A stretch of DNA of 64,000 bases from Candidatus Brocadiia bacterium (GCA_046538485.1 JBKHIT010000023.1:1-64000); one strand, 5' to 3'. Positions 1 to 64,000 are shown, counted from the first letter of the stretch. Program-made: numbers and translations. The notes: generated by a model not told the origin, from the letters alone.

Positions 1-216
1 TGGTCCAGCTCGGCTACGTAGTCCATCCGCCCTCCCTACGTCAGCACCAGGGTATTCGAGAAATCGCCGGTCGCCCCGTCCGTCTCCGCCACCGCCAGGA
101 TCTCCTCTTTCGACGGGATCTCGTCGTCCGGCGACAACATCGACTCGACCGCGATGTTCGCGTTCACCTCGCCGTTGTCGATCAGCCGATCGCTATTCGT
201 CTGGGTCGAGCCGGGA
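1..216 (-). other. Foreign-looking GC-rich fragment: 3' end of an acidic protein gene (stop at 36-38), then GGAGG and the start of a second gene (ATG at 26, MDYVAELD)
   Basis: Minus strand reads TQTNSDRLIDNGEVNANIAVESMLSPDDEIPSKEEILAVAETDGATGDFSNTLVLT* with GC-ending codons, then GGAGG (35-31) and ATG (26-24). Composition changes abruptly to T-rich sequence at about 220. Confidence 0.55.
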
Positions 217-1410
217 GTAGGTTTCTTCCTTTTTGTTCTGTTAGGGGTAATACAGGTTTGCTCCACTCTGGGATTAGCGAACGGAGGACGCCGCACGAGC
301 ACGGGATGGGGACTGGCGTTGCTGGCGGGTGGTATCGTTGTTTTTGTTCGGTTTGTCGGGGGTGTTTGGGAACTGCTTACCAGGTCGGCTGAGGATTTGA
401 AAGCTGGCCGAAAAGATGCCGGGGCCGGGGCATTTCAGCTGGTGGTCGACGTTTCAATGGTGCTTCTGTCAGCGATTTTTGTTTTTGGATTGACCTTTGT
501 TTTTGGTGGGCACAGTGATGCGGCCCTGTTTCAATTGCACACAATAGTTACGGGTCTTTTTTCGGGATTAATTATATGGGTTGAACAAAGCAGGTTTCTG
601 CTTTTGCAGTGGCAGGGATTTTTAGTTGCGCTGGCGTTAACCGGATGGGGGATTTTGTTCATCAATGATGAATTGCGCCGCTGCCGTGTTTCTATGTACC
701 CATGGGCCGTCCTGTTGTGGACGGCAGGGATGGTGGTGTACGGACGTGTGTGCTGGCGAACTACACAATCGTACTCGTGGCCGATTCCACCGGGGGCCAA
801 TCTTATTTTAGGAATCATTTTTGTGTTGGGAGCTGCGCTGGCGGTGACTGTAGTAACGCTTTTTATCCGCTGGTGGGGGCTGCGTCAGAGGCTCGCGGAA
901 GAACCGGCGTTGGTGGAAGAGGATTGCAGAGTGACGGGAGTTTGCAGCGGGTTGGGACGTCTTGGCCTCCTGGGGCTGTTGGCGTTAGGAGTATTCTTCG
1001 TGTCGATCTCTGTAACACATCTGGAATCGGCATTTGGACGGCAAATCTCTGCGGGATTCAACCGGGCGTGGTATGGATTTGCATTTATTGTGGAGCGTGT
1101 GCGCGTATGGGTGATGAGTGGTGGGTCGTCGGGAATTGTTTTACTTCTGGTCTCTCTTGGCTGCCTGGGAGTGCTTTTCCTTCAGTACATTGGCCAATTC
1201 AGGTCATGGAGCATACGCATTGCCGCGGCAGGGGTTTGGACGGCAGGAGGCGTCGTCCTTTTGGTGTTTGCGGGACGTTTTTTGAGAATTGGACTGGGTG
1301 GTTCGCTGAGGATTGAGGAAGCTTTTACTGTGGCACTGGCTCTCTCGCTGGGGGGCCCGCTTTTATATGCGGTTGCCAGTAGCTGGGTGTGGTTGCTGCG
1401 AGGAGAATAG
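154..1410 (+). CDS. Polytopic membrane protein of unknown function; true 5' end probably missing (authentic sequence likely begins at about 217)
   Basis: 418-aa ORF with roughly 11-12 hydrophobic segments; the first ~20 codons lie in the foreign fragment. Confidence 0.65.
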   Translation: MFAFTSPLSISRSLFVWVEPGVGFFLFVLLGVIQVCSTLGLANGGRRTSTGWGLALLAGGIVVFVRFVGGVWELLTRSAEDLKAGRKDAGAGAFQLVVDVSMVLLSAIFVFGLTFVFGGHSDAALFQLHTIVTGLFSGLIIWVEQSRFLLLQWQGFLVALALTGWGILFINDELRRCRVSMYPWAVLLWTAGMVVYGRVCWRTTQSYSWPIPPGANLILGIIFVLGAALAVTVVTLFIRWWGLRQRLAEEPALVEEDCRVTGVCSGLGRLGLLGLLALGVFFVSISVTHLESAFGRQISAGFNRAWYGFAFIVERVRVWVMSGGSSGIVLLLVSLGCLGVLFLQYIGQFRSWSIRIAAAGVWTAGGVVLLVFAGRFLRIGLGGSLRIEEAFTVALALSLGGPLLYAVASSWVWLLRGE

Positions 1411-1427
1411 TGTATTCTTTTCAGGTT

Positions 1428-3092
1428 TCACCTGTTTTTAGTGTGCGCCACCATTTCGGCGAACCATTTTGCTGCCACGCCAGGCCGGCCGCTGTGACTT
1501 CCTTCGGGAAGCATTTTCACGGTCAGGCGACGGCATCCGATACCGTTTTTCAGGAAATGGGCACCTTTGGACCCTTGTTTCTGAATAATATCCTGGTCAT
1601 CCTTCGCCCAGAAGATAAAAATGGGACGTTTACGCCAGGCACTTCTATGGTCGATGTCGATCTTTGTGCCGTAGAAATTGGCTGAGCGAAAGCAGAGGGC
1701 TTTGAAAACTGTGGGGTGGTTCATGGCTATGTAATATGTAGGAATCCCGCCATTGCTGAAACCGGTATGCAATACGTAACGCCGATCGATGTTCAGAGAT
1801 CCCAGAACCCGGTGGAGGATGGCAGAAAGCATTTTTTTGTCTCTTTTGATTCGATCCTTCATGTCACCGATCGTTCCCCTCGCTCTTGCGGACAGGTAAC
1901 TCGGGCATACAACGAAGAAATTGTATTGTTCCGCGAGCGACTTCCACTGGTCAGCCTCGCCGGGCCCACTTCCCCCTGCGCCATGGGAGCTGACGATGAG
2001 AGGCAAGGCAGGCTTGTTTGGTTGGTATGTTTTGGGAACATAAACTGCGAACTGCATGCTTTCGCTATCAGCGTTTGGTTTTGCGGAATAGACTTCCAGA
2101 CCTGGTTCATCGGAGAGCCGCAGAGCTTCCGGAAGATTCGGGTCAGGTTTGAAAGTCGACTTTCGTGTGGGTTTAGCAGGGTCGGGGATTCTTCTGGGAG
2201 GTTGGCGTTCAACTAATGATGTTTCACGGGGTGGACTGGTTGAGCTGTCGGTTTCCGCTTTTTCTTCGGACCACTTTTGAAGTTGCCCATTGAGAAAATG
2301 CAGTTTCCGGTTGTTGCCATAGGTCCAAATTTCCATTCTTCGATTTTCAGTTCCGCCCACAGTTCTCTTGTCCGGAGTTCCCAGAAGCTTTCGTACTTCG
2401 CCGGTTTTCATCCCTTTGCGAAGATCACTGAATGGGTCGTGAGGTTCCTCTTTTTTGGTTTTAGCATTGGCCAGAGCTGCTTCCGTGTCGCGAAGCTTTT
2501 TTTCGAGTGCGTCAATTTTCTCCTGAAGCTCATCGACCTGCTTGTCCCGATTGTCCAGTTTGCTCTTTACGTCTCTGAGCTGTTTTTTATTCGAGTCGAA
2601 TCGTTCTTGAAGTGAACTGAAGCGTTTCTCCTGTTTCTTAAAACTCTCTTCCCAGTCAGCGACGTCGTTTCTGGCTCTTTTAGCGGATCTTCTCGCTGTT
2701 TTAAGAGGTTCACGCTGAATGGCATAGACCAGAAACGCTCCCGCAGCGGCAGCGGCAATCGTCAGAATTGTCACAATTGGTAGACTAAGTCCTCCGGTGC
2801 GGATGGCTTTTCGAGATTGTCTTCTCCGCTGGGGGCGCTCTGAGGGTGTTTCGGCCGAAGTGTCTGCTCCAGCTGCCGAATCTTGCTCTTCTGTGGCGGG
2901 ACGTGGCTTCAGCCATTCTTTTCCACACTCAGGGCATTCTTGCTCGGGCCTTATTTCATCGACATCGATATCCGCGCCGCAATGGGGACACTGCATGAGT
3001 ATTTGGCTCCAGATTTGAGATCTATCCGAACTGCGATCATTTGCGTCGTCGGAAATATGGCTTTTTAATATCGTTTGCTTCCAATCATCCAT
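1428..3092 (-). CDS. Zn-ribbon + TM + coiled coil + SmpA/OmlA-like domain + alpha/beta-hydrolase (esterase)
   Basis: CPHC..CPEC; one TM helix; heptad-rich segment; EVRKLLGTPD..EIWTY; HGAGG and GFSNGG nucleophile elbow. Alternative start at 2996. Confidence 0.85.
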   Translation of the reverse strand: MDDWKQTILKSHISDDANDRSSDRSQIWSQILMQCPHCGADIDVDEIRPEQECPECGKEWLKPRPATEEQDSAAGADTSAETPSERPQRRRQSRKAIRTGGLSLPIVTILTIAAAAAGAFLVYAIQREPLKTARRSAKRARNDVADWEESFKKQEKRFSSLQERFDSNKKQLRDVKSKLDNRDKQVDELQEKIDALEKKLRDTEAALANAKTKKEEPHDPFSDLRKGMKTGEVRKLLGTPDKRTVGGTENRRMEIWTYGNNRKLHFLNGQLQKWSEEKAETDSSTSPPRETSLVERQPPRRIPDPAKPTRKSTFKPDPNLPEALRLSDEPGLEVYSAKPNADSESMQFAVYVPKTYQPNKPALPLIVSSHGAGGSGPGEADQWKSLAEQYNFFVVCPSYLSARARGTIGDMKDRIKRDKKMLSAILHRVLGSLNIDRRYVLHTGFSNGGIPTYYIAMNHPTVFKALCFRSANFYGTKIDIDHRSAWRKRPIFIFWAKDDQDIIQKQGSKGAHFLKNGIGCRRLTVKMLPEGSHSGRPGVAAKWFAEMVAHTKNR

Positions 3093-3233
3093 TCTGCCCG
3101 AAATGCCCCGATTTAGTCAAGAGGCCCTTGCCGTTTCTTAGAACCCGATATGCGAAGATGCAAGGGCCGAATTGTTGCGTTATAATGCAGAGAATAATTA
3201 TATATGTAAAGAAAATTCGTTTGCAGGAGGTGG

Positions 3234-3746
3234 TTGAATTTGAACGCCGATGGAAAGATAAAAGTTGCTGTGCTGGGCAACACGGTTTATGTTAAACCGC
3301 TCGGTTATGCGACGCAAGATAACAGCCTTGGTTTGCCGGGGTTCCTTCAGGCTATGTCTCGCCAGGGGTGTAAACAGGCCATTTTTGATCTCGCCGATTG
3401 TCAGGCGATGGATAGCACATTTCTCGGAGTGATCGCATCCGCCGCTATGTCAGGTGTCCGGGGAGACGCGAAGAATGTGTTGATACTTAATGCGAACGAA
3501 GAAGCAAGACGGGAATTGCAATTGGTTGGATTGCTTCCTAAGGTTGCGTTGAAAGAAGAAGAATGTGAATTGCCGGAGGAGATTGAATTTTCACAGATCG
3601 ACTTTGTTCATTTGCCCAACGATGAGCGCGAACGGGTGAAACGTATTAAAGAGTTGCATGAGGAATTGATGAAACTGAACGAGCGAAACAAAGAAAATTT
3701 CGCGAGTTTTGTAGAGATGTTGAACAAAGAGCTTCAAGAAGACTGA
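3234..3746 (+). CDS. STAS-domain anti-sigma-factor antagonist
   Basis: FDLADCQAMDSTFLG motif with the conserved phospho-acceptor Ser. GGAGG at 3226-3230 suggests a TTG start at 3240. Confidence 0.85.
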   Translation: MNLNADGKIKVAVLGNTVYVKPLGYATQDNSLGLPGFLQAMSRQGCKQAIFDLADCQAMDSTFLGVIASAAMSGVRGDAKNVLILNANEEARRELQLVGLLPKVALKEEECELPEEIEFSQIDFVHLPNDERERVKRIKELHEELMKLNERNKENFASFVEMLNKELQED

Positions 3747-3761
3747 AGGAGTGTTCAGGTC

Positions 3762-4583
3762 ATGGCCGTGCGATTTGCGATGTGCAATGAGTTTTGTGAA
3801 GGGTGGAGTTTCTCGGAAACCTGCCGGCTGGCAGCAGATGCTGGCTACGAAGGGATTGAAATCGCGCCTTTTACTATCAAAGATTCCGTGGAGGATATCA
3901 CTCCTTCAGAGCGTCAACAATTGAAAAATACTGCTGAAAAATCTGGTCTGGATGTTGTCGGGTTGCACTGGCTTCTTACAAAGCCACCGGGGATGTATAT
4001 CAATCATCCTGATGATGCGATCAGGTCGCGAACGAAGGATTATCTCAAAGCAGAGATCGATTTTTGCAGCGACCTCGGGGGAACACGGATGATTGTCGGT
4101 TCTCCCAAACAACGGAACGTTCTGGAATCTGATACCTACGAAGCCGCATGGGCCCGCACTGTTACGGTTTTCAAGGACCTTGCTCCGCACGCTGGAAACG
4201 AAGGGATTTGTCTTTGTATAGAGCCTTTAGCTCCGACCGAGACCAATTTTATCCAGACGGCTCAGGAAGCGCGTCGGATTGTGGAAGCTGTCGACCATTC
4301 TGCATTTCAAATGATGCTTGATGTAAAAGCAATGTGCGGTGATGTGGAACCGATTCCAGAGATCATCAGAAAATCATGTTCCTATGTGAGGCACTTTCAT
4401 GCCAATGACGAGGGTCTCGGGGGGCCCGGTTCCGGAGACACTGATTTTGTACCAATTGCTCGGTCTCTCGAAGAATGCGGGTATGAAGGTTGGGTTTCAG
4501 TGGAGGTATTCGACTTCTCCCCCGGACCAGAAGCCATAGCTCACGAGAGTATTACTTATTTACGGGAAGTGTTCGAAAAATGA
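3762..4583 (+). CDS. Sugar phosphate isomerase/epimerase (xylose-isomerase-like TIM barrel, tagatose/psicose 3-epimerase family)
   Basis: GYEGIEI, IEPL..ETNFI, MLD, HFHAND, WVSVEVF motifs. Confidence 0.9.
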   Translation: MAVRFAMCNEFCEGWSFSETCRLAADAGYEGIEIAPFTIKDSVEDITPSERQQLKNTAEKSGLDVVGLHWLLTKPPGMYINHPDDAIRSRTKDYLKAEIDFCSDLGGTRMIVGSPKQRNVLESDTYEAAWARTVTVFKDLAPHAGNEGICLCIEPLAPTETNFIQTAQEARRIVEAVDHSAFQMMLDVKAMCGDVEPIPEIIRKSCSYVRHFHANDEGLGGPGSGDTDFVPIARSLEECGYEGWVSVEVFDFSPGPEAIAHESITYLREVFEK

Positions 4584-4691
4584 ACGGGCGGGATGTCAGT
4601 CGGATAGCTCTCGGGCGGGGATGAAGGCTTTTCTGTGAGAATTCAGGGTAATTGTTGAATTCCTTTGTTGTAGTTCAAGAGGTGAACATCG

Positions 4692-5840
4692 ATGTCAGAA
4701 TATGAAATTACGTTGCAGATGAGTGAAAGAGGTGCAAGTTTCACCCCGGCTTCGGTAGAACTTGACATGCCAGCCGATGCCGCGGGCATAATGGGAATGA
4801 AAGATCCACTGGGCAAAAACATTCCTTTCCAGATTGAGAAACGGGGTAAAGGTTGCCGACTTCACTGGATCGTTGAAAGCGCGGCTTCGGGACAAGAACT
4901 GACTTATTCCCTGGAACCGAAGGGAGAGGAGTTTCCCGATGACAAAGTGCAGATGGTACAGGAAAAAGGGAAAATAGAGATCCGCATCGGCGACCAGCAT
5001 TTTACGACATTTCATTACGGCTCCGAGGTGCCGCGTCCTGTACTGTATCCGATTATTGGCCCTTATGGGGATGGTGTCACTCGACATTACCCGATGGAAA
5101 TTATTGAAGATGACCATACAGATCATCCACACCATCGCTCCGTCTGGGTGGCCTGGGGAGATGTCAATGGTTCAGATAATTGGTCTGAAGGTGAAGAGAG
5201 CGGGCGTCTTGAAACGGAAGAGGTTGTCCGATGCGAAGAGGGACCGGTATACGGGCTGATTCATGCCAGAAATGCATGGGTGGACGTCAACGGGAAAAAA
5301 CTGATGGAAGACGAGACCCGGTACCGTTTTTATAATTTGCCCGGTGACATGCGACTCATACAGATAAATCTTGAACTGCATGCAACCGAAGGAGACATAC
5401 GTCTCGGAGATACGAAAGAGGGCGGGCTCTGTTCAGTGCGGGTGGCTGCTCCGATGGAAGTTGACCGCGGCGGGCAAATTCAGAATTCTTTCGGCGGCGT
5501 TGACGAACCTGAGACCTGGGGAAAGCGCGCTCATTGGTGCGATTACAACGGAATGGTCAATGGATACAGGGTCGGGATCGCTATCTTCGATGACCCCGGC
5601 AATTTTCGGCATCCCACATACTGGCATGTCAGAAATTACGGACTGATGACAGCTAACCCGTTCGGGCTGTCGTATTTTCGCGCGCCCTTGGAAGTCGATG
5701 GCTCGCACACCATCCCTGCTGGCGAAAGCATGTCGTTCCGTTACGCCGTTTATGTCCATGCAGGCGATGCTTCTGAGGGCAATGTCGGGGACCGATATCT
5801 CGACTGGGTATATCCCCCGGCGGCATCGTTGCCCGAGTAG
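4692..5840 (+). CDS. PmoA-like/DUF6807 family protein (not a true methane monooxygenase)
   Basis: DHPHHRSVW, GDTKEGG, HPTYWHVRNYGLMTANPFG motifs. Confidence 0.85.
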   Translation: MSEYEITLQMSERGASFTPASVELDMPADAAGIMGMKDPLGKNIPFQIEKRGKGCRLHWIVESAASGQELTYSLEPKGEEFPDDKVQMVQEKGKIEIRIGDQHFTTFHYGSEVPRPVLYPIIGPYGDGVTRHYPMEIIEDDHTDHPHHRSVWVAWGDVNGSDNWSEGEESGRLETEEVVRCEEGPVYGLIHARNAWVDVNGKKLMEDETRYRFYNLPGDMRLIQINLELHATEGDIRLGDTKEGGLCSVRVAAPMEVDRGGQIQNSFGGVDEPETWGKRAHWCDYNGMVNGYRVGIAIFDDPGNFRHPTYWHVRNYGLMTANPFGLSYFRAPLEVDGSHTIPAGESMSFRYAVYVHAGDASEGNVGDRYLDWVYPPAASLPE

Positions 5841-6015
5841 GGGGCGGTGTTCCGTGCGAAGACGGACACAGTTCCTCAGAGCAGTCCATTTGGGCTGACC
5901 GGCCTGTTTTGTCAGTCCCCATAAGATATGAGCGGCGATTCCAGAGGGGGGATTCAGGTATCATCAAAGTCTTGCGGAAGTAAGAAGGTGATTGTAGAAA
6001 CTATCGGAGAGAGCT

Positions 6016-7218
6016 ATGAATGACATCAGTGATTTCTGGAAATTAGAGCCTCAGGCGGTGCTGAAGCCCTGGGGGCTGACTCATAAGGAAGCGTTTAACA
6101 ATACTGGTATTCGCGTGGGACTCGGCGAACTCTGGCTTGCTTCGGCTCAAACGGGAGAAGGTAACTTTGCCAGCAACATTGCCGGCTCACAGTTTAAAAA
6201 GAATCTCGCCGAACTGCTTATAAGGGCGGCGGATGCGGGAGAAAAAACTTTTAAAGAGTTCGTGGGGAAAACTCCCTATGCCATGATGAAAGACAATCCC
6301 CACCGCGGTAAAACAGAAGCCTGGTACGTTCGTAAAGCGCAGGGACGTGTTGGTTTTGCGTCCGGCCCTCGAACACAGAAACAGCTCGAAGATCTAAGGG
6401 AACTGCTCACCGGGCCGGGGCTGAGTGCGGAGATTGAGAACTGGTCGGAAGAAATCTGCGAGTTGTTCGGGCTGGTGGAATCGGTCTCGCCCGGGGATGT
6501 TTTTTTTGTTCCCGCCGGAACCCTCCATACAATGTATGGTATCGGTGAGAACAGCACATTGATCATCGATGAAATACAGCAAGGATATGGTGGAAGCCCG
6601 CTGCCGACACTCTCAAAAATACTTCTCGTCCAAAATAGCCTTTTGAGCGTGCAGGTCCATCCGGATGACGAGACGGTTCGCAGAACAGCAACGGGGGAGA
6701 TGTCAATTTCGCAGGACCTGGAGGCGAATCCGACCGTCCGCCTCTATGATTTCGGGCGAAGACCGGGTGAATATCCCGAACTCGGCTTTCGCCTGACGAC
6801 TACGGAACGGGGTTTAAGGAAAGTGGAGCCCCTGGAAGTCGCAACTGAAAATGGCGCGAAGATGAAAATGCTTGTGGCGTGTGAGGAATTCGTCAAAAGT
6901 GAATTAACCATTGACGGTGGAGAGGTCGAATTGTCACCGGTTTACGACAGTTACAGGATAGTTCACTGTGTTGAAGGTGCTTGCACGCTGGGGGCGGACG
7001 GGAAAAACTGTGATTTGGGTCAAGGCGAAACTGTTTTTGTACCTGCTGCGCTCGAAGCGAATTTGCGGATTAGCAGTAAATGCGGCTGCAGGATTTTTGA
7101 CGATTGCGTTCCGCAGCTTGGAAAACTCAAGGAATGTTTGAACGGATATGGAGCGAGTCGAGAAGATCTGCGGGGTCTTGTTGATCCCCCACGTGCGGAA
7201 ACGAGCTTTGGTGAGTGA
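6016..7218 (+). CDS. Class I mannose-6-phosphate isomerase-like cupin with permuted motif order
   Basis: KPWG, GELW, GKTEAWY, PGDVFFVPAGTLH, EIQQ, LSVQVHPDD, RLYDFGR and GETVFVPA motifs. Confidence 0.85.
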   Translation: MNDISDFWKLEPQAVLKPWGLTHKEAFNNTGIRVGLGELWLASAQTGEGNFASNIAGSQFKKNLAELLIRAADAGEKTFKEFVGKTPYAMMKDNPHRGKTEAWYVRKAQGRVGFASGPRTQKQLEDLRELLTGPGLSAEIENWSEEICELFGLVESVSPGDVFFVPAGTLHTMYGIGENSTLIIDEIQQGYGGSPLPTLSKILLVQNSLLSVQVHPDDETVRRTATGEMSISQDLEANPTVRLYDFGRRPGEYPELGFRLTTTERGLRKVEPLEVATENGAKMKMLVACEEFVKSELTIDGGEVELSPVYDSYRIVHCVEGACTLGADGKNCDLGQGETVFVPAALEANLRISSKCGCRIFDDCVPQLGKLKECLNGYGASREDLRGLVDPPRAETSFGE

Positions 7219-7323
7219 CTTTCAAAAAACGGGTCATGCTGATTTTGTAAAAAGTGGATGGTTCTGTGGCGAACCGGGCTTTTTCTTTCAATATTTTGTT
7301 TTTAATGTGGTAATACTGATGCG

Positions 7324-7971
7324 ATGTGCGAAGAACTTCAGCACAAACTGCGGCAAATGAGGTTGTACGCTCTCCTGACTGAGAAACATTGCCAGAAACC
7401 ATGGATGGAGACTGCGGAGGCCATTTTGGCGGGGGGAGCCGATGGGCTTCAAATCCGTGAGAAGGATCTCAGTGATCGTGAACTTTTATATCGTTGTCAG
7501 TGGCTGCGTGCGTTGACCAAACGGTGCTCCGTACTTTTTTTTGTGAACGATCGTGCGGATATTGCGAAGGTTGTGGGTGCAGATGGTATCCATGTCGGGC
7601 AGGATGATCTGCCTCCGGATAAGGTGCGCCGTATAATTGGTCCAGATATGCTTATTGGGATGTCGACCCACTCTATCAAACAGGCTGAACAGGCGGTGGA
7701 GATGCCGATCGACTACGTGGCGGCGGGCCCGGTCTATCCAACTAAGACGAAAGGATATGCGGAAGGGGGAGGGGCGAACCTGGTGGGCAGGATCAGTGAC
7801 GCCGTGGATTTGCCAACGGTTGCTGTTGGGGGGATCGAAACGCAAAATGTTGCTGATATGGTGGAGGCCGGGGCGTCAGCGGTAGCGGTCTGTGGCGGTT
7901 TGTGCCGATCTTCAAAACCGGCTGCAGCGGCACGGGCTTTTAAAGATGCTTTCGAAAAAGCGGGAGAATAA
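7324..7971 (+). CDS. thiE: Thiamine-phosphate synthase
   Basis: QIREK, VNDR, GIHVGQDD, GMSTH, GPVYPTKTK, AVGGI. Confidence 0.95.
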   Translation: MCEELQHKLRQMRLYALLTEKHCQKPWMETAEAILAGGADGLQIREKDLSDRELLYRCQWLRALTKRCSVLFFVNDRADIAKVVGADGIHVGQDDLPPDKVRRIIGPDMLIGMSTHSIKQAEQAVEMPIDYVAAGPVYPTKTKGYAEGGGANLVGRISDAVDLPTVAVGGIETQNVADMVEAGASAVAVCGGLCRSSKPAAAARAFKDAFEKAGE

Positions 7972-7972
7972 T

Positions 7973-8758
7973 TTGCGAGAAATCCCCGACATTTTACAAC
8001 GTATTTGCGAGAAAAAGCAGGAAGAAATTGAGGGATTGAGGCCAGATGAGAGCCGACTGAGAGATCTGGCGGAACAGGTTGATCCACCGCGTGATTTTCG
8101 CAATCGCCTCATGCTGAACGGGGACGTGGCCTTAATTGCCGAGGTTAAGAAAGCGTCGCCTTCGGCGGGCCTAATACGAGACGATTTTAATCCGACAGAT
8201 ATTGCCAAAGCTTACGAGCGTGGGGGCGCACATTGCATAAGTGTTCTGACTGATGAGCCTTTTTTCCAGGGGTGCCCGGAGTATCTACAGCAGGTGAAAG
8301 CCGCAGTGAAGATTCCGATATTGAGGAAAGAATTTATTCTGGATCCTATCCAGGTTGTCCAATCTCGATCCCTGGGAGCCGATTGTGTTCTGTTGATTGT
8401 GGCTTGTTTAAGCCGGGATCAGTTGAGTGAATTGCTCGGGTTGGCCGGTGAGTGGGGCCTTGATGCTCTGGTAGAAGCTCATGACACCGATGAGTTGGAA
8501 ATTGCTAAATCCTGTGGGGCTGAACTAATCGGGATTAACAATCGAAATTTGCGCACTTTTGAGGTGGATCTTTCGACGACACAACGTTTGGCGGCGGATT
8601 TGCCAGCTGAAACAGTTCTGGTTTCCGAGAGCGGAATCTCCGGGCCCGAAGATATTGAGCAGTTGAAACAATGTGGTGTGGACGCGGTGCTCGTAGGAGA
8701 GCTGCTCATGCGATCGGAGGATATTGAGGGGGCTGTGCGGCGGCTCAGCGGTATCTGA
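7973..8758 (+). CDS. trpC: Indole-3-glycerol phosphate synthase
   Basis: IAEVKKASPSAG, SVLTD, GINNRNL, VSESGI, LVGE. TTG start at 7973 after GGGAG; the ORF-track start at 7892 overlaps thiE. Confidence 0.95.
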   Translation: MREIPDILQRICEKKQEEIEGLRPDESRLRDLAEQVDPPRDFRNRLMLNGDVALIAEVKKASPSAGLIRDDFNPTDIAKAYERGGAHCISVLTDEPFFQGCPEYLQQVKAAVKIPILRKEFILDPIQVVQSRSLGADCVLLIVACLSRDQLSELLGLAGEWGLDALVEAHDTDELEIAKSCGAELIGINNRNLRTFEVDLSTTQRLAADLPAETVLVSESGISGPEDIEQLKQCGVDAVLVGELLMRSEDIEGAVRRLSGI

Positions 8759-8790
8759 CTGCGTGATGGGGTGACCGTTCTGTTTGCGTA

Positions 8791-10344
8791 TCAGAGCTCC
8801 AGGTCGCCGAGATCCATGTCAATATCGAGGTCGCCTTTGGGGGCAGGCAGAACATGGGACATATTGGGATAAAGTTCTTCGTAGGCAAGCTGGTAAGGTT
8901 CATACATCTCCGTAATTTCGTCTCTCGGTATGTAAATGGCGGGTTCGGCCTTGTCGAGTTGATCGGCAAGCTCCAGCATGTCGAGATCTGTTGCTCCAAT
9001 GTGGGCCAGCAGAGCAGCACCAAATGCCGCATCCCGTTCTTTCGGGAAGACAGCAATAGGTTTTCCCGCGATGTCGGCTTTGAGCTGAGACCACACGATG
9101 CTTTGGGAACCGCCCCCACAGCTGCGCAATTCTTCGACTTCCAGGCCTGCGCGTTCTGCGATGCGGACGTTTTGGGCGATAGCGTAAGCCGTTCCTTCCA
9201 TGACCGTTTTAATGATCTCCGGCCGCGTCGTCTCCAGGGTGAGGCCGACCATTGCGCCGCGGGTCTCATCATCCCAGACCGGTGCACGTTCTCCGGCCAT
9301 ATAAGGCAAAAAGAGGAGACCGCTGGGACCTTCAGGTAGTGATAGCACTTCTCGTTGAATCAAATCGTAGACTGAGACATCGCTGTCTTGAGCTTCCTGG
9401 AGTTCACTCTGACACAGGGTATTTTTGCACCATACGAGGCTGGCGCCGCCGGCAGACATGGGAGCATGGTTAATAAATGCGCTTTCAACCACATGGAGGG
9501 AGACCCCGAGTTCGAAGGCATTTGATGGTTTTTCGGAGATCATTCCTATACCGCCGGACGTACCGCTGACTTCGAATGCGCAACCGGGCACAACAGCCCC
9601 GGTAGCCAGTGCTGCACAGGCCGTGTCCAGTCCGCCGGCTACCACTGGAAGATCGGGCGGAAGCCCACAGAGCTGAGCTGCGCGCCGGGAGACTTTGCCA
9701 ATCACTCTGGTAGGCGGAACGACGCGGGGGATTTTCTCGACCGGGAATTCTTTCCAACGGCACATGTCCCGATCCCACTCCAGGGATTTTGCGTCGCGGG
9801 GATAGCCGATCATGTTTGAGTGGTCGGCGGAGATATCACCGCATAAACGTTCATTTATGAAACCATTGGCCGTTAAAAACCAACGTGTTTTTCGCGACAC
9901 CCGGGGTTCGTTCTGGAAGAACCAATTGATTTTCGGCCAGACGAGAAAGGTGCTCGGAGGCCATCCAGTAACTTTTCTGACTTCCTGTCTGCCGAATTGT
10001 TCGGTGATCTCACGTGTCTGTTTAAGGCTTCGGGTATCCTGCCATATGATAGCTTTGCGGATGGGATTATTTGATCGGTCAACAGGGAGCAGAGGAGTGC
10101 TTTGAGAACCGACCGCAATGGCTTTTACGCTTCTTGCAGAGACCTCGTCCATGATTTTGTGTGTCGTCTGGCGAAACGCTTTCCACCAAATAGCCGGGTC
10201 TATTTCGGCAAACCCTGGTTCCGGGCGTTCTATTTTATAGCTGACCTTGGCCTCAGCTACGGACTCAGCCTCATCAGTGACAGCACGGACCCTGCATCCT
10301 GTCGTTCCCAGGTCGACTCCGATTGTGATACTGGTGCCGGGCAT
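8791..10344 (-). CDS. FGGY-family carbohydrate kinase (xylulokinase-like)
   Basis: GVDLGTT, WQDTR, SGTS, FLPYMAGERAP, GGGSQS; exact substrate not determinable. Confidence 0.92.
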   Translation of the reverse strand: MPGTSITIGVDLGTTGCRVRAVTDEAESVAEAKVSYKIERPEPGFAEIDPAIWWKAFRQTTHKIMDEVSARSVKAIAVGSQSTPLLPVDRSNNPIRKAIIWQDTRSLKQTREITEQFGRQEVRKVTGWPPSTFLVWPKINWFFQNEPRVSRKTRWFLTANGFINERLCGDISADHSNMIGYPRDAKSLEWDRDMCRWKEFPVEKIPRVVPPTRVIGKVSRRAAQLCGLPPDLPVVAGGLDTACAALATGAVVPGCAFEVSGTSGGIGMISEKPSNAFELGVSLHVVESAFINHAPMSAGGASLVWCKNTLCQSELQEAQDSDVSVYDLIQREVLSLPEGPSGLLFLPYMAGERAPVWDDETRGAMVGLTLETTRPEIIKTVMEGTAYAIAQNVRIAERAGLEVEELRSCGGGSQSIVWSQLKADIAGKPIAVFPKERDAAFGAALLAHIGATDLDMLELADQLDKAEPAIYIPRDEITEMYEPYQLAYEELYPNMSHVLPAPKGDLDIDMDLGDLEL

Positions 10345-10629
10345 TTTACCCTCGTCCTTTCCTCGAAGGTGTTCTCAACAAGCCAGTCCCATGACATTCC
10401 GTCACTGGCTAAATTAAGGTTAACGTGCCCGACCGAGATCGTCAACTTGTTCTCGCACCGATTTTTGCCCGAGAATAACGGGGATGGAATTCAGCAAACC
10501 GGTACCAGGTAATTTGACCGGAATGGCTTCCTTTTATCGGTAGAGTCCGGGCTTTGTCTAAAACAATTTGCGGTGTGGAAAATTTCTGTTAAATTATGTG
10601 CGTGTAATCTGATACTCTCTAAGACGGAA

Positions 10630-11442
10630 GTGCTTGTTTTGACCTGCGATATTCACGCCCATTTGCATAACGAACCCGATTACGCGGATATGCTTGCGGA
10701 AACCGCTCAGGACCTCGGTTTTAACAAGCTGTGCATCAGCGGCGGGGAGTCGCGTTATGGGATGGCTTCGAATGATCAGGCTCTGGATGCGGCCGAGAAG
10801 TATCCGGGTTTATTTGTTCCTTTCGCGCAGATGAGGTTCGGCCGGGAACAGGCCGTTGATGTGGCGGAATTCAAAAATCGTGGATTCTTTGGGTTGCGGG
10901 TGAGCGCTCCGCCCGAACCGGTCGATTCGGCGCGTTTTTTCCCGCTTTATGAAGCTGCCTGCGCTCTTGAGATGCCCGTTTTGATCCACACCGGTTTCCT
11001 TCCTGTAACAGGGTTGGACAAATCTTTCGACGTGCGATGTCACCGCCACCGCCCGGTTTATCTGGACACAATCGCACGGCAATTCCCTGCTCTTAAGATT
11101 ATTGGCACTTCTTTGGGACAGCCCTGGTATGAAGAAGCAGCGGAAGTTTTAAGGTTACATACTAACGTCTGCTTCGATTTGTCCGGCAGCGCCATTGCAC
11201 GAAAAGGTGTTGCTTTTTTCCGATCTTTGCTTGGATCCGATACGAATGGGGTCATCGGGAATTATGAGGAAGGGACTGTTTGGTCGCAAATTGTTTTTGG
11301 TACTGGTGTGCATTATGGAGAAATCGCTTCAGTGGAACGCGATTATCAGAGACTGTTTCGGTCCCTTGCCTTATCCGATGAGACGGTTGAGGATATTATG
11401 GGAGGAAATGCTGAACGACTTGTCGGTGTGCTCGACTCATAG
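10630..11442 (+). CDS. Amidohydrolase_2 family metallo-hydrolase
   Basis: DIHAH, PVLIHTG, FDLSG, IVFGT, IMGGNAERL. Start uncertain (10573-10639). Confidence 0.85.
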   Translation: MLVLTCDIHAHLHNEPDYADMLAETAQDLGFNKLCISGGESRYGMASNDQALDAAEKYPGLFVPFAQMRFGREQAVDVAEFKNRGFFGLRVSAPPEPVDSARFFPLYEAACALEMPVLIHTGFLPVTGLDKSFDVRCHRHRPVYLDTIARQFPALKIIGTSLGQPWYEEAAEVLRLHTNVCFDLSGSAIARKGVAFFRSLLGSDTNGVIGNYEEGTVWSQIVFGTGVHYGEIASVERDYQRLFRSLALSDETVEDIMGGNAERLVGVLDS

Positions 11443-11504
11443 TAGTATGTAAGCGCCTTTTTAAGGCTTGTGTGTCTGCCATCTAGTGTAAACCATTCTG
11501 ATAA

Positions 11505-13505
11505 ATGGGTGTGATAGTGGACGGAAATGAGATAGAGATCGTGCAGGCGTGGGAGTTTACTTGTCCGGAAAGGGTCGTTTCTGTTGCAACCTCTGGACAG
11601 AGTGAAAGAACGGTCGTAACGGATGCGACTGGACAGAGCCATTTTCTGAAATCCGGAGGATCTGTCGCACAAACAGTGCCGATGGAAACTTCGATTATTG
11701 AGACCCGGGCCTCCGGAGACGGTCACGTTTTCGGCGTTCTGACCGAAGATGGCCAAATCGTGGGGCTTACACCAGAGGGGCAGGAAGCATGGACAGTCGA
11801 TGTCGCATCAGAGGCCTCCGCATTCCATCCCGGCCGATTTGGTCGGGAGGTGGCGGTTGTGAGCCCCCCCTTTGACATTGCGGTTTTAACTTGTGGAACC
11901 GGAAAAGTTGAAGCTGAAATAACCTGTAGTCACGGTGTCAAGAGTCTTTTTCTGCTTGATGATGGTGCCGGAGGGGTTGTCGCCGCGGGAGCGCGGGGAG
12001 AATTGAGCCGCTGGGATTTGAGCGGGGAACCGCAGTGGAATTACAATTTGGAAGCTGACTGTGGTCGAGTGGAAGCGTGTTACGGGGCCGAAATTATCGC
12101 ATTGCCTGCGACTGACGAGGGGATACAAGCCTTTTACTTCAACGGAGAGGGAGCGGGAGCGTTTGATCTGGGAGATCCGGTGACCCACGCCGGTGTAGCT
12201 CGGTCGGGAGAGAAGATATGGCTTGGTGTGGTATCCCAGGAAAAAAACATCGCCGTTATGGATCTCGAGGGGCTTATTTATTGGGAGTATAGCTTCGATG
12301 CTCCCATCGCGGATTTCTGTTTTTCCCCGGACGCGTCACTTCTCATCGTTGCGACAACTGATCGGAAAGTGGTGTGTTTCCGAGCTGTTGGTCCAGGCAG
12401 AGTTCCTGGTGGAGGAGTAGAGAATATTTCACCCACAGAAGCTTCTACGGTTGAAGAAACTTTTGAGGTGGAAGGAGCGGAAGCCCGTAAATACGTTGGT
12501 ATTGGTGCCCCAAGACCTAAAGGGGCAAGTCTCATCAGAAAAGAAGAGATGTCCGGCGAGATACTTCCAGAAGAGCTGAACGGTATTTGTGTCACTCCGG
12601 GTGGTGATTATGTGGGCATTGTCTGCACTGATGGTCACATAGTGGGCTTTAACAGAAGTGGGGAACTGGTTGCGAAATCGGATATCAAATACCCCGCTGC
12701 GATCTGTAAGAAACGCTCTGATGTTTGCCTCGCTGCTTGGAACTCCAGGAAACTGGTTGGATTGGAGCTGGGGGCGGCGACTTCCTGGGAACTTCCTCTG
12801 GAACCAGGGCCAGTGCGGGCAGCTGATTGCACCGAACGATTCGATCTCGTGGCGTTTGTGAATGAACAAGACGAGCTGGTTCTCGTGCGGAGAGATGGAA
12901 AGGAACTGGCTCGTAAAGTCGTTCAACCGGGGCCTACGCGGCTTTTCGCGGCGCCTACCGGGACTACTCTGCTGACGCAAGATGCGGAGGGGCGACTGCG
13001 TTTTTTCGATGCCCGCTGTAACCTTCAGAGAAAACAGCGAGTCGCCGGCAAAGAATCTTTCGATCAGATCGTTTTGGAAGATGGCTTTTGTGCTCTTGGA
13101 GGCTCGAAAGGCCGCGTTATTGTGCAGGATATGGGTGGAAATGTTTTATGGACAGACCAGATTATGAAGTCAATAAAACGCATGACATCACTCGAAAATA
13201 CACTCGCTATCTATGGCGGAGAAGATCGGTGCCTGGTTCTAAATCCATACGGGGAAATCGTCATTGAATTTGAACCACCACCAGGATTAAGCTTGATTCG
13301 AACTCCTCATGGTAAAGACCCTGTTCTATTGCACGCGAGACGAAACAGATTGACCTGTTACGGAGGGTATCACAGGAAACTTAATGCTCAGTGGAGTTTC
13401 CGGTGCGATGACAAAATAAGCGTTTTTGAAGCCGATAAGGATGCTCGTTTTGTTGCCATTGCGGCCGGGCCAAAGTTGTATTTTGTAGAAGGGCCGCAAG
13501 AATAA
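11505..13505 (+). CDS. Tandem beta-propeller (WD40/PQQ-like) protein
   Basis: Repeated G-x-x-x-W-x-hydrophobic blades in two halves joined by a low-complexity linker; no signal peptide. Confidence 0.8.
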   Translation: MGVIVDGNEIEIVQAWEFTCPERVVSVATSGQSERTVVTDATGQSHFLKSGGSVAQTVPMETSIIETRASGDGHVFGVLTEDGQIVGLTPEGQEAWTVDVASEASAFHPGRFGREVAVVSPPFDIAVLTCGTGKVEAEITCSHGVKSLFLLDDGAGGVVAAGARGELSRWDLSGEPQWNYNLEADCGRVEACYGAEIIALPATDEGIQAFYFNGEGAGAFDLGDPVTHAGVARSGEKIWLGVVSQEKNIAVMDLEGLIYWEYSFDAPIADFCFSPDASLLIVATTDRKVVCFRAVGPGRVPGGGVENISPTEASTVEETFEVEGAEARKYVGIGAPRPKGASLIRKEEMSGEILPEELNGICVTPGGDYVGIVCTDGHIVGFNRSGELVAKSDIKYPAAICKKRSDVCLAAWNSRKLVGLELGAATSWELPLEPGPVRAADCTERFDLVAFVNEQDELVLVRRDGKELARKVVQPGPTRLFAAPTGTTLLTQDAEGRLRFFDARCNLQRKQRVAGKESFDQIVLEDGFCALGGSKGRVIVQDMGGNVLWTDQIMKSIKRMTSLENTLAIYGGEDRCLVLNPYGEIVIEFEPPPGLSLIRTPHGKDPVLLHARRNRLTCYGGYHRKLNAQWSFRCDDKISVFEADKDARFVAIAAGPKLYFVEGPQE

Positions 13506-13529
13506 AAGAATTCGAGGAGACGCTGCTCT

Positions 13530-14024
13530 ATGCTTGTTGGCGTTCTCGCAGACAGCCACGATAATCTCACGATGCTGCAGAAATCATTGATGCAGCTCGA
13601 AGAGCGAGGGGCGGAGATGATTCTACACGCCGGGGATATTGTGGCACCATTCTCGATGAAATTGTTGCTTAAGCCCGGGCTTCCGTTTGTGGCGGTTTTT
13701 GGCAATAATGACGGAGAACGTGCAGGGCTGAAAAAACTTTGTGGTAATATTTATGAGCAACCGCATCGATTTGATGTGGGTGGCCGAACGGTGGTGTTGG
13801 CTCATGAGGAGGATGCCTTGAGCCGGGCACTGGATCCCGACGTCGAGATAGCTATTTGTGCGCATACACACCGCCCGAGTATCGATAGTACAGGCCCGTT
13901 GATGATTAATCCCGGAGAGGTGGGAGCGTGGCTGACCGGCCGTTCAACGGGCGTGCTGCTTGATCTTGACGAATGCAGCGCGGAAATTCTGGAGTTCGGT
14001 CGACAGGAGGTTCCCCAATTGTGA
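13530..14024 (+). CDS. YfcE/MJ0936-family metallophosphoesterase
   Basis: DSHD, HAGD, GNND, HTH, INPG motifs. Confidence 0.92.
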   Translation: MLVGVLADSHDNLTMLQKSLMQLEERGAEMILHAGDIVAPFSMKLLLKPGLPFVAVFGNNDGERAGLKKLCGNIYEQPHRFDVGGRTVVLAHEEDALSRALDPDVEIAICAHTHRPSIDSTGPLMINPGEVGAWLTGRSTGVLLDLDECSAEILEFGRQEVPQL

Positions 14025-14488
14025 GAACGGCGCATATGCTTGCTGCGGTGGTTGCTTTTTGCTGGATATGGACGACAGGGGGGTGCGTGGAAAGGAAAAT
14101 TAATATACGATCAACCCCATCAGGAGCGGATGTCTGGCTCGACGAAAACTATATCGGGGAAACTCCGGTACAATACTCTTTTGAACATTACGGGCGTCGC
14201 AGGATACGTGTGGGGCCTGTGCGCGACGAAAAAAAGCAAATCCAATGGAAATCAGTTGAAAGACTGGTTTCAATTAAGGCCCCCTGGTACGAATGTTTCC
14301 CGATTGATTTTTTGAGTGAGGTGGTGTGGCCAGGGCGAATTACTGATGAATACGAGTTTCAGTTCAGGCTGGAAAAGGCCCGGGAAGCCCCTGCTTATTT
14401 TGGAGCGGATCGAGCCGAAGAACTAAAAGATAAGGCTTCGCAATTCCGCGATAAAGCCCTGTCACCTGTCCCCGAACAGCAAGATTAA
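14021..14488 (+). CDS. PEGA-domain putative lipoprotein
   Basis: Hydrophobic leader and TGGC lipobox; IRSTPSGADVWLD..IGETP. GTG start overlaps the upstream stop, with AGGAGG at 14005-14010. Confidence 0.85.
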   Translation: MRTAHMLAAVVAFCWIWTTGGCVERKINIRSTPSGADVWLDENYIGETPVQYSFEHYGRRRIRVGPVRDEKKQIQWKSVERLVSIKAPWYECFPIDFLSEVVWPGRITDEYEFQFRLEKAREAPAYFGADRAEELKDKASQFRDKALSPVPEQQD

Positions 14489-14538
14489 ATCCGATATGTT
14501 GAGCAAAAAGAGCGATTCAGACCGTTGGAGGAGATACT

Positions 14539-15414
14539 ATGGCAGAGAAAATTACCGTTAAGTGTCCTGCATGCGGGAAACAGTTCAAAGCGCCCGCCGA
14601 ACTGGCGGGTAAAAAGGCTCGCTGCCCATGCGGCGAAATAATTGACGTGCCGCCAAAAGGGGATGGCGGAGAAAAAGCCAACTGGTTCTACTCTATGGAA
14701 GGAGACCAAAAAGGTCCGGTCTCTCTTTCGGAACTCAAAAAGTTGATTGTGTCGGGAGAGCTTGATACGGGAAACTATGTCTGGACGAACGGACTGGATT
14801 CGTGGCAGCCGGCCGAGGATGTGGAGCAGCTTTCGGATGCAATTGCAGAAGCACAGGCTGGAGGTGACCAGGCTACGGAATTACTTTCTGCCCTCGAGGA
14901 AGAAGATGAAGAGGTTAAAGGGGGAACGCAGCTCGGAAGTCGAATTGCAAAAGCTGCAGAGAAACGGGCAACAGGGGAGCCAAAGAAGGTTGAGCAGAAA
15001 AGTGAAACTCAGGCACGGACCTCAACCTCTAACGTTCAAAAAGATTCCCCTCAAACGGCTCCAGCGACAAAACAGGCTGCACCTGCTGTGTCTGGCCAGA
15101 CACAAAGCTCTAAAGCATCTGAAACGCCGAAAAAACGGGCGAAGCGGCCACTGGTCCTGGAAGTGCCCGCCTATACATTCGCGCAAATCGTCGGTGTCCT
15201 CGTGCTGATAATAGGCGCGGCAGGAATCGCCGGCGCGGTGGCGATGGTTATGATTGGTGTGGCCGAACAGACTCTGGAAGCGCTGTCGAATTATGCCATT
15301 GCCTCTTTCGCAGTGGGGGGGCTTTTTGTCGTGGGTGCGGTGATTATTTTGATGGCCAGAGAGATGGCTCAGGGAATTATTGAACTGAACGAGCGAGATG
15401 AGGAAAGTCGTTAA
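14539..15414 (+). CDS. Zn-ribbon + GYF_2 (DUF4339) + 2-TM membrane protein
   Basis: CPACG..CPCG; WFYS..QKGPVS..VWTNGLDSWQPA; two C-terminal TM helices. Confidence 0.88.
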   Translation: MAEKITVKCPACGKQFKAPAELAGKKARCPCGEIIDVPPKGDGGEKANWFYSMEGDQKGPVSLSELKKLIVSGELDTGNYVWTNGLDSWQPAEDVEQLSDAIAEAQAGGDQATELLSALEEEDEEVKGGTQLGSRIAKAAEKRATGEPKKVEQKSETQARTSTSNVQKDSPQTAPATKQAAPAVSGQTQSSKASETPKKRAKRPLVLEVPAYTFAQIVGVLVLIIGAAGIAGAVAMVMIGVAEQTLEALSNYAIASFAVGGLFVVGAVIILMAREMAQGIIELNERDEESR

Positions 15415-15422
15415 AAAGTAAA

Positions 15423-16181
15423 ATGTCTAAACCGGCGGGCCCAATGAACGATACTGTATCGATTGAGTGTGAAAAATGCGGCAGAGAATTGGAGATCCCC
15501 ATTGGGGAAACCGGTTGTACTATTCGCTGTAAGTGCGGTAATGTTATAGAAGTGGGAACTATCACCTCGCCCGATAGCCCGAGCGATGAGGAAGAAGAAT
15601 TTTTGTCGGCGGAAGATGTCGCCCGAAAGTGGTACTACGCCAGAGGCAAGCAACGTTACGGACCTGTATCTCTTGGTATGCTAAAAAGACTGACGGACGA
15701 GGGCAAAGTCCAGCTGAGCGACCTCGCCTGGACACGGGGGATAAGAGAGTGGATACCTATTTCCGAACTTTCGCAAATCGAACGCGAATTGCCCCCACCT
15801 CTTCCCAAAGCAGAAAGCGTTGAAGAACGGCGAGAAACTCCTGAGCAATCTGATAACCCCGGTAAAGTGCCTGAAAGGAGCTTGCAGAAGGGGACCGACG
15901 AACCCGGTGCACAAAAATTGGACGAGGGCGCAGAGCAACATCTAACGCTGGGTTTTCGGCTGGTGCGCGCGGTATCCTGGGGGGTAACGCTTTTCGGTGT
16001 GCTTTTGCTCGGGCTTGTGCATCTTTTGTTGCTGGGAGCTTTCCCGGATTTGGGACCAGCAACTCGGAGCGAACAACTCAAAGTCTGGCTGGCAGTGGGT
16101 GGATTTGCTTGCGTCGCGATCGGGCTCGTCTGTAACGTAGCGTTGCGAGTTTCTCAGATGGAAAAAGCGCTGACGAAGTGA
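15423..16181 (+). CDS. Zn-ribbon + GYF_2 (DUF4339) + 2-TM membrane protein, second copy
   Basis: CEKCG..CKCG; WYYA..RYGPVS..AWTRGIREWIP; two TM helices. Confidence 0.88.
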   Translation: MSKPAGPMNDTVSIECEKCGRELEIPIGETGCTIRCKCGNVIEVGTITSPDSPSDEEEEFLSAEDVARKWYYARGKQRYGPVSLGMLKRLTDEGKVQLSDLAWTRGIREWIPISELSQIERELPPPLPKAESVEERRETPEQSDNPGKVPERSLQKGTDEPGAQKLDEGAEQHLTLGFRLVRAVSWGVTLFGVLLLGLVHLLLLGAFPDLGPATRSEQLKVWLAVGGFACVAIGLVCNVALRVSQMEKALTK

Positions 16182-16214
16182 GCGCGGACGAAGAGTAACT
16201 CTGCGGCTACCTTT

Positions 16215-18314
16215 TTACCCAACACTCCCGAGGACCATCCTGTTTGAGTAGCGTTTGAGGACAGCTTTGCGCAACAAAACATGCCCGGAAGCTTCGAGCT
16301 GAGGGTCCTGTTCGACAATCCGAAAAGCGTCTTTGCGGGCTTGTTCCAGAACTTCGGGATCGGAAAAGTCATAGCACCGGAATTCCGGCATCCCGCTTTG
16401 TTCCGTTCCGAAAAGCTTTCCCGGGCCACGGATTCGTAGATCAGCTTCCGCAATCTCGAAACCGTCATCAGTTTCGCTCAAAACCTGAAGACGTTGTTTG
16501 GCTTCTTCGGTGGAAGGCTCAGCAAGAAGAAAACACAGACCTTCCGACTCACCTCGTCCTATCCGCCCGCGTAACTGGTGCAGCTGGGCCAATCCAAGCC
16601 TCTCGGCGTGCTGAATGATCATGACACTGGCTTCGGGGACATCAACACCGACTTCGATGACGGTTGTCGCTACCATCACTTCATAGCGGCCTTCCCGGAA
16701 ACCCGCCATGGCATCACGCTTTTTTTCAGGGGTCATCTGGCCATGGATGAGACAACATTCATAATTTGAGAATAAACCTGCCGAAAGCTTTTCATACCCC
16801 TCCGTGGCGCTCGTAAGGTCGATTTGTTCATTTTCTTCCACGAGTGGATAAACAACAAATAGACGTTCTCCCTTTTCCAGCCGCGACCGAGCTGTTTCAA
16901 ACGCTTTTTGCCAACGATATGGTGAGAAGACGTGCGTTTCCGTCTTTTTCCGTCCCGGAGGCATCTCGTCAATTGTGCTGACATCCATGTCACCGAAACA
17001 GGCTACAGCAAGAGTCCGTGGTATGGGTGTCGCGGTCATGATGAGAACGTCCGGCCGGGTCCCTTTTTCTTTGAGTGTTAACCGCTGTTCTACTCCGAAA
17101 CGATGCTGTTCATCGACAACGATCATGGACAAATTTTTAAAATCAACGTCTTCCTGTATCAATGCGTGTGTACCGACAACAAGGTCAACTCGACCAGAGG
17201 CAATATCTTTGAGGTGAGAGCGACGTTCAGCGGGGGAACTTCGACCGCTGAGGAGCATCGTACGCACATCTGCTTTTTCCAGAAGTGATTCAAGCGTGAG
17301 ATAATGCTGTTCCGCCAGAACTTCCGTCGGCGCCATTAAGGCTGTTTGGTATCCCTTGCTGCTTTCAGCGAGTGCTCCCAGCAGAGCGTAAACGGCAACC
17401 GCTGTTTTTCCGCACCCGACATCTCCCTGCAGCAACCGATTCATAGGGTTAGCCGACGACATGTCAGAACGAATTTCGTCGATGACACGTTTCTGTGCAT
17501 CCGTGAACTCGAACGGGAAAAGACGGCGGATACGTTTATCGACATTAGGCCCGATTTTAAATTGATAACCATCCGCCTGTTTTACGTGTTGCCTGTGAAT
17601 TGCCAACGCCGATTGGAAGACAAGCAATTCTTCATACGCAAGGCGATAGCGTGCTTTTTGGGCGGATTCCTTGTCGGGGGGAAAATGTACATTCCAAAGT
17701 GTCTCTGAAATAGGGGGGATATCCCTTTGGGCTCTGAGATTTTGTGGCACAACATCTTTTATTTGGGAAGCGGCCATCTCAAGAGAGGCACGGGTGAATT
17801 CCCGCAACCTTTTTTGATTCAGACCTTCGGTCGACGGATATATCGGGAGGATGGCTCCAAACTTTGTCGACTCTTCAGGGGTGACGCCAAGAGCGTAGTC
17901 GGGGGCTACCATCTGCGGTGTCCCGCGGTAAAACTTCAACTGTCCAAACGCCGAAATCTTTTTGTTTTCCGGAAAGGATTTTAGCCAGCCGTGCGTGGCA
18001 TGAAACCAGGTCAGAGAGATGATGCCGCTGTCATCAGCCACCTTTACTACCAGGATACCGCGTCGGGGATTGCGGGTTGGACGGAATTCAGTTTCGATGA
18101 TCTCACCGCAGACAACGGCCTCCTGACCTTCCTCCAATTCATGAATGGGGACTGCTTCTCGCCGGTCTTCGTAGCTGCGGGGCAGGTGGAACAGGAAATC
18201 ACGGATTGATTCAATGCCGAGGTTGCCGAGTTTTTCAGCGCGTTTAGGGCCCACCCCCTTCAGATATCGTACGGGCTTGGTAAGGATAGACTGTGATGGT
18301 TTGCTGCGAGTCAT
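16215..18314 (-). CDS. recG: ATP-dependent DNA helicase RecG
   Basis: LKGVGP, RLLQGDVGCGKT, DEQHRFG, MTATPIPRT, QLHQLRGRIGRG. Confidence 0.98.
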   Translation of the reverse strand: MTRSKPSQSILTKPVRYLKGVGPKRAEKLGNLGIESIRDFLFHLPRSYEDRREAVPIHELEEGQEAVVCGEIIETEFRPTRNPRRGILVVKVADDSGIISLTWFHATHGWLKSFPENKKISAFGQLKFYRGTPQMVAPDYALGVTPEESTKFGAILPIYPSTEGLNQKRLREFTRASLEMAASQIKDVVPQNLRAQRDIPPISETLWNVHFPPDKESAQKARYRLAYEELLVFQSALAIHRQHVKQADGYQFKIGPNVDKRIRRLFPFEFTDAQKRVIDEIRSDMSSANPMNRLLQGDVGCGKTAVAVYALLGALAESSKGYQTALMAPTEVLAEQHYLTLESLLEKADVRTMLLSGRSSPAERRSHLKDIASGRVDLVVGTHALIQEDVDFKNLSMIVVDEQHRFGVEQRLTLKEKGTRPDVLIMTATPIPRTLAVACFGDMDVSTIDEMPPGRKKTETHVFSPYRWQKAFETARSRLEKGERLFVVYPLVEENEQIDLTSATEGYEKLSAGLFSNYECCLIHGQMTPEKKRDAMAGFREGRYEVMVATTVIEVGVDVPEASVMIIQHAERLGLAQLHQLRGRIGRGESEGLCFLLAEPSTEEAKQRLQVLSETDDGFEIAEADLRIRGPGKLFGTEQSGMPEFRCYDFSDPEVLEQARKDAFRIVEQDPQLEASGHVLLRKAVLKRYSNRMVLGSVG

Positions 18315-18349
18315 AGTTCGCTTTCGAGTGGGTGCATTGCTGCCGAGAT

Positions 18350-19750
18350 CTAATCTTTATCTACAGACCCATTCCAACAGTAAGTGCAGAGATTGGATTT
18401 TGGCAAACCAATCGCGTCGACGACTTCCTCCATGGTGAGATAAGTCAGGCTGGTGGCACCGATGTCGCGGCGGATCCAATCCACCATTTGCTTATATCCC
18501 TTCGTCGTGGGGTCGAGATACTGAGACACATCTCCAACTTCTCTACCTTCCAACTCCCGAATGGCTTTTCGGGCAGCCAGCTCTCCTTTTGAACGTGTCG
18601 AAATGCTGTATCGGCAGGGGAACATCAGAGGTGGGCATGCGACACGAATGTGTATCTCGTCGGCTTGTGCTTCATGCAGTTTAGTAATGGTCAGGTTTTT
18701 GAGCTGAGTCCCACGGACGATTGAGTCTTCACAAACGACGAGCTTATTATCCCGGATGATATCTTCGATTGCGATAAGTTTCATTCTGGCAATTCGATCC
18801 CGCACCTTTTGTGATGGGGGGATATAACTGCGACCATAGCCGGCTGTGTATTTCACAAGAGGACGCCGGAAAGGCTTGCCACTCTCGATCGCATATCCGA
18901 TTGCGTGGCCGGTACCACTATCGGGGACGCCCGAGACGAGATCAGGTTGGATATTATCTTTCTTCGCAAGAGCCTGCCCGCAGTGCTCGCGGACGCTTTC
19001 GACGGAAACGCCTCGATATGTAGACGCCGGATAGCCAGTATAGATCCAGAGGAAAGCACAGATTTTCCCCCCGCCCGGTGGATCACATCTTGGCTGCATC
19101 CCATCCGCGTCGAAATACACAATTTCCCCGGGCTGGATGTGTTTTTGTATTTCAAGACCGAGGTTTGGGAAAGCGCAGGTTTCGCTCCCGGCTGCTACAG
19201 TCCCATCTCGCTGTGCAATGGCAAGAGGCACACGGCCAGCCTGATCGCACGCTGCATAAATCCCTTCTTCGGTCATCAGGAGCAAAGATAGAGAGCCTTC
19301 TATGAGGTCAAAAAGACGCTGGAGGCCCTCAACAATGTCCTCGGCCTGAGCAATAATTTTCGCGGCGAGTTCCGTGGTATTGATCTGCCCGTCTTCGATT
19401 TCGCTGAAAGTTACTCCTTGTTCGATAAGGTTCTGGGCAAGTTCCTCACGATTGCTGACCAATCCAGAAGTAACCAGGCTGCAGGTGCCGAAACGGGCTG
19501 CGACGGCGATGGGCTGAGGATTGCTGTCGCTGATTACGCCGAGACCCATGTTGCCGCCGAAAGAGTTGTAAAAGTCGTAAAAAAGGTTCTTGAACTGGCC
19601 CCGTGCGATCCGGTGAATTGCGCTGTGCAACTTATCGCCCTGGATTGCGAGCCCCCCAAACTCCGTCCCGAGGTGAGACTGGTAATCCGTTCCGTAATAA
19701 AGATCTTCCATACAGTTTGTCTGAGAGCAGACTCCAAAGATACCGCTCAT
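18350..19750 (-). CDS. purF: Amidophosphoribosyltransferase, variant without the N-terminal Cys
   Basis: VPDSG, GRSYIPP, EDSIVRGT, CPP..FPC, CTYC; N-terminus is MSGIFG. Confidence 0.92.
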   Translation of the reverse strand: MSGIFGVCSQTNCMEDLYYGTDYQSHLGTEFGGLAIQGDKLHSAIHRIARGQFKNLFYDFYNSFGGNMGLGVISDSNPQPIAVAARFGTCSLVTSGLVSNREELAQNLIEQGVTFSEIEDGQINTTELAAKIIAQAEDIVEGLQRLFDLIEGSLSLLLMTEEGIYAACDQAGRVPLAIAQRDGTVAAGSETCAFPNLGLEIQKHIQPGEIVYFDADGMQPRCDPPGGGKICAFLWIYTGYPASTYRGVSVESVREHCGQALAKKDNIQPDLVSGVPDSGTGHAIGYAIESGKPFRRPLVKYTAGYGRSYIPPSQKVRDRIARMKLIAIEDIIRDNKLVVCEDSIVRGTQLKNLTITKLHEAQADEIHIRVACPPLMFPCRYSISTRSKGELAARKAIRELEGREVGDVSQYLDPTTKGYKQMVDWIRRDIGATSLTYLTMEEVVDAIGLPKSNLCTYCWNGSVDKD

Positions 19751-19835
19751 TGTTTGCCTCTCAAAAGGTTGCTTGGGTTCCGATTTTCAACTGAAAATAT
19801 AGCAGATTTTATCTTACTTTTACAGCGGGGGAGGT

Positions 19836-20573
19836 TCAGACTTTTCTCGCTTTCTTTTTGCTGTCATTGCTGGCGGTGTTTCTAAGACGCCGACGGGCCA
19901 AACGGGCAATGCGGTGCTTACCCAGAAAATCAAAACCGTCAATAATCTTCATCATGATTTCTCGGGCAACAGACTGGCGTTGCTCCGCGCTAACCGACCG
20001 GGAAGTGTCGCCTCCAAAGCGAAGAGGCTCTCCAAAATAAAGCTGCACACGACCCGCTCGGGGTAGCAATCTTTGCAGTGGCCAAACATCATAAGCGCCA
20101 TCGACCGTGACAGGAATCACAGGGGCGTTTGTTCTAATTGCCAGGGCTCCTGCGCCGGGACGCGGAGATTGAGGGAGACCATCTTCCGTCCGCCCACCCT
20201 CCGGGAAAATACCGCAAACTTCCCCCCTTTCAAGAGCACGGAAAAGATGGCGGTAAGCGTTAGGGACGCGGGGAGATTCTTCAACGGGAGAAGGATTAAA
20301 AAGTTTCATAAGTGGGCCGATTAGCGGATAATGGAAAAACTTTTGGAGCGCCATATAGGTGATATGCCGATGCACAGCCATGCTGATGAAGATGGGATCG
20401 TAGTACGATTGGTGGTTTGAAGCAAGAATGGCCGGCCCTCTGTCCGGTATGTTCTCAGTGCCAACCCATCTCAAGTGATGCAGTAAAGCGATAGGGGGGT
20501 AGAGCAGAATTTTCCCAAATTGATCCCACAAAGGTTCTTGCTGTCGATCCCTATTATTTTCGGGAAGAGTCAT
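19836..20573 (-). CDS. Lysophospholipid acyltransferase (PlsC family)
   Basis: NHQSYYD (HX4D), FPEGGRT, VIPV; ATG at 20573 overlaps the end of the MFS gene. Confidence 0.92.
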   Translation of the reverse strand: MTLPENNRDRQQEPLWDQFGKILLYPPIALLHHLRWVGTENIPDRGPAILASNHQSYYDPIFISMAVHRHITYMALQKFFHYPLIGPLMKLFNPSPVEESPRVPNAYRHLFRALERGEVCGIFPEGGRTEDGLPQSPRPGAGALAIRTNAPVIPVTVDGAYDVWPLQRLLPRAGRVQLYFGEPLRFGGDTSRSVSAEQRQSVAREIMMKIIDGFDFLGKHRIARLARRRLRNTASNDSKKKARKV

Positions 20574-21825
20574 GAATTTTGACCTTCCAGACAAAAACCA
20601 TTCCGATGCCCATTGTGAGGATTTGGACCAGAAGAGCAACTCGATATCCGCCCGTCGGAGAGCCACCAAACGGAATATCCGCAAGAACCCCGAAAAATAT
20701 CATCCCGATCATGCTGAGTTTATGGCCGACATTATAGAGCCCAAAATATTTTCCGATCTGACCTTCTGGCGCGAGGCTGAGCAGCATTCGCCGTCCGGCG
20801 ACCCACACCGTGCTCAGGCCGTAGCCGCCAAAGATAATAAAAGCTGGATAAAAAGTCCAGGGACTGCTTGAAAGCCCGCATACGGCGACAGCAATGATGA
20901 ACGCCACTCCGGCGGAAAGGAAAATGGGTCGGGAACCGTATCGATCGCTGAGCCAACCTCCTATAATCCCCATAATAAGTGCCGAAATTGCGAAAGGAAT
21001 CATCCAGAACATGACTGTCTGAAGTGAGAGCCCCAGAACGTGTTTAACATAAGGAGCATAGCCGATAATTGTCGCGTTTAAAGCGTCAACGCAGAGAAAA
21101 TTGCCGATCAAAAAGAGAAAAATTGATTTTTTGCGGGGAAGTCGTAGAATCGTGGCGACCGTGCGTTTGTAGGCTGTTTTAAGGACTGCAACCGGCTTTG
21201 GGATAGGGGGATGGGCCGGGCGCTCCGGAACCAGGATGAAAAGCGGCAAGCTGAACAGAAGGAACAAAACGCCGGCGAGTGTAAAAAGTGGAGTCAGGGG
21301 ATGGGATGGAGCGATGGGGCGGTAAAGACGGGTTATAAATATCGCGATCGGGAGAGAAAATGCCACACCAGCGTAACCAATTCCGACTCCAAGCCCGCTG
21401 ATCAGGCCGCGCCGCGAGGGTGGACTTGCGAGGGGCAGTAGGCTGTCATACAGGGGAAAACATGCGTTATAGGCAAAATTGGCCAAAAAATACAGCACCA
21501 GTATCATCCATGCCTGGTATGCCCCCGTAATTGCTGAGCAAGCTGCGCAGCAAAGCGCCGTGAATAAAAATAGAAGATGTTTGGATCCTCCTGTACGGTC
21601 CGCATACTCACCGATGAAAGGCATTACGAGCCCCCCGAGGCCCATCGATGTCGCGGCCGTCAGAAAAGTGTATTTCTCAACACCGGTGAATTCCTTCACG
21701 TGAAGAGCAATGGCGAAGGAAACCACGACAGCCGAATAGATGGTATTCGCAAAATCATACAGCGCCCATCCAATCGCCCGGGGCCATTCGATCTGATAAA
21801 CAGTACGAGGAGAACTCTGTGGCAC
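20554..21825 (-). CDS. MFS transporter (UMF1/ATG22-like)
   Basis: WALYDFANT, GEYADR, YDSLLP, GWLSDRYG; about 12 TM helices. Confidence 0.92.
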   Translation of the reverse strand: MPQSSPRTVYQIEWPRAIGWALYDFANTIYSAVVVSFAIALHVKEFTGVEKYTFLTAATSMGLGGLVMPFIGEYADRTGGSKHLLFLFTALCCAACSAITGAYQAWMILVLYFLANFAYNACFPLYDSLLPLASPPSRRGLISGLGVGIGYAGVAFSLPIAIFITRLYRPIAPSHPLTPLFTLAGVLFLLFSLPLFILVPERPAHPPIPKPVAVLKTAYKRTVATILRLPRKKSIFLFLIGNFLCVDALNATIIGYAPYVKHVLGLSLQTVMFWMIPFAISALIMGIIGGWLSDRYGSRPIFLSAGVAFIIAVAVCGLSSSPWTFYPAFIIFGGYGLSTVWVAGRRMLLSLAPEGQIGKYFGLYNVGHKLSMIGMIFFGVLADIPFGGSPTGGYRVALLVQILTMGIGMVFVWKVKIHDSSRK

Positions 21826-21942
21826 TGACTGATTCCTTTTGTTGGGTAGGGGAGAGTCTTCAGGACATCCTGATGCTCATATTGTCGGGACGTCGACCGC
21901 TATTTGCAAGTTTATGTCCTCGCATAGTTAGCATTGTTTTCC

Positions 21943-22098
21943 GTTCCACTTGATTTTGTGCGTTCAGCCGTAGGGAGGCCATTCTGGCGGACCAATTCTC
22001 CGTTGCGGCGTCGCAGGGACCCGTCTGGGTCACCTTTGGCGCCACGCCTCGAACTGACCTCGGCAACATTGCTCTGAACGCACAAAATCAAATGGAAC
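21943..22098 (-). ncRNA. Candidate 6S-RNA-like rod-shaped structured RNA
   Basis: 25-bp closing stem (22098-22074 with 21967-21943), central bubble, inner stems and apical GACCC-AGAC-GGGTC hairpin; mismatches become G-U pairs on the minus strand. Confidence 0.55.
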
Positions 22099-22233
22099 CG
22101 ACCATTTACCTCTCTGCGAAGTCGGGAAAATGTGATGAAAAAAAGCGAGGGAATTTGAATCATTGCGCCGGGGCGATTACAATTCCAGCTCTTATTTGTC
22201 GCGGTCCATTACTTCAAAGTGGAAAAATTCTGT

Positions 22234-24417
22234 ATGGCATATCCCAGCGTCCAGGGACAATTCGCTGAGAGCGAGCGGCCAGTTACCTTCCGCAGTCTGG
22301 TTGTCGGCGCCTTTTTTTGTGCGCTTCTCGGCGTGGCCATCCCTTATTTCGACATACTTACAAGCACCTCTGAACTGGGGGGATGCCATTTCCCCGTTGG
22401 ACCAATCTTCAGTTTGACCGTAATCATTCTGCTTCTGAACATCCCCCTTAAAATGAAGGGGGTCCTGGCCAGGGGACTTTGGGGAGCGGGGCTGGGAGCG
22501 TTTGTGGCATTCGTTGTGGTTCATTTATCCGGTATGAGCCAGATTTCTGCCCTTCTTACCTTTGGGACAGGAATAATCCTCTTTGCCGGTCTGGTGATTG
22601 GACTGGGATTCCGTGGACCACTTAATGCCAAGGAACTGCTCGTTATTTTCAGCATGATGCTGATCTGCAGCGGCATTCCCACCTTCGGGCTGATCAGTCA
22701 GCTGCTGCCAATGGTGACTTCGTGGCAATACCTCTCTCCCGATAGCGGTTGGGCTGATTCGTTCTTTAACCTCATACCCGAATGGCTGGTTGTAGGCGAT
22801 CCTCAGAAGATGCTGACCGGAAAAGAGGCGGGGCTCAATTTTCAACAGATTAGCCGTGAACATTTTCTGGCCATTAAATGGTTCTATGAGAAAGTTCCGG
22901 AAGGCAAAAGTATTCCCTGGAAACCGTGGATACATCCGCTCATTACATGGGGTATTTTCATCACTTTCCTCTACGGCTACATGTTCTGCTGGACATCAAT
23001 TCTCCGCAAACAGTGGGTTGAAAGGGAAAAATTGCTTTTCCCGCTGATGCAACTGCCGGTTGAGATGGCCAAGAATGAGGAAAAACCGAGTATTCTCAGC
23101 CCCCTTTTCAAGAATCCATATATGCTAATCGGCCTGGCAATACCTCTTTTGCTCCACAGTATTCTTCAGTTCCACGACTATTTTCTGGGTGAGTTACAAA
23201 GCAATTTCCTCAGAACGCGCGCCAAACCGTTCGTTGGAACGAATTTCAAGGATTTCGGCGATGTCAACCTGACCGTCTATTTTGCTGTCATTGGATTCTG
23301 CTATCTGCTGAGCACGGAAATTACGCTGTCAGTGTGGCTTTTTTGGGTTGTTAACCGGTTCCAGAGAGTTGCTTATGAATGGATGGGAACCCCGGGACTC
23401 GTTTCGCAACCCGGTCAGGCCGGAGCGGCTCAGTTTATTGGTGCTCTGGTAATATTTGTTCTGTTCGGCTTATGGGCGGCGCGACGACATCTCTGGGATG
23501 TTGCCCGAAAAGCTTTCATAGGAGCCCCTGATGTCGATGATAGCCGGGAACTAATTGGTTATCGGGGTTCGCTGTTTGGGCTGATAATATGTCTGCTCGG
23601 TTTGATTGTCTGGTGTTTTGTGATGGGAATGCAGATTTGGGTGGCCATTTTTGTTTTCTTCGCCTTTACAATCGCCATCATCGGCGTTACCCGTGCCGTC
23701 GTCGAAGGAGGGCTGCTCTTTGTTAAGATCGAAAGTGCAAAACCCATCGATTTCATACGGAATCTAACCGGGACGAAAGTCATCAGTGGTTCCAGTCTGA
23801 CTGTGCTCAGTTTCATTCAATACGTGTCGATGTTCGATTTGAAAACACTCCTGATGCCGGCTCTGATGCACGGTTGTAAGGCCCGAGATACCGTTAATGA
23901 TAGGTCGAAAAAGACGCTACTCGCTTTCATTATCGCCATTGTGATAGTGATAATTGTCAGTGGGGGAGCAACAATGTGGGGCTGTTACAAACTCAAAGGT
24001 GCCAATAATGTTCATGGCTGGTATTATATTAATGGTCCCAGGGGAATTGCCTTTAACCCGTTAAAATCATGGATTGACCCCGGGAAATCACCGGAGCCAA
24101 CCGGAATGGCGTTTATGGTCGGCGGGGCACTGGTGGCCGGAGTTCTGATCTTTATGAGGCGGACTTTCCCCTGGTGGCCACTGCATCCTCTGGGCTATAT
24201 CATGAGCCAGGGCTATTTCGAAAGCAGCCGCATCGCTTTTTCGTTCTTCTTGGGGTGGTTTATTAAGTCGATGATATTGCGATTTGCGGGCGGAAGATGG
24301 TTCAAAAAATTGAGGCCACTGTTTCTGGGACTTATCCTCGGTGAGTTTGGGGCCGCCGGTCTATGGTTGGTCATCGGGCTTATTCTCAAGGAACCCGGAC
24401 CGCGCGTCTTTCCGTAA
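22234..24417 (+). CDS. Large polytopic membrane protein, DUF6785/DUF6784-like putative transporter
   Basis: RKQWVEREKLLFPLMQLP, WPLHPLGY, PLFLGLILGE; more than 15 hydrophobic segments. Confidence 0.8.
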   Translation: MAYPSVQGQFAESERPVTFRSLVVGAFFCALLGVAIPYFDILTSTSELGGCHFPVGPIFSLTVIILLLNIPLKMKGVLARGLWGAGLGAFVAFVVVHLSGMSQISALLTFGTGIILFAGLVIGLGFRGPLNAKELLVIFSMMLICSGIPTFGLISQLLPMVTSWQYLSPDSGWADSFFNLIPEWLVVGDPQKMLTGKEAGLNFQQISREHFLAIKWFYEKVPEGKSIPWKPWIHPLITWGIFITFLYGYMFCWTSILRKQWVEREKLLFPLMQLPVEMAKNEEKPSILSPLFKNPYMLIGLAIPLLLHSILQFHDYFLGELQSNFLRTRAKPFVGTNFKDFGDVNLTVYFAVIGFCYLLSTEITLSVWLFWVVNRFQRVAYEWMGTPGLVSQPGQAGAAQFIGALVIFVLFGLWAARRHLWDVARKAFIGAPDVDDSRELIGYRGSLFGLIICLLGLIVWCFVMGMQIWVAIFVFFAFTIAIIGVTRAVVEGGLLFVKIESAKPIDFIRNLTGTKVISGSSLTVLSFIQYVSMFDLKTLLMPALMHGCKARDTVNDRSKKTLLAFIIAIVIVIIVSGGATMWGCYKLKGANNVHGWYYINGPRGIAFNPLKSWIDPGKSPEPTGMAFMVGGALVAGVLIFMRRTFPWWPLHPLGYIMSQGYFESSRIAFSFFLGWFIKSMILRFAGGRWFKKLRPLFLGLILGEFGAAGLWLVIGLILKEPGPRVFP

Positions 24418-24633
24418 AGCGTTCTTAAGCCAACGGCCTTTCTGCCTGCAAACTGTTTGATTGGGGAGAGACCGAAAAATCAGCGGGCTACCGGCGGGGC
24501 GAAAGGGCAGTCGGTTCGTGATTTTGGGATTGGGACAAGCACCTGGTTGTTGGCGTATTTCTCTCAGATTTCCGCCGGATTCGGGTTAATGCGAAGCTTT
24601 GGTTGAGTTTTTATCAGCAGAAATGGAACAGTT

Positions 24634-25764
24634 ATGGCAAATCGGCCAACGGATCATAGAAACCTCGATCTGACCCAATTAAATCTCGATGTTGTGCGGG
24701 GAGAAGCGGGGGGTAAAGTTATCTGGCAACCCAGGATAGGGGCGTGGTACAACGACAAAATGTTCGAGGGTGAACCGCTGCCGGAGCCGTATCGGGGCAT
24801 GTCGCGCGTCGAGCTTTTTCAAGAACTCGGCTGTTCTAACCGCCTTTACGAATTCAATGCATGTTTCGTTTCACACGAGGATGAATCCGTAGACCGCGCC
24901 ACGAACGAACTCGGAAATGACAAATATGAGGTAGTTGTCGACACTCCGGTCGGGAGCCAGAGATCGGTTTATCGCCGAAGCCCGAATACCACCTGGCGCT
25001 TGCCGGAAAAATGGCCCATTTCGGATCCCGATGATATGAAAGTGGCGATCTGGCGCGAAGAGCGACGCACCTGGGAATGGGATCAGGAGAAATACGAGGA
25101 GCTTCTGGATACATGGCACGGCCTGGGCGCGCCCACAATGTATATTTGCCGCACGAGCATCCAGAAACTCTTCGTCGAAGATATGGGACCTCAGGCCGGA
25201 ATCCTTGCTCTGGTTGATTATCCGGATCTCTGTAAAGCTTATTTCGACGCGCTTGAAATCACCCAGAATAGACTTGTTGACGTTATCAACCAATCGCCGA
25301 TTGAAATTATCAACTACGGGGATAATGTCCACGCCGGTACCTGCACGCCAAAGCTGTTTGAGGAGTGCGTCCTGCCCGTTTACCAGCGTCGCACCGAACG
25401 GTTGCACGAGGGAGGGAAATTTGTGCACGCCCACTGGGACGGGGATTGCGGTCCGCTGCTGATTTATGCACAAGAGACGGGACTCGATGGAATAGAAGCC
25501 ATCACGCCGAAACCCCAGGGAGACGTTACGCTGGAGGAGACCAAAGAAGCTCTGGGGGATATGTTTCTCATCGATGGCATACCGGCCGTTTACTTCGACG
25601 AAACCTATCCTGCAGAGGTGCTTGTGGATTGTGCGAGGAAATGCATCGACTTGTTCGCCCCGAACCTGGTCCTGGGTATCAGCGATGAAATATCGTCAAC
25701 GGGCAAGATCGACCGCGTCAAACTCGTGGGCGAAGTGGTCGACGACTACAACGCGTCCCTGTGA
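24634..25764 (+). CDS. Uroporphyrinogen-decarboxylase/MtaA-CmuA-like TIM-barrel protein
   Basis: TPVG, INYGDN, HAHWDG, DGIEAITPKPQGD, LGISDE. Confidence 0.8.
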   Translation: MANRPTDHRNLDLTQLNLDVVRGEAGGKVIWQPRIGAWYNDKMFEGEPLPEPYRGMSRVELFQELGCSNRLYEFNACFVSHEDESVDRATNELGNDKYEVVVDTPVGSQRSVYRRSPNTTWRLPEKWPISDPDDMKVAIWREERRTWEWDQEKYEELLDTWHGLGAPTMYICRTSIQKLFVEDMGPQAGILALVDYPDLCKAYFDALEITQNRLVDVINQSPIEIINYGDNVHAGTCTPKLFEECVLPVYQRRTERLHEGGKFVHAHWDGDCGPLLIYAQETGLDGIEAITPKPQGDVTLEETKEALGDMFLIDGIPAVYFDETYPAEVLVDCARKCIDLFAPNLVLGISDEISSTGKIDRVKLVGEVVDDYNASL

Positions 25765-25808
25765 TTGGTTTGGGATACAGTTATTTTTCTTCCACGTGCG
25801 CAGCCAAC

Positions 25809-25955
25809 TCAAAGTGTCGATAGTATCCCGCCGTCAACGTAGATGATCTGGCCGTTGACGAAACTGGAAGCTGAGCTGGCGAGGAATACGGCGGTGCCTA
25901 CAAGTTCCTCCGGTTCACCCCAGCGTCCTGCGGGGGTGCGGTCGACGATCCAGCT
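25809..25955 (-). pseudogene. C-terminal remnant of a gluconate 5-dehydrogenase-like SDR
   Basis: Own translation: [48 protein letters not shown]; no N-terminal part is present. Confidence 0.85.
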
Positions 25956-26294
25956 TTTCTGAATGGTGAGAATCGATTGATTCTTTACTGGAACAACTGG
26001 GCAAAAGTATACCAGAGCGCGCCTTACGGTTCTTTACGGGTGTGGGATCGTGAACATCCGGACGTGGCAGAGAAGAAGAAAGGTTGAGGTGCACGGAACA
26101 TCTGCATCAGTATGCTCTGTGATTTGGGAGGGGTAACAACGAACGCAGAGAGGGGGTTCTCCCATTACTCTTCTACTTATTGGCTGACCGATTCTGTGCT
26201 CTCCAAATGGGAGGATGATGGTGTGGTCTGCAGGCCAAGGAATTATGCCAGTTTGCCGGTTGGATCCCTGGGAAAACTCGTTTCTGCACGACAG

Positions 26295-27104
26295 TCAATA
26301 AGATTTATCTGCCAGGGTCTTGAAGTGGTAGCTCCACCAGCCTTTGGTGCGCATGGTGGCGTCCTGCTCAGGGGTTATGGAAATCCACTTGGACATACCA
26401 TTTGCATATGTCGCATTGAATCCGTCATCACTGTGCACATGCAAGGTATTTCCCCAGCCCCAGTATGTCATGGGCAAAAGACAGATAACAATTGCCTGGG
26501 GGGTCTTAGGTTTCGTGATAACGTTTCCGGTGCCCGGGTGGACTAGCGGCGCACCTGCTATGTTGTTTGGGAACTTGGCGCCGAGTTGCCGATGATAATA
26601 ACTAACTCGTTCGCTCCAATCATATATTGGCGGACAATTTGCCCATGTTGGTGAGCGTGGGACGTAGCTTGCACGTGCCCATGCGTCGGGATCAAGGCCC
26701 TGTTCCATGCGTTTGAACTGTTCTCTGGCCGTCGGAAGCCAGCCCTCGTTCCAGGGACAGCCGGGATCGTAAAGGACATCCAATGCCGTATACTGGGGCA
26801 CCAGGTTGCCGAGATTCATTTTATCATCGTGCGTGAACGTAAACCCTGCCCAGTTGCTCCAGTTGTTTGCCACGATACTGTTGGTGTAATTCATCGAAGC
26901 TGGTGCGACGCTGTGTTCATTCCAGTCCTGAACGTAACCGTTGTAGGCGAGGAAAATCTGGTGGTGGTTGCCCAGGCACGCCGTAGCTACAGCTGCCGTG
27001 CGGGCCTTTTCCAACGCCGGCATGAGCATCGCAGCGAGAATTACAATAATCGCAATAACGACCAGAAGCTCGATAAGTGTGAAACCTGCTGAACGCGTTT
27101 GCAT
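26295..27104 (-). CDS. Prepilin-type N-terminal cleavage/methylation protein (DUF1559-like), copy 1
   Basis: [34 protein letters not shown]-terminal HSDDGFNATYANG; GGAGG upstream of ATG at 27104. Confidence 0.92.
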   Translation of the reverse strand: MQTRSAGFTLIELLVVIAIIVILAAMLMPALEKARTAAVATACLGNHHQIFLAYNGYVQDWNEHSVAPASMNYTNSIVANNWSNWAGFTFTHDDKMNLGNLVPQYTALDVLYDPGCPWNEGWLPTAREQFKRMEQGLDPDAWARASYVPRSPTWANCPPIYDWSERVSYYHRQLGAKFPNNIAGAPLVHPGTGNVITKPKTPQAIVICLLPMTYWGWGNTLHVHSDDGFNATYANGMSKWISITPEQDATMRTKGWWSYHFKTLADKSY

Positions 27105-27160
27105 TCGGCCTCCATAGAAGTTGAACTGTTTGTCGAATAGAATAATATCCGTACTCGATC

Positions 27161-28322
27161 CTAACTCTGGGGACGTGAAAAAGCAAATATAGCTTCGCAA
27201 AAACGCAACTTTGTCACTCGATGCACTCCTTTCGCCCAAATTGTGTTGAGGCGATATGTGACGTTAATCAGGGATACAGCCCCACAGTAGTGGATGTAGA
27301 TTCGACCGTGTATTAGTTTTTCTGGTTGTTTAAGGTCCGTTGGATGCCAGGGTTCTGACAGATATGGTTGGCCCTGGTGTGCTGACTGGTCCAGCACCAG
27401 ACCGTCGTCCCAATGAGCGAGTATGAAACTCGCTTCGGCCCCGGGCTGTAGCTCAGGCAATTCAATGCCGGCCAGCGCTGGTGGGGAACGGCTGCACAGA
27501 TCCCAGGCAGCATGGAATGAAAGGCCGCCCCGGGAGATGAGGAATTCGACGTTGCGATCAAGCTGAAACCAGGCGCCAGATAACAATTCACTATCGGCCA
27601 GATGCATGCGCCCGCTGGGTTCAATAACAAATTCTCGACCGCCCATGCAACTATAGTGGCCCGGCTCGCAGCCAGAAAACCCGCTGGCGTCACTTACCAT
27701 GAAACGACGCTGGCTCCGCGTTCTATGGCGGCACGTATCGTTTTGGCCTCGGGAGAAGCGTGACCAATGGCTGCGATCTTGCCATCCGCAACAGCAGCTG
27801 CCAAGAATTCGAGACCGCCGGGCTGTTCAGGCGGTACATTCACCATCCGGACTTGCCGACCGATTGCCTCATCGATTTGACGGACACAATCGTAGTCGGG
27901 AGTGCGTAACCAATCACGGTTATGGGCTCCGCGCCATCCATCTTCGGGCGAAACGAAGATACCTTCGTGGAATACGCCGGTGAACAGTGAGGCGAGGTCA
28001 GGTCGTTCGTCAAGCCACTGGCCCAGCTGGGCTGCACTTTGTAACAGGGGCTCTTCAGGATACGTTGTCAGCGTTATCAAACAGCGACCGACGCCGTGCC
28101 GGCGAAGGAGACCTGCAACGTTTTCGAGGTGCTCCACGGAAACGTCATGCAGTTCGTTGTAATAACGCCCCAGGGCACCGTTTTGCTGCAGATCGACGAG
28201 CACCGGCAAAATCCAGGGAAGCGCGTCATCGGTTCAATTTTACGTATGTGCTCGATGGTGCGACCGTCGACGGAGATCTCGAGGGCTGTACCGTCCGCCT
28301 GTCGTCCTCGATAATTTGACAT
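27161..28322 (-). pseudogene. nagA: Disrupted N-acetylglucosamine-6-phosphate deacetylase-like gene
   Basis: Three frames carry LVDLQQNG, FHEG..GAH, AIGH, VSDA and LSG. One-base frameshift at about 28231; frame-shifting internal deletion at about 27700. True 3' end uncertain. Confidence 0.8.
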
Positions 28323-28349
28323 TACTTTTTCTTTTCAGGAAGAAACGAT

Positions 28350-28378
28350 TTGACAGGCGCAAAGAAGCAAAGTATTCT
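28350..28378 (+). promoter_or_regulatory. Sigma70-type promoter upstream of the GntR regulator
   Basis: TTGACA-N17-TATTCT. Confidence 0.6.
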
Positions 28379-28574
28379 CAAGTACTGTAGCCATAGTGAT
28401 ACAGACATTCAAGTATTAAAAGAGAGCTTGAATGCACTATTTGGGCTGTTAATCGAACCGTACGCCGCTTATTCATGCATAAGCGAGCGGATATTATATG
28501 TTTGTCCGCGGGTGTCCGCGGGCTGTAAAGGTTGTATAATTGTACCCATGTGATCTCACATGCGGGGAGAAGAG

Positions 28575-29708
28575 ATGTCCGGGAACAAAAAAAACGGCCG
28601 GCAAACCGAGCGTGTGGTGGACGGGGTTGAGCTGGGTATTCGCGAGGGCACGTTTGCACCGGGAACGCCGATACCGTCGTATCGTTCGCTCAGCGATCTG
28701 TACGATGTAAGTATCAATACGGTAAGACGCGCCATAGATATTCTGGTTGGGAAAGGCTTGTTGTACCGAAAAGAACGGAGCGGGACCTATGTTCGCGCGG
28801 AGCTTTCGACGGAAAATTCAAGCGATTCAAACGGTTTGAACTGCGTAACGGTGATTGAGAAACCCCAGCCGTTGTCTCGCGCCGGCTTCCAGCAGGCATA
28901 CATGGCGGGTTACACCGAGGCGATGGAGCACCTGGATATCAAGATGCGTTTCGAGGTCTGGCAAAAAAATCTTGATGATTTTGGAGTCCTGATTGCGGAT
29001 CGTTTTTCGGCGAAAGACCAGGGGTGCGTGTTGGTTAATTTTGTCGATAGAGATTTTATGCAATGGTTGGATCGAATGGACCTGCCTTTTGTCGTCCAAT
29101 ACTACTGTTATTATCCTACAGAGGAGTTGCCGCCGCATGATCGTGTTTACGTCAACAAGATGAAAGCTGGCTTTGAAGCCACGCAACATCTACTGGATAT
29201 TGGTCATCGACGGATTGGTTTCGCGGGACATTCCCGGGCGTCGGACAATCTACCGGGGCTGTACGACGGGTATCGTGCTGCCCTGCTGCGTGCAGGGACC
29301 GGACCACGTAGCGGGGATATTATGGAATTTTCTACTGACGAAGTCTCGGCTGCGCTTTCGCCTGTGCGGAAATTTTTGGGCCGAAATAATCTCCCAACAG
29401 CTGTGTTCTGCAAAACCGATGCCCTGGCCATTGCTTTTCTGAAAGTGGCACCCGAAGTGGGGATCCACGTGCCGGATGATTTAAGCGTGGTGGGGTTTAA
29501 CGACCTGCCGGCAGCAGCAAAGTCGGATCCGCCTCTGACAACCATAGCCAGTCCTCGCCGGTTCCTCGGGAAAACGGCGGTGGAATTATTATTCTCGTCA
29601 GCCTCAGAGGACAGGGATGGTCCACAAGAACGTGTTCTGGGTTGCCATCTTTTGTTGCGTGAGAGCACGGCTCCCGCGGATAAGGCTGCGAGTGGCGTTA
29701 TTTTGTGA
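28575..29708 (+). CDS. GntR wHTH + LacI-type sugar-binding-domain regulator
   Basis: IPSYRSL..VSINTVRRAI..SGTYV; GHRRIG; VPDDLSVVGFND; PPLTTI. Confidence 0.93.
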   Translation: MSGNKKNGRQTERVVDGVELGIREGTFAPGTPIPSYRSLSDLYDVSINTVRRAIDILVGKGLLYRKERSGTYVRAELSTENSSDSNGLNCVTVIEKPQPLSRAGFQQAYMAGYTEAMEHLDIKMRFEVWQKNLDDFGVLIADRFSAKDQGCVLVNFVDRDFMQWLDRMDLPFVVQYYCYYPTEELPPHDRVYVNKMKAGFEATQHLLDIGHRRIGFAGHSRASDNLPGLYDGYRAALLRAGTGPRSGDIMEFSTDEVSAALSPVRKFLGRNNLPTAVFCKTDALAIAFLKVAPEVGIHVPDDLSVVGFNDLPAAAKSDPPLTTIASPRRFLGKTAVELLFSSASEDRDGPQERVLGCHLLLRESTAPADKAASGVIL

Positions 29709-29746
29709 ACTAAAACAAAACTATAGGACAAGTAAAGGAGAAATGG

Positions 29747-30012
29747 ATGCGTAAGAGAGCGCTGGGAAGAATACTCGAATTGCGTTCCATAGAATGGGCT
29801 TATGAAACTACCAGAAAAAAGAAAAGGTATGAAAACCACGGTTTCACGCTCATTGAGCTGCTGGTTGTAATCGCTATCATTGCCATTTTGGCCGCGATGT
29901 CGTCGCCGGGCATGTCGCCTATTCGCCCGAATACGATTGGCTGCATGCCAAATTCTGGGGTCGTAAGGCGGATGGGTCCTATATCTCAGGTTATTACGTG
30001 TATGAACCTTGA
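29747..30012 (+). pseudogene. Prepilin-type gene, copy 2, with its central domain deleted
   Basis: [20 protein letters not shown] ends at 29899; another frame then reads VVAGHVAYSPEYDWLHAKFWGRKADGSYISGYYVYEP* (stop at 30010-30012). Confidence 0.8.
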
Positions 30013-30102
30013 TTGAAAAGTAATTTTCGGATCGCTAAGCGGCCCAAGAATTTGTTTCCTTCAGCGCAGGAGCTTGGCCAAATTAGGATTACGAGTAATC
30101 AC

Positions 30103-32742
30103 ATGATTGGCAGTTTTTTCGCGGATAGAGCGCTCGCGATTCTTGTAGCCTACTTGATTCTGCTTGTCACGATTATCCCTGCTGGAGCGTTCGATCTCGT
30201 CCGCGACGGGGAACCTCGGGCGAAGATCTACGTCGATACGCAGGGAACGCAAAAGAAAACAGCCGATATCCTCCGAAATGCATCAGGTTGGTTGAAGGAA
30301 GCTGTCAGAAAAGCCACCGGCGCTGAGCTGATTGTTGTGGACAAAGAACCAGCGGGGGCATCGATCGTTCTGGCGCGTTCCGTTCGGTATCCTGATATTG
30401 CCCGGCAAGCAAAACTGCAAAAAGATAATATCGATGCTTTTGCGGTGGTGACCGGGGACAATCGCGCCTACATCCTCGGCCAGAGCGAACTTGCGGTACG
30501 GCACGGCGTTGCCACACTCCTGCACGGGTGGGGTTTCCGCTATTTTAACCCGTCTCCTCGATGGTGGATCACGCCGAAACGTGACGATCTGGCCATCAAG
30601 GAAACGTTCGCTGAAGCCCCGGGGATGCGCGGGCGGCGGATATGGTATGCCTATGGGGTACGACATCGAAAATTGAAGGAGCGCTACAATCGATGGGCCG
30701 CGGCCAATCGACTCGGCTCCGCAGCCGGCTTCAGCACGGGACATAGCTACGGGAATATCGTCGGACGAAATAGAAAAGAATTTGAAAACCATCCCGAGTA
30801 TTTGAACATGCTCGAGAACGGAGAACGTTACAAATTGAAGCGGGGGGGGCGTTTCAGCGGTAAGTTCTGCTACTCCAATCCAGACCTCGTAAAACTGGTC
30901 GTTGCCGACCGCATCAAAAAACTCGAGCAGAGACGAAAGAACAACCCCTACGCATTTATGGTTTCAGTGGATCCCTCAGACGGAGGAGGAACCTGTCACT
31001 GTGAGGATTGTAAGGCGCTTGGAAGCTCAACTGACCGCGTAATTTACCTGGCCAATCAGGTCGCAAGGGGATTGCGTAAGAAACATCCGGGAGCCTGGGT
31101 GGGTCTGTATGCCTACGCGTCACACCGCCTGCCCCCGACCATTGAGGTGGAGCCGAACGTCTACGTGCAGGTGGCGATGGCTTTTAACAGAACCCGCTAC
31201 AGCCTGCCGGAACTGGTCAGCAAGTGGGCCGAGAAAGTGTCTATGCTGGGATTGCGGGAATATTACGGCGTTGAACACTGGGATTGGGGTCTGCCAGGCC
31301 GGATTCGAGGCGCGTCCGTCGCCTACCAAAAGAAATGGATCCCTTACTATTACAAGCGGAATGTGAATGCCATTAATGCCGAGAGCAATGCCAACTGGGG
31401 CGGCCAGACGCTCGGGTTTCTGGTGGCCGCGCACTTGATGTGGGATCCCCACGCGGATGTCGCGGCGATTCTGGACGATTACTACCAGAAAGCCTTCGGG
31501 AAAGCGGCCGGTCACATGCGGAAACTTCAGACGAAGTTCGATCAGAGACCGTCATTTCGGCTGTCCAAAATGCTGAAATTGTTCGAACCCCTGGAAGCAG
31601 CTTATCAGACGGCCGAACCCCCCGATGTTCGCAAACGCATCGTCGATATGATGGCATATTTGCACTACGTTTTGCTCTACAGGGATTACAGCGTGGAGGC
31701 ATCCCGAAGCGATAAAGACGCCGAATACGCGGCTCTCAACACGTTGATGCAGTACGCATGGCAGACGCGTCTGCGAGGAATGGTTCATTATTACGCGCTT
31801 GCAAGGCGTTTGTGCAATGCCAAACCAATTCGGGACGGCCGTTTTGAGTTCCACATGTACGGGCATGGGGAAGGAAAGAAAAAACCGCCGGTCTGGAAAG
31901 TCGGGGGAAAACAGCGTGACGAAGACATTAAGGAACTGTTTGGAGCCCGTACCATTAAGGGAGAACTTGAAGACGAAGATATCATACGCCTTTTCCGCTC
32001 CGACCTGCGGCGGCTTGAGAAAGCTCCTGATCCGTATAAGACGTACTCGTCTCGACTTGAACGGGTAACTGTCCCTGTCACACGGGGCACCGATCCTGGC
32101 AGAGGAGGAAGCGGGGATTTTCAGAGCCGCGCCGGGCCAGTTCACGCTGTGCTGGTTGCGGATCAGCGCCAGACCATACGGTTCAAAATCCAGAGTTTGT
32201 CCGGTAGTACAACCATCCGGATTCTCGGCGAGGACGAGCGGGCGATTCTGGAAAAGAAAATCGATAAGAGTGATACGGGAAAGATCGAACTCGAGCTGCC
32301 AGAAGCCGGCAGCTATCCCGTCCGAATCAAGGGCGCGTTTCGCCTGCATGTGCCGCGCGAAACACCTCTGATGTTCAGCGCGTCCTATAAAAATCCTGTG
32401 TGGATCAACTACAGTGGCCCGCATTATTTTTACGTGCCGAAGGGGACCGAACAGATCATTTTTAATGGCACTCCACGGCTGAGCCTGATTGTGCCGGGGA
32501 AGGGACGACGCGATTTCTCATCGGCGGACCGTGCGAAAGGCAAAAATTACGTCGCCCTGGATGTCCCCGAAGGTGCCGATGGACGCGTCTGGCGGACGAT
32601 GAATCAGACACGCGGAAACGTGCGGCTTATCAATATCCCCCCGTACATGAGTTTCTATCCCGACCGAATTGTCGTGCCAAAAGAGATTGCTGAGAAAGAT
32701 AATGTGAAGCTCGGATGGAGCGACTTTGAGGAAGAAAGGTAG
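30103..32742 (+). CDS. Secreted DUF4838-like protein (putative glycoside hydrolase)
   Basis: Signal peptide ending AGA-FDLV; GFRYF.P; GHSY..HPEY; FCYSNP; DGGGTCHCEDC; LYAY; LMWDP. Confidence 0.8.
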   Translation: MIGSFFADRALAILVAYLILLVTIIPAGAFDLVRDGEPRAKIYVDTQGTQKKTADILRNASGWLKEAVRKATGAELIVVDKEPAGASIVLARSVRYPDIARQAKLQKDNIDAFAVVTGDNRAYILGQSELAVRHGVATLLHGWGFRYFNPSPRWWITPKRDDLAIKETFAEAPGMRGRRIWYAYGVRHRKLKERYNRWAAANRLGSAAGFSTGHSYGNIVGRNRKEFENHPEYLNMLENGERYKLKRGGRFSGKFCYSNPDLVKLVVADRIKKLEQRRKNNPYAFMVSVDPSDGGGTCHCEDCKALGSSTDRVIYLANQVARGLRKKHPGAWVGLYAYASHRLPPTIEVEPNVYVQVAMAFNRTRYSLPELVSKWAEKVSMLGLREYYGVEHWDWGLPGRIRGASVAYQKKWIPYYYKRNVNAINAESNANWGGQTLGFLVAAHLMWDPHADVAAILDDYYQKAFGKAAGHMRKLQTKFDQRPSFRLSKMLKLFEPLEAAYQTAEPPDVRKRIVDMMAYLHYVLLYRDYSVEASRSDKDAEYAALNTLMQYAWQTRLRGMVHYYALARRLCNAKPIRDGRFEFHMYGHGEGKKKPPVWKVGGKQRDEDIKELFGARTIKGELEDEDIIRLFRSDLRRLEKAPDPYKTYSSRLERVTVPVTRGTDPGRGGSGDFQSRAGPVHAVLVADQRQTIRFKIQSLSGSTTIRILGEDERAILEKKIDKSDTGKIELELPEAGSYPVRIKGAFRLHVPRETPLMFSASYKNPVWINYSGPHYFYVPKGTEQIIFNGTPRLSLIVPGKGRRDFSSADRAKGKNYVALDVPEGADGRVWRTMNQTRGNVRLINIPPYMSFYPDRIVVPKEIAEKDNVKLGWSDFEEER

Positions 32743-32745
32743 GAT

Positions 32746-35160
32746 ATGTTTGGTAAATACCCTGGCGCAGTGGTGTTGTTTTTGTTCGTGGCATTTTTGG
32801 ATGCGGGGAGACTGATGGCGAGGGAGAGCAAACTGACGATCCCGGCAAAAGATTTTGTCGGAGGCTGCCACTCAACTTTTTACAAGGGAAACGATGCGAA
32901 ATACGGTGAAGGGTATTCGTATCGGGGCGCGCGCAAGGTGTCCATTTTTTCACGGGGCGTGGAAGGCAATTCCATAACCGCTCGATTCACGCTGAAGGGG
33001 ACCCCGCTGGGAGAATCCGCACTGAAAATTGTGGGGCTGGATGATGGAAAGAAGGGAAATGTTCCCATCCGTGTGATTCTGAATGGCAAGATCGTTCACG
33101 AAGGCGAGACTGTTTTCAAGGATAGCCCGCATATCTATACGCCACGAGGTTGGACGCCCCAGACCATCAAATTACGGCGGGAAGTTTTTGTCGAAGGCAA
33201 AAACAAGCTCACAATCGAGAATATGGATGATGGTCACGAGGACTCGCTCCGCTGGATGTTCGTCCACCAGGCAGAAGCTGTCTTTCCGGAGGGCGGCGTG
33301 AAAGGAAAAGTTGAGCGGGGTGAGGATTTCATGGGCCGACAATATCTTCAAGGATTGGTGGAGCCGATTGTTTACCCGGCGGCTCTCAAGCATAACACGA
33401 TCCACCTCATAGAAGACCGCTTCTTGCAGCAAGGGTTTACGGCGATGGCAGTGGGCAAATACAACGGCCGCAAGGTCAGGGCGGTCATCGAAATCTCTCG
33501 AAGTGTGGAGGCGCTGGTGGTTCGGGGGCAGGAACTGAACCGCGAAAATATCGTCCGCGACAAGGTCCCGTATCAGCGGTTGACCGTGGCGTTCAAACTG
33601 AAGACTATGTCGGGGCGCCGGATCCATTACTACGGTTATCCGCTTCTGGCCCTGAAACCTGATAAATCCGGTCGGTTGCCCGATGCGCACGTTCACATGG
33701 AAGTGGATGGAGATCCTCATCCTGAAAAGACGTTCGGTATCAAGGCCTGGCCGATTCACCGGGACCACAAGCGACCGGAGAATTTCAGTCTCGGAGTGTG
33801 GGGAGCGTCACGACCGAAGGACAAACGGGTGGCCGCGGATTACGGCGAGTTGCTGAGAGAAAACGGTTTCGCGCTGGTTTTCGGGACCACCAACAGAGGG
33901 GAGGCGAATTTTTTCCACGAACATGACATAAAATACTATACTCGTTTCGGCCCACATCATCCCAGCGAGAAACATCCCACCGTCAAATGGGATGGAAGCA
34001 CAAATCCCCGAGAAGCAGATCCGCTTTATCTGATCTACGGCGAAGATGCCATGCAACTCCCCACATTCCAGCGTGCCATACAAGCGGCCGAAAAAGACTG
34101 GCTGGACGGGGTCTGCTGCGATTACGAACTGATGGCGGATTCCTGGAGTGACCGATCGATTCGCGAATTCAAGAAATTTATTAAGCCGAAGAAACCGCGT
34201 TTAGCCCAATACAGCAAAGAGAAATTGCGGGAGTTGGCCACCGATCCCGAGACCGGGCAGTACTCCCCGTTCCCTGAATGGCAGGATTACCGCCGGTGGC
34301 TCAATGCGAGAATTGTGGGCCGTATGCAGGACGAGATACATAAGATCCGCCCTGATATGCCCTATTTAAGTCTCGCCTCGGCGAGTGATATGCCCTGTTA
34401 CTGGTGGAACGCGAGCGGAAGAGGGCGGTTCCGGTTGGAAGATCTTGTGAGAGAAGTGGATCAGGTCGCCTGCTCCGTCTACCACTACGACAACCCGGGT
34501 GGTTTGCCTTCGATCCCGGAGATTGTCAGGACGGCCCACCGGTTTTCCGAAGGCCAGGATGTGGAGATACACCTGATCGGGATTTTCGCCGGAACGCTCA
34601 TTGAACTCTATCGCTACGATAAGGTGCATCTGCCGGCGTGGGCGATGCGACTCGATATTGTGCTGGCCGGCGCAGAGGGCGGAAATGCCTTCCACTTTTT
34701 CCGGGGTGACCAGCTCGACGGGGAATATTTTTCAGCGGCTTCGCGGGCCCTGCATGAACTCGCTGTTCTGGAGCCTCTGTTGATGAAAGGGAAGCCGGCT
34801 GATGAGCGGGTGAGGATCTCTTTTCCGAAGAAACCTGACTATACCCTGGCGCGAAGTTCGAACCACACCTTCGGCAGCAAATTATTGTGGGCTGGAAGTT
34901 TGGATAAACAAAGGAAAGCGATGCTTCGCGTTCTGCCGGACGGACGGTTGCTGCTTTTGCTGTTCAACTTCATGGATGTCCCTGCTGATATGAAAGTCAT
35001 GATTCAGGGCGCACTGCCGGCCAAAAGATATGAGCTGAAGACGCTCCTGGCGGGAGAGGAGTCGGGTCCATCGGTGGTTTCTCCGGCCGAGGGATTCGTG
35101 CAAAATGTATCATCTCGCGACCTGAGCGCGTTACTTTTGAACCCCACAGACGGCGATTGA
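32746..35160 (+). CDS. Secreted hypothetical protein: N-terminal beta-sandwich (CBM-like) + putative TIM-barrel GH-like domain
   Basis: Signal peptide; VILNGK..GKNKLTIEN; DGVCCDYE; WQDYR. Confidence 0.7.
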   Translation: MFGKYPGAVVLFLFVAFLDAGRLMARESKLTIPAKDFVGGCHSTFYKGNDAKYGEGYSYRGARKVSIFSRGVEGNSITARFTLKGTPLGESALKIVGLDDGKKGNVPIRVILNGKIVHEGETVFKDSPHIYTPRGWTPQTIKLRREVFVEGKNKLTIENMDDGHEDSLRWMFVHQAEAVFPEGGVKGKVERGEDFMGRQYLQGLVEPIVYPAALKHNTIHLIEDRFLQQGFTAMAVGKYNGRKVRAVIEISRSVEALVVRGQELNRENIVRDKVPYQRLTVAFKLKTMSGRRIHYYGYPLLALKPDKSGRLPDAHVHMEVDGDPHPEKTFGIKAWPIHRDHKRPENFSLGVWGASRPKDKRVAADYGELLRENGFALVFGTTNRGEANFFHEHDIKYYTRFGPHHPSEKHPTVKWDGSTNPREADPLYLIYGEDAMQLPTFQRAIQAAEKDWLDGVCCDYELMADSWSDRSIREFKKFIKPKKPRLAQYSKEKLRELATDPETGQYSPFPEWQDYRRWLNARIVGRMQDEIHKIRPDMPYLSLASASDMPCYWWNASGRGRFRLEDLVREVDQVACSVYHYDNPGGLPSIPEIVRTAHRFSEGQDVEIHLIGIFAGTLIELYRYDKVHLPAWAMRLDIVLAGAEGGNAFHFFRGDQLDGEYFSAASRALHELAVLEPLLMKGKPADERVRISFPKKPDYTLARSSNHTFGSKLLWAGSLDKQRKAMLRVLPDGRLLLLLFNFMDVPADMKVMIQGALPAKRYELKTLLAGEESGPSVVSPAEGFVQNVSSRDLSALLLNPTDGD

Positions 35161-35273
35161 TATTCTGAAGTTGTTTTTGGAGATGAGATTGAGTTGATCT
35201 GACCCGTGAGGAAATCGCCTGGCCTTAGCGCAGAAGTTGGTATGTGCTTAGCCTGTAAAATTCCGTTTCGTAG

Positions 35274-35370
35274 GTCATTGCGAGCCCATCGCGAGATGGG
35301 CGAAGCAATCTCGTCGTTTTGTCAGCCCAACAGCGAGATTGCCGCGGCGGCGATGCCGCCTCGCAATGAC
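35274..35370. repeat. 97-bp palindromic REP/MITE-like element
   Basis: Terminal inverted repeats GTCATTGCGAG/CTCGCAATGAC; internal GCAATCTCG/CGAGATTGC, GCCCATC/GATGGGC and GGCGGC/GCCGCC stems. Confidence 0.85.
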
Positions 35371-35471
35371 ACGTCAGCCTGAATAATTGGTCGCAACGCA
35401 CGCTAAAGGCCATTAGATTGAAATCTTCTTCTAGGATGCGACCTGATTCTGCGTCCTGTTCTGGAGGTTGT

Positions 35472-36284
35472 ATGATGGATATTTTTGCCAAAACGAGAAA
35501 ATTATGCAGTGCATTTACGCTTATCGAATTGCTTGTCGTTATCGCGATTATCGCTATACTGGCAGCAATGCTGATGCCGGCGCTGCAGAGGGCGCGCGAG
35601 AGCGCTCGCCGAACTGCGTGTGCAAATTATCTGAGGCAGTGGGGACTCGCCCTGGAGATGTATGCCAATGATTACGATGGTTGGATGCCGTCAAAAAACG
35701 GCGGTGGCAGCGATTACATGGTCCGCAACGGAATACGAGTCGAAGGTATCCCGGCCTTGAAAAGTTACGGTGTGACAAACGATATTATCGTCTGTCCCAA
35801 TGTCCCCGATGGAGACGGATGGGCCAAAAAGGGTTATTACCAGGATCATTGGGACAACGAATCCAATACCGTCTGCATCGGTTACATGTATTACGCGGGG
35901 GTTGGAAACGACTCCCGTGGCCAGAGCCGTAACGAGCCCTACGGGTGGTACTACTGGGCCATGCACAGTTCTCCCCGGCGGCATGTCCCGACGGTGAATA
36001 AACGTTTCAAGGAGTACGTAAACTGGTACGGACAACACCTGCCGGCTCGTCCGTCCCGGGACGGCGTGATGATGGATGTGTTTTACGAGGGACTTACGTA
36101 CAGGGGACATACCAGGCACGATGGTGCCACGTACTGCCCCAATCCCTATGGCATGGCTCACGAATACGCGATGGAATCGACCGCGGGGGGAAACGTATTG
36201 TATGCCGACAGTCACATAGAGTGGGTGATTCCAGGACCGGATACGTTGCGCAAAGAGGCCAGTCAGTACGTGATGTACTACTGA
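35472..36284 (+). CDS. Prepilin-type N-terminal cleavage/methylation protein (DUF1559-like), copy 3
   Basis: [70 protein letters not shown]. Confidence 0.93.
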
Positions 36285-36414
36285 TAGGTCAGGGGCAGGA
36301 CAGTTGTGCAGAGGAACGCTCAACGTAGTGCTCGCAGAATCAATTGACAGATCCCTCCCCGAAAGCCCAAAATCTCCCCCTCATTTGATGTTCAGCCTCC
36401 GGGGCTCAAGCATA

Positions 36415-36800
36415 AGGAGAGCAACGACAAAGTCAATGATGCCTGGCGTGCCAAGGCCCATCTGCACAATTCCTATCAGAATATGCTCTGGCTCGGGCCC
36501 ACTGTCTGGGGCGATCACGACATGTTCCATAGCTCCGATACTTTCGCCGGCCGGATGATGGCGGTGAGCAAAGCGGTCAGCGGAGGCCCGATTTACCTGT
36601 CCGATGATCCTGATGATTTCAATCCTGGTCATGTGTGGCCGCTTTGCGACGCGGACGGGCGTCTTTTCGGTCCCCTTGCACCAGCGGTCCCTCTGCCACG
36701 TAGCGCTGATATCGATCCTTTTGATCACCCCAAACCATATCTGGTAGCCGCTCCATTACCGAACAAAGCCGCTGCTATCGTTGCCCAGAGTAACTTGTGA
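36415..36800 (+). pseudogene. Internal fragment of a Sip1/raffinose-synthase-like (GH36) alpha-galactosidase
   Basis: HLHNSYQNMLWLG..WGDHDMFHS..AVSGGPIYLSD; both ends missing. Confidence 0.8.
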
Positions 36801-36852
36801 CTGAAAAGCCAGGCAGTCGATTTCTGGAACTTAGCAGGAGAGGAAAAGACGT

Positions 36853-37083
36853 ATGAACATTGATCTGGGAAGTATTCATCGCAAGCGAGATGCGAAATCA
36901 CGTTCAATCAGCGCCGAAAATCCCACCGGTGAACGTGGGAAAGGCGCGATGGCTGATCCGGGTGGAGAAGGCGCCGCACGGGAACTGGGTGTTGGTTGGA
37001 AGGTAAGCCCGTGTTTGAGGAACGTGAAAGCCGGTGAGACGAAGACAATTATGGATGTGTCGGGCCCCGGTGTCATCCGGCAC
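36853..37083 (+). pseudogene. N-terminal fragment of a DUF2961/GH172-like protein
   Basis: SRSISAENPTGERG..LGVGWKVSP..GPGVIRH, after which similarity ends; the ORF runs on to 37188. Confidence 0.8.
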
Positions 37084-37174
37084 GGAATGACCGCGAAATC
37101 ATCTAACAGGGCGAGTCTTAAATGGATTGCCGGGCGGGAGCTGTTTGAAAACGTGGCCTGGAGAGATGCCTGGT

Positions 37175-38239
37175 TTATGGTGGCGTAACCTGACCATCCA
37201 GGTCCCAGAGAGCTTCCCAGCTCTGGTTGTCTTTCCATAGAAAAACCTGGCCTTTAATGAAACGACAGTTTTTGTCGGCGCTTGCAATAGCGTCCATTTC
37301 CTCGTCACTGAGGGGATCTGTCACCGTTGCTCGCAGATTGGCCAGGTAGTGCGCCGGTGTGGTGGAGAAAGGTATCGGGACCTGACCTCTCTGGACGGCC
37401 CACTTGACGCACACAACCGCCGGGTGTATCCCGTGCTTATCAGCGATTTGCTGGATCACGGGATCTTCGATGGGAGCGGTATCTTCCGGCGTTCTGTCTC
37501 GCTCGGGACGTTCCGGCGAACCGATGGGGCAGAACCCGATGGCGACCATGCCGTTGCCTCGCACGTAATTGAACAACTGGGGTTGCTGAAAATGCGGATG
37601 AAGTTCCATCTCGTTGCAGGCGGGGAGTATGTTTGCGTCCCGAAACAGAAGTTCCAGTTTGGGAATCGTCATGTTTGACGTCCCGATATTACGTGCCAGA
37701 CCCATTTCCACCAGTTTTTCCATCTCCCCCCAGGTTTCCATGTATTCTTCGTGGATGTACGGTTTTGCGTCAGGGGCACGGGACGTTACGTCGCAACCCG
37801 GTGGATGGTAATTGGGGAAAGGCCAGTGAACCAGGTAAAGGTCCAGGTAGTCCAGCTGGAGGTCGCTCAGAGACTGTTTGCAGGCAGGTATGACGTTTCC
37901 CTTGCCGTGATTGTCGTTCCACAGTTTGGACGTAATCCACAGATCTTCGCGTTTGATCCCCTTGTTGGTGATTTCTCGGAGCGATTTTCCGATGAGGTCT
38001 TCGTTGTCGTAGACAGCCGCGCAGTCAAAGTGGCGGTATCCAATTTCCGCCGCACCCCTGACGGCTTCAGCGATTTGCTCACCCGACACATGGTCTGAAC
38101 CAAAAGTGCCGAGTCCGATGGCTGGCATTTCGTCGCCGGTGCGTAATGTGCGTTTTGGGACACGATCTGGATCGACAGGGGAGCTGTGAGTTTCAGCCGC
38201 CTTTTCCGCGGTCATTTTCTGAGCCCTTTCCTCCTCCAT
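37175..38239 (-). CDS. Aldo/keto reductase
   Basis: IGLGTF, GYRHFDCAAVYDNE, ITSKLWN, LDLYLVHWP, IGTSN. Confidence 0.95.
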   Translation of the reverse strand: MEEERAQKMTAEKAAETHSSPVDPDRVPKRTLRTGDEMPAIGLGTFGSDHVSGEQIAEAVRGAAEIGYRHFDCAAVYDNEDLIGKSLREITNKGIKREDLWITSKLWNDNHGKGNVIPACKQSLSDLQLDYLDLYLVHWPFPNYHPPGCDVTSRAPDAKPYIHEEYMETWGEMEKLVEMGLARNIGTSNMTIPKLELLFRDANILPACNEMELHPHFQQPQLFNYVRGNGMVAIGFCPIGSPERPERDRTPEDTAPIEDPVIQQIADKHGIHPAVVCVKWAVQRGQVPIPFSTTPAHYLANLRATVTDPLSDEEMDAIASADKNCRFIKGQVFLWKDNQSWEALWDLDGQVTPP

Positions 38240-38312
38240 AAGAAGCGCTGAAGTACCTCGCCTGATTCCATTTCTTCCGGTGATTTTTGACGTTCAATGA
38301 CAGGTTTTACGG

Positions 38313-38341
38313 AGTATACAGGCAAGCGGCGTGCTTGTAAA
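38313..38341 (-). promoter_or_regulatory. Sigma70-type promoter for the aldo/keto reductase
   Basis: Minus strand TTTACA-N17-TATACT. Confidence 0.55.
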
Positions 38342-38504
38342 AATGCACCTGCAGACATTCGACCAAATCGGGTTCTGAAGTGGTAACCGAAATGTGGTAA
38401 AGTAACTGGGGATTCCGGTAGAACGGAATCCCGATGCTGAAAAGTTGACTCTGGCGCTTTGTGTGGTCTTTTGCGGACATAATTTTTTGGAGATAGGTAT
38501 TACA

Positions 38505-41500
38505 ATGAGCAAGAAAACTCTCTGCGTGTTTTTGTGTCTTCTTATTTTCGGCACTCTGGTTGGGCCGCTGACAGGCGCGGAGATAGGCCGAGGACGGCAT
38601 AAGCGTGTTTTTGCGGTACCGACGCCCGGGAATGTGAAAATTGATGGAAAACTCGGCGACTGGGATCTTTCGGGGCAGATAACGATTTATGTCATGCCCG
38701 CCACGCGGGAGAGCCAGAGTGCCGAATACGCGATGATGTACGATAAGGACAACCTGTATATCGGCGCGAAAGTCAAAGATCCTAACCCGATGATGAACCG
38801 GCACGATCCGAAGGTTGAACCGGGTCGTGGCTGGGATGCCGATGCCTGCCAGGTCCGTATGGCGCTCGACCCGGAAATGGGGTTCCCCATCCGCTACGGA
38901 AAAGGCGATAAAGATGCTAACGTTGCCCACCTCACAATGTGGTACTACACCGATGAAAAAAAGCCGTGTCTCCAGATGAACTATGGATTCTACCGCAAAC
39001 CCGATCGCTGGCCCTCAAGCATCGTCCCGCGCGACAAATATCAGGCGGTCTACCGCAAAGGACCGAAAGCCCGCAGTTACACTTTCGAGTATCGAATCCC
39101 ATGGAAAACCCTGGGCGTGGAAACTGTGCCGGAAGGCGGCGATATTCTCGCCGGAAGCGTGCAGTTCAACTGGTCCCGACCCGATGGACGCAAAACGGCG
39201 GGCGGCTCGGCCTGGGCCTACGACGTTATGTCCGGCAGCGCTTTCCCGTATCAGCAAACGGCGTGTTGGGGCAAAATTATCTTCTCGGAGAAAGGCAATC
39301 TCGACCGCAAAATCGTGGAGATGGGTGTGCCGCCCGAAAAACCGCTTCCGCTCACTTTTGAATACGATCTGCCAAAAGCCGGGGAGGTCACACTCGCACT
39401 ATACGACAAAGACGGGACGATGATGCGCCAAATTATCACGGAAGATAAGCGGAACGCCGGACACAATATTGAGCGCTGGGATGGGCTGGATGATTTGGGA
39501 CGTCCGCTTCCGGCCGGCAAATACACGTGGAAAGGCCTCTATCATGACGGACTCAGTCTGGAATGGCGCCTCTCGGTCCACAACAGCGGTAATCCCCCCT
39601 GGAAAGGGCCCAATCCGGGCGATGCGTGGGGTGCGAACCATGGCGAACCGCGCGCGGCATGCGCCGCCGGCGATTCCATGCTCCTGGCCTGGGACGTGAC
39701 CGAAGGGGCCAGCGGGATCATTCGGGTAAATCTGAAAGGGAAAAAACAATGGGGCACGACCCATACGGCAACGCATCTGGCGGCCAGCGATAAGCATTTC
39801 TATGCCGCCGGTGGTCACGGTTGGAGTGCGGAACCCGGCGTGCGGAGCTATGCCCTCAAAGACGGACGCCGGCTCAATTACAGCGATGGGTCCGGTCTGC
39901 TGAAAGCCGCCGATGACAAAGATGCTCGTGCAACGGGACTCGCTTACCACAACGGGACGTTATACGCATCCTACGGGAAAAACAACATCGTGGCGGCTTA
40001 CGCCCCCGCAAAAAGCAAACTGGTCCGCACGTGGAAAGTGGCCGATCCGGGACGCCCCGCGGTCAGCAATAATGGCAAAGTGCTCGTTATCAGCGAGGGG
40101 AAAATTGCGCGGTTGACCGATTCCGGCGCTCAGACGGTCATTGAGGACCATCTGGATGAACCGAAAGGGCTCGCGCTGGACGGCGAGAACCGGATTTACG
40201 TATCGAATCAGGGGGATCTGCACAACGTTTCGGTGTTCTCGCCCGACGGAAAATACCTGCGCAGCATCGGCAAAATGGGCGGTCGACCGCGCATCGGGAA
40301 ATGGGTGCCGCGCGGTATGATCAATCCCGACGGTGTTGCTGTCGATGAAAAGGGGTGGCTCTGGGTGACCGAAAATCTGGACAAGCCGAAACGCATCAGC
40401 CTGTGGAATGCCAGCAATGGGAAGCTCATTGATGATTTCTTCGGAGCCAGTTCGTATTCGACGAATGCTACCATGGACGCAGCCGACATGACACGCGTCT
40501 ATTGCCATGGTGTGCAGTGGAAAGTTGATATCGCCGACGGCACGTGGGAACCGGAAGCGGTGGTCATGCCGGGGAGTTCCCGGGGGATGCGCGTGTTTAC
40601 GGCCAATAACGGGCGACAATACGCGACGGTCGAGGCAGGCGGCGGTTTGAAATTGATGATCCGCGACGGACATCGTTTCCGCACCGTGGCGGGTGTCCTG
40701 TCACGCCGTGCTTTTGCCGATATGGAATGGTACGAACGTCGCCGAGAGAAGGCGATCGAAGAACAGAATCTGAACCGGGCTTATAAAGTGCGGAGATGGG
40801 AAAAGCGCCGTCTCGTATGGGCCGACCTCAATGAGGATGGAAAAGGTCAGGCGACGGAAGTCCAGCGGGCCGCCATGGGACGCCCCAGCTGGGTGGATCG
40901 CGATCTGTCGTTCTACGGGCATTCCGGTTTCCACTACGTGGCATCGTGGCGTTTGCCAATCCAATCAGTCAACAAAAAAGGGATGCCCGAATATAATGCC
41001 GAAGAGATCCGGGAATACGGCCCGGGACGAATGGATCCGGTGAAGGTCAACGATACGATCGCGGACGCCGAAGAGAAGGCGCTTTACATGCTCGGCGGGC
41101 CCGTGCCGCTGGACGATCCGCAGTATCCGCGACTCACAAAATTCAGTTTCGGCGGCAGGCGTCTCTGGGAATACTGGCGTATCCATCCGAAATGGAAGAA
41201 AGCGCTCAACCTGCCCGTTGCGGACAAAGGCACGGCGATCGGAACGGTGAGCCTGCTCGGCAAAGCCGGCGATTACATCTGCGCCAAGACCTATTTCGGA
41301 AGCGCCCACGTCTGGAATAAGGACGGACTTTACGTCGACCGTATCTTCAAACAGGGGCGCACCGGCGCCAGCGGCCACAACGTGATCGGATGCGAATGGG
41401 TGCACGGAGGTCATTTCGTCAAAACGGACAAGGAGGGACGCTACTTCGTGCTGGCCGGTGACCAGGATGGTCGCGTGAACGAAGTGATCGGCTTTGATAC

Positions 41501-42272
41501 CGTGGGCCATCTCGACGGAGGAACCTACAGCATCACGCAGGACCAGTCGGAAAAGGTGCGCACGGCCCACGAGGAATACCAGGCTCAGAAAGCCGAATCG
41601 CAGAAACTGGTGGTCGTGCGAGGCCAGAAAGCCCTGGAAGCGACGGAAGGGGTCGGCAAGCAGATCGACGATAACCGCTCGTTTGAAGCGCGGGCCGCTT
41701 ATGACGAGAAAAACCTTTATGTTCGGTACAGAGTGCGGAGCCCGTTTCCGCTCACCAATTCGGTGAGAGAACCGCAGATCCTGTTCACCGGTGGAAACTG
41801 TCTGGATATTCAAGTGGCCACCAATCCGAACGCTCCCGCTGAGAGGGACGAACCGGCTCCGGGCGATATCCGGTTGGTGGTGACGCGACAGGATGGCAAA
41901 CCGGTGGCGGTGCTGTACCGACCAAAAGTGAAAGATTTCAACGGGGAGCCTGTCGTGCTGGATTCGCCGGTTGATGAAGAATCGTTCGATCAGATAAAGG
42001 TGCTCAGCGATAGAATCGACCTTGACTACAAAAAACAACCGGGTGGTTTCAGGGCGCAGGTGACGGTCCCGCTGGAACTGATCGGCTGGAAACCGCGACC
42101 TGCCTCGACGGTCCTGATGGACCTCGGGTATGTTTTCGGTAACAGGACAGGGAGCGATACCGCCATGCGATCCTACTGGTCCAGTAATAGCCCCGAGGCG
42201 AACGTCACCGACGACATCCCCGACGAAAGCCGGCTGAATCCCGAACACTGGGGCGAGGCGGTGGTGGAGTGA
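38505..42272 (+). CDS. Large secreted protein: CBM9-like + FlgD-Ig + NHL/beta-propeller + CBM9-like
   Basis: Signal peptide; IDGKLGDW..YDKDNLY..FEYRIPW; VTLALYD..WDGLDDLGRPLPAGKY; PKGLALD and PDGVAVD repeats; YDEKNLY. Confidence 0.85.
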   Translation: MSKKTLCVFLCLLIFGTLVGPLTGAEIGRGRHKRVFAVPTPGNVKIDGKLGDWDLSGQITIYVMPATRESQSAEYAMMYDKDNLYIGAKVKDPNPMMNRHDPKVEPGRGWDADACQVRMALDPEMGFPIRYGKGDKDANVAHLTMWYYTDEKKPCLQMNYGFYRKPDRWPSSIVPRDKYQAVYRKGPKARSYTFEYRIPWKTLGVETVPEGGDILAGSVQFNWSRPDGRKTAGGSAWAYDVMSGSAFPYQQTACWGKIIFSEKGNLDRKIVEMGVPPEKPLPLTFEYDLPKAGEVTLALYDKDGTMMRQIITEDKRNAGHNIERWDGLDDLGRPLPAGKYTWKGLYHDGLSLEWRLSVHNSGNPPWKGPNPGDAWGANHGEPRAACAAGDSMLLAWDVTEGASGIIRVNLKGKKQWGTTHTATHLAASDKHFYAAGGHGWSAEPGVRSYALKDGRRLNYSDGSGLLKAADDKDARATGLAYHNGTLYASYGKNNIVAAYAPAKSKLVRTWKVADPGRPAVSNNGKVLVISEGKIARLTDSGAQTVIEDHLDEPKGLALDGENRIYVSNQGDLHNVSVFSPDGKYLRSIGKMGGRPRIGKWVPRGMINPDGVAVDEKGWLWVTENLDKPKRISLWNASNGKLIDDFFGASSYSTNATMDAADMTRVYCHGVQWKVDIADGTWEPEAVVMPGSSRGMRVFTANNGRQYATVEAGGGLKLMIRDGHRFRTVAGVLSRRAFADMEWYERRREKAIEEQNLNRAYKVRRWEKRRLVWADLNEDGKGQATEVQRAAMGRPSWVDRDLSFYGHSGFHYVASWRLPIQSVNKKGMPEYNAEEIREYGPGRMDPVKVNDTIADAEEKALYMLGGPVPLDDPQYPRLTKFSFGGRRLWEYWRIHPKWKKALNLPVADKGTAIGTVSLLGKAGDYICAKTYFGSAHVWNKDGLYVDRIFKQGRTGASGHNVIGCEWVHGGHFVKTDKEGRYFVLAGDQDGRVNEVIGFDTVGHLDGGTYSITQDQSEKVRTAHEEYQAQKAESQKLVVVRGQKALEATEGVGKQIDDNRSFEARAAYDEKNLYVRYRVRSPFPLTNSVREPQILFTGGNCLDIQVATNPNAPAERDEPAPGDIRLVVTRQDGKPVAVLYRPKVKDFNGEPVVLDSPVDEESFDQIKVLSDRIDLDYKKQPGGFRAQVTVPLELIGWKPRPASTVLMDLGYVFGNRTGSDTAMRSYWSSNSPEANVTDDIPDESRLNPEHWGEAVVE

Positions 42273-43453
42273 TGGCTGAAAAACCTGTCTATACGGTCCT
42301 GACGACGTGCCCGGATTACGGCAGCCGGAACGTCGGGGATAAACTGATTGAAGTTCGCCTGAAACAGTTACTTGAAAGGGAAAAAGGGGAGTGCCGTTTT
42401 GTTACCATATTCCGAGAAGAACCGCTTGAAAACCGTTTGGCTGAAATAAATGGCACACGGGCCATTCTGATGCCGGCCTGCCCCGTGCGAGATACTCCCA
42501 TGTACCCGGGGACCTATCGACTTGTCGATGATCTATCGCGTATCCGGGTACCCATGATCCCCGTTGGGGCTAACTGGAACGTGTACCCCGGCGATGCAAG
42601 GAGCCGGCAGGAAGTGAAGTATTCTGACGAAACGGTCAATTTCCTTGATTATATCGCCGGGCAAATCGATCGATTCTCCTGCCGGGAACATTTTGTTTGC
42701 CGGGTATTGGAAAAACATGGCGTCGATAACGCGGTTTTTACGGGCGATCCAGCGATGTTCAATCTTTCCTGCATCGGGAAACCGATGAAACGGCCAAAAA
42801 ACATCGAGAAACTCGTGTTCAGCCCGCCTTTGAGCGCCTATTATGCCGATCAGGCACTGGAAGTGATCGAAATGCTCGCCGATTTATTTCCCGGCGCGCA
42901 GCGGTACTGTGCCTTCCACCTGCAGGACCGCAACACGGCGACGTCTGAGAGGGGTGAAAACAGTGCGGCTCTCAATCCGGAAGTCACTTTGAAGAATCAG
43001 CGGATCCGGGAGCATGCGGAAGCGCTTGGCTACGATATCTGGGATTTGGCCGGTCGATTTGAAAGATTACGGGATTATGAAACCTGTGATCTCCACGTCG
43101 GCTACGAATGTCACGCCCATCTTTATTTCCTGAGTGCGCGCTTGCCGAGCGTATTAATTGCGGAGGACGCGCGGGGCATGGGATTCAATTACACTTTGGG
43201 TCGAGGCGGTTTCACGGGGTTTGAGCGTTCATCGACATCTTTTGATGGGGGACGCAAGCAGATAACGTCGGGGTATTGCACTACGGCTGAAGAACTTTCC
43301 CTCGCGCCACCTCGTAGCGACATGGACGTTGCGATCCGTGGTTTTCTGGAAGAAGAAATGGAGAACAGATTCAGTCGCTACATCGGGCTTGATGTATGGC
43401 TTGACGAGACCCATGAAAAGAGGATGCGACCTTTTCTGCAATCATTGGTGTAA
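42269..43453 (+). CDS. Polysaccharide pyruvyl transferase family protein
   Basis: NVGD, SCRE, TGDPA, LHVGYECHAH, IAEDAR; start overlaps the upstream stop. Confidence 0.75.
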   Translation: MMAEKPVYTVLTTCPDYGSRNVGDKLIEVRLKQLLEREKGECRFVTIFREEPLENRLAEINGTRAILMPACPVRDTPMYPGTYRLVDDLSRIRVPMIPVGANWNVYPGDARSRQEVKYSDETVNFLDYIAGQIDRFSCREHFVCRVLEKHGVDNAVFTGDPAMFNLSCIGKPMKRPKNIEKLVFSPPLSAYYADQALEVIEMLADLFPGAQRYCAFHLQDRNTATSERGENSAALNPEVTLKNQRIREHAEALGYDIWDLAGRFERLRDYETCDLHVGYECHAHLYFLSARLPSVLIAEDARGMGFNYTLGRGGFTGFERSSTSFDGGRKQITSGYCTTAEELSLAPPRSDMDVAIRGFLEEEMENRFSRYIGLDVWLDETHEKRMRPFLQSLV

Positions 43454-43873
43454 TTCGCAATTCCCTGGGTGAGGGTGCACGGCGGGAGCAAAAAGATGTT
43501 CCCTGGGCGGAACGTTTTCTCCGGGGGCGCATCAGTGCAGTGGTCGGGTCGGCGAGATGGTTTTGCCGCCTGGCAGGGATCTTGGGGGTGGCGATACAGG
43601 ACTCTCCTCATCATTGGTTCACCCATCCGAGCAGCCTGCGAGAAACTCTATCTGCCCGTTGGGCGCACTATTACTAATGGGTCATGTGCGGATATATTGC
43701 GGCACCAGACAGGCGGCCATTGTTGTCGCTTCCGGAAGGCTATGTTACGATGATCGAGATGTCGAGTTTCAGGACTAAAAGATTGAAAAGTGCCGTGAGC
43801 AGCTGATTGCGCAATGGTTAGATCCCAGTAGTCCGGTCCGTTGCTGTGCCCGAATCTGTGCTACCCGATGGAG

Positions 43874-44953
43874 TTACCTGAGCACAAGTTTCGGCTGGAT
43901 GGTTTTGCATTCTTGGTCCGGCGTTTGCCCTTTGATTGCTTTTTCGAGCATTTTAACGGTTTCATCAGCAATCGTGCTGAGGTTGAGATCGACGCTGCTG
44001 AGGGGAGGATGGGCCGCCTCGCTCCATGGTGTGTTGAAATACCCCACCATTTCCACCGACCCGAGTCGACCCGGGTTTCCCGATCTAAGGATCCTCTGGA
44101 TTTGCCAGACCAGGACATCCATGTATGAGAAAACCACAGTGGCGCCAAATTTATCCGGGTCGAGAGCCGACAGGACTTCCTGTTCATCGAGGATTGGTTT
44201 TCTGTCCTCCCAGCCGTTGACCGTTACCGGTTTCCAGTCCCGGCCGGATGACTCCCACCATTCCCGGAACGAATGGATATGCCGGGCAACGTGAGAGATC
44301 TTATCTCCATAGATTTGACCCGGTTGTGGTGCGGCCAGCAGAGCGTTTTCGTGTCCCTGTTTGGCGAAATACTCAGCCGCCATTCGTCCGCCTGCTTCAA
44401 AATCGGACAGAACGCGCAAACAGTCGATGTCCTGGGGGCCAAACCACTCGACGACACCGACAATGATTTTGTTCGACAGGGGAGGGGACTGAAAAATATC
44501 GCCAGGCAGGCCGCCTCGGCCACGAATGACAATCGCCTGAGCTTCCGACCGGGCCAGGCTTATCAGACGTTCACGACCCTTTTCCGTCTTGGCATCGACG
44601 GTGATCGGCACAAGTCCGTGCTGATGGAGTCGCGCAGTCAGCATCAGGTCCAGTTTGCCCCAGACGTGTTCGCGAGTACCCAGACCGAGCACCACAGTCT
44701 CAGACAATTCAAAAGCCCGCGTGGGATCGGCCACAAAAGTTCCCGCACGGGGTTCCGTTACCACGTATCCCTGGTCGCGCAATTTTGCCAGCGCCTTATG
44801 CACGGGAAAAACGCTCGTTCCAAAACGGTCAGCGAGCTTCCGCACGGACGGCATCTGTGAACCCGGCGCCATTTGCCCCGAAGATATTTCGCCGGCCAGG
44901 GTCTTGCGGATTTGTTCCTTCTTGCTATTTCTTGCCACGGTTTTTTTGCCCAT
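43874..44953 (-). CDS. GntR wHTH + periplasmic-binding-protein-like regulator
   Basis: MPSVRKLADRFGTS..GTFV; GYFNTPWS..PPLSSVDLN. Confidence 0.92.
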   Translation of the reverse strand: MGKKTVARNSKKEQIRKTLAGEISSGQMAPGSQMPSVRKLADRFGTSVFPVHKALAKLRDQGYVVTEPRAGTFVADPTRAFELSETVVLGLGTREHVWGKLDLMLTARLHQHGLVPITVDAKTEKGRERLISLARSEAQAIVIRGRGGLPGDIFQSPPLSNKIIVGVVEWFGPQDIDCLRVLSDFEAGGRMAAEYFAKQGHENALLAAPQPGQIYGDKISHVARHIHSFREWWESSGRDWKPVTVNGWEDRKPILDEQEVLSALDPDKFGATVVFSYMDVLVWQIQRILRSGNPGRLGSVEMVGYFNTPWSEAAHPPLSSVDLNLSTIADETVKMLEKAIKGQTPDQECKTIQPKLVLR

Positions 44954-44985
44954 TGAGGGGAATTTTCTGTTATTGGCTATTATGT

Positions 44986-45014
44986 AGCTTAGTTTGACGG
45001 ATTTTGAGTGTCAA
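44986..45014 (-). promoter_or_regulatory. Sigma70-type promoter overlapped by a TTGAC/GTCAA inverted repeat
   Basis: Minus strand TTGACA-N17-TAAGCT; plus strand TTGAC (44994) and GTCAA (ending 45014). Confidence 0.6.
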
Positions 45015-45214
45015 TCCCTTTCCGGGATTTGAGGAATTTGCGCTGTGGGTCGTTCCGTGGTTTGTTGAGTGTTGATTTGTTCTGGATTCCCGCCGATTCC
45101 CGAACGGGGCAGGGCGCAAATTCTTCGGGTCTCCCCGGGGATCCTCTTTAAAGCTCGTTATCTTACAGATTTTATGTTCAGCGGCAAAGATTGTGTAAGC
45201 GCGGACCCGCTTGT

Positions 45215-45420
45215 TGGCCGCGTTCTGAACTCCAGCCCCGCAGGGCGGTTCTGAAGTCCAGTCCGCTCACGGGAAATGGAGACTCGAGTTCAGCTGACCC
45301 CGCCACCGGCGGGCGAAACTGGACTTGAGGCGGAGGAATTTGGAAAATGGTAACTGGGACGAAACTGGCCGCGTTCTGAACTCCAGCCCGGCGGGAGCGG
45401 GACTGAAGTTCAGTCCGCTC
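45215..45420. repeat. REP-like composite repeat (units B-A-B)
   Basis: CCGCGTTCTGAACTCCAGCCC..CTGAAGT.CAGTCCGCTC occurs twice; the A+B unit recurs at 46745-46892. Confidence 0.85.
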
Positions 45421-45874
45421 CTGATAACGTATTTTGAGCGCGGATCTGTGGTGGACCTTCAGCCCACCATTTGTTCGCGTATACCCGGGGCCCAGGGCGC
45501 CGAGGACTTTCAGCCCTCTGTCCCCTGGGCTGTTATCTGCAGGGCCGTTGGCCCTGGGAAGTGCTTTCCAGTCGTGTCATTGCAATGCGCCGTGCGGCGA
45601 GTGCCTGTGTACCCTTCTGCCATACCGTGCGCTACAGGCGTACTTACGCCTTTATCTGCAAATGAAAGCCAGGAAACCCATGTGGGACAGCCTCTCGAGG
45701 CTGTGAACCGGGTCGTCAGACCCGGATTCGTTGTCGTTTGTTGCGGAACGGAATATGCTGCGCGCCGGACAATCGTATCGGTACAGGCTCGTGCATGAAC
45801 CCCGCCGGCGGAGCCGGCTATGGAGTGCGGCGATTTTTCGCCGCTGTGCCGTTGTCTTTCGTCATTTTGCGGTG

Positions 45875-45967
45875 GACTACCTGGAAGGGGGTATGCCAAT
45901 GCCAATGATATTTAAAATGGCAGGCACCTCTGCCCAACGAATCCCCCACCGGGGGCGCCGCTTTGTT
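45875..45967. repeat. ~90-bp dispersed direct repeat, copy 1
   Basis: GACTA.CTGGAAGGGGG.ATGCCAATGCCA..GATATTT.AAAATGGCAGGCAC..CTGCCC shared with 54329-54423. Confidence 0.85.
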
Positions 45968-46569
45968 GTTATCTTTTGCCGTTGTTTTTCGTCGTTTTGC
46001 GACGAGCCCCGCAGGTTTCCGGACCGCATTCTGAACTCCAGCTTGCTCACGGGTCATGCATAGGCGGACGGGCTTCGGGGTTGCCGGTAGCCGCATCGTG
46101 GTATAGAAGGTCTTAAGATTGTAGACCAACGCATATCATGCAATCATGAATTGTTCTGGCCTCCGTCGGCCCTGCGCCGGCGGCGCGACGATTAGCTCAC
46201 TACGTGCGTTTCCCTGATAAAATGCCCTCCATCGGCCCTGTGCCGATGGGGCAACGGAATAACAGAGCTGTGCCGGAAACTCTGATGGTGCGTGAGGCAA
46301 CCCGCTGATGAAAGCCCAGGAAGTGGGCGATGCAGAGATAGCCCGGCGCAGTCGCGCCGTCGTTTGGCGCGCAAGCTCCGGGGGAGATCTGAGAGACGGA
46401 TTGGAATGAGTGAACTGCTAATGGGATGGAGCTGGTACTGAGTTGTTAGTGAACGGAGGAAAAGATTGGAGTTAGTGAACGAAGTTTCTCCCAGAGAGGT
46501 CCCTTACGTCCCTTCTGTCACTTGCGTCCCTTGCTGTCGCGGGGCGAGCAAGCTGGCCATGCACTTCTG

Positions 46570-46680
46570 CGCCACCCCTGCGGGGTTTGGAAATTATGTG
46601 GGGTTCTGAATTCCCGGGGCTTGCCCGAAAAACGGGCGCGCCCCGGGTTATGTCTGCCGTCGCCCCTTTTCAGGGGCTCA
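46570..46680. repeat. REP/BIME-like palindrome cluster
   Basis: ACCCCTGCGGGGT, CCCGGGGC..GCCCCGGG and GCCCCTTTTCAGGGGC hairpins. Confidence 0.7.
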
Positions 46681-46744
46681 AAGCAACATGAGAGTGGAAA
46701 ACGTGAGACCTCCCCGCCGCGAGAGCGGGGTATTCTCTTCTCTC

Positions 46745-46892
46745 GGAAATGGAGAATCGAGTTCAGCTGAGTCCGCCATGGCGGAGGAAGCGGGACTTGA
46801 GGCGCACGAATTTGGAAAATGGCAACTCGGACGAAACTGCCCGCGTTCTGAACTCCAGCCCCGCGGGAGCGGTTCTGAAGTCCAGTCCGCTC
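46745..46892. repeat. REP-like composite repeat (units A-B), second copy
   Basis: Aligns by eye with 45272-45420. Confidence 0.85.
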
Positions 46893-46930
46893 CAGGTGAT
46901 GTTGCCTCGCAATGATATGTCAGCTTCCTG

Positions 46931-46959
46931 TTGTCCAAAATGCACTGAAATGTTAAGGT
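46931..46959 (+). promoter_or_regulatory. Sigma70-type promoter for the GH78 block
   Basis: TTGTCC-N17-TAAGGT with extended -10 TG. Confidence 0.5.
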
Positions 46960-47002
46960 TTTCCCTCACTCCTGTCCGAGTTATGAAAGTTACAAGAAAA
47001 AA

Positions 47003-49147
47003 ATGTCCTCCCAACCAACGGCGCCTTTTGGTCTGACCTGTGAATTGCTTCAGTCACCTGAAAAAACGGTGATCCACGCTCCCAATCCTGTTTTCGGCTG
47101 GATCGTAGGGCATAACACCATCCAGAGTGCTTACAGGATTCTGGTTGGTTCGAACGTGGATCTTTTAAGCGATCATACCGGTGATATCTGGGATTCGGGC
47201 AAGGTGGCCAGCAACCAGTCCATCAACATTCGCCATGCTGGTTCGCCCCTCGACGCCGAGGTGTCTTACCACTGGAAGGTTATGCTCTGGGATCAAAACG
47301 ATCAGGGAAGCGACTGGTCTGAGATACAGACGCTACATACCGGAAATTTGACTGAGCACCCATGCCTTCCTGCATATCCGCTGGTAACAGACGAGGTGCC
47401 GCCGCATGAGCGTTTTTTCAAGGAGGACGGCCACTGTTTCATCGATTTTGGGAAAGCTTGTTTCGGCACCGTTTCTTTTACATGCACGTGTGAAGCGGAG
47501 GGCAAAGAGGTTGTCGTTCATTTGGGCGAAATGCTGGAAGGGGCCCGGACTGTTGCGCGCCGCCCCCCGGGGTGCATCCGCTATCGTAAGATTCCGGTGA
47601 AACTACGCGAGGGGCGCCACAGCTACCGTGTAGCTATACCTCCCGATGAAAGGAATACAGGTCCACTCGCCATCAAGATGCCACCGGAGGTGGGGGAAGT
47701 TCTTCCGTTCCGATACTCCGAAATCGAAGGACTTCCCCCGGAACACGAACTGACGGACGTTAAACAGCTCTGCGTGCACTATCCTTTTGATCCGGATGCT
47801 GCGGAGGTGGACAGCTCCAATGAGACCCTGGATGCCGTCTGGGATCTGTGCAAGCACAGCATCAAAGCCACTAGTTTTTGCGGTCTTTACGTGGACGGAG
47901 ACCGGGAACGTATCCCGTATGAAGGCGACGCTTACGTCAACCAGCTGAGTCATTACGCTGTGGACCGGAAGTTTACGCTTGCCAGGAATACCCACGAGTA
48001 TCTGATCGATAATGCAACGTGGTTCACTGACTGGTATATGCACTCGGTGTTCATGGCCTGGCAGGATTACATGTACACCGGCAACCTCGACTCACTGGCA
48101 AGTCGGTATCGGGATTTGCAGGCCAAGACGTTGCGTTTTATGGCCCGGGACGACGGGCTACTGACCACGGCGCCGGAGAATTTTACAGAGTCTTTCCTGA
48201 AGAAACTTCATGCCGAAAAGACACCCCGGGATCTTGTGGATTGGCCGCCGGCGAATTTCGGGGGTGGAGGCGAACCCGGAGAGCGCGATGGTTATGATAT
48301 GAGGCCGGTCAATACGGTCGTGAACAGTTACCATTACAAAACGCTCGTCCAGATGAGCGATATTGCACAGGCCCTTGAAAAACCGGAAGACGCGGGGGAT
48401 TACCGGCAGCAAGCCAAGAAGGTCCGCAGTGCAATCAACGGGCTGCTGCTCGACAGAGACCGGGGGGTATACCTGGACGGAGAAGGCTCAGATCACGCGT
48501 CGCTTCACGCCAACATGTACCCGCTTGCGGTCGATATTGTCCCACGGGAGTACGTCGATAGTGTGATCTCATTCGTAAAATTGCGAGGTATGGCCTGCAG
48601 CGTTTTCGGAGCTCAGCGGTTGCTCGAAGCGTTATACGAACACAATGAAGCCGACTACGCGTTTGAATTGCTGACGGCCAAACATGATCGCAGCTGGTGG
48701 CATATGATAGAACTGGGATCGACTGTGACGCTTGAAGCCTGGGACCTTAAATACAAACACAATCTGGACTGGAATCATGCCTGGGGAGCTGTCCCGGCCA
48801 ATATCATTCAACGCTATCTGATCGGTGTGCGACCTTTGGAACCGGGTTTTCGCAAAATGATCATCCAGCCCCGGCCGGCTGCGCTGTCGTACATCAACGC
48901 AAAAGTCCCGACGATACGGGGATCCGTTGGAGTCGTTCTGAAAAGGAACGCAGAGGTGCCGTTATCCCTTCAGGTAGAAATTCCCGGCAACACAAAAGCC
49001 CGCATCCTGTTGCCACGACTCGGGAGAGACGGAGAAAGCGTTGTCAAGAGTGATGGTACGCCGGTCGAGGCTGAAGATGCCGACGATTTCCTGGCTCTCG
49101 ACCCGGTCGGTCCGGGCCGTTACTCGCTGACAGTTGAGACGAAATGA
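47003..49147 (+). CDS. Alpha-L-rhamnosidase (GH78)
   Basis: FIDFGK, YVDGDRERIPYEGD, LVDWP, TLEAWD..DWNHAWG. Confidence 0.92.
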   Translation: MSSQPTAPFGLTCELLQSPEKTVIHAPNPVFGWIVGHNTIQSAYRILVGSNVDLLSDHTGDIWDSGKVASNQSINIRHAGSPLDAEVSYHWKVMLWDQNDQGSDWSEIQTLHTGNLTEHPCLPAYPLVTDEVPPHERFFKEDGHCFIDFGKACFGTVSFTCTCEAEGKEVVVHLGEMLEGARTVARRPPGCIRYRKIPVKLREGRHSYRVAIPPDERNTGPLAIKMPPEVGEVLPFRYSEIEGLPPEHELTDVKQLCVHYPFDPDAAEVDSSNETLDAVWDLCKHSIKATSFCGLYVDGDRERIPYEGDAYVNQLSHYAVDRKFTLARNTHEYLIDNATWFTDWYMHSVFMAWQDYMYTGNLDSLASRYRDLQAKTLRFMARDDGLLTTAPENFTESFLKKLHAEKTPRDLVDWPPANFGGGGEPGERDGYDMRPVNTVVNSYHYKTLVQMSDIAQALEKPEDAGDYRQQAKKVRSAINGLLLDRDRGVYLDGEGSDHASLHANMYPLAVDIVPREYVDSVISFVKLRGMACSVFGAQRLLEALYEHNEADYAFELLTAKHDRSWWHMIELGSTVTLEAWDLKYKHNLDWNHAWGAVPANIIQRYLIGVRPLEPGFRKMIIQPRPAALSYINAKVPTIRGSVGVVLKRNAEVPLSLQVEIPGNTKARILLPRLGRDGESVVKSDGTPVEAEDADDFLALDPVGPGRYSLTVETK

Positions 49148-49182
49148 ACCCATGCGCAGCCTCAGCTGCAAAAGGAACCCAA

Positions 49183-50400
49183 ATGGAGTGTATCGACAAA
49201 AAGCTGTTTGTGGAATCGCCAAAGGACGATACGATCGTATATTCGGAGGCTGAATACACCAAACCATCGGGCGGCGATATGATCCGATTGATGACGCAGT
49301 CCACACGATCTGATACGGTGGATTCCTGCGAGATCGATTTGTCGGAAGATCACGGCGGAACGTGGTCGCGCTCCGAATCGCTAAAGACGAAACTACCCCA
49401 TGCTGATGGTACCCTGCGCCGACATCCCCGCAGCGGCATGGCCGAGCCGGAGACGGGCCGTTATGTCAGTTTTATGACGGAAGGAGTCCTGCCGAATGAT
49501 GATCCGCTTGAAGGGTTAAAGAACTGGTATGTTCGCTACCGCGTTTCCGAAGACGGCGGGTGGAGCTGGGAGGTGGACGAACCGGTGATCCAGCAGGGGG
49601 AGCAGTACAGCGCAGATCATCCTCTGAAGGATGTGTGGAAAGGGAAGAACTGCTGCATGATCGGGGATAAAACATGTGGTCCGATTCATACCGAAGCCGG
49701 CAAAATCCTCATGCCCGTTCAGATTACACCCGTCGGCCCCGACGGTGAATACCATAATCCCGGCGGAGGATATACCTACCACGAATCGGTGGTGCTGATC
49801 GGCACGTGGGCTGAGGATCAACACCTGAAATGGGACGTATCGGAGCGCGTTGCCCACGACCCAAAACTGTCGACCCGCGGCTGCCTGGAACCCACGATTG
49901 CGCAGTTTCCCGACGGCCGCATACTGATGGTCATGCGGGGAAGCAACGGTGGATCCAAAGATCCCGAATGCGATATACCCGGACGTAAGTGGTACAGCGT
50001 TTCGCACGATGGAGGGTACACCTGGTCCCACGTCGAACCGTGGGGTTACGATACCGGAGAGCTGTTCTTCTCCCCGAGCAGTTGTTCCCAACTGTTGTCT
50101 CATTCGAACGGCAAAAAATATTGGCTGGGTAATATCTGCCCGGAAAATCCCTGCGGCAACGGACCACGCTACCCGATCGTGATCGGCGAAGTTGATTCGG
50201 ACAGTTTGATGTTGATTGAGGACAGCGTGACAGTGATCGATGACCGCGGGCCGGACGACAGCGAGCGGCTGGCGCTGTCCAATTTCCACGCTACAGAAGA
50301 CCGCCCGACGGCTTTGGTCCATCTCTACATGAGCCGCGCTTTCGCCAAAAGCAAGGACGTAAGGGGCTCAGATGCATATCTTTACCGAATTGAGGTGTAA
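49183..50400 (+). CDS. BNR/Asp-box sialidase-fold glycosidase
   Basis: SEDHGGTW, SEDGGWSW, SHDGGYTW; EPTIAQ..GRILMVMR. Alternative start at 49144. Confidence 0.85.
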   Translation: MECIDKKLFVESPKDDTIVYSEAEYTKPSGGDMIRLMTQSTRSDTVDSCEIDLSEDHGGTWSRSESLKTKLPHADGTLRRHPRSGMAEPETGRYVSFMTEGVLPNDDPLEGLKNWYVRYRVSEDGGWSWEVDEPVIQQGEQYSADHPLKDVWKGKNCCMIGDKTCGPIHTEAGKILMPVQITPVGPDGEYHNPGGGYTYHESVVLIGTWAEDQHLKWDVSERVAHDPKLSTRGCLEPTIAQFPDGRILMVMRGSNGGSKDPECDIPGRKWYSVSHDGGYTWSHVEPWGYDTGELFFSPSSCSQLLSHSNGKKYWLGNICPENPCGNGPRYPIVIGEVDSDSLMLIEDSVTVIDDRGPDDSERLALSNFHATEDRPTALVHLYMSRAFAKSKDVRGSDAYLYRIEV

Positions 50401-50514
50401 TGCGTCGTTTCTCCGACTGACGAAACTTGAATGCGAAGGTGCGCTCGCGTCAGCAAAATAAGATGCGGCACGCCTTTTCCTACGCTACGCAATTGCAGGA
50501 AGGATTGATACGTC

Positions 50515-52578
50515 ATGCAGGGCTCAGAAACAACGAACGATGCGGGAGTCACTCTGAAGATCGCAGAGGATGGTTTCGGCATCTACCACCAGGAACGGGA
50601 GGTGGGTCTGTGGAACCTGACTCTGGAAATGGAACTGAATGGCGAGCACATGCGTGCCCGCTATGCCTCGGCTGAAGAAGACAGCACGGGCATTTCGGCG
50701 GAGGGCTACATTGGCGACAGCCAGATCGCATGCGAAACACGGCTGGAATTCGTCGAGGATGGCAATGCGGCCACTATCAGACATCGCGTGCGAAATGAAG
50801 AAGAAGGAATCGTCACCCACATCACGAACGTTCGCACCTCCCAGCATACCGAAAAGGGGCGGGGAGTCTGGCTGCCGTTCTCCCGTCCGTATGATCTGCG
50901 ATATTGCCATACCGATAATGTCAGGACCGAGCGGTATCCGTACTGTATGACGGAGTCCCCGTACGTGCGTTCCTTACCGGTGGATGAGAGGCATTGCGGC
51001 ATTGGACAGGATCAACCTTTCCCCGCGTTATATCTGACCGATCGCGATTACCGCAATGGGATCGTGGTAGCAGCTCTGGAGGAAAATTGCAATTACCAAT
51101 CCTACCGGCTGAGCCGCACGGCCAGACCGTTGAGAAGCATTCTGGAAACGTTCGAGATCCGGCATGAATTCCCGCTTGCTGCTGGATTCGCGCTGGGTCT
51201 TCAGGGAGAACTGGAACTCGACGGGTTGTATGTGGAACTCTGTGAAACAACTCATCCGCAGAATGCCTACCTCAACTACATTGACCATCTCTCCGAAACC
51301 CATGATTTCCGGGGTCCGAAAACGAAGCTGCTTGACGAGGCCCTGTATTGCACATGGAACTACGGGCGGGCGGCACGGCAGGTGGAAGGAGAGCTCCTGA
51401 CAACCGCCGAATTTATCAGCGAAAACATGCCGAACGTTACTTTTTTCCTGGTGGATGCGGGATATACGTTCCGGGAAGTCGACCGTTCCGGGCTGTCCAC
51501 AAATGATTCGCTGGACATCATGTATAACGGGCCCGACGAGATGCTTGATCCTGAGAAGATCCCCGATATGCGGGCTTTCAGCGCCAAATTGCGAGACATG
51601 GGATTGCGTCCCGGCCTGTGGTGGACCCCCACAGCGATGCTGGATTCAAACCTCTACAAAGATCATCCCGATTGGTTTCTGCGGACTGAAACCGGCGCTC
51701 CGTACCGCATCGCGGGAAGGAAGGGGTTTCTGGACCTGACAGTGCCGGACGCGCGCGATTTCCTGGACAAAACCCTCAGCATCATCCTGGGGGAGTGGGA
51801 TATAGACGCGACCAAAATGGATTTCTGGAGTCAGTGTTTTGAGGCACGCGAGGGTCGACACCAGCGGCCGAATATGACGGCGGTGGAAACCCGTCGAATT
51901 CTGTTTGATCTGGTCCGAAAATATTTGCCCGAGGACGGTGTGTTCATGACGTGTGTGGCAACCGGTATGGGCAAACCGTTCATCGGTCAGCACGCGGACA
52001 CCTACCGGAACACAATCGATATCGGTTCGGGAACGTGGGATCGTCAAATCGGCAGCTGCTACTGGGCGCTGCCGGTGCTGGGAATCCCCGGGCGCAAAAC
52101 GTTTCTGCATAACAACGACAGCGTGGGGATCAACCTGAACTGTCCGGAAAATGAAAATTTTTTCCGCCTGACATGGGGGTTTATTACTATGGGGATGCAG
52201 GAGATCGGCGGTTCATTGGAACAACTGCCGGAGAAATACCGTCGGGCTATGCGCAAATATACCGACCGCTGCGAACGCGGTTTTCGCTGCCAGTGCCCCG
52301 ACGAACGGGCTTTCACCGGCGAACCTCTGCCGGAATCCCTCTATGTGACGTATCCCGAGGACAGTCGCACCTATCGGAATGGTGTCCGTCAGTCGCTGGC
52401 CCTTTTCAACTGGACCGATGAGGCGAAAGTTGTATCCGTTAAACGCTCGAAACTGGGGCAGGAAAAGCTGGTCGAAGCCGAGAATTTCTGGACGGAGGGA
52501 CGCGAGAGATTTGACGAAGAATTTATCACCAAACGTCTGGATCCGCGCTCGGCCGTGCTCTACGATGTTTTGGTGTGA
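50515..52578 (+). CDS. Clan GH-D (GH36/GH27-like) alpha-galactosidase-type glycosidase
   Basis: YCTWNY, LVDAGY, PGLWWTP, HPDW, LDLT.P, KMDF, RNTIDI. Confidence 0.8.
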   Translation: MQGSETTNDAGVTLKIAEDGFGIYHQEREVGLWNLTLEMELNGEHMRARYASAEEDSTGISAEGYIGDSQIACETRLEFVEDGNAATIRHRVRNEEEGIVTHITNVRTSQHTEKGRGVWLPFSRPYDLRYCHTDNVRTERYPYCMTESPYVRSLPVDERHCGIGQDQPFPALYLTDRDYRNGIVVAALEENCNYQSYRLSRTARPLRSILETFEIRHEFPLAAGFALGLQGELELDGLYVELCETTHPQNAYLNYIDHLSETHDFRGPKTKLLDEALYCTWNYGRAARQVEGELLTTAEFISENMPNVTFFLVDAGYTFREVDRSGLSTNDSLDIMYNGPDEMLDPEKIPDMRAFSAKLRDMGLRPGLWWTPTAMLDSNLYKDHPDWFLRTETGAPYRIAGRKGFLDLTVPDARDFLDKTLSIILGEWDIDATKMDFWSQCFEAREGRHQRPNMTAVETRRILFDLVRKYLPEDGVFMTCVATGMGKPFIGQHADTYRNTIDIGSGTWDRQIGSCYWALPVLGIPGRKTFLHNNDSVGINLNCPENENFFRLTWGFITMGMQEIGGSLEQLPEKYRRAMRKYTDRCERGFRCQCPDERAFTGEPLPESLYVTYPEDSRTYRNGVRQSLALFNWTDEAKVVSVKRSKLGQEKLVEAENFWTEGRERFDEEFITKRLDPRSAVLYDVLV

Positions 52579-52709
52579 GTGAGTGCCTGATCGTGTCTCA
52601 GGCCGAACGGAATCTTTCTGACGCAACGTTTCGTGCTGCTGTCAACGGAAAGGAAACGTTAACAGCCAGAATGCAGATCAATTTTCATTAGATATCCCAG
52701 GGAGACGAG

Positions 52710-54194
52710 ATGTCACAACCGGATATACTTTTCGTTTTTTCTGACCAGCATAACGCCCATTATTGTGGATTTGACGGACATGAGGTCGTCAATACCCCTA
52801 ATTTGGACCGCATTGCGGCTCGGGGAACGGTTTTCGATGCCGCCTATACGGCCTGCCCGCTGTGTGTGCCCGGGCGATCGGCTATGCTGACCGGGCAGTT
52901 GCCGTCCCATACCGGTATTTATACCAACGGTGGAATCATTCCCAGTGGCCAGGCCACGTTTTTGCATTCCCTCTCGGGGCGGGGTTACGAAACGGTGTTG
53001 TGCGGGCGGATGCATTTCAAGGGCCCCGACCAGCGACATGGGTTCACAAAGAGAATTATGGGGGATATCACGATGTTGGGGAACGGACGTTTTGGTGAGT
53101 GGAAAAAGACACTGGGAGTATACGGACAAGGAAGTATCAGGCTCGGAATGGGGGGCTGTGTGGACATTATGGGAGGTGGCAATTCTCCTGTACTGGAATA
53201 CGACCGGGCCGTGATAGAGGCTGCTCTCAGGTATCTGGAGCAGGAACATGAAAAACCGCAGTGTATCGTTGTGGGGACGTACGGACCGCACTTTCCTTAT
53301 GTCGCACCGCCCGAACTGTATCGGCGATATTGCGACCAGGTGGGAGTCCCCGGTAGCTGGAGGGACGAGGGTGATACGGACCATCCCATGACGGAACAGA
53401 AAAAGCAGCGAACGCGCACTGACCCGGAAACGGGGGAGAAAGTGCCCGTCACGGAGGACGATGTCCTGGCCGCTCGCGCCGCTTATTTTGGTACGATCAC
53501 TCAGCTCGACCGACAGATCGGGGAGATCCGCGATATGTGGGGTTCATATCTGGAACGAAATGGCCGGGCGGGCATATTCATCTATAGCTCCGATCACGGC
53601 GATACATGCGGTGAGCACGGCATATTCGGTAAACAAACCTTCTTCGAAGGATCAGCTGCCATTCCACTGGTTTTCGAGGGTGCTGGTGTACCGGAAAACC
53701 GGGAAGTCAGCTCCCCGGCCAGCATTATGGATATCGGACTGACTCTGTGTGATATTACCGATGCCACACCTCCACCGGCTCAGAATGGAACGAGTCTGTC
53801 CCCGTGCTTCCGGGACAATGACGCGCAGAAGGACCGCCACGTTCTGAGTGAATGGATCCAGTCGCGGGGCGATCAACTCGCTCCGGGTCGAATGGTGCGC
53901 CGTGGGCGGTGGAAATACGTCTCGTTCGCGCATTCGGATTGCAACGGACTGTTGTTTGACGTTATCGCGGACCCGGAGGAAGTCTGTGACGTATCGGAAG
54001 AACATCCGGATCTCGTCGAGGAACTCACCGTTCTGCTCAAAGAAAATTGGGACGTGAGCCATATTGTTCAGAGACACAAAGAACGAAATGAACAACGGTC
54101 TGTGATAGGCCACGCGCCGTCCAATCCATTGATTCCGTGGGATGAACAGTGGACTGTCCCGGAATGTGCTCGAAATCTTCCGGAAGTGCGATAA
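52710..54194 (+). CDS. Formylglycine-dependent (S1) sulfatase
   Basis: SDQH, CVPGRSAMLTG (CxPxR), GRMH, PHFPY, SDHG. Confidence 0.93.
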   Translation: MSQPDILFVFSDQHNAHYCGFDGHEVVNTPNLDRIAARGTVFDAAYTACPLCVPGRSAMLTGQLPSHTGIYTNGGIIPSGQATFLHSLSGRGYETVLCGRMHFKGPDQRHGFTKRIMGDITMLGNGRFGEWKKTLGVYGQGSIRLGMGGCVDIMGGGNSPVLEYDRAVIEAALRYLEQEHEKPQCIVVGTYGPHFPYVAPPELYRRYCDQVGVPGSWRDEGDTDHPMTEQKKQRTRTDPETGEKVPVTEDDVLAARAAYFGTITQLDRQIGEIRDMWGSYLERNGRAGIFIYSSDHGDTCGEHGIFGKQTFFEGSAAIPLVFEGAGVPENREVSSPASIMDIGLTLCDITDATPPPAQNGTSLSPCFRDNDAQKDRHVLSEWIQSRGDQLAPGRMVRRGRWKYVSFAHSDCNGLLFDVIADPEEVCDVSEEHPDLVEELTVLLKENWDVSHIVQRHKERNEQRSVIGHAPSNPLIPWDEQWTVPECARNLPEVR

Positions 54195-54328
54195 AGTTTT
54201 CGGCCACGAGCCCGAAACGATTTTCCCCCTCATTTAAAAATACAAAACATACCGATCTACCGTCAGGAACTTAGTGCAAGAAAAATCCGGAGCGTTCTAT
54301 GGCAAAAAATTTAGCTTGACAAATCGGA

Positions 54329-54455
54329 GACTATCTGGAAGGGGGGATGCCAATGCCAGGGATATTTCAAAATGGCAGGCACGTCTGCCCCCACCGAATC
54401 CTCAACGGGGGGCACCGTTTTGTGGTGGACCTTCAGCCCTCTGCATCCCGGGCTG
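54329..54455. repeat. ~90-bp dispersed direct repeat, copy 2, fused to a motif also seen at 45447
   Basis: Matches 45875-45967, then TGTGGTGGACCTTCAGCCC, which also occurs at 45447-45465. Confidence 0.85.
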
Positions 54456-54898
54456 CTGTCGTTGCCGTTTGTTCCCCTGCTGGAGATGCCGTGGTTGATC
54501 GGGTCCAGAGCAGACGTTTCTTACATATTCGCGTTGTTGAGACAGGCAATTCAGCCCGTGCATTCTGGCTGAGAAGGGTTATGAACGGTGTTCAATAAAG
54601 ATTCTACCCTGATTTGGCAAGAATAGCTTCCAATTATCCGTAAAATCCGGGATACGGTACCGGGGCAGGGCTAATGCAGATTAAGAAATACGGGACAATT
54701 CCCCGGTAGCACTGGTTCGGCTATTCCGGACAGTATCAAGCACCACGCATCGTCGGATAGGCCTAATGCAACATTACGATTATCCAGCCGGGATTATCAG
54801 TGACATGTTTTCGACGCGATGTGGTTGTCTTAGACTAAATGCCACAACGCGGCGCGATAAAGCCAATAATGGGGCCAGGGTGTTTCTGGGTTTTGGAT

Positions 54899-54927
54899 TT
54901 GACGCTTCTTTGTGAGCGTTATATAAT
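54899..54927 (+). promoter_or_regulatory. Sigma70-type promoter for the third GntR regulator
   Basis: TTGACG-N17-TATAAT. Confidence 0.7.
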
Positions 54928-54953
54928 AATGGAAACATTACGATCAGGGAGGG

Positions 54954-56093
54954 TTGAACGTGCCGGTCAATCAGATACAGCACCGGAGTCTGAAGGAATA
55001 TATCCATGCGGATCTTGTGCAACAAATAACGCGCGGAGATTACAATCCCGGCGATCGACTCCCTTCTATGAGCACTCTGGCAGAGGAGTATGGAACGAGT
55101 GTTAACCCGGTGCAGGAAGCATATATTCGCCTCGCCCAGGAGGGGTATGTGGAGAAACGGCCCGGTTCGGGGACCTACGTGATAGATTCCTCTGCACCCG
55201 CGGCGATGTCCGATACCGTGGTTCTGGCAATGCGGCCGGAAGGACACGTGTGGGGGAGGCTCTCGCGTCTGCTTTCCCACAGGCTCCACGACGATCTCCT
55301 CATGCCCGTTCACGTGAATCCGAATAGCGAAAATTCAAACGCCGTTCTGCGCAGCCTGGCCCGTTCAGAGGCCCGTGCGTTTCTGGTGCTGGGGTCTGCC
55401 CATCAGCCCCTTCACATTTTTCACCAACCGCCCTTCTGTTCCCGGGTGATTGTGGGACTCGTCGAGTGGGTTGGCCCGGCCTTCCCCGGGCTTTTGCGTG
55501 TTCTGGGCGACTATCGTCACGGGGGCGAGCTGATGGCCGAGCATCTGCGCGAGCGCGGGCACCGGAAGGTGCTGATGGTTGCCGCGCCCATGCAGGCCGG
55601 GAAGATGGTGGACGTTATGAACGGAGGAACCGGTCCGCATGGCCGGGGGATTGACCAGAATGATCACGGGGTGGCGTTTCTCAGCCGCTGGAAGGAGGCC
55701 GGAGCGGGATGGGACGTGATGGCAACGGATGTTGGAATGGAATCTCGGGATGGAATGGTCCGGCTGAACGAGGACGAATTTCTTTCGCATTTTAAGGGAT
55801 CCGATATTCCCACGGCAGTGTTCGGATGGAGGGACGTGGATGCGGCGGCGGCGCAGAAGGTGCTCCGAGAGAGGCGTCCCGAATTGCTGGAGGATGTGGA
55901 AATAACCGGGTTTTTCAATACCCCCTGGAGCCGCGGGGCCCATCCGCCGTTTTCCTCCGTAGATCTGAACATCGAATCGATAGTGGGTGAGGCCTGCAGG
56001 ATGGTGGAGAAAAGACTGGCCGGGGACGAGGTTGAACCCGATATCAGGTGGATTAAACCACGGCTCGTCGTGAGACCGGAGAAAAATTCGTGA
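54954..56093 (+). CDS. GntR wHTH + periplasmic-binding-protein-like regulator, paralogue of 43874-44953
   Basis: LPSMSTLAEEYGTS..GSGTYV; GFFNTPWS..PPFSSVDLN. Confidence 0.92.
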   Translation: MNVPVNQIQHRSLKEYIHADLVQQITRGDYNPGDRLPSMSTLAEEYGTSVNPVQEAYIRLAQEGYVEKRPGSGTYVIDSSAPAAMSDTVVLAMRPEGHVWGRLSRLLSHRLHDDLLMPVHVNPNSENSNAVLRSLARSEARAFLVLGSAHQPLHIFHQPPFCSRVIVGLVEWVGPAFPGLLRVLGDYRHGGELMAEHLRERGHRKVLMVAAPMQAGKMVDVMNGGTGPHGRGIDQNDHGVAFLSRWKEAGAGWDVMATDVGMESRDGMVRLNEDEFLSHFKGSDIPTAVFGWRDVDAAAAQKVLRERRPELLEDVEITGFFNTPWSRGAHPPFSSVDLNIESIVGEACRMVEKRLAGDEVEPDIRWIKPRLVVRPEKNS

Positions 56094-56248
56094 TCACTAT
56101 TGCGAATTCCGCCAGTGTAGCAATACCGGCGGACGCCGTATTGTTTTTCGTTATAAGCACTGGTGGCGTTCCATGATGCGAAGATAAACCAGATAGTGAC
56201 GTTGAGTGACAGTGAGCTATAAGTTTTTGATTTGAGGTAAGTAAAAGA

Positions 56249-59200
56249 ATGTGGGCAGATTGGCGCGGCAAACCGAATAGTAGGCGAGCAATGGTGGCGG
56301 TTATCAGTGTCCTGTTTGTTTTCATGATGGTAACAAGGCGCGCATCGGCCGGCCCTCCGGGCACCGGTGAGTCGCTGGCCACCGCCGTGCCGTTTGAGGA
56401 AGCGCCGACCATCGACGGCAAAATCGCGGAGGGTGAATGGGACCGTGCCGTCCACACCAACCTCTTTGTCGGCTGGAAACGATTGCCGTTCGAACCACGC
56501 CATGCGGCCGGGTGGATGGGATTTGATAAGGAGAACCTGTATATCGCCGTTCGGAGCGCGGCCCGCCCGACGGGGCTTCTGGCCAACAAAAAAATTGATG
56601 ATGGGCGGCTTATCCAGGATTCGGACATCGAAATCTGGATCGACCCCAACCGCCATAACCGCCGGCACGGCGAAGGAGACCTGAGCTATTATCAGTTCAT
56701 CGGCAACAGCATCGACACGACCAAGGACGTGAAGTTCGGTCCCGGCTCGCCGGACACCGGGTGGGACGTGACCGGGGAATACAAGAATTACGTCGACGAG
56801 GAGAAGGGCGTCTGGACGGCCGAACTGAGCATCCCGTGGACGGATCTGGGATGGGAAAAGGGCGCTGAACTGGGGCGCAGCATCGGCCTGGTTATCGCGC
56901 GCGACTTCAAAAGTCCCTGGAACCAGCCCACCTGGATGCCCCTGGGGGAGGCGTTCTCCAGCGTGGGAGTGTATCCCGAGGTGCGACTGACGAAAGATGA
57001 CCCTGTGGTGCGCCTGGAACAGCTTCAACATGACACGTTCGTGGGCGGGCCGCCCCTGCAGATGTCGGTGCTGAATCCGTCCGACGAGGCGCGGAAGGTT
57101 AAGGTACACATGCTGATCACCTCGACCGATATGCCCAAAATCGAGGAAGAGAAAGCATTCGATGTGCCCGCCGGTGAAAAAGTGACGTTTGAACACCAGA
57201 TTGCCGAGGGACGCCTTCACAAACGGGCTACACATACGCTGGAACTGGTCGTGACGGATGCCGATAACGACCAGGTGCTGTTCCGGCATAAGGGAGCGCA
57301 GTGGAAGAAACCCCGCCGGAAACTGTGGAACGTCCGCACCGGGCCCAACCCGCAGGCCGCCGCGAAGATCGGATACTACCCCAGCTACAAAGTGCTGAAG
57401 GTGTGGCTGCGGCCGGACGAGTTGGGTGAAGAGTTTACCGATACCCGCTCGGCCACGATCACCGTGACCGACGCGGCGGGGGAGGAGATTCTTGACGAAC
57501 AATATGCCTGGAGTGCCGAAAAGTCGGTGGGGCTGGCTGAATTCACCCTGCCGGGTGTCGACGAGGGCCTGTATACGGCCACCATAGAAATTGATGGTTA
57601 CGGTGAGCCACTTGTCCGGCATTTCGAGGACAAGAGCTTCGTCTGGGTGGACAACCACCTGGGAATAACCACCCGCATCTTCCCGCCGTTCGAGCCCATT
57701 CAGAAGGAAGGCAACACCCTGGAAGTGGTGATGCGGGAATACGCCATGAATGGACTTGGGCTCTGGGATTCAGTGCAGGCCCGGGGCAACGAGACCGATT
57801 TCAAGGAACTGCTGGCCGCCCCCATGGGCGTGCAGGTGAGTATGGAATCCGACGCCCTCGATGCGCAGGGGGAAAAACTGGAGGGTGATGGCGAGTTTAC
57901 CTCAACCAAGGCACACGAGGTGGTCTTCGAAGGTCGCGCATCGCATCCGGCGGTGAACGTCGAATCGACGACGATTACCGAGTACGACGGTTGCATGCGC
58001 GTGGAAATGGACCTGCTGCCCGGAGAGCAGCCGGAGAAGATACAGAGCCTGTGGGTGAACATCCCGATCAAAGACGAGCTGGCCCCCCTGTATCACGCCT
58101 CCACCACGGCGCTGCGCTACAACCCCGCCGGGCGCACCCCGAAAGGTGACGGGCTGTTCTGGGACACCCGGGATTTCCCGGACGGCGAATGGCCCACCGG
58201 TTTCCGTCCCTACATCTGGCTGGGAGCGGAAGAGCGCGGTCTGTGCTGGTTCGCCGACAACGATGAGAACTGGGTGAAGGATGTTGATTATGAAAAAGGC
58301 AAATACGATCCTGCCTTCAGTCTGCACCGCAAGGATGGCGTGCTGACGCTGCGCATCCACCTGGTTCAGCGCCCGGTGACGCTCAAGCGGCAGCGCCACA
58401 TCGTGTTCGGAGTGATGGCCACGCCGGCCAAGCCGATGCCCGAGGACTGGCGCGCGATCGGGCGGCCCGATTACCACGGGATGAAGTTCAGCATGGGCCA
58501 TGGTTACGGTCTCTACGGCAGCTACGCCAGCAAATATCCGCTCAATTACGACTGGGCGCGGTTCGACCATACGTATGCCAAACGAATTGGGGATAAAGAG
58601 CTCCAGAAGCGTGCCAAGAAGCGAGTGGACGCATGGTATGAACGGAACGTCGATGAACGCGCGCAGAAGATTCAGAAACTGAACCGTCTGAAGGGGTTGG
58701 ATTTTTCGAAAAGGGCGCCGGAGGATCCATACAGCGTCTATTTCGAGGAGGTCAATGCCACCCTCGTGAAAGGCGGCGAGGAACTGCCGGCATTCTACAC
58801 CGAGTGGAGCGGCCGGCCGCTGAATGAAGGATATATGTTCCGTGACCCACCGCCGGTCAGACTGCACGCGTCCACCAGCCCGGTGGTGAAAAGTTACCGC
58901 GATTTCGCCTGCTGGTATGCCGCCGAATGGCTCCGGCGCGGAATGGGAATCTATTTCGACAACACGTTCCCGCACCAGGCGACCGATCCGCTTACCACCT
59001 CGGCGTACCGGTGGAGAGGGCGAATCGTGCCGTCCGCCGGCATGTGGAACTACCGAAAGTACATGAAACGCATCTGGATTATGCATCAGCAGATGTACAA
59101 CCCCGATGCCCCGCAGGCGATGATGCTGCATATGACCAACACCCACATCGCGCCGTACATGGTGTGGAACGAGTACAACCTCGATTTCGAGTGGCGCCGG

Positions 59201-59677
59201 AGTGACAAAGTCCTGCAAAAACGCTTCTCCCCGGAGATCATCCGCACGGAGACCCTCGGGCTGAAGACGGGTAACGTGCCGGTGGTGCTCGGTTTCTCGG
59301 GCGGCCCCCCCATGCTCGTGCACGAGGTGAAAACGGGGATTTCGATCAGCAATTATCCCGAACCTCTCGTCGAGTTCGGCTACGGCAAGCCCGACTGTAA
59401 AGTGATCAACTACTGGGACGAGGGCGCGCCGATGGAAGTGAGCGATCCCGAGTGCAAATGGCTGCTGCTGAAACGCAACGGTCGCCTCTTCATCTACTTC
59501 GTCACCTGGAACGGCGACAAAAACGAGGTGAAGACCACGCTTGATCTGGATGCGCTGGGCGTGGACGTCTCGGAGGTGGTCAACGCCGAAACGGGCGAAG
59601 AGGTAACGACGCTGGAAGACGGCGCGTTCACCATTGAGATGCCCCCGTTCGGCGTGCGCTCGGTGATGGTGGAATAG
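56249..59677 (+). CDS. Large secreted CBM9-like + DUF6067-like (putative GH) protein
   Basis: Signal peptide; APTIDGKI..EW..FDKENLY..WTAELSIPW; PYIWLGAEERGLCWFADND; GIYFDN; MLHMTN. Confidence 0.82.
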   Translation: MWADWRGKPNSRRAMVAVISVLFVFMMVTRRASAGPPGTGESLATAVPFEEAPTIDGKIAEGEWDRAVHTNLFVGWKRLPFEPRHAAGWMGFDKENLYIAVRSAARPTGLLANKKIDDGRLIQDSDIEIWIDPNRHNRRHGEGDLSYYQFIGNSIDTTKDVKFGPGSPDTGWDVTGEYKNYVDEEKGVWTAELSIPWTDLGWEKGAELGRSIGLVIARDFKSPWNQPTWMPLGEAFSSVGVYPEVRLTKDDPVVRLEQLQHDTFVGGPPLQMSVLNPSDEARKVKVHMLITSTDMPKIEEEKAFDVPAGEKVTFEHQIAEGRLHKRATHTLELVVTDADNDQVLFRHKGAQWKKPRRKLWNVRTGPNPQAAAKIGYYPSYKVLKVWLRPDELGEEFTDTRSATITVTDAAGEEILDEQYAWSAEKSVGLAEFTLPGVDEGLYTATIEIDGYGEPLVRHFEDKSFVWVDNHLGITTRIFPPFEPIQKEGNTLEVVMREYAMNGLGLWDSVQARGNETDFKELLAAPMGVQVSMESDALDAQGEKLEGDGEFTSTKAHEVVFEGRASHPAVNVESTTITEYDGCMRVEMDLLPGEQPEKIQSLWVNIPIKDELAPLYHASTTALRYNPAGRTPKGDGLFWDTRDFPDGEWPTGFRPYIWLGAEERGLCWFADNDENWVKDVDYEKGKYDPAFSLHRKDGVLTLRIHLVQRPVTLKRQRHIVFGVMATPAKPMPEDWRAIGRPDYHGMKFSMGHGYGLYGSYASKYPLNYDWARFDHTYAKRIGDKELQKRAKKRVDAWYERNVDERAQKIQKLNRLKGLDFSKRAPEDPYSVYFEEVNATLVKGGEELPAFYTEWSGRPLNEGYMFRDPPPVRLHASTSPVVKSYRDFACWYAAEWLRRGMGIYFDNTFPHQATDPLTTSAYRWRGRIVPSAGMWNYRKYMKRIWIMHQQMYNPDAPQAMMLHMTNTHIAPYMVWNEYNLDFEWRRSDKVLQKRFSPEIIRTETLGLKTGNVPVVLGFSGGPPMLVHEVKTGISISNYPEPLVEFGYGKPDCKVINYWDEGAPMEVSDPECKWLLLKRNGRLFIYFVTWNGDKNEVKTTLDLDALGVDVSEVVNAETGEEVTTLEDGAFTIEMPPFGVRSVMVE

Positions 59678-59679
59678 CA

Positions 59680-59782
59680 AATCGTAATCGTCGTCATGGT
59701 CGCTATCGCCTGTTTTATATGCGTTAACGTCAGGAGGACCGATTGCAACTTGTCTGACTCCGGCATGATTACGATGACGATT
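59680..59782. repeat. Imperfect inverted repeat made of ATCGTA-like hexamers
   Basis: AATCGTAATCGTCGTCATG (59680-59698) vs CATGATTACGATGACGATT (59764-59782), 16/19 complementary. Confidence 0.6.
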
Positions 59783-59816
59783 ATTCGTGCGTCTTTACTC
59801 ATAGGAGGGTTGGGAT

Positions 59817-60746
59817 ATGTTTGGAAGAGTCTCGGAAACCGAACGCCGGTTACAGGATAGCAGCGCCCGAGCGCCCCTACATGGTTTCACCCTGATAGAA
59901 CTACTGGTGGTCATCGCCATCATCGCAATTTTGGCCGCCATGTTGTTGCCCGCGTTGGAGTCGGCACGAGAAAGGGCCTCGCGTATTGTATGTATGTCGA
60001 ATCTGCGGCAACGTGGTGTGGCCTATCATATGTATGCGGTGGACTCTGCCGGGCTGCTTCCGCATTGTCAGCCGGACAGAATACAGAACGCGGAGAGAAT
60101 CGCTGTCCCACTGGAGTCCGAGCTGCGCAGCACTTTGTACAGTTATACCGATGGAAACCTTCAGGTCTGGTGGTGCCCGCAGGCCTGGGGCCGAGACTCG
60201 GTATCCCAGCAGAAAACGTGGTCGGGGGATGTGATGAGCAAACCGCAGAAAATCACCTCCCAGGGCGGTGGATTCATACGCACTGTCCCGCACTGGGTGC
60301 ACCACGTTGACAAGCTGAGCGTCGACTGGTCGATCCGCTGGCTGTTCGAAGATCCGTCGTACCTGATTTCCGGTGAACGGTCAACAGAGGGTAGGCTCGG
60401 CTGGGGGAACAGCGCTGGTAAAGGCGGAAATAAGGAACACCCGGCGCCCAAGCTTGCGGGCGCACCGGGGAAGGCGATCTTGCTTGCCGAAACCTACCCG
60501 ACCCCCGGCGCCACACCAGGAATCCTGCCGTCCCACAGCGCGTGGTGGTTTGGCTGGCGACCGCGGCATAAGGGAGGAAGCGTGTTATTCGACGGCGGTA
60601 ATGTTCTGCGCGCCGATGCGTCGGCGGCATGGATTCAGGTCGTAGATCAGTACTACACTGGCCCTGGCGACAGATGGCCGAGCGTCTCCCACTGGCTGTG
60701 GTACTGGAATAACAAAGGTATCTATATGGTCGCGGACGGTCATTAA
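59817..60746 (+). CDS. Prepilin-type N-terminal cleavage/methylation protein (DUF1559-like), copy 4
   Basis: [61 protein letters not shown]. Confidence 0.93.
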
Positions 60747-60889
60747 GGCAATGAGAGTTCTGTGGCGATCGGACCGGATTCGTCTTTCGCAATCTTTGGG
60801 TTATTTATGCAAGACCGCCTGGCTCGGGTAGGCCGGAAGGTTCGATGGATTCGATTCGGGATTTGAACGGCGAACAAAAAGGTAAAGTC

Positions 60890-63800
60890 ATGCAAAAAGG
60901 TTTGCGTTTGCTCTGCAGTATGGTCGCCGTCCTGTCAGTCGCGGTACAAACGCTCTCGGCAATGGGGGGGGAAAACCCGGATATCGCGCTTGCGGCCAAG
61001 ATCGCCTACTACCCCAGTTATAACACGTTGGAGTTGCGAACCGGTGAAATTCTCTTCCGCACCGAGGACGGCAAAGCGGGGTTGCAGGCACAATATTTCG
61101 ATAACCCAAACTTGGAAGGGAACCCTGTGCTGACGCGGGTCGACCGGAACCTGAATTTCAATTGGGAGCAGGGTTCTCCAGGGCAAAACATCCCTGAGGA
61201 CGGTTTTTCCGTGCGCTGGACCGGGCGGCTGGCTGAAGCCCCCAGAACCGATATTTACGAGTGGGACGTGTCCCACGACGACGGCATGCGCCTCTGGATT
61301 GACGGTGAAAAAGTGGTAGATGCATGGGGCGGCCCGGGACGTCATACCGAGCGTACCCAGGTGGAAAGGGGAACACGGCCGCATATCAAAATTGAATACC
61401 GCGAGACCGGCGGCGACGCGCGGGCGCGGGTTTCTGTCCGCCCTCTTGGCGCCGTGACCGAACAACTGTTTCATACACCCGATGGCGAGCCCGGCGTGCG
61501 TGCAGAGTACTTCGGCAACCCAGACCTCGAGGGTGAGCCGGTCGCGAGCAGAAACGTGTCGCGTATCCACCATCATGATTATCGGGTTCCGGGCACAGGC
61601 ACAGATACCTGGAGCATCCGCTGGACCGGGACATTGGGTCCGGCCCCGACCTCAGGCACATATATGTTTGAGGCCCGTCACCAGGACGGGGCGCGGGTTT
61701 TCATAGACGACGTGCTTGTCTTCGAAGACTGGAGCACAGGGAAAGATACGGACCTCGCGCGTTTTGAAATGCACGAGGGCGAGGTCGTCGACTTTCGTAT
61801 CGAGATGAATCAGGTGCCGCATGGGCCCGTCACCATGAATGTCCTGCCGCGAATAGCACTTGCTGATGCGTACAAGAAGGCGGAAGCCACGCTTACCCTC
61901 GTTGACGGCGACGGTGAGACCGTTCAGAAGAAAGCGTTTCAGCTTGAACGGTTCGGGGATCGGCGGTTCGTTGAAATTGAGCCGTTGAAACCCGGACGCT
62001 ACGAAGTGCGGCTCAGTGCCGGCCTGAATACGGTTAACAAAACAGTCGTGCACCGGGATTTTAATTGGGAGGACAACAAGTTAGGCATCACCGATAAGAT
62101 CTACCCGCCGTTTAAGCCAATCGAAGTGAGCGACGGCCCCGTCGTGAACGTCGTACTGAGACGATACCATTTGAATGAACTGGGCCTGCCCGCGCAGATC
62201 GAAGCTCGGGGCCAGGATAAGGACAGTGTGTACAAAGAACTGCTGGCCGGCCCGATTCAGTTGATTGCCAACGGCGAGGCCGTGACACGCGGCGAGGGGG
62301 AGTTTGTGAAAATGGACGAGCGCGAAGTCGTGTACGAAGGCCGCGCCGCCCACCCGGCGGTCAACATAACGACACGCACGACCACCGAGTTCGACGGGTG
62401 TATGAAAGTGGAGTTGACCCTCGATCCGGGGGGCAAGGCTGCGGAACCGACTGCGACCGACACCAAGCGACAGCAGTCGACCGTTCTGGAATCCCTGGTT
62501 CTGGAGGTTCCCTTAAAGAACGAGATGGCTCCGCTGTTCCACGTCGTCAAGGGGTCCCCGCCGATCAGGCAGAACACGGCGGGTGCCACACCGCGTGGCG
62601 ATGGACAGATCTGGGATTCGACGAAGCTCCGCTGCAAGAAATGGCCCGGCAATTTCAAGCCCTACATCTGGCTCGGCGGACCGGCGCGCGGTCTGTCCTG
62701 GTTTGCGGACAATGAAAAAGGCTGGGTGATGGACTGGAAGAACACCCCCCCGTGCCAGACATTGCATCGGAAGGACGCTACACTGACGCTGCGCATCCAC
62801 CTGGTTCAGCGGCCCGTGCAGTTGCGTGAGGCGCGCACAATTACTTTCGGACTCATGGCCAGCCCCGCCAAACCGATGCCCGAAGGGTGGCGCCGCCTCG
62901 CACGCCCGGACGCCAAGGGCATCAGGTTCAAGATGGGGCAGCTTTTCGGGCTCGACGCCATCTTTGCCGCGAAATATCCACGGGGCAAAGACTTTTCGCC
63001 CTTCGAAAAATTCTATGCGGCGCGGCTGGGAGAGGATATCGACCTCCGCGAGTTCGTGAACGACTGGGCCGACAAACACCTGCATGACGGCATGAGTGAC
63101 AATCTGAAAAGGCGCTATCGGAGCCTGATGCGCAACATAATGCGTACTGGCAGGAAGCTTGGGCCGGACACATATTTCACGGCTTACTTCGAGGAATTCC
63201 GTGCTACAACCACCTGGCACGAGGACCATAAAGTGTACTGGTGCGAATGGAACCGGCTGTTCCAGCAGCAGAGGGAGCGACTTTTTACAGATTGGAAAGA
63301 CTGGCCAGTTAAAAAACAGCATCTCCGCTGGTTCACAGGCACCGGCGCCATCGTGCCCAGCTACCGTGACTTCGCCTGCTATTTTGCGGCGAAATGGCTG
63401 GAGAACGGGGTGGGTATTTATTTTGACAATGCGTTCCCGGAGACAGCCTATAACACGATCAACACGTCTGCTTTCGTGCGTGAGGACGGCTCCATTCAAC
63501 CCTCATGCGGCATCTGGGCGCGCCGTGCGTATCTCCGCCGTATTTGGAATCTGCATCAGGAACTGTACCGGCCGGAAACGCCCCAGATCATGATGCTCCA
63601 CATGACCAATACGCATATTCTACCGTACATGGTCTGGAACCAGTCGAATCTCGACCTGGAGTGGAAGCTGCCGGGGGTGGCGCCGTTACAGAAGAAGTTC
63701 TCTCCGGAGCTGCTCCGGGCCGAATCCATCGGACTGCAGACCGGAAATATCCCGCTTGCCATGGTGAAACCCGGTAAAAAGCGTAAGCCTGCGAAAGGTA

Positions 63801-64000
63801 TGTCGAAGGAAAAGTTCGAAAACATCCACGAGACCTATCGCTACGGATTGTACCTGCATGAAATCAAGTACGCCCCCAATATTTCCGCCTCTTCGCCGCC
63901 GGAGCCCATGATTGACTTCGGCTACGGGTTGGATGACTGCGAAGTAATCAACTACTGGGACGACAGCGCGTCATTGAAGATCAGCGACCCGGACTGCAAA
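60890..64000 (+). CDS. Secreted DUF6067-like protein with two PA14 domains; partial, runs off the window and is absent from the ORF track
   Basis: Own translation: MQKGLRLLCSMVAVLSVAVQTLSA; GLQAQYFDN..FSVRWTG..DDGMRLWIDG; GVRAEYFGN..WSIRWTG..QDGARVFIDD; PYIWLGG..GLSWFADNE; ends DPDCK in frame (1037 codons). Confidence 0.9.
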   Translation, partial: MQKGLRLLCSMVAVLSVAVQTLSAMGGENPDIALAAKIAYYPSYNTLELRTGEILFRTEDGKAGLQAQYFDNPNLEGNPVLTRVDRNLNFNWEQGSPGQNIPEDGFSVRWTGRLAEAPRTDIYEWDVSHDDGMRLWIDGEKVVDAWGGPGRHTERTQVERGTRPHIKIEYRETGGDARARVSVRPLGAVTEQLFHTPDGEPGVRAEYFGNPDLEGEPVASRNVSRIHHHDYRVPGTGTDTWSIRWTGTLGPAPTSGTYMFEARHQDGARVFIDDVLVFEDWSTGKDTDLARFEMHEGEVVDFRIEMNQVPHGPVTMNVLPRIALADAYKKAEATLTLVDGDGETVQKKAFQLERFGDRRFVEIEPLKPGRYEVRLSAGLNTVNKTVVHRDFNWEDNKLGITDKIYPPFKPIEVSDGPVVNVVLRRYHLNELGLPAQIEARGQDKDSVYKELLAGPIQLIANGEAVTRGEGEFVKMDEREVVYEGRAAHPAVNITTRTTTEFDGCMKVELTLDPGGKAAEPTATDTKRQQSTVLESLVLEVPLKNEMAPLFHVVKGSPPIRQNTAGATPRGDGQIWDSTKLRCKKWPGNFKPYIWLGGPARGLSWFADNEKGWVMDWKNTPPCQTLHRKDATLTLRIHLVQRPVQLREARTITFGLMASPAKPMPEGWRRLARPDAKGIRFKMGQLFGLDAIFAAKYPRGKDFSPFEKFYAARLGEDIDLREFVNDWADKHLHDGMSDNLKRRYRSLMRNIMRTGRKLGPDTYFTAYFEEFRATTTWHEDHKVYWCEWNRLFQQQRERLFTDWKDWPVKKQHLRWFTGTGAIVPSYRDFACYFAAKWLENGVGIYFDNAFPETAYNTINTSAFVREDGSIQPSCGIWARRAYLRRIWNLHQELYRPETPQIMMLHMTNTHILPYMVWNQSNLDLEWKLPGVAPLQKKFSPELLRAESIGLQTGNIPLAMVKPGKKRKPAKGMSKEKFENIHETYRYGLYLHEIKYAPNISASSPPEPMIDFGYGLDDCEVINYWDDSASLKISDPDCK

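Follow-up and report, generated by a model that had tools for sequence, protein, structure and literature searches.

Why do genes for type IV pilin-like proteins lie inside sugar-regulated operons for glycan degradation, and what might their products do there? The question is raised by a stretch of 64,000 nucleotides from a Candidatus Brocadiia bacterium (GCA_046538485.1, JBKHIT010000023.1:1-64000; hereafter the window), which carries operons for glycan degradation under sugar control from a PVC bacterium, most likely one of the Planctomycetota. A preliminary description had reported here four prepilin genes, three regulators with GntR and sugar-binding domains and five giant exported proteins, partly arranged in two same-strand units and accompanied by no SusC/D, TonB-receptor or ABC genes, and had placed the pilin in the slot that SusC/SusD occupy in the polysaccharide-utilisation loci (PULs) of Bacteroidota.

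Gene content and layout of the window

This inventory holds, every named feature being found where it had been placed (Table 1). All three regulators possess an N-terminal GntR winged helix and a C-terminal Peripla_BP_3 domain, both above the Pfam cut-off; the five giants are in place, each with a hydrophobic, signal-peptide-like start (judged by eye in all five); the two units were recovered at 28.5-36.3 kb and 54.9-64 kb; and SusC/D, TonB-receptor and ABC genes are absent from the 23 ORFs scanned with Pfam between 22 and 64 kb. The same kind of scan detected no ATPase, platform or secretin genes in the window. The prepilin motif is present in all four of the genes claimed, of which three are intact and one, at 29747, is truncated.

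Table 1. Features of the window, in order of position
Feature	Coordinates	Strand	Evidence and remarks
Prepilin-type, DUF1559-like gene, intact	26295..27104	-	N_methyl E 1e-7; ORF 26295-27239, probable start 27104
GntR + Peripla_BP_3 regulator, unit 1	28560..29708	+	Peripla_BP_3 E 2.4e-31, GntR E 1.5e-15
Truncated prepilin remnant, unit 1	29747..30016	+	N_methyl E 2.9e-10
Exported DUF4838 giant, 909 aa	30013..32742	+	PF16126 E 2e-35; hydrophobic N-terminus
Exported 804-aa giant	32746..35160	+	without Pfam or NCBIfam family
Dispersed intergenic repeat	35230..35420	.	72 BLAST matches across the genome
Prepilin-type, DUF1559-like gene, intact, end of unit 1	35472..36284	+	N_methyl E 1.5e-7 and PF07596; ORF 35418-36284, probable start 35472
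Exported 1275-aa giant	38445..42272	+	CBM9_1 and FlgD_ig, weak SGL match
Pyruvyl-transferase-like gene, next after the CBM9_1/FlgD_ig giant	42269-43453		
Second GntR + Peripla_BP_3 regulator	43874..44953	-	Pfam
Four-enzyme operon: GH78 rhamnosidase, BNR sialidase-like, melibiase/GH31-like, sulfatase	47003..54194	+	Pfam
GntR + Peripla_BP_3 regulator, unit 2	54954..56093	+	Pfam
Exported GH123_N-like giant, 1142 aa	56249..59677	+	PF19543 E 1.9e-16
Prepilin-type gene, intact, between the two giants of unit 2	59817..60746	+	N_methyl E 4.3e-8
Exported giant, PA14 + GH123_N-like	60845..64000, ends at contig position 64219	+	Pfam

Unit 1 is preceded by the divergent pilin gene at 26295, with nagA fragments in between; this gene reaches 25.6 bits with TIGR02532 (cut-off 16.3), and its head had no paralogue match at E<1e-3 in a search within the genome. 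The remnant at 29747 occupies the usual pilin slot, directly 3' of the regulator, and is 89 aa long, 58 of them past the cleavage site, the family frame being gone after AILAAM; another run of the same study (X2) yielded a contig, of depth 2.1, that is identical over the surrounding sequence (29716-30145). Paralogues of the following giant elsewhere in the genome join DUF4838 to GH67N or GH2_N domains. For the 804-aa protein the earlier label 'GH-like' is not supported; searches of Pfam, NCBIfam and PDB sequences returned no match, only 4 homologues were found, PF14683 (PL4 CBM-like domain) is weakly matched in three of the five members of this family (best E 9.6e-6), and the leads of an Atlas search all remained below 0.9. 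Between this protein and the last pilin gene of the unit, adjoining the latter on its upstream side, lies the dispersed repeat, inside which the public contigs of run X1 end (35302 and 35341) and where read depth is piled up. The second regulator, which is 40% identical to that of unit 2, has no pilin beside it.

The four enzymes encoded at 47003..54194 possess no signal peptides, and since their N-termini are devoid of hydrophobic leaders, we infer that this operon would process imported oligosaccharides in the cytoplasm. Upstream of the unit 2 regulator, a promoter-like site (54899-54927) matches at 11 of 12 positions, which is weak evidence. The first giant of this unit, assigned by PF19543 (GH123_N, presumably the model formerly named DUF6067), has orthologues of 60-65% identity in three MAGs; at the orthologous loci L001 and L002, in two MAGs besides the present genome, no pilin adjoins it. 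Past the second giant, the operon runs on into heparinase II/III-like, GH31-like and GH29 fucosidase genes (locus L057). A whole cassette is duplicated on another contig, C66, with 34% (regulator), 36% (pilin) and 63% (giant) identity to the window counterparts.

This layout shares with Bacteroidota PULs a substrate-regulated operon that combines a sensor, exported glycan proteins and one non-enzymatic envelope component, but here the latter is a type IV pilin-like protein, and regulation rests with a cytoplasmic GntR/PBP protein instead of a hybrid two-component or ECF system. A PUL of the Bacteroidota type was ruled out in the window, given that SusC and SusD are missing among its ORFs as well as in the 88.3%-complete genome, and so was a type II secretion operon (Gsp/Pul), as the window has neither an ATPase nor a platform or secretin gene to go with its pilins.

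An expanded prepilin-like family with variable heads

All four window pilin genes encode a class III signal peptide (N_methyl E 1e-7 to 2.9e-10; TIGR02532 above cut-off), in which a short leader with Gly or Ala as its last residue precedes F-T-L-I-E, with Glu at +5, and a hydrophobic start of helix alpha-1. The genome contains about 130 ORFs with this motif, in which FTLIE is preceded by G in 77 and by A in 53. Judged from their sequences, the window pilins probably belong to the expanded DUF1559-type prepilin-like family of PVC bacteria. They share with the DUF1559/SBP_bac_10 (PF07596) and H-X9-DG (TIGR04294) family the prepilin leader, a near-identical N-terminus of helix alpha-1, a size between 250 and 350 aa and a very high number of copies, and the source names of their homologues agree. 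Throughout the family in this genome the alpha-1 N-termini are nearly identical, with a conserved Glu at +5, and the heads are hypervariable: no more than 55 of the 104 heads match a paralogue at all.

The window heads differ from the described family in that they match PF07596 at best over its initial ~46 positions, and some show no match: the ORF 35418-36284 scores 33.2 bits (cut-off 23.3), covering profile positions 1-46 of 268, and the pilins at 26295 and 59817 gave no match at E<=0.01. Equally, TIGR04294 (cut-off 19 bits) has 15 matches in the genome and none among the window pilins. The alignment of homologues of the pilin at 35472 retains a GGNxLYxDGHVxW-like consensus, these homologues (about 14 full-length, with more than 7800 family hits beyond them) carry precomputed PF07596 annotations, and a paralogue in a B12 operon on contig C78 has a true H-x9-DG motif. 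Structural neighbours of the 59817 head in the Atlas are N_methyl/DUF1559 clusters, at a TM of ~0.5 obtained with a poor model. The function of the family is unknown according to passages of two publications (PMC10632474, PMC8567305), and those passages mention flanking signal-peptide genes and make no mention of sugar regulators, CAZyme operons or riboswitches.

The model of the protein encoded at 35472..36284 (pLDDT 86.4) has a helix at residues 17-67 and a sheet at its C-terminus. Pilins or pseudopilins make up 15 of the best 16 rows of the VIA comparison, at Z of only 3.1-5.5, the best matches being type IV pilins (Z 3.2-5.5); the structural matches include chains of ComP (Z 4.3 and 2.6), and Foldseek returned nothing at E<=1e-3. 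No lectin or binding fold is found among the matches of the modelled head, which are exclusively pilins (Z <=5.5).

Pilin genes beside sugar regulators across the genome

The arrangement of pilins near regulators exceeds chance. A pilin lies within two genes of at least 17 of the 29 GntR/sugar-binding regulators (mean of 1000 permutations 3.2, maximum 9) and within one gene of 12 (mean 1.7, maximum 7), and two further regulators adjoin pilin ORFs that are absent from the gene calls. Where the two are directly adjacent, the pilin follows immediately downstream on the same strand in 11 of 13 cases. Within these operons a family member thus typically comes right behind the regulator and before giant Sec-exported glycan proteins. 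When operon partners of pilins were compared with random genes, by categories assigned by eye from Pfam names, sugar regulators account for 18 of 112 partners (0 of 100 random genes), glycan-active Pfam domains for 21 of 112 (7-8 of 100), and proteins of at least 540 aa that lack a Pfam hit for 25 of 112 (6 of 100). The enrichment that the preliminary description led one to expect is thus present, next to sugar regulators as well as next to proteins that are exported or glycan-active, and all the checks it named that were run speak for it.

This association has bounds. Genes that look like housekeeping or other genes make up 28 of the 112 partners, and 37 of the 90 pilin transcription units consist of a single gene. 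Of the 19 DUF4838 genes only 6 have a pilin within 500 bp, and of the 24 GH123_N-like genes only 4. Among 22 pairs of pilins with similar heads, just 3 have neighbours that are homologous too, the background being 5.7%. We found no published description of the regulator-pilin-giant pattern.

Possible roles of the operon-encoded pilins

The explanation we favour, tentatively and well aware that it may fail, is that each pilin is a subunit specific to its operon and ligand, and that the retractile pilus which these subunits share replaces SusC/D or BtuB. A sugar signal would de-repress the operon, and a PilD-type peptidase would cleave the pilin-like protein, as the motif and the presence of the enzyme suggest. 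The cleaved pilin could then join a shared retractile type IV filament as one of its minor subunits, specific to the operon. There, much as in competence pili that take up DNA, the pilin's hypervariable head may bind the substrate of its own operon, and retraction may carry this substrate across the outer membrane. With an operon-specific pilin and retraction, the filament would thus do the job of the TonB-dependent SusC/SusD or of BtuB.

DNA uptake by competence pili involves a ligand-binding minor pilin (ComP in Neisseria), PilT retraction and a secretin. The proposed system would resemble it in a head that binds cargo, and the genome indeed holds retraction ATPases and secretins; it differs in the proposed cargo (glycans or cofactors), in having more than 100 alternative pilins instead of one, and in that the pilins are encoded in catabolic operons and not with pilus genes. 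Passages of Boedeker et al. 2017 (PMC5394234) describe experiments on Planctopirus limnophila and Gemmata obscuriglobus, members of the same phylum as the inferred host, whose dextran-binding fibres come from crateriform structures: gold-labelled dextran attaches to the pili-like fibres of these two planctomycetes, and the bound polysaccharide is then internalised. No gene is assigned to those fibres, of which DUF1559-type proteins would be putative constituents at most; the components of planctomycete dextran uptake are called unknown in a passage of PMC12673574. If our reading is true, it suggests that a mat-dwelling planctomycete-like bacterium captures nutrients by a retractable pilus in place of the usual outer-membrane receptors.

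The machinery needed for such a filament, i.e. PilD, PilB-like, PilC-like, PilT and secretin genes, was located elsewhere in the genome. The prepilin peptidase lies on contig C20 (A24_N_bact 111.2 bits, Peptidase_A24 54.1 bits), and there are 10 T2SSE matches above cut-off, 12 T2SSF and 3 secretin matches, and three PilT/PilU retraction ATPases above the curated cut-off; the assembly loci sit on other contigs than the window, with short pilins of their own. Conversely, TonB_dep_Rec (PF00593), Plug (PF07715) and SusD (PF07980) had no match in the 88.3%-complete genome. On contig C78 a cobalamin riboswitch (98.1 bits) stands immediately 5' of a DUF1559-type family member; genes for a BtuF-like protein (Peripla_BP_2), an ABC ATPase (ABC_tran) and FecCD come next, and there is no BtuB. 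Pilin-rich relatives, moreover, tend to be devoid of Plug domains: with a threshold of at least 4 matches that was set post hoc, and among genomes that are related, Plug is absent, among the matches listed, from 11 of 14 pilin-rich versus 4 of 27 pilin-poor genomes of a class sample and from 13 of 23 versus 14 of 78 of a phylum sample, with exceptions, again among the matches listed, such as G007 (7 pilin, 11 Plug) and G016 (8 and 9). The interpretation in the preliminary description is thus supported in part. Its idea of a SusC/SusD slot gains from the B12 locus and from the Plug-poor relatives; the link to a pilin is not universal. Capture by a pilus is indeed weakened by the modelled head, which lacks a lectin or binding-fold match, by the few DUF4838 and GH123_N-like genes near a pilin, by the single-gene units and housekeeping-type partners, by the loci L001 and L002, and by the rarity of homologous neighbours beside similar heads.

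Export instead of import is less likely but a serious rival, and several results agree with it. Here a pseudopilin would act as cargo adaptor, recruiting the co-encoded giants to a common machine for type II secretion, or tethering them at the surface. The pullulanase secreton of Klebsiella, which is sugar-regulated and adjoins its own cargo gene, provides a precedent; giants with signal-peptide-like N-termini (a crude rule) form 40% of operon partners versus 19.5%, the gene directly 3' of a pilin encodes at least 700 aa in 23 of 78 cases (background 12%), pilin and giant are co-duplicated in the C66 cassette, GspD-, GspE- and GspF-like genes occur in the genome, and the pilin N-termini score best against GspG, under the cut-off (36.1 bits for the pilin at 59817). 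On the other hand, the riboswitch-controlled B12 operon has a family member and no exported enzyme, a nearby pilin is lacking for the majority of DUF4838 and GH123_N giants and for the orthologous giants at L001 and L002, and the tendency of pilin-rich genomes to be devoid of Plug points to import. The three retraction ATPases likewise speak against export; PilT/PilU are not known to belong to classical type II secretion systems.

Quite unlikely is a role outside any filament, as membrane-anchored binding or scaffold proteins: the class III signal peptide would serve solely as anchor for a periplasmic or surface domain, which would pass substrates to inner-membrane transporters or organise enzymes. 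The Glu at +5 and the alpha-1 N-terminus, which pilins use for filament packing, are conserved and almost invariant, respectively, which argues against such a role, as do the B12 operon's own BtuF-like binding protein, the lack of ABC transporters in the window cassettes and the genome's mere 10 ABC-permease matches versus ~130 pilins. In its favour are the Pfam name of the family, SBP_bac_10, the one member that adjoins an ABC importer (C78), and a passage of PMC8567305 on Tuwongella, where 25 of 91 N_methyl + SBP_bac_10 proteins were detected, in detergent-soluble membrane fractions. A model for it is the bindosome of Sulfolobus, for which PMC3047682 describes class III signal peptides on archaeal sugar-binding proteins, i.e. 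pilin-type signal peptides in nutrient uptake, and a type IV-like system, Bas, that is dedicated to their assembly; that system is archaeal and its binding proteins serve adjoining ABC transporters, whereas the window cassettes lack ABC genes. A bindosome-like locus was accordingly rejected for the window (Pfam); ABC genes do adjoin the pilin at one other locus, C78.

That a large mobile paralogue family was merely scattered by duplication or hitch-hiking, landing next to inducible operons with no functional link, is very improbable: the single-gene units and many unrelated housekeeping partners, the dispersed repeats flanking cassettes, the decayed window copy at 29747 and the Tuwongella family, 'evenly spread around the genome' in a passage of PMC8567305, would agree with it, but regulator enrichment lies far beyond the permutations, order and strand are fixed in the 11 of 13 adjacencies, one family member stands under a riboswitch, and an equal arrangement is seen again in other genera, where a pilin lies within 1.5 kb at 3 of 8 regulator loci.

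Pilin genes and glycan cassettes

Searches against Pfam and NCBIfam reproduced the gene list of the preliminary description, which had placed prepilin-type genes (here called pilins; DUF1559-like) among GntR sugar regulators and giant secreted proteins with glycan-related domains (see table). The prepilin N-terminal motif is common to the translations of all four pilin genes reported, but the gene at 29747 is an 89-aa remnant, found in identical form in a contig of low depth from another sequencing run (X2). Likewise, the three regulators are present, but the one at 43874 has no adjacent pilin. Hydrophobic leaders, as judged by eye, start all five giants. The 'GH-like' label once attached to the 804-aa protein is unproven; three of the five members of its family show weak matches to a PL4 CBM-like domain. 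This protein has only four homologues, the nearest named ones in Planctomycetes and Phycisphaeraceae MAGs, and was not found in the 400 other genomes of the phylum searched, while the nearest named homologues of the GH123_N giant at 56249 come from Lentisphaerales, Victivallales and Planctomycetaceae MAGs. PDB sequence searches with the 804-aa protein and the 909-aa giant gave nothing useful, and Atlas searches with the 804-aa protein and with the head (the hypervariable part after the N-terminal helix) of the 59817 pilin gave only leads below 0.9. The window contains neither a tRNA nor any Rfam family reaching the gathering score, and promoter and terminator scans gave counts not above those of shuffled sequence.

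Positions of the main features; plain coordinates refer to contig C57, of which the window is 1-64000, the others to further contigs (C66, C78) of the same genome, G000
Feature	Position	Strand	Source or content
Prepilin-type N-terminus	26295-27239	-	Pfam/NCBIfam
Prepilin-type N-terminus	29747-30016	+	Pfam/NCBIfam
Prepilin-type N-terminus (probable start 35472)	35418-36284	+	Pfam/NCBIfam
Prepilin-type N-terminus	59817-60746	+	Pfam/NCBIfam
GntR + Peripla_BP_3 regulator	28560-29708	+	Pfam/NCBIfam
GntR + Peripla_BP_3 regulator	43874-44953	-	Pfam/NCBIfam
GntR + Peripla_BP_3 regulator	54954-56093	+	Pfam/NCBIfam
Giant with DUF4838	30013-32742	+	Pfam
Giant with CBM9_1 + FlgD_ig	38445-42272	+	Pfam
Giant with GH123_N	56249-59677	+	Pfam
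Giant with PA14 + GH123_N	60845-64219	+	Pfam
804-aa protein	32746-35160	+	No Pfam/NCBIfam family matched
Leaderless enzymes: GH78 rhamnosidase, BNR sialidase-like, melibiase/GH31-like, sulfatase	47003-54194	+	Pfam; N-termini
C66 cassette	G000:C66:39417-58563		Regulator, pilin, 151-aa fragment, four GH123_N-like giants of 945-1655 aa
Cobalamin riboswitch (RF00174)	G000:C78:1133-1320		98.1 bits, E 2.7e-24
Riboswitch operon (locus L097)	G000:C78:1133-5540		Pilin, BtuF-like, ABC ATPase, FecCD genes

Two units combine these genes, unit 1 (28.5-36.3 kb) and unit 2 (from 54954), the latter extending beyond the window, where heparinase II/III-like, GH31-like and GH29 fucosidase genes follow. The enzymes of the GH78 operon lack leaders, and therefore some oligosaccharide must reach the cytoplasm; the lack of signal peptides implies that they would trim imported, possibly sulfated, oligosaccharides there. 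The module of unit 2 is repeated in the C66 cassette, in which gene order differs and the pilin directly follows the regulator. Regulator, pilin and giant are here 34%, 36% and 63% identical to their window counterparts, and hence pilin and regulator travel with the enzymes while diverging faster than these.

Across G000, a six-frame scan found 130 ORFs with the prepilin motif, 107 of them among the 3537 genes of a crude gene call. A pilin is the immediate neighbour of 12 of the 29 GntR/LacI-type sugar regulators (mean 1.7 and maximum 7 in 1000 permutations) and lies within two genes of 17 of them (mean 3.2, maximum 9, again in 1000 permutations), and two more regulators have nearby pilin ORFs that the gene caller missed. 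The pilin stands immediately downstream on the same strand in 11 of the 13 direct regulator-pilin adjacencies. With transcription units defined by strand and gaps of at most 200 bp, there are 90 pilin units, 53 multi-gene and 37 single-gene. We compared 112 partner proteins (109 scanned proteins of multi-gene pilin units and three window proteins) with 100 genes drawn at random from outside pilin units, the categories being assigned by eye from Pfam names. Sugar regulators make up 18/112 of the partners versus 0/100 of the random genes (p 6e-6), proteins with glycan-active or glycan-binding domains 21/112 versus 7-8/100 (p 0.014-0.03), and proteins of at least 540 aa matching no Pfam family 25/112 versus 6/100 (p 8e-4); unrelated genes account for 28 of the partners. 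The enrichment expected from the preliminary description is present in G000, for sugar regulators against both permutations and random genes and for glycan-active domains against random genes, and we are highly confident that the association of pilins with sugar-regulated glycan operons is real.

The link to glycan genes is partial. Pilins lie within 500 bp of only 6 of the 19 DUF4838 genes and 4 of the 24 GH123_N-like genes (background 8.5%), and none adjoins the orthologues of the 56249 giant in two other MAGs. In other genera, a pilin lies within 1.5 kb at three of eight regulator loci; a regulator search at E<=1e-20, a threshold too strict, returned nothing outside G000 among 60 other genomes of the phylum.

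The pilin family, pilus machinery and absent receptors

About 14 full-length homologues of the 35472 pilin share 41-97% identity with it, and a further 7800 and more family matches carry PF07963 and PF07596, with source names of DUF1559 or H-X9-DG proteins. In G000, PF07596 is matched at 71 places, mostly over the first ~50 profile positions only, and TIGR04294 at 15 places, none of them in the window. So variable are the heads that, of 104, only 55 match any paralogue in G000, at 23-42% identity, and pairs of similar heads share homologous neighbours in 3 of 22 cases against a background of 5.7%, a weak result. A model predicted for the 35472 pilin (pLDDT 86.4) combines a long N-terminal helix with a C-terminal sheet. 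In structure it best matches type IV pilins and pseudopilins, with Z of only 3.2-5.5; Foldseek found no match to it in the PDB at E<=1e-3, and sequence similarity to solved pilins is confined to the N-terminal helix. The 16 other genomes of the same GTDB family contain 0-7 PF07596 matches versus the 71 of G000's own search, which makes G000 an outlier in its family, and comparable expansions occur in three genomes from two other families of the class, a distribution that suggests either a lineage-specific expansion or the acquisition of genes. Dozens of full-length DUF1559 proteins are also carried by three complete genomes of the phylum (G043, G108 and G132; 6.4-7.4 Mb). From these genomes and the nearest named homologues, we take G000 to be a PVC bacterium, most probably a member of the Planctomycetota.

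The search for assembly genes suggested by the preliminary description returned a PilD-type peptidase with both Pfam domains, PilC/GspF-like platform proteins, two PilB-like ATPases scoring just under the equivalog cut-off, GspD/PilQ-like secretins under the curated cut-offs and, in addition, three PilT/PilU-family ATPases above cut-off. A pilus locus on contig C109 carries short pilins of its own. Profile searches of the G000 assembly (5.19 Mb in 143 contigs, 88.3% complete, 4% contamination) for TonB-dependent barrels, Plug domains and SusD gave no match, so that the lack of SusC/D and TonB genes first noted in the window holds across the whole assembly, and ABC permeases are matched only 10 times. 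Since no SusC/D was found, we reject a Bacteroidota-type PUL, and a classical type II secretion operon is likewise rejected because the window has no machinery genes.

Among relatives, pilin-rich genomes more often lack Plug domains. In the same class (41 genomes), Plug is absent from 11 of the 14 genomes with at least four PF07596 matches versus 4 of the remaining 27; in the family of G000, from 6 of 7 pilin-rich versus 2 of 10 other genomes; and in the phylum (101 genomes), from 13 of 23 versus 14 of 78 (p 8e-4), all these figures resting on a threshold set after viewing the data, on per-genome counts that are lower bounds and on related genomes. The five genomes of the phylum with the most PF07596 matches listed are all without Plug; two genomes (G007 and G016) are exceptions to the complementarity.

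Possible roles of the pilins

On contig C78, the cobalamin riboswitch is directly followed by a family member with the window-type N-terminus and a true H-x9-DG motif, and then by vitamin transport-like genes (see table); BtuB and Plug have no match anywhere in G000. Our preferred reading, held tentatively, is that each pilin may be a subunit specific to its operon and ligand, built into a common retractile type IV filament, and that these subunits would replace SusC/SusD or BtuB. It is less likely that they serve as adaptors for enzyme export; the riboswitch operon holds a pilin but codes for no exported enzyme, and this speaks for import rather than export. We give little credence to a membrane-anchored binding or scaffold protein outside any filament; proteins of the family fractionate with membranes, as one study reports (PMC8567305). 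A lack of any functional link is very improbable.

A broader and rather doubtful extension of the filament reading is that Planctomycetota and allied PVC bacteria might run a TonB-independent import, in which one retractile type IV filament with more than 100 interchangeable, substrate-induced pilins, specific for glycans or cofactors (including B12), would have replaced the SusC/SusD and BtuB class of outer-membrane receptors and would underlie the dextran-binding fibres and 'whole-polymer uptake' of planctomycetes. DUF1559-type pilin-like proteins rank among the largest paralogue families of Planctomycetota (PMC10632474, PMC8567305), an expansion that is known while the function is given as unknown (PMC10632474, PMC2754498, PMC8567305); Planctopirus limnophila, one of the species with dextran-binding fibres (PMC5394234), carries 68 DUF1559 paralogues (PMC10632474). 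Boedeker et al. showed that, in two planctomycetes, pili-like fibres bear gold-labelled dextran (PMC5394234); a 2025 review calls the components of planctomycete polysaccharide uptake unknown (PMC12673574), and a 2024 survey describes planctomycetal CAZyme clusters as functionally uncharacterised (PMC11131199). In the literature searched, term look-ups in PMC13526803, PMC6388578 and PMC10880615 included, we found no paper connecting such pilins with riboswitches, sugar regulators or the operons of CAZymes.

Members of the family are now tied to sugar regulators and giant exported glycan proteins, and another to a B12 riboswitch operon devoid of BtuB. With no TonB-dependent receptor found and retraction ATPases present, pilin function and polysaccharide uptake become questions open to experiment, for which specific genes can be named and ligands predicted. 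Should the pilins indeed serve uptake, bacteria would have a second general way of bringing nutrients through the outer membrane, and the prediction of glycan-utilisation loci in PVC genomes would have to be revised.

Repeats and gene remnants around the cassettes

The 2 kb that separate the 43874 regulator from the GH78 operon (44953-47003) contain no ORF and are made of dispersed repeats, which also occur at 54329-54426. One repeat unit of ~150 nt is found at 178 loci on 73 contigs, 175 of them intergenic and several placed precisely where cassettes begin or end; at 45 of the 178, a pilin or regulator gene is found within 5 kb, versus a random mean of 31, a comparison confounded by the intergenic bias. 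At 35230-35420, immediately upstream of the 35472 pilin, lies another dispersed repeat, unrelated to the first and with 72 BLAST matches across the genome. Sequencing run X1 has public contigs that end at 35302 and 35341, so that it is the MAG assembly that joins this pilin to unit 1; some support comes from a near relative, whose homologues of the 804-aa protein (91% identical) and of the pilin (97%) are both given under a 5154-bp contig.

Two adjacent ORFs within 27161-28209 are nagA fragments, the one at 27694-28209 spanning profile positions 56-214 of 380, and a 105-aa ORF at 36483-36800 matches an internal piece of raffinose synthase. Together with the truncated 29747 pilin, these fragments suggest that genes around unit 1 are decaying. 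Just upstream of the pilin-bearing region, at 22219-25764, a 732-aa DUF6785 + DUF6784 protein, which might be a membrane transporter for imported sugars, is followed by a URO-D-like gene; URO-D-like genes are found again in a further pilin unit (L044) and at a random locus (L066) beside a rhamnosidase. Finally, the random control genes include two group II intron reverse transcriptase/maturase genes, at loci L065 (1-1275) and L074 (2792-4111).
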